Shown: one piece after another, positions 1 to 64,000 of the stretch
How the letters are laid out: each line of letters starts with the position of its first letter
How positions within the stretch are numbered: the stretch's first letter is position 1
DNA from: Mytilus trossulus
Taxonomy: Eukaryota
Length of the DNA stretch: 64,000 nt
NCBI RefSeq assembly: GCF_036588685.1
Contig: NC_086380.1
Span: 20,832,001 to 20,896,000, forward strand
Direction: 5' to 3'
The notes under the pieces: model-generated
What the model saw: the letters and a program-made list of their open reading frames with translations, nothing else
The model's database searches: none
What the model was told of the DNA's origin: nothing
Made by a program: the position numbers and the translations under genes

Positions 1-133
1 AAAATTGAATCCCCATGAAATCTTATAAAGTAACAAAACCAGGTAATTTTAACCATGTAAACCCTAGGAAAATTAATGTTTCTACGAACAAGAACAAATA
101 TTTATAAGTACAAGAGAAGCATTTTGTTGATAG

Positions 134-303
134 GTTTACGATTGATCAACTGTTGTATGAGAAGAAGCTGATTGTGGATATGTCCATGTCTATATGTTTG
201 GATGTGAACACAGACTGTCAGCACAACTTTGACATCTTGGTACAACAGAAATTTCCACAGCCTCTTTGTGACATGGACATGAGTGGATGGACACTCGATA
301 CAA
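134..303 (+). CDS. Module 0 (partial): exon C
   Basis: tag|GTTTACG...ACAA|gtatgt; [28 protein letters not shown]...FPQPLCDMD. Confidence 0.85.
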
Positions 304-3300
304 GTATGTCTATTATTAGATATTATTTTCCATAGAACACTATTATTAGACATAATTTTCCATAGAACACTATTATTAGACATAATTTTCCATAGAACAC
401 TATTATTAGACATAATTTTCCATAGAACACTATTATTAAATATAATTTTCCATAAAACACATTCACAGGGTATATTTTTGATACAGGGGAATATCGGTTG
501 TATAATTTTGTGGTAGACATGGAGCCATGTATGATAACCAGTAACACATTCCTTGCAATACAAGCTAACGTCTGAGACAATGTATAACAATGCAAACTCT
601 ATCAAAATTTTTTTTTAATGGAATATGATGCTATGAATAAAAAGAGATTAGCTAACATTTGAGACAACGCATAACAGTGCAAAGACCCTACATGTTCATG
701 GTAAATGTGTTTACAGTAGAGAATTCTGAATGTTAACAAACCCAAACTACATCTATTGAAATATTTTGAATCAAAACTTATTTGTTTTTATTTTAGACTC
801 CCTTGTTGACTGGGTTAAGGACAAAGGATTAGAAGCTGGACAGTCCTTGTCGACAGCTCTGGCCAATAAATTATTTGATGATTTTGGACTGACCCAGTTC
901 TTGTACAACCCTTCTTGTGACAGGTTCGGTGGAATTTACTCTGGTGCAGTCGATGGCTGGAAGGCAGATGGTAAGATTATAGAAAAAAAAAGATTTTTTA
1001 GAAATTTGATAAAATCTTTAATATGTTTTTACTTGATAGTGTGAGTCCTAGTTTGTAAAAAAATAACTCTGATTAAACAAAAAATTTCTGAAACTAACAT
1101 TGTCAAGATTTTTCATTTTTTGATTGACAACATATTTGTTACGTTTGAAGGACGTGTTTTTCAACAAACAATCAGCCTTTCAATGGGAACCAATGTGCCC
1201 CTCTTTTTGCCAACTTTTGCCTTTATTCTTATGAAGCTGACTTCATCGAAGAAACTTCTTTGGGGGAAAGAAAAGAAGTTAGCAGTATCCTTTAGTTAGA
1301 TATAAGAGGATCTGGTATGAATGCCAACTATCCTTCCAAGACGCAACTTGTGAAAGTAAACCATTATAGGTTAGTTAAAGTATGGTCTTCAACAAGGAGC
1401 CTTGGCCCACACTTAAACAGCAATCTATAAAGGACCCCAAAAATAGAGTAAAACAATTGAATAAGGAAAACCAAAGGTCTAATCTATATTAAAAAAATGC
1501 GAAACAAGAAACACCATTACAAGTGTTTATTTTAGGTTCATCTGTTATAATTTTCATCACACAAGTTACAAGATTATTTAAAAATCCAAAGAAATGAAAA
1601 TATTGGTAATTATGAATACTGTGGATTCTTTTATTTTTAATGGTACCAATTTTCATGAATTGATGAAACCTTGCTTTTTTTGTGGATATGTGATTCTGTG
1701 ATTCTGCCAAAGTCTAGATACAGTTATATGAAAAGTTGTACTTCCTTGAACATTTAAATTCATGGTTGACCTGTTCCTACAAAACCCAAGAAAATTGATA
1801 CCAAAGAATAACAATGAACCCACATTAGTTATTTTCATTTGCACAGTAACTCAACCAAACATGATATTCTTTTATTTATAGCTTGCCCAAAATCTGATGA
1901 TATGACTTTACCGAAGATTCGAGGAACAGTCAGTTGTTACATACCAGATTATTGTACAGGGATTGATTGTTGTGTGGATGTAGGAAAGATCGGCAAATCG
2001 TTCCGTATTTACGCCTTCTTAGATGCTTGTAACTGGAAGCTGAGTATCGGTATCGAGAAACTAGTCTTTAATTTCACCCTTCTGGATTATAAATGGGGTA
2101 TGTATGTTATAAAATTTAAATAATTGAATTGTTTGCTAGTCAAGATTGATTAGCAGTATATCTGATTCATTAGTTCACAGCAGAATTATTCAACTCATCT
2201 CCATTTTATTATGTTCAGGAATTGTCCAAATATTGTGATTTAAATTTGGAAATATTATTGTGAGTATAACAGTAGATGCTATGCTTATTGATACTTTGAA
2301 CATTATAGATATATGAAGAACTTCTGAACAAACGCTCTATAAAGTTTTTTGTAGGTAGAGATCCCTTCAGTGGATACTGATGGTATGCATGGTTTTCAAA
2401 AGAAATAAATCTACAATCTAGTGATATTCAGATATATGTATAATAAATAGATTTAAAAGAAAAAATATATTACTCTTCCTTGAAAAACTTAAAAACTTTT
2501 TCATCAAATACAAGTTACAAGGGGAGGTAAGTTTTGGTTAGGTATTTATATTAAAGCCTCATTAACTGTGTTTTGCCACTTTGGGATACCATGTTACAAA
2601 ACAGGGTAATATATTTTGAGACTATTATTTATTATTTTTTTAGGTGAGAAGAAAACCATGTCAATATTACAAATTCTTAAAATGGAGTAAGTATACCTAT
2701 GATCGATTTCACAACAAACCAGTAAAAGTAGGATATGGCCTATATCTGTACTTTATGTACTTATTTTTATTCGACCAGTCTAAATTTGTCCGAATATTTC
2801 ATCAACCTTACTTGCCCCAATCTTAACCATATGTATATATATATTCAAATATAAATCAATTTGAAATAGGTTATCATTTAATTGCAGCTGATACAAATTT
2901 GTATTTAATGATTGATAGAAGTTGTTACCTATACACCCAGTGGCAAATATTTCATGAATATTCAGGCAGAAAAAAACCGAACAATGAATCCTGCAGGTCA
3001 CATTGCATAGTTGGTTTTAAGTTTAAGTTTTAGTTTTGAACTGCTTAAAAAAAAGAAAAAGAAATTGTCACTTGTATTAGTTATCAAAAGTACCAGGATT
3101 ATAATTTTATATGCCAGACGCGCGTTTTGTCTACATAAGACTGGTACACTATTAGTCTGTTTAAACCTTATTTTGTAACAATATTCTATAATGATTAGCA
3201 CATTGTCAGTCAGATTTAAACAATAAACTTTATTCTTTGCAGGTACATAATTCATGACTTGCAAGCTGAGAAGAAATACATGTTAAACATGAACTTAAGT

Positions 3301-6300
3301 GTTTGTTTTGAGGAGAGTGGACCATGTCTGGTTTCTGTACCAGTATTTGAAAACACCAAACTTCCTAAACTGGGATGTGATTGGACAATAACAAACCTTG
3401 GTGAGTACCAAACTTCCTAAACTTAAATGTGATTGGACAATAACAAACCTTGGTGAGTACCAAACTTCCTAAACTTGAATGTGATTGAACACAAACAAAC
3501 CTTGGTGACTACCAAACTTCCTAAACTTAAATGTGATTGGACACAAACAAACCTTGGTGAGTACCAAACTTCCTAAACTTGAATGTGATTGGACACAAAC
3601 AAACCTTGGTGAGATATGAGTTCCAGTCTTTCATTCATAATTAAAAACTAGAATAGATTAGGTCTAGAGGCTAAAAATATAAAGAATTTTATATTAAAAA
3701 GACTATTCCTAAAACAATTCATAACAATATAGTTTGAAATGAAATGAAATGTTTTAACTTTTTTACAATTTTTCAGATTTCTCATTAAGTGACTTTAAAG
3801 CTCTGAATAGTATTACTGGAGCTGTGACAGGCCTAGCTCGTGACAAGATGCTGGAAGCTCTGGGACTGACACCATATCTGAAGGATCCATCTTGTAGCCG
3901 CACAGTGGCACCATTTGCTGGAGCCGTAAATGGATGGACCAATGGTATGTATATATTTTGTATATTTTTGGATGCAACCAAAATGAAATATACTTATTAA
4001 AGAGAGGCAGACAAAGAGACATTCAAACCCAAAAGTTTTAGAAAAAGTGAAATGACCATAGAAAAAAATACAAGGACTGAGAAACAGTACTTCACAAGGC
4101 ATTTACAAGTGTTTCATAATATAAAAATACTAATATAGTAATTATTTTCTCAACAATTTTAGAAACTTAATCTTTCTTTTTATTTATACTTGAATTTATC
4201 CGTAAATGAAAAATGATTGTTTTATAGTTTTTTTTCTTCTTGTTAATACAAATACAATAATTAGTTGTACATTATTTGTATTTTCAGAGTGTCCTGTGTC
4301 CCTGCCATACCCGTTACAGCCAATTAGCTCCAGCATACCACTAAGGTGTAGCCTCACGGACACCTGTACTGGTGTTACATGCTGTTTAGATATAGCTGAC
4401 TTTGATCTGGCTGTTAACTTTTACATCAGTTTGGATGCTTGTAATTACCAGTTTTCAGCTGGAATTGAAAATTTACCATACAACAAGTCATTGTTAAACT
4501 ATGAGTTTGGAACGGAGGAAATTATAAGTCTGTCTGATGTCGTTCGCTTGAAGTGAGTTATTTTTTATTAAAGATTTGTAGTCTAATTTTTTTATAGTGA
4601 AAAAGATTTGATTTAAACTTTATATGTAAATTTTTTTAAAGGCATATTTCTTAAAAAAAAAAACACCATGTGACTTTTATGCGCATCTGGTGTAAGAAAA
4701 TTGGTACCGTTAATTGTATTACTACCACTGGGTCGATGCCTCTGCTGGTGGACTATTAGTCCCAGAGGGTATCACCAGCCCAGTAACTTGTACTTTGGTA
4801 CTGGCATGAAAATACGGATTTTTTGTGTTATTAAAAATTGCTGTTACAAAATGTTAGAAATTTTTATGAATTAAGGAATGTATCTCCCTCATGCAAAGCT
4901 CTGATTCCTTTCAAGGATTTGGCTATACTTTTTGGACCTTTTGGATTATAGATCTTCATCTTTTATTTAAACTTTGGATTTCAAATATTTTGGCAACGAG
5001 CATCACTGAAGAGACATGTATTGTCGAAATGTGCATCTGGTGTTAGAAAATTGGTACCGTTAATTTTATTAGAGCATTAAATAAAAATAAGTTAGAGTGA
5101 TGACCATTATTGTACTGTCAATTTATGATATCCTTTATTTCCAGGTTTACAATTGATGATTTGAAGACAGAAAAGATGTTTCTAGTAAACGCTGGAGTAT
5201 CATTATGTGTAGACAATAAACAGGCATGCCTTTATACAGTGGAGCTTATGAAAGATGTACTGCTGCCAAAACCTTTGTGTAATCTAGAGACTAAAATCTC
5301 TTTAGCTGGTAAGTAAAACCCTATGACAATATAAAACCAATATGTAATCTAGACTAAAATCTCTTTAGCTGGTAAGTAAAACCCTATGACAATATAAAAC
5401 CAATATGTAATCTAGACTAAAATATCTTTAGCTGGAAAGTAAATTTTTTGATGATAAAAATAGATACAAGAAGTGGTATGAGTGCCAGTGAGACAACTCT
5501 CCATCCAAGTCACAATTTATAAAAGTAAACCATTATAGGTCAAAGTACGGTCTTCAACACGGAGACTTAGCTCAAGTCAAACAGCAATCTAAAACTCTTA
5601 AGGCAGTAAGTAAACCTGTTGAAAATATGTTTGGTCTGTTTGACCAAATGCAAAAGACGATGTTTGCTACATTCTGTATATAATTCTATAGAAAATGTTT
5701 TCTTGAATTTAGATTTGTAACTAACTTGCACCAGTGAAATCTCAGGAAAACCGGTATCCTATATATACAAGTGAAAAATATTTATTTTGATAAAACTTTC
5801 ATAAAAAATATCAAATATTATTCTGTCTGTTCACATTACCATTTTAATGAATAATTCATATTCTCTTTCAGACATATCAGCAACTGATTTCTTGAAAAAT
5901 CAAGTTGACCAAGCTATGGATTTTATGCCAGACTATGTCTCAGATCTGTTCATGGAAGCCACCGGTGTCAAACAGTACATGGAAGAACCGTCCTGTAGCA
6001 GGAGTAGTACCCCTTACTCTCCTTCAACAGACGGATGGAATAAAGGTTAGTACTTTTAGACAGAAGAACCATCCTGTAGCAGGAGTAGTCCCCCTTACTC
6101 TCCTTCAACAGACGGATGGAATAAAGGTTAGTACTTTTAGACAGAAGAACCATCCTGTAGCAGGAGTATTCCCCCTTACTCTCCTTCAACAGACGGATGG
6201 AATAAAGGTTAGTACTTTTAGACAGAAGAACCATCCTGTAGCAGGAGTAGTCCCCCTTACTCTCCTTCAACAGATGGATGGAATAAAGGTCAGTTCATTT

Positions 6301-9300
6301 GATGGTCAAAGATTGAGTCTATGCTCAATCTGAAAACAAGCTATTGTTGCGATAAGATTGGTGTCAAATAATCTGTAGACTTTTACCAATGAATGCCTCC
6401 AAGGCTTTCACATCAATTGTTTTGTGCTTTATATATTAAGGTACAACTCAGATTCTTAAGATTGATCTTAACACAAACAGATTTTAAACAACTTTTTATT
6501 AATTTTCTTCTCATAAGACTAATATTTTGATATCTACCTTTTTTATTTGTATTTAGTTAACAGTATAGACAAATCATAATTTAGCAGTATCTATATTTAG
6601 GGTTTTATATATTTAGCATCGAGTCACATTGGGAATTCTGCTGTTTTGATAAAATGCCTGAGTGGTTCAGAAATAAAACTATTTTTGTCAGATAGGTACT
6701 GAAGTGGTGCTATTCTATTATGCTTCCTTTATAAAACTTTGATATTGAAAAAATTGAACCATAATTGACATGTTCTCAATCAAAACATAATTCTAGCATT
6801 TGGTGAATGTTATTTTAAAAAAGAGGGAGGGTAGGAGGGGTTCTGATCCCGAATTCCCAGGCTTAAAAACACGAAATCCCGAAATCCTGGGCTTAAAAAC
6901 AAGAAATCCTGGGGTCCCGAAATTCAAAAACAAGAATTCCCAGATCCCGAAAGGGTCAATCCTGAAATCCCAAGCTTAAAAACACCCGATTCGGGAGTCT
7001 CAATAAAGGTGCTATTCCCCCACAAAAAAGCATGCCTGGTTTTTTGTTGATATTTGTCTTATACAATTGTATCTTTTTTTTAGAATGTCCATTAGACATA
7101 ACACTACCAGAGATACCTAGCAATATCCCTGTATCATGTCACATACCAGATTATTGCACCGGTATACAATGTTGTGTGGACGTTGAGTTTATAAAGAAGT
7201 CCTTCCACTTCTACATACTGTTAGATGGTTGTCAGTACAGAATCAAAGCTGGAATAGATAGATTTGGCATAGATGAGGCCTTCTTTTCTTTTGATAGTGG
7301 TAAGTGGATGAGGCCTTTCTTTTCATTTGATAGTGGTAAAATAATCGCCGCGATATAATAGCCTTTTTGTGCTAATGCGGCGTAAAGCAGCCAACAATCA
7401 ATCAATCAATCAATTGATAGTGGTAAGTGTTTTGTTTTATAATGGCTCAGCATTGATGATGTAGTAGCTCTTTAATTTTCTCGTTTTAAAGCAAAAAATC
7501 CCAGATTGTGATTTTTCCATAAAATGACATGACATGATACAAAAAAAGATGCCATCTTGGTTTTACAATTTTCATTAATAAGTATAATATTCTGTTTACT
7601 CTTATTGTATAAGATTGTAAGATTTATATATATAATTATCCATTCACAAACCATTTCAAATGTCCATCATCACAATTTGTACAATTGTAAAAGTACCTAA
7701 ATCAGAAAAGAAGAATTTGTAGATTTTGATGATTTGAAGAAAATTTCACATAACATGTATTTGAAAAATGCATCTATGCCTGAGAACCTAATACTGTATT
7801 ATTTTTACTGCTTTTATGATAATATATATGTGAAATTTATGGCACTTTCATTTTTCAGGTATGGTGAAAAACCTTAAGTTGGGCAACATCATGTTTTTAG
7901 AGTGAGTATTACAGATTTAAGGAGGCTCGCGGGTATAAGATTTTCAGAAAAAAAATAAACATTGATTTTTCAATACAAATTTTATTTATAACCTTTGATA
8001 GTTGTAACTTTATCATTTGGTACAAAAATCGTTCCAAAAAATAAATTTGTGTTGACCCCAGGTGACTTTTAAAATGTAGATATCATGTAAAAAGCTCCAA
8101 ATTATCTCCCTTTGGTGCAAAAATGCCATTTTTTGGCATTAGAATTGAAATATCTTTTTTAACTTATCGGTGACCTATATTTTTTATTGTTGTTTTCAAA
8201 TAAGCTGTACATAAACTAAATAATTGTAAAATTTGAGCGATTTCTGTAATTTAGTTCTTTTTTTATTTCGATATTACCGTTTTTTCTCCTATTAGTTCAA
8301 CAGAAAAAGAGGACATCAACAAAAATGTATGCTTCTTTCGAAGGCAGATTGTGAGCGTAAATGAACGGTGACCCCATTTTTTTATTTCATTTTTCTATTA
8401 AGTATAAGATTAAGTTCATTTATAGAAAAATAAAGAGAAATCCTATATTGAATAAAAAAAATCATTTAGACCCGCGAGCCCCCTTAAGTATTTAAATTGG
8501 CTGTTCTGTTTCAAACAAGTCTATATCATTAGCTCACCTGGCCCAAAGGGCCAAGTGAGCTTTTCCCATCACTTGGCATCCGGCTTCCGGCGTCGGCGTC
8601 CATCGCTGTCGTCCGTCGTCGTTGTCCGGCGTCGTTACCTTTTACAAAATCTTATAGATTTTATTATAGATAGAGATAAACTGTTTACAGCATTAATGTT
8701 CAGCAAAGTAAGATTAACTAATAAGTCAACATGACCGAAATGGTCAGTTGACCCCTTAAGGAGTTATTGCCCTTTATAGTCAATTTTTAACCCTTTTTCG
8801 TAAATCTTGGTTATCTTTACAAAAATCTTCTCCTCTGAAACTACAGGGCCAAATTAATCCAAACTTGACAACAATCATCTTTGGGGTATCTAGTTTAAAA
8901 AATGTGTGGCGTGACCTGGTCAACCATCCAAGATGGCCGCCGTGGCTAAAAATAGAACATAGGGGTAAAATGCAGTTTTTGGCTTATAACTCAAAAACCA
9001 AAGCATTTAGAGCAAATCTGACGTGGGGTAAAATTGCTTATCAGATCAATATCGTTATTGGGTTAGTTTAAACATATTTATTTATAGTGGATTGGGAAAC
9101 AAGTTTTGCAACTTATATTAATCCCTTTCCACTTTGCGGGTGCGAGTGCTGCCTTGTAGCGGCATTAGCTTACTCCTTTTTGAAATCTACAAGGGTGTCT
9201 TTAACGTGCAAGAGATATGGCTCTCTCTTAACACAGGTCAGCCATTTAACGTCCCCTTCCAAGGGACTATCATTGTTTCCTCAAGACCATACTCGCAAAT

Positions 9301-12300
9301 GGTGTCAAGGGAGAGCCGAAAATTGAGTTCCTGAAATTTTCATCCCAAACGGGAATCGAAGCAGGAACCTTTGTGCTAGTAGTCTGATGCACTTACCACT
9401 ACACCACGGCTCTCGTTATTGGGTTGCTGCCCGTGAATCGGTAATTTTAAGGAAATTTTGCTGTTTTTGGTTATTATCTTGAATATTATTATAGATTAAG
9501 ATAAACTGTAAACAGCAATAATGTTCAGCAAAGTAAGATTTACAAATAAGTCAACATGACCGAAATGGCCAATTGACCCCTAAGGAGTTATTGTCCTTTA
9601 AAGTCAATTTTTAACAATTTTCATAAAATTTGTAAATTTTTATTAACATTTCCACTGATACTACTGGGCCAAGTTCATTATAGATAGAGATAATTGTAAG
9701 CAGCAAGACTGTTTAGTAAAGTAAGATTTAAAAACACATCACCATCAACAAGATACAATTTTGTCATGAATCCATCTGCTTCCTTTGTTTAATATTCACA
9801 TATACCAAGGTGAGCGACACAGGCTCTTTAGAGCCTCTAGTTTAAGTTATACCATTAGTGACTCATATTTATGTTACTGCATTAATCTTACACGTGTTAA
9901 ATTTTATAGTTTCTTGCTTGTTTTCAATTCTATTTATTTCAATGGAAATTAAATCTTTCCCCAGAATCAGTTAGGATTCCCCTATCCATTTAATTTTTCA
10001 GAAGTGTACTTGAAAAAACATTTACATTGTTGACCAACACAACTAAATGATTCTCTGTTTAATTTCAAATTTCTAAGTAATTTTAGTGGTTTTTAGTGGA
10101 GTTCATGTTGTTTCTTATTTATTATTTATAACTGTTGATGTAAATGTCCTTTATATAGATTAGACCGTTGGTTTTCCCGTTTGAATGGTTTTACACTAGT
10201 AATTTTGGGGCCCTTTATAGCTTGTTGTTCGGTGTGAGCCAAGGCTCCGTGTTGAAGGCCGTACTTTAACCTATAATGGTTTACTTTTTAAATTATTATT
10301 TGGATGGTGAGTTGTCTCATTGGCACTCACACCACATCTTCCTATATCTATTTGTTTTTTTGAGTCTTTGTTTACTCCTTGATTTCGATTGTTATTGTCT
10401 TTATTCTTACAACACTGATGGTTTTCACTGGTAACTATATATGATTGTGAATTTTTAAGTATGATTCTGCTTTTTTTTTTATTTTTGACAATTCTCTTTC
10501 AGTTTTATGGTGATTGATTTACAAGCTGAAAAGAAGTTCATTATTAGTATGAATGTCAGTGTCTGTTTAGAAGAAGGAGAAGCGTGCGACATAACCTTAG
10601 AAATTGTCAAGGATCTGTGCCTTCCAAAAATATTTTGCGACTGGAGCATCAATTTTAACAATTTCTCAACCTCCAATTTCTTGGCCCAGCAAGGACTTTC
10701 TCTCCAGAACCAATTGACTGACATTGTAGTTAAGCAGGTTTTAGAGAAACTTGGTATAGCTGAATATCTACAAGATCCACAGTGTGACATTAACAGTCCA
10801 ATGTACCAATCTCAGCCATCAGATTCTGTCGGTTGGAGAGATGGTAATATTATTTATATGTTTTGCTGTGTTAGAAAAGTACAATTAAGAGATTATACAC
10901 AAATGTAGGCTATACCGAAAAAAGGTAGTCGGAACATTTTTGTGTAGAAATGTCATTTTTGTACAATAATAGAAATTTTATGTTTAGTATTTTGTATATT
11001 AGATTAAAAACATGTTAAAAAATGTTTTCTTCACATCAACATCTATGTATGAGACTAAGACCAGGGTTTCCGCTGGCGGTCGCCATTTTCGCAATTTGCG
11101 AAAAAATAATAATTGTGGCGATTTAAATTCGTCATTGGCGAAAGAATTTGGCGAAAGAAATATATTAAACGATTTATTTTCAGCCATCTTGTTTATTTAC
11201 TTTTTTCGAGTTTCTCAGACTTTACCAATTAGACAATACTCGGAATTCACCTTGAACTTGTTAAGATATTTACAGAAAATCAATAATCAGCTGATTGCAT
11301 TCATAGCTATCGACATCAAAGGACTAATTTATAAAGGTGTTGATTGTTTGATATGACAAAATGATATGGTTAAATGGCTTCTGTCACATATCACAAAAGG
11401 GATTTATAAACCACTTTACGAAGCACGTGTTTGAAGCAAAATTTTTACGCTTCCTCTCCTTCTTTTAATGATAGTCAAGCAAAGAAAATTGTTGTTATGA
11501 CGAAAGATGTTCAATAGCAAGAAAGGTCTCTGATTTAAAACTTTATCATTTCACTTTTATATAGATCATTAATTTGAGTGGGTACTTTAAAATCGTTTCA
11601 GTTACACACGGGTTTCAAGCATATAGTTTTACTTTTAACTTATTTACGATGGTCTAGAAAAGAAAACTGTCGTTATGAAGAAATCTATTCAAAAGGTTGG
11701 CAAGAGAGTAATCCTTCAATGTAACGACTACACCTTACACGAGGGATCAATTCCAAGTGATAAGATGCTTCGTTTTGTTGTAAAAACCACTTCTTATTTA
11801 GGGGGGCTGGAAAAAAGGAAAATTTTAAAAGAAAAATATATTTGTGTTACTTGGCGAAAAAAATAATAAAGTGGCGAAATATATATTTATTTGGCGAAAG
11901 AGATGGCGAAAAAAATAATTGACCCAGGGGAAACCCTGACTAAGACATAATGTAGTAAAATGTCTTATTTGCTTAGTCTATTCGCTCATATCTAAAAATA
12001 AATGGGAAGCTTTCAAAGAAATCTAACAGAGCAATGTTTTATCAACATTTGAACCTTGTTATTTGATATATAACCACTATTTTGTTATTTGATTGTAACC
12101 ACTACCTTGTTATTTTGATATATAACCACTACATTCCTCATTTTAGAATGTCTAGGAGGATTAGTTAACCTTACAGCACTGACTCCATCATCTATAGCCA
12201 CACCTAAAGGATATATTGCATCACGCTGTACTTACATAGACTTCTGTTTATATATACCACTACTAAAGAAGTCTTTCCATGCTTACTTTGACCTCAATTG

Positions 12301-15300
12301 GTGTGAAAGGTCATTCAAGATTGGTATAGAAAAGCTTTTTATTGATTTGGACTTTCTGACCTACAACTGGGGTAAGTTTTAACAATACAAAATTCAAGCT
12401 TAAATTAAAGAAGTCTTGTGTGATTATTATACCCCTCCCTTTAACAAAAGGGGGGGGGGGGGGGCGTATACCGTTTTACCTCTGTCTGTCCTTTTCAAGG
12501 ATTTCTGAAATTTGGTTTCAGGGTTTATATAAGTCAACTATACCTTGTAATGTGTTTCAGCTTCATCAAGCAACAACTTCCTGTTTATCGAAATATTTCA
12601 ACGGGGGTATCATCAGTGAGAAGTAGCTCACAGTTTTACTTGTCTACTTCTACAATTTAAAAAGGAAACAATACATTTCTTTAAAATTGAGAATGGAAAT
12701 AGAAGAGAAAACAACCCACCAAAGAGTAAAAAAATCAGTTCATTGTGTAGTTTTATGTTGTATGACAATGTCATTGTGTAGTTTTATGTTGTATGACAAT
12801 GTCATTGTGTAGTTTTATGTTGTATGAAAATGTCATTGTGTAGTTTTATTTACAACATGCTGCTTAATTAAATAAAAAAATAATAAAAGAATAATTTTGT
12901 TTATTTTACAGGACAGAAAGATAGCAAAGATTTGTTAGATGCCTTGATATTTGAGTAAGTTTAACACATTGATAATAACTGATGTCCAATAAATATTGTT
13001 TGTGTGGTGAGCTGCTTAATATAATTTTTTTTCTGATTCTTGCTTCAATTTGACACTATCTGAAAAGGTAAAAAAATTATGTACTAGGTATATTATAACT
13101 GTTTTGTTTATAATGTACCAGAACAAGTGCTGTAAAAAGACCTGGCTTGAAAAAAGAAAAAAAAACAAAGTATGAACAGAAGAAGTTATGATAGAAGGAA
13201 ATATTTTATTCTTTTTTCCTAAAATTATGATATTGATCAATTTGTATTACAGTTTTCTTGTTGACTACAATGAAGTGGATGAGTATTTCCATGTAGACCT
13301 GAACATGAGCATGTACTTAGACAGAAGTGAACAGTATGTGACATTTGAACTCTTCAAGAGACAAGTTCTACCAATTCCTGCATGTGACTACGATACAAGT
13401 TATGCCGTACCAGGTAATTATGACGAGATTTTATAAATCAACAGAGGAGGAATGATAAAACTAAGAGATAAGACAGTTTTCCTTATTCTTACTCGATTTA
13501 ACCCTTTGCTGACTTGTTGATTATTTTTATTTAATCAACATGTGTTTTTTTAGATCTTAGTTCTTCATTGGTCAAAATTCCATTATGAAGTCAAATGATC
13601 TTGTCTTCCTTTGAAATTACTATTGTGACGTCATGAAAAAAGGTGGCCATGCCTGAGATGTCATAATTATTTTTTTGATAGATCATATATATTTTTTGCT
13701 AAAATTAACAGAGTGAGCCGCGTGGAAAATAGTCATATGAAATTGTAAATGAAGGTTTCAAAATTCAGAATGCCTGAAAGGAAAAATAAAGAATTTCATT
13801 TTTTTTTTAAAACTTTGGACTTTTTAGTTACTTATATTAATTCTCTTACCAATTTAGACTAGAATTAAAAATTTGTTTAAGTCAAAGTCAAGAAATAAAA
13901 TATTGATATAAAATCCAAAATCTAGATTATCATCAACACACACACAAAGAACAAACATTAATTATTATCAGTCAGGGGCGTTACTTAAACAAGTTATTTT
14001 TTTTAATTACTTAAATCAGTAATTTTTTATTTTAAAAATAATAAAATTACTTAATAGAGTTATTTTAATTTTCAATAGAAACATAGACTAAATGTAGTTT
14101 TCATGATTTTAAACAACATTTTATATCATAAAATAAAGAATTTATCAGATTTGAAAGGAGTATAGAGATAAAGGGTTACTTTGAAAATAATGACAAAAAT
14201 ATTACTTGAATGAGTTATTTTAAACATTTTTGAAAAAAATAGCAATTACACTCATCTGAGGCACATATGTATTTGATTTAGGTTACAAATTATAAATAAA
14301 TTCAGGTCTTAATTAATTTACAAGTATCTATCTATTTATATCAGTCTACTTTCAAGATTTTAGAGGAAAATGATAATTTAATAGTCCCAAGAGACCAATC
14401 TTTGACCCAGAAGCGTCGGTATGAAAGATAAGTGCGTCGGAAAGTTAATTAGTGTTTGTGAAGAATTAGTTTTTATATATCAAGGGAAAAATAACCAGAT
14501 AACTGTGAAAATTATTTAAAGCTAGTAAAATCTGTATTCTTGGACACCTATAAAAATATTATTTATAAAAATAACTTATATAAGTTATATTTAAATAAGC
14601 CTCGTTTTCAACATTACTTGTATAGGTAATTTTAATTGTTACTTGTTTAAGTAATGCCCCTGACTGATTATAAACAATTACATAACAATACAGAACATAA
14701 CAAATTTTTAAAATAAATTTGTCAAAAAAATATATATTTAAAGAGATACGCATTATATATAAAATCTTGTTATTTTCTTTAACATTTCCCCCCCTCCTAT
14801 CTATTTGACTGATGCGAAGGTTCAGTTTTAAATACTCAATACAATTTATATAATATGATATAAAATAACTTAATTTGGTGAACCTCTGGCCTGACGGTCA
14901 TAAAACTTTCGAGCATGAATTTTGTACTTAGACTCGAAAAATCAACCAATCAAATTGCTAGATTTCATGTTTTGAGCATGATTTTTGTGCTCAGAGCACT
15001 ACGTTTTAGCCTTCAAGGCCTGGACATGTACTGATATGATAATATTCCAACAAATAATAATCTTTATACTTTTAGGTTTCAACTTAAACAGTTGGTATGC
15101 TGAAGAAGATGTCAATACTGAAGGTGTCAATACTTTCAATACTTATCAGCACATACCCCTAGGATCACCACTGGAACCTGCTAAGACATCAAGTTTACCA
15201 TTACTGACCCCTGTAAAGGCATCAAGTTTACTGGAAGACCTGGAGATTGGTGAAATGATGTCTCCCTCACAATGTCAACCTTCAGGCATCAACTACAGTC

Positions 15301-18300
15301 CATCAGTCGGGGGATGGAAAAATGGTAAATAACTATTACTCCCTGTTTGATATACATGTATACTGTGGATTCATTTTTTATTTGTGGTGCATCAAGTGAT
15401 TTTATAGATAAAGGTAAACCACAAATTTAAGTGTTCAATGAAATACAAATTGTCAATAGTAAAATTGAGAATTGAAATGGGGAATGTGTCAAAGAGACAA
15501 CAACCCAACCATATAACAGACAACAGCAGAAGGTCACCAACAGGAAGAAATTCCGGCACCTGGAGGCGTCCTTCATCTGGCCTCTAAACAAATAGGCTTG
15601 CCTGAAAATATTGGTAAAACCACGAAATCAAATATCTGCAAAAATACAAATTTGCCTCAATCCACAGAATTGGTACCCACAAAAATAAATAAATCCATAG
15701 TAGCTGGAAATAAAAAAAGTAAGAAAATATAAAGGGGCATAGTCAATATTATAAAGAAACATAATGACCAAATAAAAGGATAAAAAAAACATTCTACAAA
15801 GAAAGCAAACAAAGCAAAACAAACCTTAAAAAATGGCGGGGACCGGTGGTGCACATGTAGTACCCATTACCTATCAGCCATGTTTAAAAGGTAAACAAAA
15901 AAGTGAATAATTATTAATAGAATGGAAAAACTATTTAGTATGTAAATCTTCAATATATTGCATTAGTAAAGCAGAATGTCAGCTTTGCAATTTCAGTTTG
16001 TAATTTGAAATAAAAAAAGAAAAATTATAAATTAGAACAGATTTATTAATATATTCCTGATTTTGTATATGTTTACAGCGTGTCCACTTGATGTTCCCAT
16101 GGCAACACTCCATCCATCAACGGTAGGATCTATTGGTGAAGTGTGTACAGCTGTTGATTTCTGTTCTGATGTTGATTTCCTGGGACGTCCATTCCACACA
16201 TACATTGACCTAGATCCATGTACAAACATTGGCAAAATTGGCATTGAACGATTTAATCTAAAGTTGAATTTGACTGATGCAACCATTTTTGGTAATTACC
16301 TTTTTAAATGGCATTCCTCATAAAAATAAACATATCTTTGTAATTACTGTAGAAAGATTAGGGATAATTATTAATAATAATAACTTACTGAGAGGGAGTA
16401 TTTGACCAGCTGTTGACTGTAGACTTACAATTTATTATGTAACTTACATATATTTTACCACAAGTTTGTTTACAAACCATAAAAAAAATTGTATAAAAAC
16501 TTTCATTTCATTTCTGGTGTTTTCTTTCTTGTTAAAAATATTTGTCAAGCATACTAATTTAATATTTTGTATAAATTGCAAAAATAAATCATTTTAATTT
16601 AAAAATAAAAAAATGCTGATAACGAAAATTTTGCTTTTTGTTGCAGGTGAGGAGAAAAAGTTTAATTTGAAAGGAGTTGTAAAGTTGACGTAAGTAGAAA
16701 TCCAATTTAATCATCAACTTTTTCAACAAAAAAGGAATAAACTAGTATTTTTTTTAATCTATTTGTACAAAAATGTTGATATTTACACCATTTTTAGAAA
16801 TATTACATTTCCTATTATGACTTTACAAGTTATAGCTATTTAGAAATCAGTCCTGCTTGAACTTTTGATGCCATACAACAATCATTTTTTCATTGTGGCG
16901 TCAGATATTTTGTATTATGACTTCAAAATTTTATGGGAACCTTTATGATGTCCGGTAATGGAGAACGATAAGGTGTATATTGATCGTTGATTTATCATCA
17001 TTACGATATTTTTGTCTTACAGATACAAAATAGAAACATTCCCAGTTGAGCGTCAATACAGAGTAAATCTTAAGATCCAGATATGTTTCAACAGTACCTC
17101 ACTATGTGAGATAGAAATGGATGCCTTCACTGATGCTATGATACCATGGAGACAATGTGCCTGGGATCTGCCATATTCAACAGCAGGTGAATAGACCTAA
17201 TTAAATGTGCCTTTGATTTACCAAGGAAGTCTTTTGACAAAAAATATCTTTAAACTAACCTTTTTGCTAGTTTTATGCACAAATAGGTCGATGTTTTGAA
17301 AGACTATCATACTGTTTTAAAACAACTTGATCAACAAAATATTCTTACTTTTTACAGTTGCAGATAAAAAAAATAAGTTTTTTTGTTACGGCTTTTGGTA
17401 CCAAAAAGTTATCATTCTTTAGACGACATATTTTATGGTAGTCAATACACAAAATAGCATTGTAATTTATACTTGATTGTCACTACACATATTAAATATT
17501 GAATAATTGTTATAATTTCAGGCTTTTCATTGGCTAGTCACCTCACCAGTATTGGCAAAACATCTGGACAGACATTCTCTTCTGAGGAAAAGACCGATTT
17601 GTTTAACTTACTTGGATTAAATTCCTATATTTTGGGAACACCTTGCACAGTGGCTGATTATTCACCAATCAGTGCAGAGAGATGGCAGAAAGGTAATGTA
17701 TTACTGTTTTTGTCTTAAGAGTTATTTCCCCTTTCCTCTGAATGGTTGACCTCTTTGATCATAGTTCATAATGCTTATGTTAAAGATTTTCTTTAAAAAA
17801 TTTTTTTTTTGTCAAAGCCCATACTGCATATTCGGCTATTAAAGGCTGATTGTTTACTTTAAATGAACTCCTTTCTAAGGATCACCATGACCTTCACCCA
17901 TCATCGCACTAAGATTGTGCAGACATTAGTTAATGAAGATTTGTTCAACTCTAATTTTATACTTGTACTTTTAACAGATTGTGCAGCAGACGTCACCTTG
18001 CCAACCCTCCCTGCCAATGCAGTGTGTAACATCCATGATAAATGTACTGCTGTAGATTGTTGTATGAACTCTGACTTCCTACAACAAGGTTTCCATTCCT
18101 TTGTTGAACTGGATCCCTGTAACCACAAACTAAACTTTGGTATAGAAAGGGTATCAGAAACAGTAGATCTCAATGGATATGCATTTGGTAAGTTACTTAT
18201 TTTATGTAGGTCAAATTGAAGAAGTTGCTAGTTAATGATGTTAGTTTCCAATGTTTTTATTTAATTTGTTACTTTTTACTTGATTTGTTGATTTTATGTC

Positions 18301-21300
18301 AATTTGTTGTATGATGCTATTTAATCACTATTATTTATTCAAAAATATGTATGATGTAAGAATTTTAAAGGATGGCAACCGTGTCTTGATAAATCTTGTT
18401 AAATTGTAGGAGTTGAACAGACGAAGACCTTGATGAATGTTGTCAGACTCACGTAAGTAGACCGAAATCTTGGAAATAAGGCATGAGAAATTGAAGAAAA
18501 ATATCATAGCAAAATCAATAAAATTTTTAAAATAAATTAAAAATTTTAAATGTTGAATTGATTTGATGGAACAAATCATAAATGACTTACTGTGGATTCA
18601 TTATTATTCGTTGGATACCAATTTTCGTGGAATTCGTGGGATCAGTTCAACCACGAAATTAAATGTTCAACGAATGACAAATTTTCTTATGGCTTGTATG
18701 CAGACTTCGGCAAAACCATGAAATCAAATATCCACGAACATGTAAGTTTTCCACAATCCACGAAAATTGGTACCCATAAAAATAAATGAATCCACAGTAA
18801 TTGAAAGAAGACATATGTACAGTACTAAGGAAGATAACAAAATATATTTCCCTTCTTGAAACATTGAGTCCTGTCATCAAAATAACCATATTACTTAATA
18901 AAAATACAAGGATAAAAAATTGATATGATATTGTATGATATTTCAGATATACTATCATAAACCTTCAGTCAGCAGGAAGATTCCAGCTGGATATGACAAT
19001 TAAGATATGTTTTGAAACATCAGGGTCATGTGACTTTGAAATGACCGTGTTCAGTGGTACACAGCTTCCTAAACAGTATTGTTTCACTGGTTCAACTTTC
19101 CTTGATTCAGGTATGTTGATATAATTGAAAAAGTCTTGCTTTAAATGGTCTAACTTGCTTTATTCTCCGTTGTGTTGGAACTTATGCTGTTTGGTTTGTG
19201 TGACCTATTTGTTTTCACGATTCTGCTACCAGATTTGTTTGCAGGGAGACTTTGATTTTCACTTTTTACACCTCAGTAATACAGTACCTGTTAAATAGAA
19301 ATAGTCATTTTTTTGGAAATTTTGCAGTTTTGAGTTTATATGTATTATTTAGTAAGATCTACAGTTAGGTCAATTTTATAATGCCTGAATATGCAGGTGA
19401 GTTATATCAGGCTCTTGTCATTTTTGCCAAACCAATTCTGTTGCAATTTGGCAATAATGAGAAAAACTTCAAATATTTCTGAATTTACTGTTTTCAAAAT
19501 GTGATAAGAAAGAAGATGATGTTGGTGTACATTAATTTATTGCAATTTTCATTTGCATAAATTTGCATATTTTATGTTGCAGCATTTTCACTGGACAACT
19601 TTTTAATGGCTGAGAATGAAGCTAAAGTTGATCCATTACCTTCAAAGGCAACAACCAAACTGTTACAAGATACTGGAATCAGTGACTACCTTCAAGTAAC
19701 CCCATGTGATCACTCTGTGTCACCTTTCACCACAGCCAATGGCAGACTTAATGATGGTAAGAACATGGTGTTCTTTAGCCTATAATTGTTTACTTATACA
19801 AATTGTTACTTTGATGGAGAGTTGTCTCATTGGCACTCATACTACATCTTCTTATATATTCTTACAGTTCACATGATTTTACCTGAATATTTGTTTATAT
19901 TTTCAATTGTTCTTCAAATTTCGACTTCAAGTTTCCTTGCCTGGTTTAAATATGTGTGAATTCAATTCTCCATATGAAAGTATGTAAATCTTGTAAAGTA
20001 ATCCAGAAAATTTGTACATATTTGTTTTTTTAGAATGTGGTAAACTTGAAGACTCCATTACTCTACCAGCAGACGTATCATTGAACATCCAATCAGATTG
20101 CACATCAGTTACCATGTGTTCTAACATTGGGTATATTGATAAGAAAATCCAGTCCAAAGTTAAAATTGATCCCTGTACATATGAAATCACTCTTGGCATT
20201 GAAACAATGGATGCTACTGTATCCTTGTTACATTTCCAGTGGGGGAAACCTCAATCCTTTGCCTTACAAGGAGGACTTAGAATGGAGTAAGTTTAATCTA
20301 GTGCAAAATAAAATATATATAATGCTTCAAGAATATTTATTTATTGAAACTTTTATTTGATCCTTGCCTCTGACAATAACTGAGACTTAGAAGGGTAATA
20401 TTGGTGATGGCAGCATACAGAATTGATAAACGTGATAATAAGGTGACACATATCTTGGTGACTATTGTTTTTGTGGATTTTTTAATCTACAAGATGAAAT
20501 TCAACAAAGCCTAATATTACTGTAAAACATACATGTCTCTGATATAAACAGATATTTGGGGCAAAAAAAATGTAGAAGCTTCAGCTCTACAGTTTTAGTT
20601 TTATCCTATTTTTGTGGTACTAATTTTTCTTTTTTGTTCTATTTTCCAGCTATGTGATCCATGATTTAACCAGTGAAGGAATGTACCTGGTATCTGTTGA
20701 CATTGGTCTGTGTATGGAGACTTCAGACAGAGACAGTTGTGATGTTAGGCATACAGTATTAGATAACGTCAAACTACCAAAGAAGTCCTGTAACTGGAAC
20801 AATGGATTTGCATTCTCTGGCAATCCAAGTAAGAAAAGTCAAAGTTATGTTCAAAATGTTTCTTTTCATTGCTATTCAATAACAAATGTTTTTTTTTTAA
20901 TTATGATTTTTTTCAAACATAATGGAGATAAGATAAAGATTTCTTTATGATCTTTCATCTGAAATATGACTATTAGTGTTTATCAGTAGAATGCAGTGCC
21001 AGTATTGCTTGTATAAAGACATTTGTATTTATAAACTCTTGTGGTAAATGCATGTGGAATTTAAACCAGAGTTCCAATGAAGATTAAATTTTGGCCAAAC
21101 AGAAAGAACTATTATATATTTTTTTCTCTTAAATTATTCAAATTTTATGTTTAACTTTTTAGACACATATTCTTCTTTTTTTGAAGAAATTTGACTACGT
21201 TTTTCATTATTTTAGGTTTTGATTTGACAACCTGGCTATCAACTAACAGTTATACAGACTCAAATCCTTTGTCAGAACTTGTTGTCGTTGAACTTAAAAG

Positions 21301-24300
21301 ATTCTTACAGTTTGACGATTATATACAGCCTAGTCAATGTGTGTCATCTGTTGCACCTTATACACCGGTCAACTCTGAAGGCTGGGCTATTAGTTCAGGT
21401 AAGAAATATACCAACAATTTCTTTTCATAAATAAAAAAAACTAGCCAATACTTGCCATCGTCTCCATCTTATAAACTAGGCAACTTTGAAAACTTGACTC
21501 TTTAGTTCAGATGAGAAATATTTCAAATCACTCACTGTCTAAATAAAAAATCATGGACAAAAGTATATTGATAAAATTGGTAGTGCAGGCATTGTTTGTT
21601 CATAATTCTACATACATTGATTTTCAAAAATGTCTTTTGTGAGAGAACTACTTTGTCTTTCTCTAATTAAACAGTCATGTATTTTCTTAATAGGATGTCG
21701 GAATGCACCAACACTCACCACACTACCTGGTTCTGGTATTGTATGTAACCTTGGTGACAGCTGTACTAAGATTGACTGCTGTGTTGACATTGCCAAGTTA
21801 GATACGACCTTCAGAGTGTATGCTGACCTTGATGTGTGTAGTAAGGAGTTTACAGTTGGTGTAGAGAATTTCAACAGGACTGTATCCCTGAATAGTTTCC
21901 AGTATGCACAAGAAGATACTTTCTCTTTTGGAGGACTTGTTAATATTAAGTAAGAACAATATTTACATTGAATTTAAGATTTCATTTCATCTTCCTAAAA
22001 AAGATTATTTTGTTAAACTGTCATTTTGTATATTTTAAGAATTATTTTAAATGATGATGAAATTCAAATGTTACTACCGAAACCACTTAAGACCAAGTGA
22101 AATTATTTTTATAAGCTGCAAATATTTTATAGCTCAAATTTTTAGCAAAAAGGGTTAAAAATATCAAAAATTTATCAATGCATACTTAAATACTGAAAGG
22201 GATAAAGACAGTATTTAAAAAAAACCTTTTTTTTAAAGGATAGATTTACTTTTATATGATGCTTTACTCAATGACTGGGCTTACATTGTAACCTTCCTTT
22301 AATCCAAAATGCAGTATGTTTCAAATTATTTTAACCTGTTTTCCAGATATAAAGTAGTGAACTACCAGAGTGAGAGAGTGTTTGTAGTCAATATGGACAT
22401 TGAAGTATGCTATTCTGCTGCTGGACCATGTTCAGTACAGCACAAGATACTTACCAATGTCAAGTTACCCAAATCTTCATGTAACTACAGCCAGCCATAT
22501 GCCATTCCTGGTAAGAATATTAAAGAATTGTGATTAAGTTAAATAAAATGAAAATAAACTTAACGACTTTTCCATGAAAAAATGTCTGGAATGTTAGAAC
22601 AACTTCAAGTATTTCTTTCTGTGGGTGTTAAGGGTGGACACATGAATATGATTCTGTTACAAATAAAATTAAAATTGTGGGAAATGGGGTATAAAACAGG
22701 GTCTTCCAACCCTCTCATACATTTTCCCTAGAATACCCCTAATTTAGTAATATTTTGGTTAAAGATAACAGACTCACTATATTTATGTCCATTAGGGGTC
22801 AGCTGAAGCATGTCTCTAGGTGCAGGATTTTCTCACTGTATTGAAGACCAATTGGTGGCCTTTGGCTGTTTCTGCTCTTTGGATGGGTTGTTGTTTCTTT
22901 GACACACTCCCCATTTCTAATCTTTATTTTATTGAATATTTATATGCATATTCCTAAATCTCAATTGTAGTACTCATACTAATATATTGATTTATTTTAC
23001 AGATTTCTCATTGGTGTCTTACATGAGTGAGTTAGAAGTTGACACAAATGTCAATCAGCTACCAAGTTGGGCTGTTGACTTACTGATGGAAGAATTAGGA
23101 ATAGCAGGTTTCCAAAAAGAACCTCAGTGTGAATTGTCAAGCTACTCTGGAGCTCTAGCAAATGGATGGGATTCAACAGGTTAGGTTTATTTATCACCAA
23201 AGTTATCTCTGGCTATACCTTAAGATGAGAAATAATTCTGCTACAAATTATAATTATCTTTGAAGTTAATTGACAGACTTCTTGTTACAGCTAATTTTCT
23301 AAAGCATGTAGAGCAAGACTTAAGTTAGCTTGCTTGATTTTTTTTTATATTGTATAATCATTAGGATAACACCTAATTAAATTCAAATATTATATATACA
23401 GGTAAAACTATGCCTATATATATTGTTTAAAGATGTCAATCTTATTTACAAAGCTTGTATAAACAATAATACAAGCAAAGCAAGCAAGCCAACCAAAGTT
23501 TTGCTTTACATGCATTAGGAAATTAGTGTAATATGAAAACATTAATAAAACTATTTAATAAATGCATACTTTACTCAAGAAAAATAAACCACAAAAAGTT
23601 TGGTGTGTAACCCAAAGAAAAATATAAGGGCATGTAATAGCATGATGAAAGACCCATTTGTGGCCTTTTGGACGTTTTTCTGCTTTTGGTCAGGTTAATG
23701 TCTCTGACACATTTCCCATTTCCATTCTAAATTTCAATTTTATAATTTAAAGCAAATACTAGAGTCATAATAATGTGTCTAATACAAGGTAGGATGACAG
23801 ACATTCCTGCTGGCAGTTACCTTTCGAATTGTGAACTAGCACTTTAAAAATTTGAATCTGCATGCATGTCAGTCTTGTTGAAAGATTGGTTCCTATTCAT
23901 ATCACATTTTTACATGGGTCTAATATGCATGACCTAGTTGCCACAAGATGTTAGTCATTAATTAATCTAATCATCAACATATTAATTTGTCTTAAAGTAC
24001 ATTTGCAACCTATTATTTTTCAGCTTGCGGAGAACTTATAACACTACCACAGTTACCAGCCTATACACGATGCAGGTTACCAAGTTACTGTACTGGTGCC
24101 CAGTGCTGTTCAAACATTGGTTATCTTGGGAGAAAGTTGGAAGCCTTTGTTTTGGTGGATCCATGTAGCTACTCTGTCAGCATTGGACTGGAGAAAAGAA
24201 ATATCAATGTTACATTACTGGAATTTACACAAGGCAGTTGGCAGATGGTCACTTTAGGCAATCTACTCAGACTTCAGTAAGTTTTTTGTGATGATATACA

Positions 24301-27300
24301 TTAAACAAGCATTTTATTTGATCAAATGTAGAAAATTAAAAAAATTAAACAAAAGATATATTTTTAATGTTTTTTTGTTTTTAAAGTTTTAAACTATACT
24401 TCAGTTTTAGCACTAGAGAGACATTAAAATGTATAAAGTTGAACAGTCATGTACCCCAAGAAAAAATTTAATCTTCATGTTGTTTATCATTCAAATTATT
24501 TTTGATTCTAGGTACAAAGCCGAGGAGCTGACAGCTGAGAAGGTTTACTTGTTGTACATGACAATCAGTATATGTTTTGAGACTGTAGGAGATTGCCGTT
24601 ATACTTACACTGTATTTGATGGTGTAAAGATTCCTAAACAACCGTGTGACTGGACGGGAGGATATGCTATACCAGGTCTGTATAATGATGTTTATCATCC
24701 TTCCCTACGCCAATATCACCCTGCTCTGTCGCTCCTAAATTCTTGTATAAAGACTTCAAAACAAGACCAGGCATTATCAGCAACGTTACAATGTGAAAGG
24801 AGAAGTTATCAGCGACATCACAATGCGAGAGGAGACTTTATCAAGCTTGCTTTTTCGTCAAGCGTAAAACTGTCTTAGGGAGAAAGAAAAGACCATTAAA
24901 AAAACAATAAAAAGATAATTGGGTTTTCTTTGTATAAATATCATAAAATATCAATGTGTAGAAAACCCAATAATCTATAAGTAAAATATTACACTAGACA
25001 CATCTTTTTGGACTTAATTTTGTAAAACAGAATTCAACCTAAAAGATGTACAGAAAACTTTAGTTTGGGATTTTCATGAAAACAATGCAATAATTTGATA
25101 TAATGTTATGTTTTGATAACACAAGATGTTTTGTTTTGATATCGGTACTTGAGCAAAAATGTAATGAAAATGTGCATTATCCCTGTTTCATATATCCCTC
25201 AGTAAAAGTGCAATCAACAACTAATCCTCAATTTTAAGTTGTCGTTAATGTACTATGAGAGGGATAATTTAATATTTTAACATTGGCTCCTAAAACTGTT
25301 TGAATTGAAAAAAAAATGCATTCAAATTTTTTTTAGGTTTTAATTTGAATTCTTACCTGACTGGACAAGGATATTCCACAAGTACACCTCTGAACTCATT
25401 AGTATCCTCACAACTCTTGGAATACCTGGGAGTAGCCAGTCTGCTGAAAACAACAGCTGATCAGTGTCAAATGTCTGACCCTCTTTATTCATCGCCAACT
25501 AATGGCTGGACAAAAGATGAAGGTAATCAATGTAAACTAATAGATGTTTAATTATGTAGGTCAACTTAACATATTTGTTGCATTACAAAGTTACAAAGAC
25601 TGAATTTGACACTTATTTTTTTTTATTAAAATTAGCATGAAAAAAAAGTTTGTAAATTAATACTTTCCATCTATTTAGATGAAATTGTCTATTTGCAGCT
25701 TATATATAGTGGAAAATATGAATACAACAACATTAATGTCTTTGTTTCATCGCTTTACTTGGGAACAACAGAATGCTTTTATTATGATAAAATCCACCTA
25801 CTTTTACAAGCTTTGGAATGCATTGCTTGGAATCAAAAAACTAAAATTCAGTAAAATTTTAAAACACAAAAAAAATGTTAAAAAATTCTGTACTATGTTA
25901 TGTGTTATATGAAAATTGAAAGATTTACAATTAATAAATTGATGCATTTGATGTACAAAGAAAAGAGAAATGTATGGAAATAGACTCAACCCAGGCTTTT
26001 AACTTTAATATGATTCTCAGAAGGATTTCAAATGTAGAGAACAAAAATGAAAATTGTGTAGCTCGTTTTTTTTCCACATCTATTTTGAACAGGAGTTAAT
26101 CTTGAAAAAAACGTTGATGATGTCACGGTCACATGACAAAATGATGTCTATGTGCAGATGGACAAAACTCAATCAGCCAATCAGAAGATGAATTACATCC
26201 AAAATTAAATTATATATTTATGTATTGCAGGTTGTACATCAGCCGTAGATCTACCAACTCTAGGAAGTAATAGTGTTTGTCACTTGTATGACACCTGTAC
26301 CGGTATATCATGTTGTCTCCATTCTAATACTGTTGAAAGAAACTTCAATGTCTACCTCAAACTGGATCCCTGTACTCAGAAACTTGATATTGGTATAGAA
26401 AAGTACCAGTTTGACTTTTCACTATACACCTTTGCATTTGAGACGACACAATATTTCCATATTGATAGAGTTATTGAAATTGAGTGAGTAGATTTGTTAT
26501 TTCTTTCAAATATAAATCTAATATTTTTTGCATGTGAAATTTTTCTTTATATTATTTTATGTATTGATGTTTTGCATATTTGCAATTTGTTTATATATGA
26601 TACAGATGGATAATTACATTTACCTTAAATAGAAAAAACAATCAATGAGTTCTACACTTTTTGAATTTAAATGTATTGTTTTGATTATTTAAGACTTTCT
26701 TGCATATTTTTCAATTTTAATATAGAAATGTAATTTATACATAAGTTTATATATTTTTACTTTTTAAATAATAATATGAAACTCTCTAATAAAAAGACAT
26801 AATATTTTGTATTTATTTCTCAACAGGTACAAAATAACAGATTTGGTTGGTGAAATGGTCTATCTTGTGGATATGAAAGTTAAGATTTGCTTCAATGATC
26901 CAACACCATGTGACCTGCAAGATACAATAGTTCTGAATACCAAATTACCTAAGATGGTGTGTCCATGGTCTAGAGGATATCCAGACCCAAGTATGAAACT
27001 ATAGTTATATCATGCATTATAAATTCATTTTTACATGTAATAAAGATTGACCATTTAGAGTTGAAAATTTAAACAGAATTAAATGTTTAGTGTTATTTAT
27101 AAAAAATATTAATTTGAATATGAAAAAAACTTTATAGTAAGGGTTTTTTTCAAGGATATTTTCAAGGACATTGCAGAAAAAGATTTTGGTTGCAGAAAAA
27201 GATTTAATCCAAATGTACCATTATTTTTCAGGTTGGTCCCTAAATCAGTGGTATTTGGACAATTCTTTGACACCAGGATCTAATTTGGACCCCTCTGCAG

Positions 27301-30300
27301 TCTCTTCCCTGATGGAGGCCTCAGAGATAGCGGAATATTTACTCAGTCCTATGGTATCACGAGATGACCCCTTCGGAAAATACGCTGCAGCCTATCTTGG
27401 TTGGAGTTCAGGTAGGCTTTTAAAATTATTGTAAAAAAAACCAACAATAAACTGACTGAGTTAGTGCTGTTGAAAATTACTCTTATTTACTAATTTAGAA
27501 ATGTTTAAGAGAAAGATTGAAGTAAAAATTAATGTGGTGTTGTGTATCCTTTTGAGGTTGGACTGTTTTCTGCTCTTTGGTTGGGTTGTTGTATATTTGA
27601 CACATTCACTATTTCTAAGAAAATTATGGGACAACCTACTACAATTTATATATCACAGATTTTGGTTGACTCTGAATAATGTGTCTCCATATCCCAAATG
27701 CATTAATTTGGGGGATAATTGATCAAGCAAAAAGAAAAGATAGAAAATAAATAAAAAAAAAAAAAAAAAAAAAATAACAGACTTAGTTCGGATTGAAATG
27801 TTGATGAAAAATAAATTACAAAAATAATTAAAAACAATTTACAAAAGACTAGAGAGAGGACATTATATCTATTGATGCCTATAGTTAGAAATAAGGACAT
27901 ATACTTAATATTTCACAGTTAACCATCTATCTTTCAATGTTAACCAATGTAACATAACCTTTCAGAGTGTACTGATGCCCCTGTAGCTCTCCTTCAATTG
28001 GACCAGTCTGTAATATCCTGTAATCTAGAGAGCACCTGTCGGGGATTGAGTTGTGCATTAGACGTACCATTCATCAGTAAAACATTTGAATTCTATATGA
28101 GACTAGAGCAGTGCGACTACATGTTAAAAGTTGGAATTGAACGACAGCAATACGAAAGAACACTCAAAGGATATCAATGGGGAGAATGGACACACGTTGA
28201 CCTGAATGGAATTTTAAAAATTAGGTTATTTAATAATTTTGAAAGTTATATACCATTAATTTTAAGAGTTTGTTTAGATGGGGAAAATTAAAATGATGAT
28301 TTATTTTGTGGTTTGATAAAAAAATATTAATTATGAAAATTAGTGTTATGAGAAATTCAAACAAACTATGATAACATCTATGGAAGAATTATATGTTGTT
28401 TTGACATGGTACAAGCTTCCTTTGCTTTTTATTCATTGCATGTAAAATTATAAGCCACAGTAATTTTTATATATAAAAAGGAAAATAATGAGGAAAAAGA
28501 ACTGTTTACAATTGTGTATAATACACATCCTCAGTATCAATTATATGTTTTGAGTAAAACATGTGAACCATACACAATTTTTTCTGTTTTTTTTTTATGA
28601 TTTTTATCTATAAAGGTTACTTTCCACTTTCTTTTATATGTAAATTAAAATTTTTTTTTTTTCAGTTTTGTTCTCCATGATTTGCACGCTGAGCCTGCAT
28701 TCCTGATTTCTATGAAACTGAGTTTATGTTGGGAAGCTAACCAGCCATGTGGAACTGTTTACAATATCTTAAATAAAGTCAGACTACCCAAGAAAGTGTG
28801 TGATTGGGACAGGAAGTTTCTTCTAAATGGTAGGTATTTACAAAATTGTTAGAAAAAGAATAGAGAATGAAAAGTCTTTATAAAATTGAGAATGGAAATG
28901 GGAAATGTATCAAAGAGACAACAACCCGACCATTGAAAAAACAACAGCAGAAGGTCACCAACAGTCTTCAATGTAACAAGAAATTCCCGCACCCAGAGGC
29001 GTCCTTCAGCTGGCCCCTAAACAAATATATAAAAATGAAAAGTCTTTATGTCTGTCTCATAAATTATGTCTATCAGCTGAAATGAATACAATGAGACTTA
29101 TAAAGAAGGAATAAGTAATTGTCGTCTGTCTAGTGACTCTAGTCATCACTAATGTTTTTAAAGCAAAATTCCCAAGAAAGGAATAGGACCAAACTTTGTG
29201 TATTGAAATAATTTACTCAACTAAATAATGGATGCCCATTTACTTGAAACAGTGGTTCGAAAAATAAATTAAAAAATAAAGGAGAAAAAGATAAGTAGGA
29301 TAACAGGAAAAGCAGATATAATTTGTATTATCCTAGTCACCTTTTTTTTTACAATAGATTTCAATTTTCTTTTCAGACTTTTCCCTGAATCAGTATAAGA
29401 CTGACAATGGTATTTCTACGCTTGATGAACATCATGTGTCAGATATTCTACGCTTGACTGGTATTTCACAATACATGAAGAGGACCCCATGTGATAGGAC
29501 TGCAGCTCCTTACACTGGGGCTGATGGAAACAACTGGAAAAATGGTGAGTTTACATATACTTTTAAGGTATTTACTTGTATATGAATTTTAATGATATTT
29601 GTATTGTCTTGGATGAATATTTATTGTAATGATAGAAGCTTTATATTAATACATCTCTTATGATATGTAGCTATTGCAAAGTTTTACAAATTTTCATTTG
29701 GTAACAAAATTAATAAATGCCAATGCAACAACAAAAGGTCAACAAAAAACATGTCCTAGATTGACCTTATAGTAAACATATGATTGTCAATCAATAACAT
29801 AAATGGGATAAAGCCAAACTATATGACACCAGCAAATTCTATCTTTTTGTAGATTGTGCTGATCCTGTAGGTACTTTATTACCTTTGGGTAGTGATACCA
29901 CATGTCACCTTGACTCATCATGTACAGCTGTAGATTGTTGTTTGGATTCTACCAGCCTCGATCTGACCTTCAATGGATATGTCCGACTGGACCCATGTAA
30001 CTACAAAATATATATAGGACTGGAGGGTATTGATTTAGACTATACACTCATAGACTTTGGATTTGGTACAGTGCAGCATTATGCCATGAATGAAGTTTTT
30101 AATATAGAGTAAGTATTGGAAATAAAAGTCTGTTGCTAAGTTGTTCTCCTTGTGTCAAATATATGAGGAATAGATTTGAGAAAATAATCTGAAGCAACAA
30201 AAAGAGCTTTTAAAATTGCTTTAGTAAAATTGGAAAATTTTAGGATCAGTATTTCAGTCTTTAGGAATTATTATGAGTTTATAACTAGATTGATCCTGCT

Positions 30301-33300
30301 AAGTGAGGCATATAATAAAGCTTTAGGGATATTTGTAAAAGATTAAACAACCTTTGTAGATGTCATAGTTGCATATCAATTTTTTCTAGCCTTGCTCTCA
30401 TAAAAATTATGAGTATGATTTACATTGTTCCCTGATTTAGAGTTAAAACAATCAAAATACTGAATTTGATGTTTCAAGCGCACATTTTGTATCCTTCATG
30501 ACCAAGGATCTAGGTGTACATAAAACCCATATTGTATTTATTTAATAATTTTAGTTTCGTGTTAGATAATCTGACAATATGATAATATGATATTACTATG
30601 AATATATCAGTATGTCTAGCATCAGGAGGGGCGTGTGAAGTGTTAACTAATGAATGCAATCTCTACCCTCAGTGCTAACAAGAGCTTTGATTTTTTCTAA
30701 TTTCAGTTTTGTGGTAGATGATCTAAGGGCAGATGAAGTATATGTTGTAACCATGAATATGTCAGTCTGTCTAGAATCAGGAGGGGCATGTGAAGTGTTA
30801 ACCAATGTATTCCAGGATCACAGGCTACCTAAAGCTGAATGTGACTATGATTCACAGTTTGTTATTCGTGGTATGTATTTCTCATACAAATATTGTTGCT
30901 ACAGATTCATTTATTTTAATGGTTACCAATTCCTAGATTGAGAAAAATGATTTTCTATTTTTCATTTCATGGTTTTGAGGAAGTCTGCATACAAGCCTAT
31001 AATAAGTTAATGTTTAGTTAAATTTCCAGTTTAACCTCACCCATGCAATCCTCATAAAGTGGCATCCAACAAATAATAATGAATCTACAGTAGTACTACA
31101 TATTTATGTTTTTAGTCAAAAGCAAGTTGTGTTTAAAATAAATTTAAGTTTGCCTCCCAAAAATATTTTATTTTTAGATATGTTTCATACACTTTTTATA
31201 ATCCTACACAAAAAAATTAACAAGTTTTCCCTTTTAGAATTTTTTTCTACAAGGTACACAGATGCTTGAAATTTTATTTGTTTTTAGGATTCAGCTTAAA
31301 TGAATACTTAGATGAGAAGAGTGTACCTACAGACAGTGTACCCCTAGACGTCTACACTATTGCCCAATTACTACACGATACAGCTCTTGCACCTTACATG
31401 ATGGATGATGCTTGTGATCAAACTGTTATACCATATTATCCCAATGATCAAGGATGGAACAGAGGTAAGAATACTCTGTGTTTTAAAATATGATTGTAAT
31501 GAAAATATTGATAGAATATTAGATAAATTACATAATGTGAAAAAAAACTAAGTAAGGTTTTAATTAATAAATAGAAAAAGTGAAGAATAGAATTTATAAA
31601 ATGTTATGTTTTAATTAAAGTAAATTTGTAAATGAAAGATAATTTTAACTGCATTCAAATAATTATTTATTAAACATTTTCAGAGGACAAACATATACAA
31701 AGTTAAAAAAGAAATCTTCATTTACAACCTTAACACAAGATTACTTGTTTTATACATTAATCAGCCTTGTATGTAAAAAAACAATTATTTTTTCTTTTTT
31801 TTTGCATCTTCAGCATGTGAAGAACATGTAGAATTACCAGTACTGCAATCTGGTACCATCTGTCATCTATACAGCTCTTGTACTGGTGTCACCTGTTGTA
31901 GCAGCTTCCCAAGGATCGATAGAAATGTTAACACACAGTTAAAACTGGATCCCTGTAACCGTAAAATGACCATAGTCATTGAGAAGCTTGAGATTACCAT
32001 TAGCTTGTTTGGATATACATATGGTGAAGTTAAAAAAGTAAAATTACATGGAGTGATGGGTCTTGAGTAAGTACTAATAGTTAAAGAATAATCATCAATG
32101 GACTACTAGAAAGTAAAACCGCAAAAATACTGAACTCAAGGAATTTAAAACAGAAAGTTCCTAATCATATGGCCAAATCAAAGGCTCAAACACATCAAAC
32201 GAATGGATAATTTAAACATATTTTATTGTTAAAAAATGACACGTATGGATGACAACTGTCATATTTCTGACTTGGTACAGGCATTTTCTTATTTTCTTAA
32301 TTCATGCCACTTAATGATTTTACATGTATTATTTTCAGTCAGTCACATTAAATATATACAATGAAGATGTGATTTACCAATAACCTGGTATTAAGTATAA
32401 AGCACTTTGAGTGAAGTTAAAGAAAATTGAAAGTCCACAGAGAAAATTCATAATTTGTAAAGTGCAACTTTAATCTTGGCTAAAACAAATAAAATGTAGG
32501 AAAGATGATGTTTTTTTTGGGTGATCAACATAATATAAGAACCAATCTGTTTCAATTAAGTCAAGGTTTCAAAAAATATATTTTCAGGTTTAAAATTGAA
32601 AATCTTGAATCAGAAAGGAAGTTTCTGGTAGATCTAGAGATGAGTATTTGTTTGGAGACCAATGGAACCTGTGAAATAACTGTCCCTGTCATGATAAGTA
32701 CTGCCCTACCAAAGAAACCATGTGATTGGAAGAATGATTATGTCCAAACAGGTATTTAGAAAGCAGGATGATTTAGCATAGAAAGTAAAAATACAAATGA
32801 AATCAATTTTGATAGGTCTAGGTCAGAGGTCAACTCATTTCAAGCTCAATAATTTGTAAAGCAAACAATGTTAAACATTCTAGAGCATAAAAACCATAAG
32901 CACTATACTCAACTCAATGAAATTGTTTGGAAGTTCCAAATGTTTCTTGTCTTTATGTTCATTTATTGTACCAAAGTGAGATTTTATTTTGCTTTTAATA
33001 AGTGTTTAATGATAGAATTTCTTGTAACTGAATTGTCAAAGAATAAAATGTCTTTTGTTTCAGATTTTTCTTTCCTTGGTTTCCTGAATGAGAATGGGAT
33101 AGGTGTGAACGATAATCTAGATACCAATGAAATGTCTGCTTTGATAGAGAGGTTAGCCATTGGAGATTTTTTGAAAGACACACAATGTAATAGTTCTGCA
33201 TCTCCCTACAGTGGACATTCAAATGGTTGGAAAAATTGTAAGTTGTTTTGTGACTATTTTTGCATTGATAATCAACTTAGAGTTACAAATATTAAGTACA

Positions 33301-36300
33301 ACTGGGGTAAATTAAATAAAAAAGTTGAATTTGTTTTTGATACTGAAAATAATTGCATTTGAATTTTATAGCAGATATAGAAAACTTTGATGAACTGATA
33401 ATCTTTCTTTTTGGACAAGATAGATGGAATCAGAGACCCTCCAATGTAATACAGAGCAATGTTTAATTTTTAGTTCAGACTGCAAAAGTAAAACAAACTT
33501 TACCCTCACTGCTCTCAAGTACTTTGATTTTTCATAGTGAACAAGTGTGGACACAGATCAGTGTGGATAGAAATGTTTTAATTTGTGATAGTGTGGTTGA
33601 CAGTGTTATCTCCCCTGAGGCTATTTATTGGTTTTTCTTTATGAAATTCTGTAAAAAAAAAATGCTACAAGGGCATTCTTATTTCTGTTGTTATTAATTT
33701 ATTAATCATGAACCACAAAATGATTAATGCAATCAATGAAGTTCAGAATTTAAGATAAATCTATAAATGTCCAATGAGCTGCAATTGGTAATCATAACTT
33801 CCGCTTTTGATCTATTACATTGTTTTTTTCATAATAAAAGAAATCCAGGAGAATCTGTCCTATAAGTTAGACAATTATATATACATAATCATATATATTT
33901 TAGAGGCTAATTTTGTCTTTTTATATTAACAGCTTGTGCACAGTCTATGGCAACTCTTCCCACTATATCAGGTGCTGTATGTAATGTTGGCAGTGATTGT
34001 ACCACTGTCTACTGCTGTTTGCCAGACACCAGAATCAGCAAAAGTTTTGAGACATTTGTAAAGTTTGAGCCATGTCTTTTCACATTGAGTGTTGGAATAG
34101 ACAAATTAACATTCAGTACACTTTTGTTTGATTATGAATGGGGTCAGCTGACTGAAGTTTGGTTGTTTGGATACGTCAGAATGGAGTTAGTATATACACA
34201 CTTATAAAGACCTTAGAGAGTAAAACTGGTCTCCATTTAACATGTTTTTAAAACATACAATTAAACTGTTGTATATCATTCAATATTTTAATGATTGTCA
34301 CTTGTCCTTTTTAGTCTTGTTTGCTTTAGAAATTGTTTTGGAAAAAAGCAAAAGTACATTTGGTGTAACACATGCTCTTAAAAGTCAAATGTATTTTATA
34401 GAATTTAAATTTGTAAATTGAAATGTTGAAACTTTGTATAAATATAAAAAAAAACATAACCTTTTTTGGTTTAATCATTTTCTTTAAAATGGGTCAAAAT
34501 GGGAGACATAACATCTGGTTTTGACAGTACAGAGCAAAACTCTGAGAAATTATCACACAGGATATGCATTTTGTAACTATCTCTTTTGAACATAACTTAA
34601 TTTCGGAAAAAAGATCGTACCAAAAAGAGATCATACATAACAGATTTAATGTAAGTTTATTTTTAAATAGGTTTACAGTGAGGGACTTGGAGATGGAGGG
34701 AGAATACTTAATTGACATGAAACTTCAGATTTGTCGTGAGTCAGATACAGTAACAACACCATGTGGAGTTGATATTGTAATCTTTGATAAATATAGACTT
34801 CCTAAATTGTCATGTGACTGGAATTCAGGATTAGATACAGGTAAATATTAGTATATTCAATAATCTTTTACGTAAATCTGATGAGAAGGGCATTTTGTGA
34901 ATTTTACTTTAAAAATGAAATTCTGTCTAATTTAATCTATGCACTCATCATTCTATGCCACAAAGATATGATTGAATTGAGGGGGAAAATGCATTAAAAA
35001 ACAAAGACAGAGAAAAAAATTGAAATTATGGAAAATAGTACCAAAATTGCAGAAGATAAAGTCCTGAAATATATGGATGGCAGTTAAGGATGATGGAAAA
35101 AAAATCGGAAATAAAGCCCTATTTTGATCAATCTTAAAGATCTGATAAAACCAAATAAATGATTTCCATTTTATTTCCCAGGATTCCAAGGATTAACAAC
35201 ATGGCTGACAGACAACAGTGTAACTAAGACAGAACCTCTGAGAGGACCAGAGACCTCCAAGTTAATGTCTGATGCTGGCATTGCAGCTTATCTGTATGAA
35301 CCATCATGTGATCAGCAGGGTAGTACCTACTCTGGAAATGTGGGAGGTGTCAAAAATGGTAAGGGTTAAGTATAAGTTGTCTTTTGTATAATTTTGACTG
35401 TGAATTGCATCTTTTTGTGATCATTGTAAATACTTGTTTCATATCATTAAAGTATAAAATGCCTTGTGGTTTGACAATGCTGTTAAAAAATTACAATTCA
35501 CACTTCTATGTAAATTATTTCTTCTACACAGTTTGATACGTCAGAAATTATTGAGAGCATTTTATTGTGACTTTGTCATTTGAGACTGATACACGATTTT
35601 AATTTTCTCGATATTGGGAAAAATCCTGTTTAATTTATACTTAAGAAAAAAATAAAATGAGAGTTTGAAATGTTGTGATTATAACCCTGTGGCATTTTTT
35701 AAAAAAAAAACACATTGCCAATATTTTATTTTATGTATCTGGTCTTTTTTCTCAGTTGTTTTTTGTGTATTATTAATTATTTATTGAATGAAAGTGTTTC
35801 TTTGTAAACGTGATATTTTTGGATTTCTTTTTGCATCAAAACAAAGTATTCCCTATTTGCAGATTGTGGAATGCCTGTTTCTGTCCCTGCGCTACCATCA
35901 GGAGTTGTCTGTACTGTTTCCACGGATACATGTACTGGTTTGGATTGCTGTATCACCATTCCACTAACAAACAAGACAATGAACTTCCGTATTAACATAA
36001 ATCATTGTTACCAGGACATTACTGTTGGATTGGAATCAATGTACAGAGAATATAAATTACTCGATTATGATTTTGGAACTGTTGAACATTTCAACCTGAG
36101 AGGAGTTGGAAAAATGGAGTAAGTTTTCTTATTTTGGTAACCTCAAAGTTGGATATTCCTTCCATATCCAAAGGAGTAGGTCCGGTAAGGGCCGAATTTG
36201 GCCTCAAATTTCAGGTTCATCTGACACAAGATTTTGAACACTTTTTAAACACTTTTAAAAGTGTCTATTTTATGTAAATCAATTAGTTTATGTGAAAGAT

Positions 36301-39300
36301 TTTAACTGATTTAGTCATAAAAAACGCACCGATTCAAGCTTAAATATTAAAAATCTACCAAATATGCCGAAAAATGTCACTTTTCAGCTTGTTTGTGTCT
36401 GATATGAAAGTGGCCGCGCCGCATCCGTGTTCATCCTCAATCTTTATATATGTCATGTATTATCGTAAAATACAAGTTAGATTTCAATATTAAGGATGAA
36501 CACGAATGCGCCCACTTTCGTTTTACACGAAAACCGTCTAAAATTTTACTAAAATGCTAGAATTGTGAAGTTTCCAGTAATTTAGCATGACTTAATGGTG
36601 CTAGTACCCGATATATGGGCAATGTATTGTCAAAAACAGCCCATATTTATGTAGCATAAGCATTTTACTGTGCAATAAATAACTAAAAGTTTACATTTTA
36701 ACAATTTTGTAAAACTGCTATATTTTTGGGCCAAAAAGAGGCAGACATGTGACTGGAGATTTGGAAATTTTCAGCTGGAGTTTGGGCCTCATAACTGGAG
36801 ATTTTTTATCGACATTTTTATCGACGTACGCAATGGTTTTTTGGTGTTTAAACTGCATATTTTCCTTTTTTGTTAATGATTTTATAACTCCATAGCCATT
36901 TTTACTTGATAGAAATAGAAGATCAGGTGTTTTTAAATATTTATTTATTATATATAAAGTTCAAGATAAAGTGATCAGCCTTCATATATAGGTGGTAAAA
37001 AGTATCTCTGCTTAAGAATCATTGTTAATTTTGGTACCACTAACTGAACTGTGGTGTTGAATTGATAGAGTTGTGAGCTTTCTGGTGGGTTTGTTGTCTC
37101 CATATGTTAGGTCAAGTCATTAGAGTCACCATAGTCAGCTTTGCAACAAGTGTAGTAGACATACATATCATGTCTCAGTTCATTAAGATATTTGTCGTGA
37201 GGTTAAGTAATACAACTGTTCAATGTTTTTAACAGCATCACAAAAAAGTCGTTGTTTATACAACTTTAATTAATCCATTGTCAGTATTTCACTTTTAATC
37301 ATCAAGGCATGTGTCTTAAACTTGCTAGTTGATCACCAGGTAATTACCAATACTCTTTTATTGCTGTATACACAGTCTAATCCTTAACACCTTCATAGAT
37401 AACTCGAGGCTATTTACCTTTTGACATCAAAACAGTTAAAGGAAACTTCCGTTTTTCTCGGACTTTTCCGATATGAATTTCGAGTTTCTCGGACTTTTTC
37501 TCTATCAGTACCACTTTTGTAAACAAAAATTTCTACTGAAATTTTTTCGAGGTTGACATTTTCAAAAAGCGGAAGATTTCAAATTTAAACGGGAGGGACG
37601 GAAGAGGGTCTTAAAAGCGGGAGATTTTGACTCCTGCCGGAAGAATCACATGTATGAAGAGGTCTTACTGGACCTACTCCTTTGGTAATTAAAAAGAAAT
37701 TATCTGAAAGATTTTATTATCAGAAGTGAATTTGTAGATATAAGAAAATGTGTATTTATTTTTTAAAAAGGATCAGAAGGCTTAATTGGTAATTTTGTTA
37801 ATGCATTGAAAATGAAAATCCAGAAAAGTTACAAAATATAAGGGCAATGTTAAAATTGTGTAAACCTGACATTTTTAAAGTTCTCAAGGATAGTTTAACA
37901 GATTTCATATTCTATTTTCAGATACAAAATAGAGGACTTCCTTGGAGAGGGTGCTTACTTGTTGGATATTAGTTTTTCATTCTGTTTAGAGACAGGAAGT
38001 TGTGAATTTACAGAAACTATCATCCAGGGGGTCAAGTTCCCTAAAAAGAAATGTACATGGGATGATACATATAGGGTGAAAGGTAAAAATCTATTACTGT
38101 AAATTCAGAAATTATTGCGATGTTTTTATTATTGCGATAAATGCGACAGGGTTATAATCGCAATAATTTAAACTCGCATTTTGAAATTCGTTAAATGAAT
38201 TAAACATGATTTTTCTCAATATCGCAAAAATTAAGATCGCATTTTAGTCTAAAAAAACAAAATCGCAATAATAAATGCACGCAATAATTTCTGAATTTAC
38301 AGTATATAGTTTGCATAATTCACTGTATCAGAATCTTATGCATTCTGGGTAATATTTTCAAAAGCATACACCAAAATATGGGGGTTGGTTAAAAACGTGG
38401 TAAATAATTGAAACTCGACCAATAACGTCATAGATGCCAACCACTACAATTTTTGCGTATTTTTTCCGATTTTGAGATAAAAACTACGCTATTACGGTCA
38501 AAGTTGAATAGTTACGGATTACCAATCATCGCCGTTCAATTATTGTAAAACACGGATTTTTATCATTACTTTTCTGTCCTGGTCCTTGATTTAGAAAACG
38601 CCAATGTAATGCTTCCGGTTTCTCGGGAGTTATCAACCTATTGTTGAGTAACTAATTAAATGTAATTATTTTTTAAATAGAGTTATGGATAAGATTCTAA
38701 ATTCTACCAATTATTTAATTAAACATTAAACATTGAATTTCGTGGTTCCTGAGTGATGAAAAAATCCACAAAAATAGTTCTTCAACAAATAATTATAAAT
38801 CCACAGTATTTATTGATAATCTTGAGTATGCTTGAAACATTTGCCTTTATTTGTCAATAAGCAACCAACAATCAATCAATGAAGCCATTTATTTATTGTT
38901 TTAAATGTGATATTTCAGACTTTTCACTGGAACAGTGGAGTAGGGAGAGATCTATTAATACAACACAAGTGTATCCAGCTTATTACATCTCAGAACTTCT
39001 ACAGAACTTAGACCTAACCACTTGTTATATTTTATTTCAGACTTTTCACTGGAACAGTGGAGTAGGGAGAGATCTATTAATACAACACAAGTGTATCCAG
39101 CTTATTACATCTCAGAACTTCTACAGAACTTAGACCTAACCACTTGTTATATTTTATTTCAGACTTTTCATTGGAACAGTGGAGCAGGGAGAGATCTATT
39201 AACACAACACAAGTGTATCCAGCTTATTACATCTCAGAACTTCTACAGAACTTAGACCTAACCACATGCTATATTTGATTTCAGATTTTTCACTGGAACA

Positions 39301-42300
39301 GTGGAGCAGGGAGAGATCTATTAATACAACACAAGTGTATCCAGCTTATTACATCTCAGAACTTCTACAGAACTTAGACCTGACAACATACTTCAAGAGA
39401 TTTCAATGTAGCCAATCAGCATCTCTGTATAATTCACCAACCAATGGATGGAAAAAAGGTCAGCTGATTTCACAGTTGTAAACGACGGTATCTCATTTGT
39501 TTTTTTTATTTTTTTTGAAAATAAGTTTTGTTACAATGTTGAGTTAAGAAAAAGTAAATTTTTAAATGATTTCCAAAAAAGAAATGCACTGAATATGTCT
39601 GAAAAACTTGTTTATAAAAATATAGTATAATTTTGAAGAGAGTCACTTTAGATTGTAAATTGTCTGATTAGCTAAAGATATATATCTCAAGACTGGTGGT
39701 TCACATGGCTGTACAATAGTCTTGAGCAAAAGATTTTTACCTCGTGACTTGTAGTTCAAATAAATGTAAAATTCACTATCTAATTTCAGAATGCTCTGAC
39801 ACAGATGTAGTAGCTATTTCTACCAATCCAATGACATGTCGACTGATGTCAGACTGTGCTGCTGTCAGCTGTTGTTTAGATGAAGATTTTATCAGCAAGA
39901 CTTTTGAAGTGATCTTTGAGATAGATGACTGCGAGAGAAAGATATACATTGGAATAGAAGAACTAAAGTTTTATATTCCTCTACATGACTTTCAATTTGG
40001 TAAGATTAATGTGAATAAATGTAAACACACTTTCAATCTTTTGCATTATTTTTTAATGTTTTTCTCTTCCATTTGTATTTTATTCACTCTTTTAAGATAT
40101 TTAATGAATTAATTGAAAAATATCTCTCCATGAAGTCTTAAATATGGTTCTTCTATTTCAAAGATTTACACAAAATCAATAAGTTGTTATAGATTATTAT
40201 CAAGCTTTCAGATATACTGTAAAGCGGGTTATTTTCGCAGATAGAACAAAGTTGCCAAAATAAATTCCACCAACTAAAAAGTGCAAATGCAAAGCTATTG
40301 ATAAATGTTTTGAATCCGCCAAAATAATAAACGCCAAAATAATAAATACCATAATAAAACACCAAAATATCTTGTATACCTTATTTAATGAAAATTCCAG
40401 CATGATGTCAATAATCATCCATGTACTTGGATTTTAATTCATATTTATATCTTTGTTCTTTTAGATACATGGCATGAATTCAGTTTAGTAAAGACAATCC
40501 GCATAAGGTGAGATAAAGAAGGATAGTATTGTTAGGTTGCTGTCTCATAGATATTAGCGTCAAATCTTTTATGGAGATTTATTCATTGATAAATATAAAA
40601 AGTACCAATAAAAATATGGCAGAAATGAATAAATCATTTAAGAAAATTTGATACTCTGGACTGGTTTGATATTTACTTTTTTTGGTTTGCGATTTTCAGA
40701 GGACTTAAGAGAATTGAAAATAAAAAAATGACAATTTCATTTAAGAATCATTAGACAAAAAAATGTAAATACAGAATTTAAACTATAACTATTTATTTAG
40801 GTACAATATATATGACCCTTGGAGTGAAGGAGTATATCTGGTATCCTTAGAGATATCGTCTTGCTGGGAGATGTATGGTAGTTGTGCCTGGACCCAGTCT
40901 GTACTGGATTATGCCAGATTTAAAAAACAGATATGTCCCTCACAGATGGCATACCAGAATTCAAGTAATTATGTCTTAAAAATTGATTAATGTATCACAA
41001 TGAAGTGAAAAATTGATTGTTATGGTGAAGTGAAATAATGCATTGACCTGCCAACCTATGAAACCTTAAAAGACGGAGATCTCACCCTCAGCTATGACAG
41101 CTGATTGGATAATTTTGCATGAACGACAATTTTAAGTTAAATATATTACCTGTGTTCATATTCATCTACAAAACACCAATGAGTTAATAAATATACTGTA
41201 TTTCTTCAATTCATGGTTATACTTTACAGTGACTATACAAATAACAAATGTTCTTCTACAAGGTAAGTGCCTGTATCAATGTTTTAAATTTGTTGTGAGT
41301 CTCACACTTTGCACACTGGCTTCCTCTGGTCCATAGATAAATCAATAAGTGAATCAATTTACCAAATTGTATCACTGTGTGGAAACATGTGTTGATGTTG
41401 TAATGTAATAAAAATAATTAAGCTTTTATAGGATCTGCTTACCCTTCCGGAGCACCTGAGATCACCCCCAGTTTTTGGTGGGGTTCGTGTTGTTTAGTCT
41501 TTAGTTTTCTTTGTTGTGTTTTGTGTTCTATAATTTGTCTGTTTGTCTTTTTCTTTTTAGCCTTGGCATTGCCAGTTTAATTTTGATCTATGAGTTTGAC
41601 TGCCCTTCTGGTATCTTTCGACCCTCTTTTGGAAGTGTAGATAAAAAAAATACTATTTCTAAATAATTTTTCAATTGTTCTAAGACAGAAAAATAAAGAT
41701 AAATGTATTTTCATTTTTTTTTAAAGATTTAATCTTTTAACATAAACAACCGATAAAAGTTAAGGATTGTAAAAGTGACTAAAAAGGTGAATAAACTCCA
41801 ATATTATTGTCAAATATACCATTTTATTTCAGGCTTCTCTCTGACATCTTTGGCTTCTAGTAACAGTTTTGACATGGATGCCATGACTGAAACAGACCTT
41901 ACACGTCTCTATGATGAACTGGATGTTGCCTGGTATCTTAAAAACACATGTGACTATGAAATGTCACCGTTTACAGCTAACAGATGGAATAATAGTAAGT
42001 TAAAGTAGAAAAGTACACTTTGCATGTATAATTAGTGGTCAGATATACTTTCCCGAAATAGAAACCAACATGTTTTTAACATCAAGGTTTTGGATGTTCA
42101 TTTGATAACTGTTAAGAAAAACTTTCACTGAAACTTATTTGATGCTTTTTCTACCTCGTTCAGATAACTATTTATTTTAAAGAAATGAATTATAAGAATA
42201 ATCAAATTTGAACTATGTATGTATTAATTTTGTTTCAGCTTGTGGTTCCACCATTAACAACTTACCTACGTTATCCAGTGGTACTTCCTGTTATATATCT

Positions 42301-45300
42301 GACGTATGTACAGATGTAAGATGCTGTGTTTCCGTACCATTGTTCGGTAACCATACATTTGATTTCTCACTTAATTTGGATGGATGTACACAATACATGG
42401 AAATAACTTTGGAGAATTACAAGAAACGATTCATGTTGAGAGACTATACCTTTGGTCAGGAAGATTATTTGTGGATTAAAGGAGTGTTCCGACTCAAGTA
42501 AGTGTGTTTTTTTTGGGGTCAGGCATTTCTATCTCAAAGCATGGTTATGTTAAAAAAAACACTTAAATCCCTTTGAGCAAAACCTAACTTTTTTATAGTC
42601 AAATTTAGACTTGAAGAGTCTCTTATTTGTTTTTTTTTCTGCCAAGTACCAAAATTTATAAGTTCTAGCAGAAGTGTATGAATAGATTACTGTAAATTCA
42701 GAAATTATTGCCAGGTTTTTATTATTGCGAATCATGCGACTGAGATGTAAACACAATAATTAAAACTCGCATTTTGTAATATTTTAACTGAATTAAGCAT
42801 GACTTTTATCAAATTCGTAAAAATTAAAATCGCATTCAAGTGTAAAATGACAAAATCGCAATAATAAATGAATGCAATAATTTCTGAATTTACAGTAATG
42901 TAATGAATATTTCTATGGGTTTAAGGGGTTAAATCTAGCAGTAAAACTCTTGCTTAAGCGTGATGTTTGTTTGGTTGTGTGAGGTTTATATGCGTCCATG
43001 TAATTTTATTTCAAATGATCAATGAAATAGAGAATTGGAATGTGGAATGTGTCAAAAAAGCAACACCCTGACCAAAGAGTAAAAAAACCAACAGAAGGCC
43101 ATCAATTGGTCTTCAACACAGCAAGAAATTCCCTCACACAGAGTTCAGGCTCTAAATGAAGATGTGTACTAATTCAGTGGTTTTTCACATGAATACCTGT
43201 TTTATTTATTTTTCCTAATCCAGGTACACAATAGATGATTTACCGGACCAGAATCTGTACAGAGTATCTGTTATGTTTGAGGTGTGTACCACAGATGGTT
43301 CACCATGTGAGTACAGCCTGACAGTAATGGACAGTGTAGAACTACCAAGATCTTCATGTCTACCACTGTGGGAATATGGATATGCTGAACAGGGTAAGTT
43401 AACTTACATCTTGTTTCAAAAATAAATGCAGGGTATAAATAAACGAAGACGTAGGATAAGAATTGGTTGAAACAGCTCCCCAACAGAATTTCACTTAGAT
43501 TTTCGCTGTACTATGCATTTGCTCATAGTGGACACTTCCCTAGGTCCCATGCATGTTTTTGAGAAACATCACTTTGGGCAGCTTAGGGCATTACTGATAA
43601 TATATTGCCTATAGACTAGTTACCACAATATGCTTATTGTTTAAAACTTATGTGTACCAAAGCTCACAGGATCTCAACATAAAAGGAGGCCTTTTTGCTG
43701 TATATGAATCATCCTATTTCTTTTTATGTAAGATTTGGTTTACCGTACAATAATTCTAATATCATTTATTTCAGGTTTTACCAAAGAACAATGGAAGAAA
43801 AGTAGAGGTCTTGAAGATGATGCTTCACTGAACTCCTGGCAGATTGCCAAGTTATTGGAAGAAACAGAGGTAGCTCTGTACCAAAACCACCCTCGCTGTA
43901 ACCATACAATGGGAAAATACCAAGGATCTGTAGATGGATGGGTTAACAGTAAGTCAAAATTCAGCCTGTTTTTGTAAGCCAGCATGAAATAATTCAAAAT
44001 TCTTAAAATAAGTAAAATTCTGGATGAAGATATTATGTGTTTTGATTGGTTTAATGCCTTATATTCTGAAATGTTTTTTACAGACTGTACATTGATTGTG
44101 TCCCCAAGTGTTTTGGATGGAAATATTGTTTTTTTGATTGGTAGTGAATGTTCCGAGGTGTCCTGTTGTACCAATGACCCTAAGACTATGAGTTATGTCA
44201 ATGCTTTATATAATTATGACATGTTGTTTTACAGACTGTACATTGATAGTGTCCCCAAGTGTTCTGGACGGTGATATTGTTTGTTTGATTGGTAGTGAAT
44301 GTTCTGAGGTATCCTGTTGTATCAATGACCCAGAGACCATGAGTGACGTCAACATCTACCTTAAACTGGATCCCTGTCAATTCACCTTACTGATTGGGGT
44401 AGAGAAATACAGCTTTGAAGTCTCTCTCCTAGACTTTGACTTTGGTGAGTATGGATTAATAACTTATGTGTTGTAATTGGTTGGTAATTTTGATAATCAT
44501 CATTTGTTTGATTGTAAAAATATTTGTGTACAATACTTTAAAGAGACAACAACCCAATGATGCTAAACACAAAAGTGATATCTTTGTCAACATATAGTCT
44601 TTAAATGTGTACATTCTTCAAAAGTTTTTGCCTTGATTTGAAAAAATGTGTGAATAGATTTAAGTAAAGACTGCATCAATACCAAATTACTGTAAATTCA
44701 AAAATTAATGCGAGGTTTTTATTTTTGCGAAAAAATGTGACTGAGTTGTAAACACAATAATTTCTCGCATTTTGAAATATTTTATATGAATTTAACAGGA
44801 TTTTTTTCACAATCGTAAAAATTAAAATTGCATTTAAGTCTAAAATGACAAAATCGCAATAATAAATGCACGCAATAATTTCTGAATTTACAGTACCTAG
44901 TTATAAAAATCTGTAAAATATAACATTAACCATTTCTTTGACTTTGTGTTGTTACCTATAAGGAGAATATTGTCAACTGTTTGTCATTATAAAAAGGAGA
45001 AAACATATCAATGTATACCATCTACAATGTTTGTAACTTTTAGAAATATGAGATGATAAAAATCTATGTATTATTCTTTGTTCTTTTAGAGAGGAGTTAT
45101 GAGTTAGATCTTAGTGGTATCTACAAAGTCAGGTAATTATAAGTAAACTGTTTCAGTAAATAAATGTGAAGGCAAGCAGGAATATTAACTTTACTTTACT
45201 GTTAGGACTGTCCTAGAAAAAAACTACAAAGGGGTCTTTGAAGATCTTACAGGTAGTGGCTACTAACCATTTAATTTACTTGAAAACATCTTATACGCAC

Positions 45301-48300
45301 CAGTGCATAGAAGTGAAATATGTCCCTACTTAGACACCTTGCGCAGCCCAAAGACAACATTTTATGCAGACCATATTTTTGCTTTACCTTTGACAGCAAA
45401 GAACATTTCATTTCCTTGTCTGTGCTTTCATCAGTCCCTTGATTTTGTATAAGGTTAAAGTATGTTTGTAGTTTACAATGATGCTGGTCACTTACTGTAC
45501 ATGTTCATAATGATGTCAAGTTTTAAAATGATGTCAAACTAAAGTTTTATGTATAGTTCTACCATTAGTTTCTGATTTGTATTTGTAGTTTCTCTGTGGA
45601 TGATCTGGTGAATAGTGGAATGTATGTGGTCAACATGACGGTCAGCATCTGTTGGAGTAGTGGTCAAGATTGTCAGTTTATGTCACAAGTTTTCAAGAAT
45701 ACATTGTTGCCTAAACGCACATGTGATACACAGATAGACTTTACTCAGTCAGGTATATAATCTGTTTTATTTATGGTGGTACCTAACACTACAGGGAGAT
45801 AACTCTGTAAAATCAGCTAAATGTTTTAATTACGTTGTGTTTTGAGGGAATATTAAGCTTCTCAATGATCAAAATAAGTGTTTGTCAAACTGCTATATAA
45901 GCAGTGTATTTTTTTGATAAAACGGGTGGTTCAAATTTTTTGAAATTTTAACATTTTTGTCAAAGGGTCAAAGTAAATACTTTGTAAAATTTTTATGAAA
46001 ATTAAACGAGCCAAATTAATTTTAGTGAAGGTGTTGGGTACCACCTTAATGGTATGTTCAATGTAAAAATGTATTTTGCTTAACAAGAAAACAGTAGAAT
46101 CTTTATTTTCTGACACAAATAGAGCAATATTTTCTATTTGTAAGAGTTTTTACTGGCTAAATAGAGTAAAAGTATGCAGGTAAATCCAAATTGATTATAA
46201 TAAATAAGATTAGTATCATGGTTAACTGTGAGTAATTATAAAGAAGACATTTGGGAACTTTTTTCGATACAGTTTGAATGTTTAACATTAACATACTCAA
46301 TGAATAATATTCCTGAACTTCTTTCTTTACCTATCAGATGTGAACACATCCATATCCTTTGTTTTTCTATTGCATTGAAATAATTGTGTTTTTATCTTGT
46401 TCTTTCAGACTTTAGTTATACCAACTGGCTCACCACTACAGGGTATACAGATGCCACACCTCTTACAGGTGATGCACTAGATGACCTTGAAGAAGTCCTT
46501 GACATTGTCAAGTTCTATCAACCTACTGGTTATACTGTAGTTAATGTCAGTAGTAACGGGTGGAATAATGGTAAGTCCCTTCACATGTTTCCATAGCAAT
46601 ATAACACAGTATGACCTTGAAGAAGTCCTTGACATTACCAATTTTAATGAACCTACTGGTTATACTGTAGTTAATGTCAGTAGTAATGGCTGGAATAATG
46701 GTAAGTCCCTTCACATGTTTCCATAGCAATTTAACACAGTATGACCCTGAAGAAGTCATTGACATTGCCAAGTTCTATCAACCTACTGGTTACACTGTAG
46801 TTAATGTCAGTAGTAACGGGTGGAATAATGGTAAGTCCCTTCACATGTCTCCATAGCAATATGACACAGTATATCAGAGTAAGTTCCCCTGAAACAAATT
46901 AATCATCAGGTTTCAAATGTATCAAGAGCTGCCATTTCACACTATTTATTTGACTTTTTTGTAACAACTTTGTTGTAAGTTTTCTTACTTAAAGATCATA
47001 CACAGGGGTGGATCAACCCATTTTTGAAAAGGGGTTTACCCCCACAGATAAAAAAAGGTGTAGTTTCAACTATATGTCCTCATTCAAATGTATTGATGGT
47101 AAAAAAAAGGGGGAGTTCTAACCCCTGGAACTGCCACTGATATAATGTTATAAAAAATGTTTAAATCCCACGTGTTATTTTCAGAATGTGTCTTGGGCAT
47201 GGTAGAGCTACCAGACATTTCTCTTGCTGCTAATTGTACTCTCCAACCCCATTGTACAGCTGTAGACTGTAGTATTTACTCACCAAGACTTGGCAGGAGT
47301 TTCCATGCTGCTGTAGATATTGACCCCTGTCATGCTCGTATGGTGGTAAAGATAGAGAAAATGAACTTCAATGTGGGACTACTGGAAAAACAATATGGTA
47401 AAAATATCAAGCAAAAAGTAAAAGCACAAAAATACTGAACTCTCAGGTTTAAAATTCTCTAATCAAATGGCAAAATCAAATGACAAAACACATATGCAAC
47501 GAATGTCTACTGGGAGAAATTCAAAATTAAAGAATTTTTTTAAAGATTAATCTTAACAGTGCTTCTTTGCCATCTTATAAATATAACCTTATAAATGTAT
47601 TCATTTTGTTTTGAGTCCTTCACACCTTTTTTCAATGATGTCATTTTAATTTCTGAAATTGTATAAAGTATTGTCTTTTAGATTAGATTTACAACGTAAA
47701 GATACTTTTAAGTTTGTTTAGCTTTGAACCTTTAGTTTATAACTTGTACTGTTTGTATTAAGAATTAATAAAAGATTAAAAAAATGAAGCAAACAATATA
47801 AACACAACTTTTACTGAAGCATAAAAGATATTTGCGTAGCTGCTTATTTTATAAGTATAGTGTATAAAAGATGTAGTAAACTTTTGATAGGATACAGTTT
47901 TGATATAATCTTCCTGTTTCATTTTAGGTGATTTGTGGCAAGTTTGGTTGAAAGGAGTTATAAGACTAGAGTAAGTAGTTCTTTTTGTTCCCATGTTGTA
48001 ATTATGTCCAAATGTATTTGATTCGATACCTGGTCAAAGACCAAATAGATTAACTGGCTAATATGATATTAAAAACCAGAATTTTTTCTTATTGAAATGT
48101 TTTCCATATCTCATTTTTGTCACTTATATACTTTCTATATCTTTTGAAAGATGATTAGATATACTAAAGACTTGATTTTTTTTGTATATAAATCATTGGA
48201 TTAAGTGCTGTTCTGTTAAAGAAAATCAAATGTATAATTTATCTTTTTGAACATTTATAGCTTCACCGTCAATAACTTACTGACTGAGAACCTGTACCTA

Positions 48301-51300
48301 GTAAACATGAACTTGAGCATATGTTTCGAGTCGTCTGGAGCATGTGAAGTTGGACCTGTAAACATTCTTGTCAACACTTTACTTCACAAGAAACCATGTG
48401 ACTTCTCCAGTGACTTTGCAGTTACAGGTATGTCGATGCTAGTAGCCTCAGTGTGGTGTACATAATGTATTTGTCAATCTTGTTCTTGATTTATTATCAA
48501 AGGGAGATAATAAGTTTAAAAGTGTTTTTTTTTTTTAACTTTAATTTGCAATGTACAACTAATTTTTACAAGGTAATTGTTTTTTTTTAGCAATAAGTTT
48601 TAAGTTGTTTTTTTATTTAATTTACAAAGTACAACTTATTTTTAAACGGTGATTTAGTTTTTTTTTAGCAATAAGTTTAAAGTTGTTTTTTATTTAATTT
48701 ACAATGTACAACTAATTTTTACAAGGTAATTTGTTTTTTTTAGCAATAAGTTTTAAGTTGTTTTTTATTTAATTTACAATGTACAACTAATTTTTACAAT
48801 GTAATTTGTTTTTTTAGCAATAAGTTTTAAGTTGTATTTTATTTAATTAACAATGTACAACCAATTTTTACAAGGTAATTTAGTGTTTTTTTTACATAAA
48901 CACATATATTTTTAATGAGGTTATTCTTCATAAAGTGTGGATATCATATAGAATAAGAAGTTGCAGTCATTATATTAATTATTATGGGTAGAGAACAAGG
49001 GAGTGAGCAGCACATGTCATTCTTTCATCAAGTACAAAATTATTAGCTGTATGTGGTTAATTCCATTTATACTTTTATAGGGTTTTCTTTGGAAGCAATG
49101 AAACAGACTTACCATCTATCAGAAGCTGGGGCACTACCTAGTTACTTTGTACAGCAGGTTTTGAATACAGCCAGCGTGTCACAGTATCTTCTGGAGCCCT
49201 CATGTAACAGACTGTCTTCACCATTTGGTACAACTTACGATGGATGGATGAAAGGTAAGGGAAATATTTCAATAATTGTTAAGGCAAGTATTAGATATTT
49301 CTTCATGCAATTTTTTTTTCAATAGGACAAATTAAAGTTTGTTTCTTTGTTTTTCCTTAATATTGCAAAGAGAATTAGTCTTGAAGTAAAAAATAAAAAT
49401 CTAAATGATAAAAAAATAAAAATCAGAAAAAAGGAGATAAAAGGTTGAAATTTAATTTTCTAAACCAGAAGTATGGATTTTTAGTAATTTTTAATTGATT
49501 AAAAACATCCTAAACATGGAATAGCCAACCAATGGGTAACATTATTTTGACTTTTGGTGTACCGTTATGTTTAAGAAAATTACCCATAATCCTTTAGATT
49601 GTTAAGCAGAAAATCGATACAATGAGACTGGATTGTTAATTCTGCTTTATATTATTAATAGGTTGTTCTCAGTCCTTGACCCTGGAATATATCAAACCAA
49701 CAGAGACCACCTGTTTCACGTTACCAGATTGTACAGGGTTCCAGTGCTGTGTAGATGCAGCGGTCATTGGAAGGTCGTTCTTATACAAAATATCTGTTGA
49801 TGCTTGTAAAAACAAACTGACTGTCGCCATTGAAGGTCTAGAATACGAACAGAATCTCTTAACTTACAAATTTGGTGAGTTCAAATATTGAAAAGTCTAT
49901 GATTGAAAATAGAATTTATGACTTTATGTATAATTTGAATATTAGATTATCAAAAAGTTTCTGTTAATTGTAGTGTTTATTATTAACTTTCCATTCATAC
50001 AATTTTGCACAAACAAGAGATACTTTTTTTTAAATCAACTATCCTATTGTTTACTTCTATGAATGCATGATCTTTTATCAGTTACATAAACCAAATGATA
50101 TACCCTGTATACATATATGTTGTTTCTTGGTACATTTCAGGTACTCAAGATAAGTTCTACGTAAATGGTATCTTCAAAATGGAGTAAGTATTATTTTTAG
50201 AAGAAACCAAGAAAATTTGATGTCACAAATTCAAACAATTATTTACTGAGAATGACTATTTCACTAGTGAGGAGAACAATTTTTTCACAAGCAGTTAGCA
50301 TGTAGAATAGTGAAAATTTTGAAAAATAACATGTCAAATTAATACTTTCTCATTAGAAACATTTGAAGTAATATCAGGAACTTTTCTGTTCTTCAAAAAT
50401 CAGTAATCTGTATAAATATTATTGATACACAATTCTGAAATTTTCTTGGAACAGATAAATTAGATATGAAAAAAATTAATAAAGTGGTTACAAATTGACA
50501 TTTATATTATCATGAGGATACTTTATGGTTTGTTTACATTACAGCTACATGATAGAGGAGCTACCAATAGATGGGTCTTACTTGTTGAGTGTCACACTGA
50601 GTGTATGTTTAGAGTCCAATGCTGATTGTGCTGTACAGAGAGTAGTAGCTAGTAGTCTTAAGATAGACAAACCTACATGTACATCTACTGGACAATTTGC
50701 AATTCCAGGTAATACTGAAAATTCAACAATTATTACAATGTTTTTATTATTGAGAAAAATGTGACAGGGTTATAATTGCAATTATTTAAACTAGCATTTC
50801 GACATTTTTTATCTGAAAAAACTTGATTTTTTTCAATTGCATTTTGGTCTAAAATGACAAAATTGCAATAATATCTGAATTTACAATAATATAAATATAA
50901 AGAATTAAGGTCAGAAGGGATTGCAACATATGTAGACAACAGTTACTCATTCTTTATAAGATTTGAAGTTCACTTATATCAGATGTGCATTAGTGAATTT
51001 TCTATTGTCTTTGTGAATAAAAGCTTATTTTAAATTCAAAAACCCTGGATGTTCCTCTCTGATAATACCAATGGATCACAATGGATGATGACCATCTCAT
51101 TTTATTTTTTTATACATATGACAATTATATTTTTAGGATTTTCCCTGACTGAGTGGAAGTCTAGTTTGGGATTAAGTTCCACAGGCTATCTACCAGAATA
51201 TGCTGTTACTCTTCTGATGAGTGATCTCAACATTGCCAAGTACAAGAAAGAACCTCAGTGTACCTTAGCATCGCCAGGCTGGCAAGCAGGAGGTCAGTAA

Positions 51301-54300
51301 CATTAACCTTCTGATGAAAAACTGCAATTTGAAATTTGAATTCTTATGTTTCTGCTGCATGTTTTTGTCTCATTAGCATCAATATCATTTTGTTCTTTAC
51401 ATTCTCAAAATAAATCTTGCCTAAATTATTGGAGAAAGTTCTTGTGCTGTGATACAAAATAGAAAATATGAAAGGTATACGGTTTACTGTACAGATTTGA
51501 ATTGCTGACTTCAAATCAATGGTAGAGAATATTAACTCTAATTTTAAAAATGTAATTATAGGTTGTCCGTTGACTATCGACAAGCCAATGCTCCATGACA
51601 ATGTTACCTGTCAAGTGACCAGTAGTTGTACTGGTGTTACGTGCTGTGTGTATACAAAAGTACTGAACCGTAACATTGATGTGAACCTCCTTCTGGACCC
51701 ATGTGAACAAAGTTTGTCTCTCTCCATTGATTCTCTGGTGCACAATAGAAGTTTGTACGACTTCACCTTTGGTAAGTCATTTTTATGCTTTAATATTAAG
51801 ATAAGAAAACTGAAGTGAAGTGAAATTTATATGAAGGTAAACTAGAAAATTAAATTACTCAAAATGAGTTTCATAACCTATCAATATTTTAACCTATTTT
51901 GACTATTAACAATTCTCTACTGATTTATATTAACAAATTTAAATTCTAGATTTTTTTAATTTCGTTATAATAGTACATCCTTAAACAATGTATATAGTCT
52001 ATATGATATTTTTGTCTATTACAGGAGGTTTACAACAGTTTTACATGGAAAATGTTGTTAGAGTGGAGTGAGTATCCAAAACCAAAATAACATTTTTTTT
52101 ATAACCAGAGTGACTGACATTTGTTAAAATAAGCAGTTTTATTTTCAAAAGTTTATTATAAAATAATTGTAAAAGAAGTACTTATTTTAAATTTACTTGG
52201 ATCTTAGATTGGGTATAATCTTTTTTTTTTAAGATATTTTAGATTTATATACTTTTTGATTGTTCAACATTAGTTAATTTCCTTGTAAAGATATTAAAAC
52301 ATGTGTATTTCATGATAAGATATGTGTAATTTTAATATTTATTCTAGCTATGTGATCTACGATCTTACCAGCGAGTACCAATACCTTGTTGACATGAATA
52401 TCAGTGTTTGCTACGAGACATTAGCGCCATGTGAATTAGAAACAATGGTGTTCCATAGTTCTGTTTTGCATAAGAAGCCATGTCAGTGGACAACAGGCTT
52501 CAGAGACCCAAGTAAGTTGGTAACCTATACCCCGATTTTTAGGAACTGTCAAATTGGTCTTTTGCCAATTTAGTTATATGTTAGATCTGACAAATGAGAA
52601 AGCAACTTATTGATGCTCAAAACTAAAAGATTAGCATACATCTTCAACAATAGAAGGGTTTATATACAAGAAGTATTTTTCACTTAAGCTTAACAAATGT
52701 TTTTTTCATAATTTTTAATGCCACTAAATACATTTTTCTTATATTTCAAGTGCCAAAAGTAGTTCCAAACATGTGTTTTAATTTTTATGAAAAAAATGGT
52801 TATGTAACCACCTAGTGTACAATTTGAAATGAGAAAATGATCGAAAATATTTGATTACTTTAATAATGTTTATTTTACAGATTTCTCTGAGTCTGAATGG
52901 AGAAATGAGATGAACATTACATCTGATGCTCAGCTGTCCCCAGTAGACATAGCCAAACTAACAGAGGCTCTTTACGTGGGACCTTACCAGGCGGACATAC
53001 CTTGTCAGGGATACAATTCACCATACAAAGGAGCCATCAATGGATGGAAAGATGGTAGGTCTCATGCAAAAAAGGAAATTTTATTTTGTAAAAAAAAATC
53101 ATGCTTGTCAGACAATTCTTTATTTTTTTTAAAAACACATAACCTTGAAAATATGAAGGTTATAATATTTCACTGCCATGCTAACTAAATAAAACATTGA
53201 CCTAAACATGTTCTTGTCAGATGGAACCTTGACTGATTCTGCTTGATAACAGTAGACTAGGCTATATGATAATGGTTTGATATCTTAACATTTCATGACA
53301 TACTATATCTACGTTACAGAATGCTCAGCTACTAACTTGGAGAACTTACCATCGTCTATGATGAAGTGTTACATACCTGCCACTTGTAGTTTTATCAAAT
53401 GTTGCCATGAAGTTGGTCTGCTGGGTACACCAATGGAGACAGAGCTGAAGATTGACTCGTGTAACTTTGAAATGTCAGTCAGGATTGAAAAACTGGAGTT
53501 CAAAGTTCCCTTCCATGACTACCAGTGGGGTAAGTTCTAGTCAGGGATATTTAGAATTGATTTTAAGATTTTTATAATTTGAAATTGTCTTGGACTTATT
53601 CTTTCTATTTTCCTCACTTTTTCTTGCAATATTACATATACTTTCAGCCTTATTCATTTCAAAAAGATATAAGAAGATGTGGTATGAGTGCCAATGAGAA
53701 AACCATTCAAACAGGAAAACCACTGTCTAATCTAGATAAAAACGAGAAACATTTTAAATCACATCAACAATAAAATCTTTTTTTTATTATTTTAATTATG
53801 TGAATATCAGTTTTTGCTGTATAGCTGATACCAACTAACTAACATTGTCTGTTTCTATTTACAGGAGTTTTACAGAGTATGGACCTATTTGGATTGTTGA
53901 AAATGGAGTAAGTATTACACTCATTTATATCAAAGGATAAAATGTTCTATTGTTAATTCCCACTTAGAGGCATTATGTTTTTCAGTCTGAGTGTTCGTCC
54001 GGATTTCACAGTCCACTGAACATAGCAACCAGCATTCATGTACTATGGACATATTTTTGTTTAAATACGACCTGTATGTGTTGATTGCAATTCTTAAATG
54101 TAAATGTTATTGTTAAAAAAACACTGTGGTCAGAGATTGGGAACTATAATGATCACAATAACCTCTGAATTTATTATAATTATATGGATTGTTTATATTT
54201 GATATTTAAGTAGACTACAGTAATTTAAATGAAAGAGGTAAATATCTTTGAGAAAGCAACTTGACTGCTCAAAATCCATTAGAATAATTACTTCTTTCAT

Positions 54301-57300
54301 GATTCTGTTTGAATAGACCAAAATCAAACAAATGTAAAGTAAAAGGAACCAATATTGAATATTTTTTCTCCCTACAGCTTTGTCATAGAGAATCTATATG
54401 AGTCCAGACAGTATTTAGTTTCTATGAATCTGACATTATCATATGAATCAACTGGAAATGTAACAGCAGCCACCATACTGATGGACAAAGCCATTCTATC
54501 TAAGGAGCAATGTGATTGGAGCTCAGACTTCCATATAACTGGTTAGTATTTATATTGTTTATCTAAGGAGCAATGTGATTGGAGCTCAGATTTCCATACA
54601 TCTTGTTAGTACTTAAATGTTTATAAATATCATGGTTTAATTTTACAAATAGTGACTTGCATAGAGAGTTTTCTCATTGGCACTCATACCACATCTTCTT
54701 GTATCTAGCAACAAAATTAGATGAATATTGATTATTTGAAAACTTTCATATTATGAAATATTTGATAAATTTGTATGTACTTTGTTTTATGTCACTTTTT
54801 TTTTTAGAATATGAAGGGAATAATCAAACAATGCCTTAAAATATGTGAGGCTACTTTTCCTTCTTTGTACCAAGTACAAATTTATTTGATATCCATTTTA
54901 TGTATGTTTTTTGTTTAAACTGTTAATTTCAAATGTTAACTATCCTTACTTTTCATTATGTCACTATGATCAATTATGATGATTTTAAATTAAAATATTT
55001 TTTGTTGAATATTTCAGGTTTTTCCCTGTACACATATCTGTTAAACAGGAACCATGGCCCTACTGAAACCATGACACCAAACTTGTTACTACAGTTTATG
55101 GAAGATACCAACTTGGCACCATTCATGCAGGAGGAAATGTGTAACAGAACTGGTGCCCTGTATAACAATCAATCATGGACACAAGGTATGAAACGAGGCT
55201 TATCTTATTTGATAGCTGTCAGCTGTTGGCTGTTAAAAACCTGAAATTTGTTATCTCCTTCTGCAGCAAAAATTTCAATTGGAGATTTTCAGTAGGACCT
55301 AACGTTCTTTTATCTTATTTTTGCAATAATTTATTATTGTTTAAAAAGTTGCAATAAACATGTAATTTATAAACCATACCATTTAAAAGATGTGAAATTT
55401 GTTGTTAAATGGCACCTGTTACTCAAATGTTGCAATTTACCATGATGAAGTGTCGCAAATTTCAAAAAAGCAGTCAGGTTTTTAATGTATTCTTTCCTTT
55501 TATAGATTGTGCTGCCAACCTAACATTGCCAACTTTATCAGACAAAGTTAATGGTCACATAACTACAATGTGTACAGGAGTTCAAGCTTGTATACAGAAT
55601 GAAGTGATTCAGAGGTCATTTGAATTCTCCCTTCTACTGGATCCCTGTTCTAACAGGCTCAGTATCAGTATAGAGAGAGCTAGATACAACAGAACACTGG
55701 GTGATTTTGAATATGGTAAGTTATATTTGAAATGGATAATTAGTTAGATTTGAATAAATTGATGATTAGAAATATGTATATAAATAAACTCATCATAGAT
55801 ACCAGGACTAAATTGATTGTATACGCCAGACGCGCGTTTCGTCTACAAAAGACTCCTCAGTGAAGCTTGAATCCAAAAAAAGTTAAAAAGGCCAAATAAA
55901 GTACGAATAATAAATTGTCTTTTTCTATCAAGGTTTATATTATCCGACAGATGTTTTGTAATAGATACAGAAAAAACTGTGTAAACCAAGCCCTGCATGA
56001 AATAAAAAACCTGTCTTTACTGAACCTTTGTGGGTGGGGAAGGGGGATATGCAGAAAAATTATTAAAATGACTAAATTTTTATGTTTCTTTTTTTTATTT
56101 GTAGGAGAAGACCATTACTACAATTTACAAGGAATTATTCGTCTGAAGTAAGTACATGATATTTTGATGAATAAAATTAAGAGAAACAATTAAAATCTGT
56201 TAGACATTACCATTCAAATTGTTCTGTTGAAAAATGGGAAGGGAATGAAAGATTAAAGATAATAAAATGAATGATAAACAATTTTGGTTTATCATAATGA
56301 GACCAAAGACCTTAAACCCAGCATTGATTTTTGACACCAAAAAAAACGAATCAATCAATGTCGACATATTATTTCTATTTCAGATATAATATTGAAGATC
56401 TGTACACAGAGCGTTATTATCTGTTAAATGTAGTTGCCTATTTTTGTTATGAGACATCAGGCGTTGTCTGTACACTGGAGAACAGCTTTACAATCTTGGA
56501 GAACACTAAGTTACCTAAAAGAGTCTGTAGCTATGATCAAGGATTCAAAACAACAGGTATGGATGCATCATTTTCAACTATTCTTATTATCTCTTGTCTA
56601 ATAGAAAGGATTAGGGGAATCAATAAATGACACCAAATTGGTATGTGCACATCAAAAAACAAAACAAAAGCAAAGGAACAGTGCTTTGTATTTGTATTCT
56701 TTTTTTCAGTATTTTTTTCAATTTATTAATAAGGCATTTGATGTCAATTTTATGACATGTGGTGCTAATGTTGTATCTTAAAGTTCTTGGAAAAATATAT
56801 GGATTGTATAAGTGGAGAAAGCACTCAGGGATCAACAAAATACTTTATTTTAGTATACTTTTAAGTTACAACAATGAAGGGCAAAAGATCTGCAACCTTT
56901 TTTTTGTAAAGTTTCCAATCTAAACTACATGTGATCAGTTTGTTTGATTGGTTGATTTCTATTTTATTTTTCAGGTTTTTCTAAGACCCAGTGGTATGCT
57001 GACAATGGAATAGCAGACGGACAAGTTCTGCCTGACTGGGCGGCATCATCATTCCTGGATGACCTTCACATTGCTGCCTATTTACAGACAGATCAGTGTG
57101 GACAACAGACTGATGTACAATATACAGCTGGATGGAATCTAGGTGAGGGTTTCAATTTAAATCTTTTTTTATATTGATCAAAAATTTTGAATTCAGAAAA
57201 AGGTATCCTTCTTTAAGTTAAAAATTTAAGAACTCAAAAGACCAACAAACTATATTTAATATTGATGCATTTTACAGGTTGTACAAAGACTGTCAGTTTA

Positions 57301-60300
57301 CCCAACATCACAGATTCCACAAAATGTCACCTGACCTCAGCTTGTACTGCAGTAGAATGTTGTACTGAAATTGACTTCCTCTCAAGGTCATTCAGGACGT
57401 ACCTACATATTGACCCCTGTAAACAAATGTTGTATCTTGGAATTGAACGTTTCAATAGAAATGTTTCATTGATCCATTACATGGAAGGTAGGTACCACAT
57501 TTTTATTCGATAAAATTAAATGAGTGCTGTTTTACAGTTGGATAGTTTGCTGAATAAAATGAGGGAAATAGTCTCCAGATTTACAAACCTTTTTTTTTTT
57601 GCAATTTTTTTCAAATTTGAATTGTTTAATTCATATAAAATTTATATTCAATAGAAATGATAATGAAAATCATAAAATAGAGAAGATTTCTGTTACATTA
57701 ATATTTGTTGTTAACTTTATCACATGTTATATCATTGCTAATACTAACAAACTTTGAATCAAACATCTTAGCTGTAACTTACATAAGTTTATTCAGTGTC
57801 AGTCTGGTAAGCTTAATTGAAATAAAATATTAGTAAATCTTTGCCATTTGTTTGTTTTAGGAACCAAGAAACAGTTTGCACTTGTTGGATCAGTCATGAT
57901 TGAGTGAGTGTTGGGTTAAATTATTGTTATCTTTTTTTATTTTATTACTTTTTCCACTATTTCAGTTCAAGCATGTTTTATTGTGTGTCTGTAAATATTT
58001 GTCTCCATATTATGTCAATTTTGTTATGAAGATTAAATTTTGCATCTTCAATGAGGGATGCATGTTGTCAGGTTTCTAATCCTAGATTCATTTTATAGAA
58101 AAAATAGAAGATGACCTTTAGATGTCATCAATGTAACCTTGGCATACAAATACTTAATCTAGATCTTAAGCATAAGTTCTTGACATCTAATTTTCTATTT
58201 TCTAGTTATATGATTGAAGATATACCAGGAGAGAGTATGTACTTGGTCAGTATGAATATATCGTACTGTTACGAGGATGGACAGCCGTGTTATATGGTCA
58301 CTACAGTGTTTGACAATACCAGATTACCTAAAGATATTTGTGAATGGAAAACTGACTACCATATTCCAAGTAAGATTTCAGACTTTTAGAGGATCAAAAT
58401 ATTTAAATTGAAAAAGTTAATAAAACGTCCACATGCCAAATCATGTCAAACAAATTAAAGCTTTTAATGGTCCTAGGAAATGTGTGGTAAATTATTCACT
58501 TAGAATATATTGTTTTATTCATATAATCATTGTAAAACTAAACCTTTGACAAGCTAATAGCTAATTTTTTTTAACAATGTACCATATGATTTATGTATTT
58601 GTATGTTATGAGATAAAAGCTCTATAAAGGGCCTGTAATTGGAAATGAAATATTCTTATTCTGTTATTCTAATTGTTATGATTTATCTACAGATTTCTCA
58701 TTGGAGACATGGCAAGGAGATCAAGGATTGACGATCGGTGACCCATTACCATTGTGGGCAGAATATTTGTTGTATGAACAGACTGGATTATCTCCTTATT
58801 TACAAGACAGTCAATCTCAGTGTAGTAGAAGCAGTGCCAAGTTTAACTCATCTATTGCTGGTGGATGGATTGATGGTAAGTGTTTATAGTCCAATCAGCA
58901 GACATGTTATAAGTAAAACAAATGTTTAGTCCAATCAGAAGATGTGTTATTAAGTTTGAATTAATATGATGTTGACCATTTCTGTTATTGCACCAAGATA
59001 ATAATGATTTCAGATTTTACAATCCATACTTGTAATTCAACAATGAGAAAAATAGAAACAAAACTACTGATTTTATATATTATTGTTTTTAATTAGATAT
59101 CCAACAAGTTCATCTCATATATTATGTTCAATATATGAAAAAGAAGTATTTATATCATTCAGAATGCAGCCTGAAAACCACGGTACAGGATCTTCCTAGC
59201 AGCTACACGGATATAACATGTCATGTGACACCAAGCTGTACGAAAATCGAGTGTTGTGTTGACTCCACCAAGTTACATAGACCTTTCCACGTGGTTGTCA
59301 ACTTAGATCCCTGTGATTTTGTTATCAGTGTTGGAATTGAAAACTTCCAGTACACACTGGCTATGGGAGACTATACTTTTGGTAGGTTATTGATGTTATA
59401 AAAATAGAGCATATGCCAATACACATGATTAACAGTACCTGGGGATGTTAATCATGTGTATTGGCATATGCTCTATTTTATTACTTTCACATTTATCTCC
59501 GCTGATACACCCTATTAATATAGCTTCTTTTTATGAAAGCTCCATTTGGAGCTAATGTCAAGTAGTGTAATGTGTTTAGAGACCTCTTATGTCAGTACAT
59601 CTTTTCTATATTGCCTAGATTATTTATGTTAATTTACTTTTTATAGTTTAACCCTGAAAATACGAGAAATATTCCCACTACACTTACATATTGCAATTAT
59701 AAATCATTCCTAAGAAATAATTATAGAATGTATATTGGTAGTAATATGGTAAAGAAATTAGACAAATATTATAAATCATGAACATTCATTTTGTTGCTTT
59801 GTCTAGTGCAGTAAACAAACTTATTTTTGTGACATTTGAGATACCAGTGTCTTATTTTAATATCTATTTTAGGTGAACAGAGGAACTTCTCCTTAGGAGG
59901 AATAGTCAAAACACAGTAAGTCATATGAAAAAAAAATCATTGAATCTAAAACTGGTTGTGGTCCAGAATTGATGTTTCAGGGATCCAAAGAAAATTTCAT
60001 GGTTTTGGGTTCAAATGTTGAGTTCTAATGTATGTGACTGCAAATATTTGTTAAGGATGTTTAAGAAATTTATCTTGCCAAAAAATGAATAAATAAAATT
60101 GATTGTTGGAACATTTTATTGCACAGACATGAAATGCATTACATTGGGAACTTTTGAAAGACAAAGGACCTTTAATATTTTAAAAGAAAGAAATGATGAG
60201 GATTGTTTCTACAGAAATTATTTGTATTTCTGTCGATTTAATAGTTATATACATTTTTCTCCTTATTTTATTTTATTGAATTGTATTTTGTGTTTTATAG

Positions 60301-63300
60301 ATTTGCTGTGTATCATATTGAGTCAGAACATGCTTACCTGATAGATATGAACATTTCTGTCTGTACTGAGAGTTCCCAGGCTTGTGAGCAAGATTATGTC
60401 ATAGCACAAAATGTCCTTCTTCCCAAAAAACAATGTACATGGGACGCAGGATTCGTTCATCAGAGTAAGTTCATTATTATATTTTTACATAAAATTCTAA
60501 CTTATGTTATAGTGAATACACTAATAAATACCACACAAAATAGGTAAATTTAAACGTATTTCAAGAGAATTGATCTTATATTCTTGCTCATTATTTTTAC
60601 TGTAATAATGGCTAAAACCTTTCAAAGACCTCTTAAGGTGATACTCAACACCTGAACTAAAATTAATTTGGCTCCTTTAATTTTCTAAAAATTTTGACAA
60701 AGTATTTGACCCTTTGACAAAAATATAAAAAATTCAAATAATTTGAACCATAAGTTTAATCAGAAAAATTAAACTGGTGATGTTACAGAGTTACCTCCCT
60801 GTAGTGTTAGGTACCACCTTAAATGGTAAGTTCATGGTTATCCATAAAATGCACATATACAAACACAAAATATGGTAATGCAATTTGAAAGAATGTCATT
60901 ATAGTATATTTATCTTTTTTCAGACTTTTCTTTAGCCCATTTTAAGACTGATAATCAAATCTCTGGAAACTTGGAAAGCAATGATGCGTCTCGGTTTTTG
61001 GATGAAGCCTTTGTATCGTATTACCTGCTAGCTACACCATGTGATCGAAGCGATGATAACTTGTATTTTTCGCCCACCAATGGATGGACTACAGGTTAGT
61101 GAACAGAGTAATAGGGGTCGTAGAATATACAGTTGACAGCCTATCTGTTTGGGGGGAGGGGTTGTTAGATATACAGTTGACAGCTTATCTGTTAGGGGAG
61201 GGGGTTAGGATATACAGATGACAGCTTATCTGGTTGTTAGGATATACAGTTGACAGTTTATCTGTTAGGGGAGGGGGTTAGGATATACAGTTGAAAGCCT
61301 ACATGATACACTCATAAGTTGAATTTTTCGACTACTGTATATTCAGAAATAATTGTGCGCATTTATTGTTTCAAATTAGAAAAATGGTAGACTAATTATT
61401 GCGATTTCAAGTAAATCTGTATACTGATATATGTATCAGATTTCAGAATGTGAGTTCTTATTATTGTGATACTGTAAACCAACTTATTTTCGCTTGCGAT
61501 TTATTTTCGTGACTTTCACAAGTAGAAAAATAACGCGAATATAAATCGTCGCAAATATGTTAAACTTGGAGCTTTCAATATTAAGCTACGGCATTTAAAT
61601 GAAAAAATCGCGAAGTTGACTAGTAAGGGTAAAAGGCGAAATAAAAGTATCCGCGAATATAAGTTGGTTTACAGTACTCACCCAGTGACATTATTGGCAA
61701 TAATCTTTTGGGGGTAATTTTGCGTTAAAACATGGACTTAGCAATATTTATACAGTTGTAAGATTATATATAAATTATGAAATCAGCATACTATATATAA
61801 TTTATTTTTTCAGCTTGTTCTGATGTGCCTACAAGTAGCTTGCCAGCACTTGCCAATACAGTTTCATGTAGCGTTGATAATAACTGTGAAAAGTTTACAT
61901 GTTGTTTTGAGGAAACAGAAGTAGGTCGAAGTATCCAGACCAGTGTTCATATAGATTCATGTAAAGGAGAGCTGATTGTTACTCTCGAGAGAATGACTCG
62001 AACCATTTCTTTGATTGGCTATGTTTGGGGTAATTATTTATATATGTTTTTAGCAAGCCTTCAAAATTTGAAAAAATGTCATAGTAAATTTCAGGACAGA
62101 AAATAAAAAAAGATTTCAAATTTTATTTTAATTTTTAAAAAAAATGTATAAATAAATTTTCAATTTTCATGATATAATTGATACAAGTTCTCCCACAGTC
62201 TAGAAACAATGCATAAAATAATGAAGAAGTTATTACATTTTTACCTGTATTAAATGTACAATTTTAAACTACTGATGAAAATAAGATTAACAAAAATTGC
62301 TTGTACATGAATGAATGTGCAATTCCACTTCTATAAATGATATTAACAATACCTTGATATTTTAGGAACGGAGGAACTGTACAAATTAAATGGAGTGTAT
62401 GGCCTTAGGTAATTTAAAACATTAAATTATAGCAGTGACGATTAAAATCTAAAAAAACAATACAACCAATGGTTTACATATTTGTCTGCACATTGCAAAA
62501 ATTATCATATCACTTTATTACCACTGGTTTCGTGTATTAAACTAAAGAGATGTCGTATGATTGCCAGTGAAACAACTATTCACCAAATTGCAAATTAAGT
62601 TGATGAAGTCAATTAGAGGCAGCCTTTAATAATGAGAAAAACCCATAACATATGGTCAGCCATTAATGGCCCCGATATGAAAATATGAAACCATTCCAAT
62701 AAGAAAACCAACAACCTAATTTGTGACAAAAAACAAATATGAAAAGTTATAATTACATAGTGCATAATTGTAAGAGTTTATGTATAAAACATGACATTGT
62801 ATTGTAGGTTTACAGTGAACAACCTGATAACAAGAAATAAGTATTTAGTGAGCATGGACTTGATGGCTTGTTATGAGGCCAACGGTGCATGTGCTTTACA
62901 AGAAACAATCCTCACAAACTTTGAACTTGTAAAGCAAGAGTGTGATAGGGCAACAGGTTTTATTAATCCCCAGTGTGAGTATTAATTTATTTACCTTTCA
63001 TTAAGCTTTTTTCTTTCTTTACTTTTAAAAAAGAATGATTTTTAGAGTAAACATTTTACAAAGTTGTTTCTTCATGTCCACTTTATAATACAAGAAATGT
63101 TAACTGATTCTCAAAATGATGTGGGTTTCATTTGTTAAAAAGTGTTCAAAACATTACTTTTCAACAGCAAAATATTTCACTTACACCTTACCACAAAGTA
63201 ATAGCATAGAATATCTGCTTACAGTTTCCTATAGTACCTGGGTGTCATCAGTTGGTCTTCCAGCCGATACTTCACCATTACCAGAATGGGCCATATTACA

Positions 63301-63941
63301 GCTGACCGATGACCTTGAGGTCAATAATTACTTCAGTCTTGACCACAAGTGTTACAATGTTATGGATCCATTTATGACAGGAAATTGGACAAATGCAACA
63401 ACTGGCTTCAATAACGGTATGTATTATGTTAGAAAACTTTTAGTGTTATTTTGATTTTTTGAACACTTATATAGAAGATAAGTACAATGTAAAATATATA
63501 GATTCCATCACTGCAACAAGTGTATTTTCCCACTCTATACAGTTAAATCGAAATATTTAATGTGTGAGGCTTGCTGAGCTTTTTAAATAATTGTTCCTCT
63601 AATAATAATTATAATAAGATTTTATAAACGTATATATTGCAAACTGTAAACATATACAAATTTATTTTTTTTGCTTTTTCAGATTGCAGTTTATCAATTT
63701 CACACAATAATTTTACCGAAGCTGATACCATCGTGTGTAGTATCCCCACAGACTGTAATGGGGTACGATGCTGTGTTGATGTGCCTCAGCTTGATACATC
63801 ACTGGAATATAAAATGATTCTGGACACTTGTGGTAATAGACTACGACTTAAAGTGGACAAACTGGAAACAGACATATCATTACATGATTATGAATTTGGA
63901 TCCAATTCCAAATTTTCTATATACAGCTTAGCTGAAATAAA
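134..63941 (+). CDS. Internal part (95 exons, ~5,384 codons) of a giant multi-exon gene encoding a probably secreted protein made of ~27 tandem ~200-aa 10-Cys modules; 5' and 3' ends lie outside the window
   Basis: All exons are bounded by AG/GT. Phases are consistent throughout (D 1-1, A 1-1, B 1-2, C 2-1) and exon lengths fit them (D and A are 0 mod 3, B and AB are 1, C is 2). Motifs recur in every module: CC, LDPC, IGIE, YxWG, DL..E..YLV.M..S.C, LPK..CDW, FSL..W, NGW. N-x-S/T sequons are frequent. Confidence 0.92.
310..460. repeat. 30-bp intronic minisatellite, ~5 copies
   Basis: Unit ctattattagacataattttccatagaaca; source of the repetitive ORFs 102..605, 283..516 and 323..595. Confidence 0.9.
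797..3400 (+). CDS. Module 1: exons D 797-970, A 1882-2097, B 2644-2686, C 3243-3400
   Basis: GT-AG boundaries; [45 protein letters not shown]. Confidence 0.9.
1080..1292 (+). mobile_element. Decayed reverse-transcriptase fragment, Penelope-like retroelement
   Basis: From 1120 it translates [25 protein letters not shown]-(1-nt deletion)[17 protein letters not shown], matching the PLE RT motif QQxxGIPMGTNCAPLLADLFLYSYE. Confidence 0.75.
3355..3613 (+). repeat. 52-bp tandem repeat (5 copies) spanning the 3' end of exon C1 and its donor
   Basis: Unit accaaacttcctaaact..atgtgattggaca..aacaaaccttggtgagt at 3355, 3407, 3459, 3511, 3563. Confidence 0.92.
3777..5308 (+). CDS. Module 2: exons D 3777-3944, fused AB 4288-4552, C 5145-5308
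   Basis: GT-AG boundaries; module motifs; no intron between A and B. Confidence 0.9.
4681..5068. mobile_element. Interspersed element bounded by ~35-bp direct repeats
   Basis: gcatctggtgt(a/t)agaaaattggtaccgttaatt at ~4683 and ~5033; class uncertain. Confidence 0.5.
5278..5441 (+). repeat. ~63-bp tandem repeat spanning the 3' end of exon C2 and its donor
   Basis: tgtaatctagactaaaatctctttagctggtaagtaaa present 3 times; third donor mutated to gaaagt. Confidence 0.88.
5460..5592 (+). mobile_element. Dispersed repeat family 1 (other copies ~1300-1520, 10155-10350 minus, 19780-19858 minus, 53667-53770, 54655-54706 minus, 62548-62740)
   Basis: Shared core gtggtatgagtgccaatgagacaactctccatccaag...gtaaaccattataggt in both orientations. 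Confidence 0.75.
5872..10843 (+). CDS. Module 3: exons D 5872-6045, A 7084-7299, B 7859-7901, and exon 10503-10843 (C fused to D of module 4)
   Basis: GT-AG boundaries; [18 protein letters not shown]; DLQAEKK; ORF 10507-10908 runs C into D without an intron. Confidence 0.9.
5982..6292 (+). repeat. 81-bp tandem repeat (4 copies) spanning the 3' end of exon D3 and its donor
   Basis: Unit gaagaacc.tcctgtagcaggagta..ccccttactctccttcaacagacggatggaataaaggttagtacttttagaca. Confidence 0.93.
6825..7021. repeat. GC-richer insertion with internal gaaatccc/gcttaaaaac subrepeats (probable non-autonomous transposon)
   Basis: Repeated cccgaaatcc and gcttaaaaacac motifs; G-rich start and C-rich end. Confidence 0.5.
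7340..7413 (+). mobile_element. 5'-truncated retroposon (SINE/LINE 3' end) with (AATC)n tail and 13-bp target-site duplication
   Basis: gctaatgcggcgtaaagcagccaacaatcaatcaatcaatcaa flanked by ttgatagtggtaa at 7327-7339 and 7414-7426; a similar tail occurs at ~38858-38880. Confidence 0.75.
7921..8483. mobile_element. Non-autonomous TIR element in a TTAA site (Kolobok-type MITE)
   Basis: TTAA|ggaggctcgcgggtataa ... ttagacccgcgagccccc|TTAA. Confidence 0.8.
8529..9842 (+). mobile_element. Non-autonomous Helentron/HINE (DINE-1-like) element
   Basis: TT-flanked; 5' subTIR agctcacctg with nearby IR caagtgagct; (cgt/gtc)n microsatellite; internal repeats (agatagagataaactgt..cagcaaagtaagatt at ~8667, ~9493, ~9683); 3' aggtgagc plus hairpin aggctct-tt-agagcct. 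Confidence 0.8.
9065..9412 (-). mobile_element. tRNA-derived SINE nested in the HINE element
   Basis: Minus strand begins gagccgtggtgtagtggtaag (A box) ... cttcgattccc (B-box-like); central gcacgttaaaga motif; 13-bp TSD tcgttattgggtt at 9052-9064 and 9413-9425. Confidence 0.85.
11062..11938. mobile_element. Non-autonomous hAT-type transposon
   Basis: TIR cagggtttcc/ggaaaccctg; perfect 8-bp TSD actaagac (11054-11061, 11939-11946); subterminal tggcgaa repeats. Confidence 0.88.
12147..13413 (+). CDS. Module 4: exons A 12147-12371, B 12912-12954, C 13253-13413 (divergent; four Cys lost)
   Basis: ECLGG...RCTYIDFC...[14 protein letters not shown]...YNWG; LPIPACDYD. Confidence 0.85.
12424..12642 (+). 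mobile_element. Short HINE/Helentron-like element
   Basis: ttatacccc start, tctg microsatellite, ggggtat end followed by hairpin gtgag..ctcac. Confidence 0.55.
12740..12848. repeat. 31-bp minisatellite, ~3.5 copies
   Basis: Unit tcattgtgtagttttatgttgtatgacaatg. Confidence 0.9.
15076..17186 (+). CDS. Module 5: exons D 15076-15324, A 16079-16291, B 16647-16689, C 17023-17186
   Basis: GT-AG boundaries; module motifs; elongated D exon. Confidence 0.87.
15460..15592 (+). mobile_element. Dispersed repeat family 2 (other copies ~12683-12735, 22795-22930 minus, 23650-23740 minus, 28880-29030, 43025-43180); here nested in a tactgtggattca MITE
   Basis: Shared core aaaattgagaatggaaatggggaatgtgtcaaagagacaacaaccc. 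Confidence 0.75.
17522..19110 (+). CDS. Module 6: exons D 17522-17692, A 17978-18187, B 18410-18452, C 18947-19110
   Basis: GT-AG boundaries; [21 protein letters not shown]. Confidence 0.88.
18588..18799. mobile_element. TA-flanked MITE (Tc1/mariner-type); degenerate copies ~1616-1830, 15361-15700, 30900-31093
   Basis: TIR tactgtggattcatt / aatgaatccacagta. Confidence 0.8.
19583..20828 (+). CDS. Module 7: exons D 19583-19756, AB 20034-20286, C 20650-20828
   Basis: GT-AG boundaries; [20 protein letters not shown]. Confidence 0.88.
21216..22510 (+). CDS. Module 8: exons D 21216-21398, AB 21694-21949, C 22347-22510
   Basis: GT-AG boundaries; module motifs. Confidence 0.9.
23003..24675 (+). 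CDS. Module 9: exons D 23003-23179, AB 24024-24276, C 24512-24675
   Basis: GT-AG boundaries; [23 protein letters not shown]. Confidence 0.88.
25337..26990 (+). CDS. Module 10: exons D 25337-25522, AB 26231-26483, C 26827-26990
   Basis: GT-AG boundaries; module motifs. Confidence 0.9.
27232..28829 (+). CDS. Module 11: exons D 27232-27411, AB 27966-28224, C 28666-28829
   Basis: GT-AG boundaries (AB donor gttatt is weak but positionally conserved); D lacks Cys and CC is CA. Confidence 0.86.
29377..30870 (+). CDS. Module 12: exons D 29377-29544, AB 29853-30108, C 30707-30870
   Basis: GT-AG boundaries; module motifs. Confidence 0.9.
30541..30652 (+). pseudogene. Degenerate duplicate of the acceptor and 5' part of exon C12
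   Basis: ttag|tttcgtgttagataatct...atgaatatatcagtatgtctagcatcaggaggggcgtgtgaagtgttaac parallels the exon from 30707; in-frame TGA after FVLDNLTI. Confidence 0.8.
31288..32751 (+). CDS. Module 13: exons D 31288-31464, AB 31814-32066, C 32588-32751
   Basis: GT-AG boundaries; [19 protein letters not shown]. Confidence 0.9.
33064..34840 (+). CDS. Module 14: exons D 33064-33237, AB 33933-34185, C 34671-34840
   Basis: GT-AG boundaries; module motifs. Confidence 0.9.
35182..38082 (+). CDS. Module 15: exons D 35182-35358, AB 35863-36118, C 37922-38082
   Basis: GT-AG boundaries; module motifs. Confidence 0.88.
36168..37685. mobile_element. Non-autonomous TIR element (outer) with a nested insertion
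   Basis: TIR ccaaaggagtaggtccggtaag / cttactggacctactcctttgg. Confidence 0.8.
36742..37656. mobile_element. Nested CA...TG TIR element with 6-bp TSD
   Basis: cagacatgtga ... tcacatgtatg flanked by aagagg (36736-36741, 37657-37662). Confidence 0.7.
38095..38304. mobile_element. ~210-bp TA-flanked MITE (Tc1/mariner-type)
   Basis: TIR tactgtaaattcagaaattattgcg / cgcaataatttctgaatttacagta. Confidence 0.85.
38911..39388 (+). repeat. 122-bp tandem repeat (4 copies) spanning the acceptor and 5' part of exon D16
   Basis: atttcag|a(c/t)ttttca(c/t)tggaacagtggag with exon-like starts at 38919, 39041, 39163, 39285. Confidence 0.93.
39285..40964 (+). CDS. Module 16: exons D 39285-39458, A 39790-39999, B 40465-40507, C 40801-40964
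   Basis: GT-AG boundaries; only the last of four duplicated acceptors gives an open D exon. Confidence 0.85.
41430..41630. mobile_element. Interspersed repeat fragment
   Basis: ctgcttacccttccggagcacctgagatcacccccagtttttggtggggttcgtgttg, recalled as a common bivalve repeat (not verified); degenerate reverse copy near 15760-15850. Confidence 0.55.
41833..43393 (+). CDS. Module 17: exons D 41833-41994, AB 42239-42497, C 43224-43393
   Basis: GT-AG boundaries; module motifs. Confidence 0.88.
42688..42897. mobile_element. MITE, same family as 38095-38304
   Basis: TIR tactgtaaattcagaaattattgc / gcaataatttctgaatttacagta. Confidence 0.85.
43775..45752 (+). CDS. Module 18: exons D 43775-43948, A 44235-44444, B 45090-45132, C 45589-45752
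   Basis: GT-AG boundaries; module motifs. Confidence 0.88.
44070..44202 (+). pseudogene. Partial duplicate (151-bp period) of the acceptor and 5' part of exon A18
   Basis: acag|actgtacattgat at 44084 vs 44235; [20 protein letters not shown] vs DGDIVCLIG; read-through hits a stop. Confidence 0.85.
44688..44895. mobile_element. MITE, same family as 38095-38304 (degenerate copies ~50713-50886, 61333-61470)
   Basis: TIR tactgtaaattca / tgaatttacagta. Confidence 0.85.
45775..46045. mobile_element. TTAA-type (Kolobok-like) MITE; inverted copy at 60637-60818
   Basis: ggtggtacctaacac ... gtgttgggtaccacc|ttaa. Confidence 0.78.
46409..48427 (+). CDS. Module 19: exons D 46409-46570, A 47185-47397, B 47928-47970, C 48261-48427
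   Basis: GT-AG boundaries; D lacks Cys and CC is CS. Confidence 0.88.
46481..46871 (+). repeat. 130-bp tandem repeat (3 copies) spanning the 3' end of exon D19 and its donor
   Basis: atgacc.tgaagaagtc...tggaataatg|gtaagtccc at 46481, 46611, 46741. Confidence 0.93.
48509..48893. repeat. AT-rich ~75-80-bp tandem repeat, ~5 copies
   Basis: Unit gcaataagttttaagttgttttttatttaatttacaatgtacaactaatttttacaaggtaattt. Confidence 0.85.
49081..50708 (+). CDS. Module 20: exons D 49081-49254, A 49662-49874, B 50141-50183, C 50545-50708
   Basis: GT-AG boundaries; module motifs. Confidence 0.9.
51137..52511 (+). CDS. Module 21: exons D 51137-51292, A 51562-51771, B 52025-52067, C 52348-52511
   Basis: GT-AG boundaries; module motifs. 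Confidence 0.9.
52881..54541 (+). CDS. Module 22: exons D 52881-53054, A 53320-53529, B 53865-53907, C 54378-54541
   Basis: GT-AG boundaries; C exon lacks both central Cys. Confidence 0.88.
54498..54611 (+). repeat. 63-bp-period duplication of the 3' end of exon C22 and its donor
   Basis: atctaaggagcaatgtgattggagctcaga.ttccata...gttagta at 54498 and 54561. Confidence 0.88.
55018..56556 (+). CDS. Module 23: exons D 55018-55185, A 55506-55715, B 56105-56147, C 56384-56556
   Basis: GT-AG boundaries; module motifs. Confidence 0.9.
56975..58369 (+). CDS. Module 24: exons D 56975-57142, A 57278-57487, B 57861-57903, C 58206-58369
   Basis: GT-AG boundaries; module motifs. Confidence 0.9.
58693..60464 (+). 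CDS. Module 25: exons D 58693-58875, A 59163-59381, B 59873-59915, C 60301-60464
   Basis: GT-AG boundaries; module motifs. Confidence 0.9.
59401..59479. repeat. Perfect 34-bp inverted repeat with an 11-nt loop
   Basis: aaaatagagcatatgccaatacacatgattaaca-gtacctgggga-tgttaatcatgtgtattggcatatgctctatttt. Confidence 0.93.
60637..60818. mobile_element. TTAA-flanked MITE, same family as 45775-46045
   Basis: TTAA|ggtgatactcaacacc ... gtgttaggtaccacc|TTAA. Confidence 0.78.
60924..62974 (+). CDS. Module 26: exons D 60924-61094, A 61814-62029, B 62366-62408, C 62808-62974
   Basis: GT-AG boundaries; module motifs. Confidence 0.9.
61124..61300. repeat. ~42-bp G-rich minisatellite, ~4.5 copies
   Basis: Unit gatatacagttgacagcttatctgttaggggagggggttag. 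Confidence 0.85.
61470..61676. mobile_element. TA-flanked MITE
   Basis: TIR tactgtaaaccaactta / taagttggtttacagta. Confidence 0.82.
63225..63941 (+). CDS. Module 27 (partial): exons D 63225-63416, AB 63683-63941
   Basis: GT-AG boundaries; CNGVRCC, LDTC, YEFG; continues beyond the window. Confidence 0.88.
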
Positions 63942-64000
63942 GTAAGTAAACTACAGAAGAGGGGCATTATATTTTCATGTCCTTCCATCCATTAAATGTC

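What the first reader, a model, noticed from the sequence alone, without database searches (positions are those of the whole stretch)
134..63941. Giant protein built from ~27 tandem copies of an unrecognised ~200-aa, 10-cysteine module
Seen: 95 exons with consistent phases join into ~5,384 codons, and neither gene end is in the window, so the protein is larger still. Approximate consensus: FSLxxW..LLxxLGIxxYL..C..Y..NGW / C..LP..CxxxxxCTGVxCC.D..F..LDPC..IGIE..L.DYxWG / F.L.G / F.I.DL..E..YLV.MNxSxC.E..C..LPK..CDW. Most positions have diverged strongly between copies, but the Cys and hydrophobic pattern is fixed. Inference: a secreted, disulfide-bonded beads-on-a-string glycoprotein (matrix, mucus, egg coat, haemolymph or innate-immune scaffold). 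The pattern does not fit EGF, vWC, TIL, C8, SRCR, CUB, Ig or TSP1 as I know them. I vaguely recall similar repeats in very large uncharacterised invertebrate proteins with vitellogenin/VWD-type ends; this is unverified.
Basis: partly seen in the sequence, partly recalled or inferred. Interest (0 to 1): 0.85.

Follow-up and report, generated by a model that had tools for sequence, protein, structure and literature searches.

The report
Giant secreted protein, new repeated domain
The window holds 27 of about 34 tandem copies of an unclassified 200-residue, five-disulfide domain, inside one mussel gene of roughly 170 kb that should encode a secreted protein of about 11,000 residues with a vitellogenin/apolipoprotein-type head; the genome has 15 such genes, and relatives occur from amphioxus to molluscs.

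Summary

The flanks show one gene from about -52.8 kb to beyond +114.8 kb: signal peptide, a region homologous to the Vitellogenin_N head of relatives, a degenerate M23-like domain, SAP, about 34 modules, and then about 3,400 aa with faint FN3/Ig hints. The same order appears in bivalve and amphioxus gene models. It also appears at 15 loci of this genome, each with its own head upstream of a module array on the same strand. All public relatives are "uncharacterized".

Best reading: a new large-lipid-transfer-protein architecture carrying a new extracellular domain. The domain anatomy is shown; the single transcript is inferred from phase continuity and collinearity; function (a lipid-loaded beads-on-a-string scaffold or recognition protein) is inferred. 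No RNA evidence was obtained.

The parts
134..303 (+). d exon closing the module that starts upstream of the window
   Evidence: AG acceptor at 132-133, donor GT after 303, phase 2 in and phase 1 out
797..3400 (+). module 1
   Evidence: exons a 797-970; b 1882-2097; c 2644-2686; d 3243-3400; borders match P0059
3777..5308 (+). module 2
   Evidence: a 3777-3944; bc 4288-4552; d 5145-5308
5872..10668 (+). module 3
   Evidence: a 5872-6045; b 7084-7299; c 7859-7901; d = first part of fused d+a exon 10503-10843
10669..13413 (+). module 4 (degenerate: no c exon, two Cys pairs lost)
   Evidence: a = second part of exon 10503-10843; b 12147-12371; d 13195-13413, entered in phase 1
15076..17186 (+). 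module 5
   Evidence: a 15076-15324; b 16079-16291; c 16647-16689; d 17023-17186
17522..19110 (+). module 6
   Evidence: a 17522-17692; b 17978-18187; c 18410-18452; d 18947-19110
19583..20828 (+). module 7
   Evidence: a 19583-19756; bc 20034-20286; d 20650-20828
21216..22510 (+). module 8
   Evidence: a 21216-21398; bc 21694-21949; d 22347-22510
23003..24675 (+). module 9
   Evidence: a 23003-23179; bc 24024-24276; d 24512-24675
25337..26990 (+). module 10
   Evidence: a 25337-25522; bc 26231-26483; d 26827-26990
27232..28829 (+). module 11 (Cys pair C1/C6 lost)
   Evidence: a 27232-27411; bc 27966-28224; d 28666-28829
29377..30870 (+). module 12
   Evidence: a 29377-29544; bc 29853-30108; d 30707-30870
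31288..32751 (+). module 13
   Evidence: a 31288-31464; bc 31814-32066; d 32588-32751
33064..34840 (+). module 14
   Evidence: a 33064-33237; bc 33933-34185; d 34671-34840
35182..38082 (+). module 15
   Evidence: a 35182-35358; bc 35863-36118; d 37922-38082
39285..40964 (+). module 16
   Evidence: a 39285-39458; b 39790-39999; c 40465-40507; d 40801-40964
41833..43393 (+). module 17
   Evidence: a 41833-41994; bc 42239-42497; d 43224-43393
43775..45752 (+). module 18
   Evidence: a 43775-43948; b 44235-44444; c 45090-45132; d 45589-45752; a partial duplicate of the b exon at 44083-44271 is taken as intronic
46409..48427 (+). module 19 (Cys pair C1/C6 lost)
   Evidence: a 46409-46570; b 47185-47397; c 47928-47970; d 48261-48427
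49081..50708 (+). module 20
   Evidence: a 49081-49254; b 49662-49874; c 50141-50183; d 50545-50708
51137..52511 (+). module 21
   Evidence: a 51137-51292; b 51562-51771; c 52025-52067; d 52348-52511; borders match P0026
52881..54541 (+). module 22 (Cys pair C8/C9 lost)
   Evidence: a 52881-53054; b 53320-53529; c 53865-53907; d 54378-54541
55018..56556 (+). module 23 (Cys pair C3/C5 lost)
   Evidence: a 55018-55185; b 55506-55715; c 56105-56147; d 56384-56556
56975..58369 (+). module 24
   Evidence: a 56975-57142; b 57278-57487; c 57861-57903; d 58206-58369
58693..60464 (+). module 25
   Evidence: a 58693-58875; b 59163-59381; c 59873-59915; d 60301-60464
60924..62974 (+). module 26
   Evidence: a 60924-61094; b 61814-62029; c 62366-62408; d 62808-62974
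63168..63941 (+). module 27, first part (its d exon lies just past the window end)
   Evidence: a 63168-63416 (acceptor uncertain; 63205 is an alternative); bc 63683-63941; next d exon at about 64174-64461

Best explanation
The window is the middle of one very large + strand gene. Its start codon is at window -52,809, and its last detected exon is beyond +114,764, so it spans at least about 170 kb.

Each module is an autonomous, disulfide-locked extracellular domain. Exon a gives a two-helix subdomain. Exons b, c and d give an antiparallel beta sandwich of about nine strands. Five disulfides are inferred as C1-C6, C2-C4, C3-C5, C7-C10 and C8-C9. Two of them clamp the helices to the sheet (C1-C6) and b to d (C7-C10).

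The module begins and ends in intron phase 1, so copies can be added in frame. The copies are old: about 30% identity regardless of distance in the array.

Inferred mechanism: the LLTP head is loaded with lipid in the secretory pathway, as in other LLTPs. The module array forms a long semi-rigid beads-on-a-string rod whose surfaces have diverged freely. The protein therefore acts as an extracellular scaffold, tether or recognition protein of haemolymph or matrix.

Shown here: the anatomy, the fold prediction, the Cys pairing pattern and the gene family. Inferred: that all parts lie on one transcript (from phase continuity and collinearity), secretion (sequence motif only), lipid loading, rod shape and physiological role.
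For: Periodic exon structure with fixed phases and intact splice sites over 94 exons and 5,408 stop-free codons.

The array continues upstream (5 more b exons back to -19.5 kb) and downstream (2 more, to +68.3 kb).

Upstream exons from -52.8 to -20.1 kb are collinear with residues 8-1176 of Potamilus P0004 and with amphioxus P0155/P0023. Downstream exons from 70.9 to 114.8 kb are collinear with Sinanodonta P0151 residues 3455-6526 and amphioxus P0010 residues 2966-5130.

Pfam: Vitellogenin_N scores 34 and 44 bits (cut-off 24) in P0004 and P0155. SAP and M23 are found in P0004, P0152, P0022 and P0155. SAP scores 33.7 bits on this genome's own exon L004:9749-9892.

Signal-peptide-like start.

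Fifteen loci in this genome each have a head exon and an M23-like exon upstream of a module array on the same strand.

AlphaFold2: single module pLDDT 84.8, pTM 0.81; two modules pLDDT 85.5.

Cys co-loss in pairs, in the window and in 116 public modules.

The profile search found 798 relatives, all unnamed, in bivalves, a nemertean, a flatworm and amphioxus.
Against: No transcript evidence was obtained. The only run found held intronic repeats and showed no splice joints.

Public annotations cut the locus into models of 198-4,242 aa in Mytilus.

Vitellogenin_N cannot be called by Pfam on this genome's single exons; it rests on homology to orthologues.

The 3' end of the gene was not reached.

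The function has no direct evidence: no lipid-binding test, no tissue data, no literature.

C2-C4 is inferred by elimination only.
Confidence: 0.75

Rival explanations
1. The array is not one gene but a cluster of several shorter genes, each with a few modules, as in current public annotations.
For: Public Mytilus models are 198-4,242 aa. No RNA reads span the junctions.
Against: All 93 introns keep compatible phases, so the frame never closes. No module carries its own signal peptide or stop. Models of 6,862 aa (Sinanodonta) and 5,183 aa (amphioxus) join modules to the same tail, and P0004 and P0155 join the head to modules. At 15 of 15 paralogous loci there is one head per array. Many public fragments are flagged 'partial'.
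Confidence: 0.1
2. The array is a decaying, unexpressed pseudogene or a repeat expansion with no protein product.
For: No RNA evidence. Small tandem duplications at exon ends. Module 4 is degenerate.
Against: 5,408 codons without a stop in a 31% GC sequence, and all splice sites intact. The exons are 82-90% identical in protein to another Mytilus species. Cys are lost only in pairs. Fold-defining residues are kept at about 30% overall identity.
Confidence: 0.03
3. The module is a very divergent member of an already described family (DUF4773, FAIM, ZP-N, a VWD/C8/TIL-type mucin unit, or a lipocalin-like barrel), so the domain is not new.
Confidence: 0.12

Closest known systems
Large lipid transfer proteins (vitellogenin, apolipoprotein B / apolipophorin II/I, MTP)
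   Same: A signal peptide followed by the Vitellogenin_N (LPD_N) head. The literature states that all LLTPs share LPD_N and differ downstream (PMC10799875).
   Different: No DUF1943, DUF1081 or VWD was found in the relatives scanned. Instead there is an M23-like domain, SAP, about 34 copies of a new Cys-rich module and a long FN3-like tail. It is about 2.5 times the length of apoB-100. The modules are closed disulfide domains, not an open amphipathic beta belt.
FAIM (Fas apoptosis inhibitory molecule) N- and C-terminal domains, PDB 3mx7 and 2kw1
Gel-forming mucin / FCGBP / zonadhesin type giant proteins (VWD-C8-TIL arrays)
   Same: Giant secreted proteins built from tandem Cys-rich units, encoded by phase-symmetrical exon sets.
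Pfam DUF4773 (PF15998)
   Same: Small secreted Cys-containing beta proteins present in molluscs and arthropods. It was the nearest named cluster by language-model features (0.80).
   Different: HMM, reverse HMM and profile-profile tests were all negative.
Abalone VERL (tandem ZP-N repeats)
   Same: From my own knowledge, not tested here: a molluscan giant glycoprotein made of many tandem Cys-containing repeats.

Membership tests
LLTP superfamily | N-terminal signal peptide | tested here: met
   Met plus a hydrophobic core plus a small-residue cleavage motif at L001:7191 (window -52,809), followed by the conserved start of the head domain. The same is seen in P0004 and P0155. Judged by inspection; no predictor was available.
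LLTP superfamily | Vitellogenin_N / LPD_N domain above the Pfam cut-off | tested here: inconclusive
Met in orthologues: P0004 34 bits and P0155 44.3 bits (cut-off 24). This genome's exons are 64% identical to P0004 residues 482-550, which lie inside that match. Single exons give no Pfam hit.
Vitellogenin / apolipophorin subfamilies of LLTP | DUF1943, DUF1081 and/or VWD downstream of LPD_N | tested here: not met
   None found in P0004, P0155, P0152, P0022 or P0160, nor in 30 tail exons of this gene.
LLTP superfamily | Binds and carries lipid | not testable with these tools
   Needs biochemistry.
Any Pfam-A family (for the module) | HMM match to the module | tested here: not met
   No relevant match and nothing near any family's cut-off on single exons, and 0 families on P0001 (14 modules), P0002, P0006, P0026, P0059 and P0011.
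DUF4773 (PF15998) | Sequence-profile similarity | tested here: not met
FAIM fold | Structural match clearly above background, covering the domain | tested here: inconclusive
Peptidase M23 (head region, outside the window) | HxxxD and HxH zinc-ligand motifs | tested here: not met
   HxH is present, but the His of the first motif is replaced in this gene. P0004 keeps both motifs. The Pfam match is above cut-off only in P0022, at 31.1 bits. It is probably a non-catalytic M23-like domain here.
SAP motif (head region, outside the window) | Pfam PF02037 above cut-off | tested here: met
   33.7 bits (cut-off 23.9) on L004:9749-9892. Also found in P0004, P0152, P0155 and P0022.

The most novel reading that the evidence does not exclude
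These genes define a fourth, so far undescribed branch of the large lipid transfer protein superfamily. They are giant (over 10,000 aa) 'module-array' LLTPs that predate the split of chordates and spiralians, were lost in many lineages, and expanded to 15 genes in this mussel. They are built on a new five-disulfide domain fold with no solved or curated relative.
Probability: 0.55. Interest if true: 0.75.

Novelty: new variant of a known kind. Interest (0 to 1): 0.7.

Why it matters
If the reading holds, it adds a new curated domain family, widespread in Bilateria but missing from Pfam and from the PDB. It also adds a new architecture to the LLTP superfamily, which has been described as vitellogenins, apolipoproteins and MTP only.

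It shows that current mussel annotations break genes of about 170 kb and 11,000 codons into dozens of "hypothetical" fragments. This distorts gene counts and presence/absence studies in bivalves.

A 15-gene family of this size makes up a large share of the coding DNA, so it probably has a major physiological role, such as haemolymph lipid transport or clotting, extracellular matrix, or recognition. That role can now be tested with defined probes and peptides.

Tried and rejected
1. Pfam on single exons and on multi-module public proteins: nothing.

2. An alignment (A2) of one public module with the a, b and d exon fragments as rows. MAFFT stacked the a and d fragments onto the b region, so A2 was discarded. 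Alignments of whole public multi-module proteins (A3, A4) were used for folding instead.

3. The DUF4773 lead from the protein atlas: rejected.

4. Foldseek against the PDB for both models: no hit at E <= 0.001. Profile against PDB sequences: 0 hits. phmmer of P0155 and P0004 against the PDB gave only HEAT-like artefacts.

5. RNA evidence: one run with a small share of words. It lay on intronic repeats only and showed no splice joints. This is no evidence either way.

7. Pfam on 30 tail exons gave only sub-threshold fn3/Ig/PKD hints. The atlas pointed to fn3-bearing mollusc clusters at 0.90. This is a lead only.

8. Literature searches found no description of the family.

The peptides were then derived from coordinates.

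10. The joined spliced protein of this window was not searched or folded. Exon-by-exon references and public orthologues were used instead.

11. Other ORFs on both strands gave no credible Pfam match (the only hits, all below their cut-offs, were on the antisense of a tandem repeat). There are no Rfam families or tRNAs.

Full report
THE OBSERVATION

The window is AT-rich (31% GC). It belongs to a 1.30-Gb assembly, at G000:C8:20832001-20896000. Stop-free + strand segments cluster by self-BLAST into one family of 28 'b' segments and one merged family of 64 segments that holds the 'd' and 'a' exons. Alignments show three conserved exon types: a, b and d. A fourth short type, c, is fused to b in 12 units and separate in 14. 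The order is strictly periodic, d-a-b-c.

A junction solver that only required GT/AG and frame continuity returned the same solution unit after unit:
- a>b in phase 1, three codons after the conserved GW;
- b>c in phase 1, inside the Gly codon of the WG motif;
- c>d in phase 2;
- d>a in phase 1, about ten codons after the last Cys.

All 94 acceptors are AG and all donors GT. There are 93 introns, median 407 nt. The model has 94 exons, 16,224 nt = 5,408 codons, with no stop in any exon.

Independent gene models from Mytilus galloprovincialis (P0059 and P0026, 82-90% identical) use the same exon borders. The genome is therefore that of a Mytilus-like mussel; this is an inference from identity.

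THE MODULE

Modules are 199.3 +/- 5.6 aa. Ten Cys columns are conserved: one in a, six in b, three in d. Copies are old. The b cores share about 30% identity whether they are neighbours or twenty units apart, with a maximum of 48%.

Of the 26 modules complete in the window, 19 keep all ten Cys. The other seven lack two or four, always in the same pairs:
- C1 with C6: modules 11 and 19;
- C3 with C5: modules 4, 5, 7 and 23;
- C8 with C9: modules 4 and 22.

In 116 modules cut from public proteins, 102 of the 112 without gaps at these columns have all ten Cys. Joint losses there are again C3+C5 (three times) and C8+C9 (three times), plus C7+C10 (once). This gives four disulfides directly and C2-C4 by elimination. 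C1-C6 ties exon a to exon b, and C7-C10 ties b to d. The unit starts and ends in phase 1, the symmetry that is usual for shuffled extracellular modules (established knowledge).

IS THE MODULE KNOWN?

- Pfam-A finds nothing on single exons or on public proteins with up to 14 modules.
- A profile of 27 b exons (A1), run against 1.84 billion representative proteins, found 798 proteins at E <= 0.001 and 30 at E <= 1e-30.
- Every named hit is "hypothetical" or "uncharacterized". The species are Mytilus spp., Mya, Argopecten, Mercenaria, Potamilus, Sinanodonta, the nemertean Lineus, the flatworm Macrostomum and amphioxus.
- A profile against all PDB sequences gave no hit.

Instead I folded the public orthologues with alignments of whole multi-module proteins:
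- P0026, about two modules: pLDDT 85.5, pTM 0.63.
- P0059, exactly one module: pLDDT 84.8, pTM 0.81.

The model has two helices (exon a) followed by about nine antiparallel strands (exons b, c and d).

The protein atlas suggested DUF4773 at 0.80. The DUF4773 model hits other loci of this genome. The module HMM does not hit those loci. hhalign gives 0.35% probability. That lead is rejected.

THE GENE AROUND THE WINDOW

I fetched 60 kb on each side.

Array limits. Module exons continue upstream to -19.5 kb (five more b exons) and downstream to +68.3 kb (two more). That makes about 34 modules, which is a lower bound.

Upstream. Exons between -52.8 and -20.1 kb are collinear with residues 8-1176 of Potamilus P0004 and with amphioxus P0155 and P0023. 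These proteins carry Vitellogenin_N (34 and 44 bits; cut-off 24), a Peptidase_M23-like stretch and a SAP motif ahead of their modules. On this genome's own exons:
- SAP scores 33.7 bits.
- The M23-like exon keeps HxH but has lost the first zinc-ligand His, so it is probably non-catalytic.
- The first exon reads as Met, a hydrophobic core, a cleavage-type motif, and then the conserved start of the head.

Downstream. About 45 exons from 70.9 to 114.8 kb are collinear with Sinanodonta P0151 residues 3455-6526 and amphioxus P0010 residues 2966-5130. This tail is Cys-poor. It gives only sub-threshold fn3/Ig/PKD hints.

No transmembrane-like segment was seen in the relatives.

The gene therefore spans at least about 170 kb and should encode roughly 11,000-12,000 residues.

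THE FAMILY IN THIS GENOME

The b profile has at least 665 candidate exons in clusters on C2, C4, C7, C8, C9 and C12. A head exon and the M23-like exon each occur at 15 places. Each of these lies upstream of one of the module clusters, on the same strand, mostly tens of kb away (one locus on C9 is hundreds of kb away). One head per array at 15 of 15 loci, together with the same order in two other phyla, is the main argument that head, array and tail are one gene and not an annotation chimera.

WHAT ELSE IS IN THE WINDOW

Nothing else codes convincingly on either strand. Other ORFs have no credible Pfam match. There are no Rfam families or tRNAs. Introns hold repeat families and several small tandem duplications that straddle exon ends.

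FUNCTION (INFERRED)

All LLTPs share the LPD_N head and differ downstream. The classes described so far are vitellogenins, apolipoproteins and MTP (PMC10799875). This protein has the head but none of DUF1943, DUF1081 or VWD. It is best seen as a new LLTP architecture.

The modules are closed, disulfide-locked domains rather than an open lipid-binding sheet. I therefore read the array as a long beads-on-a-string rod attached to a lipid-binding head, with fold residues fixed and surfaces free to diverge. The family expansion is compatible with a scaffold, clotting, adhesive or recognition role outside the cell. None of this has been tested.

RNA evidence could not be obtained: the single run offered lay on intronic repeats. 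No paper describes the family.

VERDICT

The domain is uncurated and has no solved relative. The sequences themselves are already public as fragments named "uncharacterized". I rate it a new variant of a known kind (a giant secreted LLTP-type protein carrying a new domain), interest 0.7.

Noticed in passing
window 3355-3613, 5278-5443, 5982-6294, 38911-39381, 44063-44352, 46481-46872, 54497-54624: Seven small tandem duplications (periods 52-151 bp, 2-5 copies, 87-97% matches). Each straddles an exon end, mostly the 3' end of an a or d exon together with its GT donor, so extra donor copies sit in the intron. A recurrent mutation pattern at splice sites of this gene; cause unknown.
   Followed up: partly
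L003:2001-3827 (window -37,999 to -36,173): A tandem array with a period of about 98 bp. At least 16 units each translate to a 21-aa stretch that is 81-90% identical to Potamilus P0004 residues 568-588, the end of the Vitellogenin_N match. It is an exon-derived minisatellite inside the head region of the gene.
   Followed up: no
window 12147-13413: Module 4 is degenerate. It has no recognisable c exon, its d exon is entered in a different phase with about 20 extra codons, and two Cys pairs are lost. It remains in frame.
   Followed up: partly
G000:C4:53.389-53.395 Mb versus C12:28.928-28.934 Mb; C9:16.32-16.43 (+) versus 16.64-16.79 (-); C12:28.58-28.75 (-) versus 28.88-28.97 (+): Several paralogous arrays give identical scores exon by exon. 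They sit as inverted pairs, and the heads of the C12 pair are both 96% identical to this gene's head exon. The C4 piece has no head exon. These are either very recent segmental duplications or assembly duplicates.
   Followed up: no
G000:C7:31.898-31.909 Mb and C13:9.498 Mb (L013-L016, L018): A small tandem cluster of DUF4773 (PF15998) genes, unrelated to the module family.
   Followed up: partly
L004:2446-2652 and L004:3783-3962 (window about -27.5 and -26.2 kb): The M23-like domain keeps the HxH motif but lacks the first His ligand in this gene. The Potamilus relative P0004 keeps both motifs, so some family members may be active peptidases.
   Followed up: partly
window 53646-53842, 54631-54827, 55616-56000: Intronic stretches with very high summed contig depth (thousands) in the one public run laid. 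These are probably high-copy transposable elements of the host genome.
   Followed up: no
window 1045-1427 and 8456-9479: Intronic + strand ORF fragments. The one at 1045-1427 also has copies at 5492-5680 and, on the - strand, at 10129-10287. The first looks to me like a decayed retroelement remnant. No Pfam hit.
   Followed up: partly

Follow-up and report, generated by a model that had tools for sequence, protein, structure and literature searches.

The 64,000-nucleotide stretch of Mytilus trossulus DNA analysed here (the window) holds the middle part of a giant intron-rich gene, which runs on the plus strand from 134 to 63941 and is open at both window ends; all features given below lie on this strand. 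The exon chain, rebuilt from splice signals, comprises 95 exons of one gene with AG/GT at every junction, and its stop-free reading of 5,383 codons (5,383 aa, 255 Cys) contains 27 tandem modules of ~198 aa and 10 Cys each. Module exons are ordered D-A-B-C, with A and B fused in 12 modules; m27 is interrupted by the window end, leaving 26 complete modules. Ahead of module 1, exon C of the preceding module (134..303) matches residues 2263-2312 of the Mytilus orthologue P0177 (45/50 identical). The window modules are strongly diverged from one another (17-39% identity, median 28%), individual module positions retain their own identity across bivalves in the module tree, and sequons show no enrichment (49 vs 42 expected).

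The public gene model P0001 matches rebuilt modules 9-15, together with the greater part of module 8, at 100% identity across the splice joins as well; it then reads into a set of three shortened 122-nt copies of the beginning of exon D16 (38911..39284), each with its own acceptor, and ends. Splicing to such an upstream copy would cut the protein short. P0177 shares 79-96% identity with m1 and m4-m18 and extends farther upstream. These comparisons show that the public annotation splits the gene into fragments and conceals a protein predicted to exceed 7,600 residues and to carry a lipid-transfer (LLT) head.

The module alignment has ten Cys columns, and across the 26 complete modules cysteines are lost only as pairs: eight paired losses and zero single ones, with Cys2, 4, 7 and 10 present in 26/26. 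Cys3 and Cys5 are lost together in four modules, namely module 4 (exon A, 12147..12371; Gly at 12209, Phe at 12242), module 5 (exon A, 16079..16291; Gly at 16126, Phe at 16159), module 7 (exon AB, 20034..20286; Leu at 20081, Met at 20114) and module 23 (exon A, 55506..55715; Gly at 55553, Ala at 55586). Cys1 and Cys6 are lost in two: exon D of module 11 (27232..27411) has Val aligned at the Cys1 position (27354) and its exon AB (27966..28224) replaces Cys6 with Ala (28055), while exon D of module 19 (46409..46570) has a gap at Cys1 where the region is shortened and its exon A (47185..47397) has Ser for Cys6 (47271). Cys8 and Cys9 are lost in exon C of module 4 (13253..13413; Tyr at 13314, Gln at 13332) and of module 22 (54378..54541; Ser at 54439, Val at 54460). 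The rebuilt chain thus reproduces each co-loss listed in the preliminary description, along with its statements that no functional exon shows an unpaired loss and that the other four columns are invariant. When each column was shuffled among the 26 modules, perfect pairing appeared in 0/200,000 trials, and its analytic chance is ~2e-9. The only unpaired extra Cys, which had been overlooked, lies in module 3 on the fused exon C3+D4 (10503..10843; TGC at 10618) and is Tyr in two orthologues. Separately, a partial and likely non-functional copy of exon A18 upstream of A18 (44084..44218) has lost Cys3 alone (Phe) and kept Cys5, the one internal contrast to the paired-loss rule.

Could such a pattern arise artefactually, from misalignment, common descent or errors in the assembly? 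Neighbours m4 and m5 do have the same G/F substitution, and the Cys8/9 losses in m4 and m22 go back further, being inherited from ancestral modules and common to homologous ones. Against this, m4 and m5 are only 25% identical and fall in different clades, and in the module tree m4, m5, m7, m23, m11 and m19 each sit on a separate branch with sister modules that retain the lost pair, so that the Cys3/5 and Cys1/6 losses are independent. Furthermore, close orthologues, among them other Mytilus records, carry identical losses wherever the site is covered, and the losses are therefore not sequencing errors. Between them, the shuffle test, the module tree and the orthologue comparison refute the artefact reading, to which we assign a negligible probability.

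The same rule can be followed outside the window. We assembled 214 non-orthologous modules from 40 proteins (reduced from 316), leaving out P0001 and any module with 65% or more identity to one in the window, and thinning the remainder at 70% identity; P0063, an unrelated simple-repeat protein, was excluded before counting. By-eye curation gave 29 paired losses (1-6, 2; 2-4, 1; 3-5, 6; 7-10, 9; 8-9, 11), so the three pairs originally assigned (1-6, 3-5 and 8-9) recur independently, and Cys7+10, though invariant in the complete window modules, is co-lost nine times. Cys1+6 is lost again in P0008 and P0035/P0165, in N-terminal modules that are divergent. An odd loss count is seen in 5/214 modules vs 49 +/- 4 expected (minimum 33 in 20,000 shuffles), unpaired gains in 2/214 besides window m3, and an even Cys count in 207/214. 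Frequent single losses in orthologous modules had been named as what would speak against the pairing; in these homologues pairing dominates, but five of the 34 loss events are single, and the rule is strong rather than absolute. Paired Cys conservation, a feature of disulfide-bonded extracellular domains, is thus found in window and homologues alike.

Covariation over 273 modules gives a matching picture: 3-5, 7-10, 8-9, 1-6 and 2-4 are the five best Cys-Cys pairs, at ranks 2, 3, 5, 9 and 25 of 19,110, and a non-Cys pair adjoining Cys1 and Cys6 (m1 R42-D90) ranks 6. The coevolution analysis suggested earlier therefore returns all three pairs first assigned. The five disulfides proposed per module would then be Cys1-6, 2-4, 3-5, 7-10 and 8-9, a map that we regard as highly probable on the pattern of losses and covariation, and in which Cys2-4 is the weakest pair, assigned from one co-loss plus elimination. 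It is here that a different wiring of Cys1/2/4/6 (1-2 with 4-6, or 1-4 with 2-6), or a bond from Cys1 to a neighbouring module, has to be weighed. Loss of Cys2 or Cys4 is very rare, and without the window modules 4-6 ranks slightly above 2-4 and 1-6 (17, 20 and 21), leaving the group of four not ordered. The losses themselves argue otherwise: Cys1 and Cys6 alone are co-lost in m11, m19 and P0022_732, as well as in the divergent modules just mentioned, and no module has lost only 1+2, 4+6, 1+4 or 2+6. A bond between neighbours is further disfavoured by the confident placement of the D piece in a single-module model (pLDDT 86-96). Rewiring is, on balance, improbable.

That model, an AlphaFold2 prediction of P0062 (88% identical to m1) in D-A-B-C register, has a mean pLDDT of 93.1 and a pTM of 0.87 and shows a beta-rich domain under a helical cap; Cys3 and Cys5/6 lie on neighbouring strands, and Cys8/9 flank one hairpin loop. 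Pfam scans of modules, exons and P0062 gave no family for the module, and among 27 exon-A sequences no family, lectin or other, matched more than one. Searching PDB sequences with a profile of exon A found nothing (best E 0.83), nor did Foldseek with the module match PDB or BFVD at E<=0.001. The best structural match is the FAIM N-terminal domain (PDB 3mx7; VIA Z 6.8, rmsd 3.4, 88 aligned); its Z is one that common beta arrangements also reach, identity is 9%, and only model residues 82-186 are covered. Such weak matches are not proof of a new fold; the module has no clear solved relative. The nearest named ESM Atlas cluster, DUF4773 (PF15998), which we take to be a secreted Cys-rich beta domain, falls below the Atlas bar (features 0.84; TM 0.41-0.48 by query) and had no Pfam match at E<=10 in 27/27 exon-A sequences or at E<=1 in P0062; it is a lead only, and the accessible text of PMC12064177 and PMC11431876 names it merely as a list entry. 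A cluster that the Atlas labels Nucleocytoviricota (0.91; 3/59 members with a known phylum) was put aside after a viral fold search gave it no backing. The family is spread over bivalves, abalone, a nemertean, a flatworm and amphioxus.

Upstream of the window, the P0177 gene model runs from an LLT-fold head through an M23-like domain and two SAP-bearing modules, with the SAP domains inserted between Cys1 and Cys2, into the window repeats. In this one predicted model the chain passes unbroken from the head to m1 and m4-m18; predicted models P0008, P0016 and P0165 share the head-to-module order, and other molluscs and amphioxus have a similar design. Going by these gene models, window modules and LLT head would belong to one polypeptide. 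The head model of P0177 is moderately confident (pLDDT 64.5, pTM 0.43, residues 534-670 unresolved, and pLDDT under 50 in the beta segment following the helical domain); its top matches, before all others, are MTP (Foldseek E 3e-17), lipovitellin (VIA Z 18.1, rmsd 7.4, 461 aligned), vitellogenin and apoB, and Vitellogenin_N lies above the Pfam cut-off in P0008, P0016 and P0165. PDB sequence searches with the head returned HEAT-like, M23 and SAP chains only, with lipovitellin absent, and an Atlas feature search with the partial head returned HEAT repeats, so the LLT call rests on fold search and Pfam; membership in the LLT superfamily is, on these predictions, quite likely.

Hydrophobic signal-like leaders were seen by eye in P0177, P0008, P0016, P0011 and P0165, and R-x-K/R-R sites stand at matching positions in 7/7 proteins covering the head. 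The protein is predicted to be secreted and vitellogenin-related. The M23-like domain is recognized by weak Pfam and PDB profile matches in homologues. Active M23 zinc motifs are HxxxD and HxH; both are intact in 2/8 sequences (P0008, P0016), and in P0177 Val and Ser replace the first His of each, unlike an active M23. Three homologues carry an additional common C-terminal region with repeats that, labelled by eye, we assume to be PAN-like and FN3-like. SAP is a nuclear DNA-binding motif, and the SAP domains reach or approach the Pfam cut-off in several homologues, which could hint at an intracellular repeat protein whose cysteines bind a metal such as zinc and disappear as half-sites. This is very improbable: the losses group into five distinct sets of two residues, several of them widely spaced along the chain, His is found at 0/16 window replacements, homologues begin with signal-like leaders followed by the LLT fold, and nearly all homologue modules keep an even Cys count.

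Our overall reading, which is probably correct, is that the paired losses stem from five internal disulfides in each secreted beta-rich module and that the array is likely a spacer behind an LLT head. Each module would be locked by its five bonds; loss of one partner would leave a free thiol, disfavoured by selection in the secretory pathway, so that the partner Cys would soon be replaced too, and the rare single-loss modules would be intermediates between the full and paired-loss states. Cys3-5 and Cys8-9 likely close beta-hairpins and may for that reason be dispensable, Cys1-6 likely fastens the helical D cap onto the sheet, and the likely role of Cys7-10 is to tether the C-terminal end. The full protein would be longer than ~7,600 residues and is likely cleaved at the conserved furin-type sites.

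As to the role of the array, we lean slightly towards a putative long spacer arm behind the head. Beta-rich disulfide domains often bind ligands, and it is possible, if on the unlikely side, that the modules are instead binding domains, their array giving avidity for glycans, lipids or microbes: despite their high divergence, the identity of every position is maintained across bivalves. Neither the exon-A scans, in which no lectin or other family recurs, nor the module number, which differs widely between gene models, favours this reading, and it leaves the disulfide map unaltered. A more speculative and rather doubtful extension is that the gene represents an undescribed ancient bilaterian LLT branch, a furin-processed, secreted giant acting as a putative mucus or hemolymph trap scaffold. 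The SAP domains that interrupt the first two modules in their Cys1-Cys2 loop might then capture extracellular DNA and the M23-like domain bind the bacterial wall, with a ~30-module arm of a new disulfide-locked fold separating these parts from the lipid-carrying head.

The five-bond map and module boundaries should enable expression of one correctly folded module, and they define a domain family without a Pfam entry or a clear solved relative. The predicted head fits none of the usual classes (vitellogenin, apolipoprotein or MTP). P0177 shares with the LLTP superfamily a predicted N-terminal beta-barrel and alpha-helical LLT module (outside the window) and furin-type sites, together with a leader that by eye looks signal-like. 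Vitellogenins and apolipoproteins are described as defined by DUF1943, DUF1081 and VWD (PMC10799875); Pfam scans of P0005, P0008, P0011, P0016, P0035 and P0165 gave none of these after the LLT module, which by that definition places these homologues outside the vitellogenin, apolipophorin and apoB subfamilies. In place of those domains, the protein is predicted to combine a short beta segment and long helices of amphipathic character with an M23-like domain, inserted SAP domains and as many as ~30 ten-Cys modules; its likeness to M23 and LECT2-like proteins consists of weak profile matches in homologues with mostly broken zinc motifs. Neither the module nor this lipid-transfer-protein architecture was found in literature searches of main texts; proteome tables may include these proteins under accessions. 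Paired Cys loss is a known principle rather than a new one: in the accessible text of earlier work, disulfides were assigned from correlated Cys mutations (PMC3548674, PMC4498770), including in ZP modules (PMC7456536). As there, bonded cysteines are kept or lost jointly here; unlike the cases in those texts, a single gene provides its own alignment of 27 paralogous modules.

The window, which is AT-rich and eukaryotic in character, carries one gene on the + strand, whose exon chain was assembled from splice signals and reading frames. Its 95 exons, spanning 134 to 63941 (+) and all with AG/GT ends, join into 5,383 codons with 255 cysteines and zero stops, encoding 27 modules of ~198 aa from exons D-A-B-C; the B exon is 43 nt and is joined to the A exon in 12 modules. 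Over modules 9-15 and most of module 8, joins included, the sequence is 100% identical to P0001, a public model from Mytilus trossulus, and a second record of the species on another contig, P0002, is 88-96% identical across modules 7-13. Module order is unchanged in the more distant paralogues P0004 and P0009, the latter having two VWA domains. Exon D5 (15076-15324) has 25 extra codons relative to orthologues P0177 and P0175, in two in-frame inserts, one containing a 15-nt tandem repeat (15105-15134). Partial tandem copies cross a splice site in seven exons: 3355-3613 (period 52), 5982-6294 (period 81), 7272-7339 (period 36), D16 at 38911-39381 (period 122), A18 at 44063-44352 (period 151), 46481-46872 (period 130) and 54497-54624 (period 63). 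The D16 copies have acceptors, and splicing there would stop the frame, as at the end of P0001. Dispersed intronic repeat families (15460-15543, 28881-28964 and 43023-43106; 38078-38304, 42671-42897 and 44669-44895) are probably mobile-element fragments.

Rebuilding the module alignment recovered ten cysteine columns and exactly the losses listed in the preliminary description: Cys3 with Cys5 in modules 4, 5, 7 and 23, Cys1 with Cys6 in 11 and 19, and Cys8 with Cys9 in 4 and 22, while Cys2, 4, 7 and 10, described there as invariant, are present in 26/26 complete modules. None of 200,000 column shuffles reached this pairing, and the losses are also present in close orthologues at covered sites; that the pattern is an artefact of alignment is unlikely. 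According to the module tree, losses of Cys3/5 and of Cys1/6 arose independently; the two Cys8/9 losses are older. Module 3 has one unpaired extra cysteine where orthologues have tyrosine, and the partial copy of exon A18, probably dead, is a single case in which Cys3 alone is lost.

Searching with a profile of the window's 27 A exons retrieved 773 proteins (E<=0.001), with named relatives among bivalves, abalone, Lineus, Macrostomum and Branchiostoma. Dropping window orthologues and near-duplicates reduced 316 full homologue modules to 214 (40 proteins), of which 182 have ten cysteines and 207 an even count. Curation of these by eye gives 29 paired losses (1-6: 2; 2-4: 1; 3-5: 6; 7-10: 9; 8-9: 11) and 5 single ones; modules with an odd number of losses amount to 5 against 49 +/- 4 in shuffles. 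Complete window modules show no unpaired loss, as first noted; across the family the paired-loss rule is strong, not absolute. One amphioxus module has only Cys1, 2, 4 and 6, and another lacks exactly those four. Mean-field covariation over 273 modules ranks 3-5, 7-10, 8-9, 1-6 and 2-4 as top cysteine pairs, including all three bonds first proposed (1-6, 3-5, 8-9); with homologues alone 3-5, 7-10 and 8-9 are kept, but pairs within Cys1/2/4/6, including 1-6, are not separated. Direct 1+6 co-losses settle that group, and 2-4 follows from elimination and one co-loss. Together, co-losses and covariation lead to a likely map, read from sequence, of 1-6, 2-4, 3-5, 7-10 and 8-9, all inside one D-A-B-C unit. 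The initial observation is confirmed, and its interpretation, supported by homologue co-losses, is widened to five bonds. Twelve-cysteine homologue modules (P0006_837, P0013_1866, P0025_730) gained their extra cysteines pairwise, on neighbouring strands.

An AlphaFold2 model (48 input rows) of the single-module record P0062, which shares 88% identity with module 1, has pLDDT 93.1 and pTM 0.87; exon D forms two short helices, and seven main strands follow. The predicted placement of Cys3 and Cys5/6 on adjacent strands, and of Cys8/9 on either side of one loop, fits the five-bond map. Metal binding is an unlikely role for these cysteines. The module matched no Pfam family, and its model gave no Foldseek match at E<=0.001 in PDB or BFVD; the best VIA match was FAIM-NTD (Z 6.8), with DUF4773 a sub-threshold lead. 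We propose that the protein is secreted and that each module would fold alone, locked by five disulfides; a lone surviving thiol would be selected against, so that bonds would disappear pairwise and single-loss intermediates would be rare.

The M. galloprovincialis orthologue P0177 (5,285 aa), which shares a 90% cluster with P0001, aligns through residues 2263-2312 with the first exon of the window and, beyond that, matches modules 1 and 4-18. Around ~2460-2520 (window 3243-7901) it joins D-A-B of module 1 straight to exon C of module 3; the two modules missing in-register reflect either copy-number variation or an annotation skip. Its 2,262 upstream residues plus the window would give a predicted protein of at least ~7,600 aa, with the 3' end open. 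A hydrophobic leader precedes a head, and the top matches to the head's model (pLDDT 64.5) are MTP, lipovitellin, vitellogenin and apoB; Vitellogenin_N exceeds the Pfam cut-off in related proteins. Furin-type sites, a short beta segment and long amphipathic helices follow, then an M23-like domain (zinc motifs degenerate in 6/8 sequences) and the first two modules, which are divergent, carry a SAP insert in the loop from Cys1 to Cys2 (~1300-1345, ~1560-1600) and show the same paired losses. SAP occupies this loop of the first two modules in the related proteins P0004, P0006, P0008, P0011, P0016, P0034 and P0165 as well, despite their being of a type with a signal-like leader. In three homologues, from abalone, freshwater mussel and amphioxus, the array is followed by a common, conserved C-terminal region (P0012 ~2440-3553, P0163 ~3340-6862, P0022 ~2900-5183) that runs from a further basic, furin-type cleavage site through helices and a glycine-rich amphipathic beta segment to repeats labelled by eye as PAN-like and FN3-like. 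The analysis as a whole demonstrates the array structure, the paired loss and the homologous architecture. We lean modestly towards the array being a long arm behind the lipid-transfer head; its main rival, that the repeated modules bind by avidity, is possible but rather doubtful.

Correlated cysteine loss is already an established route to disulfide assignment. Full-text searches of openly accessible main texts returned no match for a module array joined to an LLT head. By the domain definitions of vitellogenins and apolipoproteins in PMC10799875, this predicted protein has the LLT module of the LLTPs but lacks the domains of vitellogenins and apolipoproteins, and its head is therefore LLTP-like, yet outside those subfamilies.
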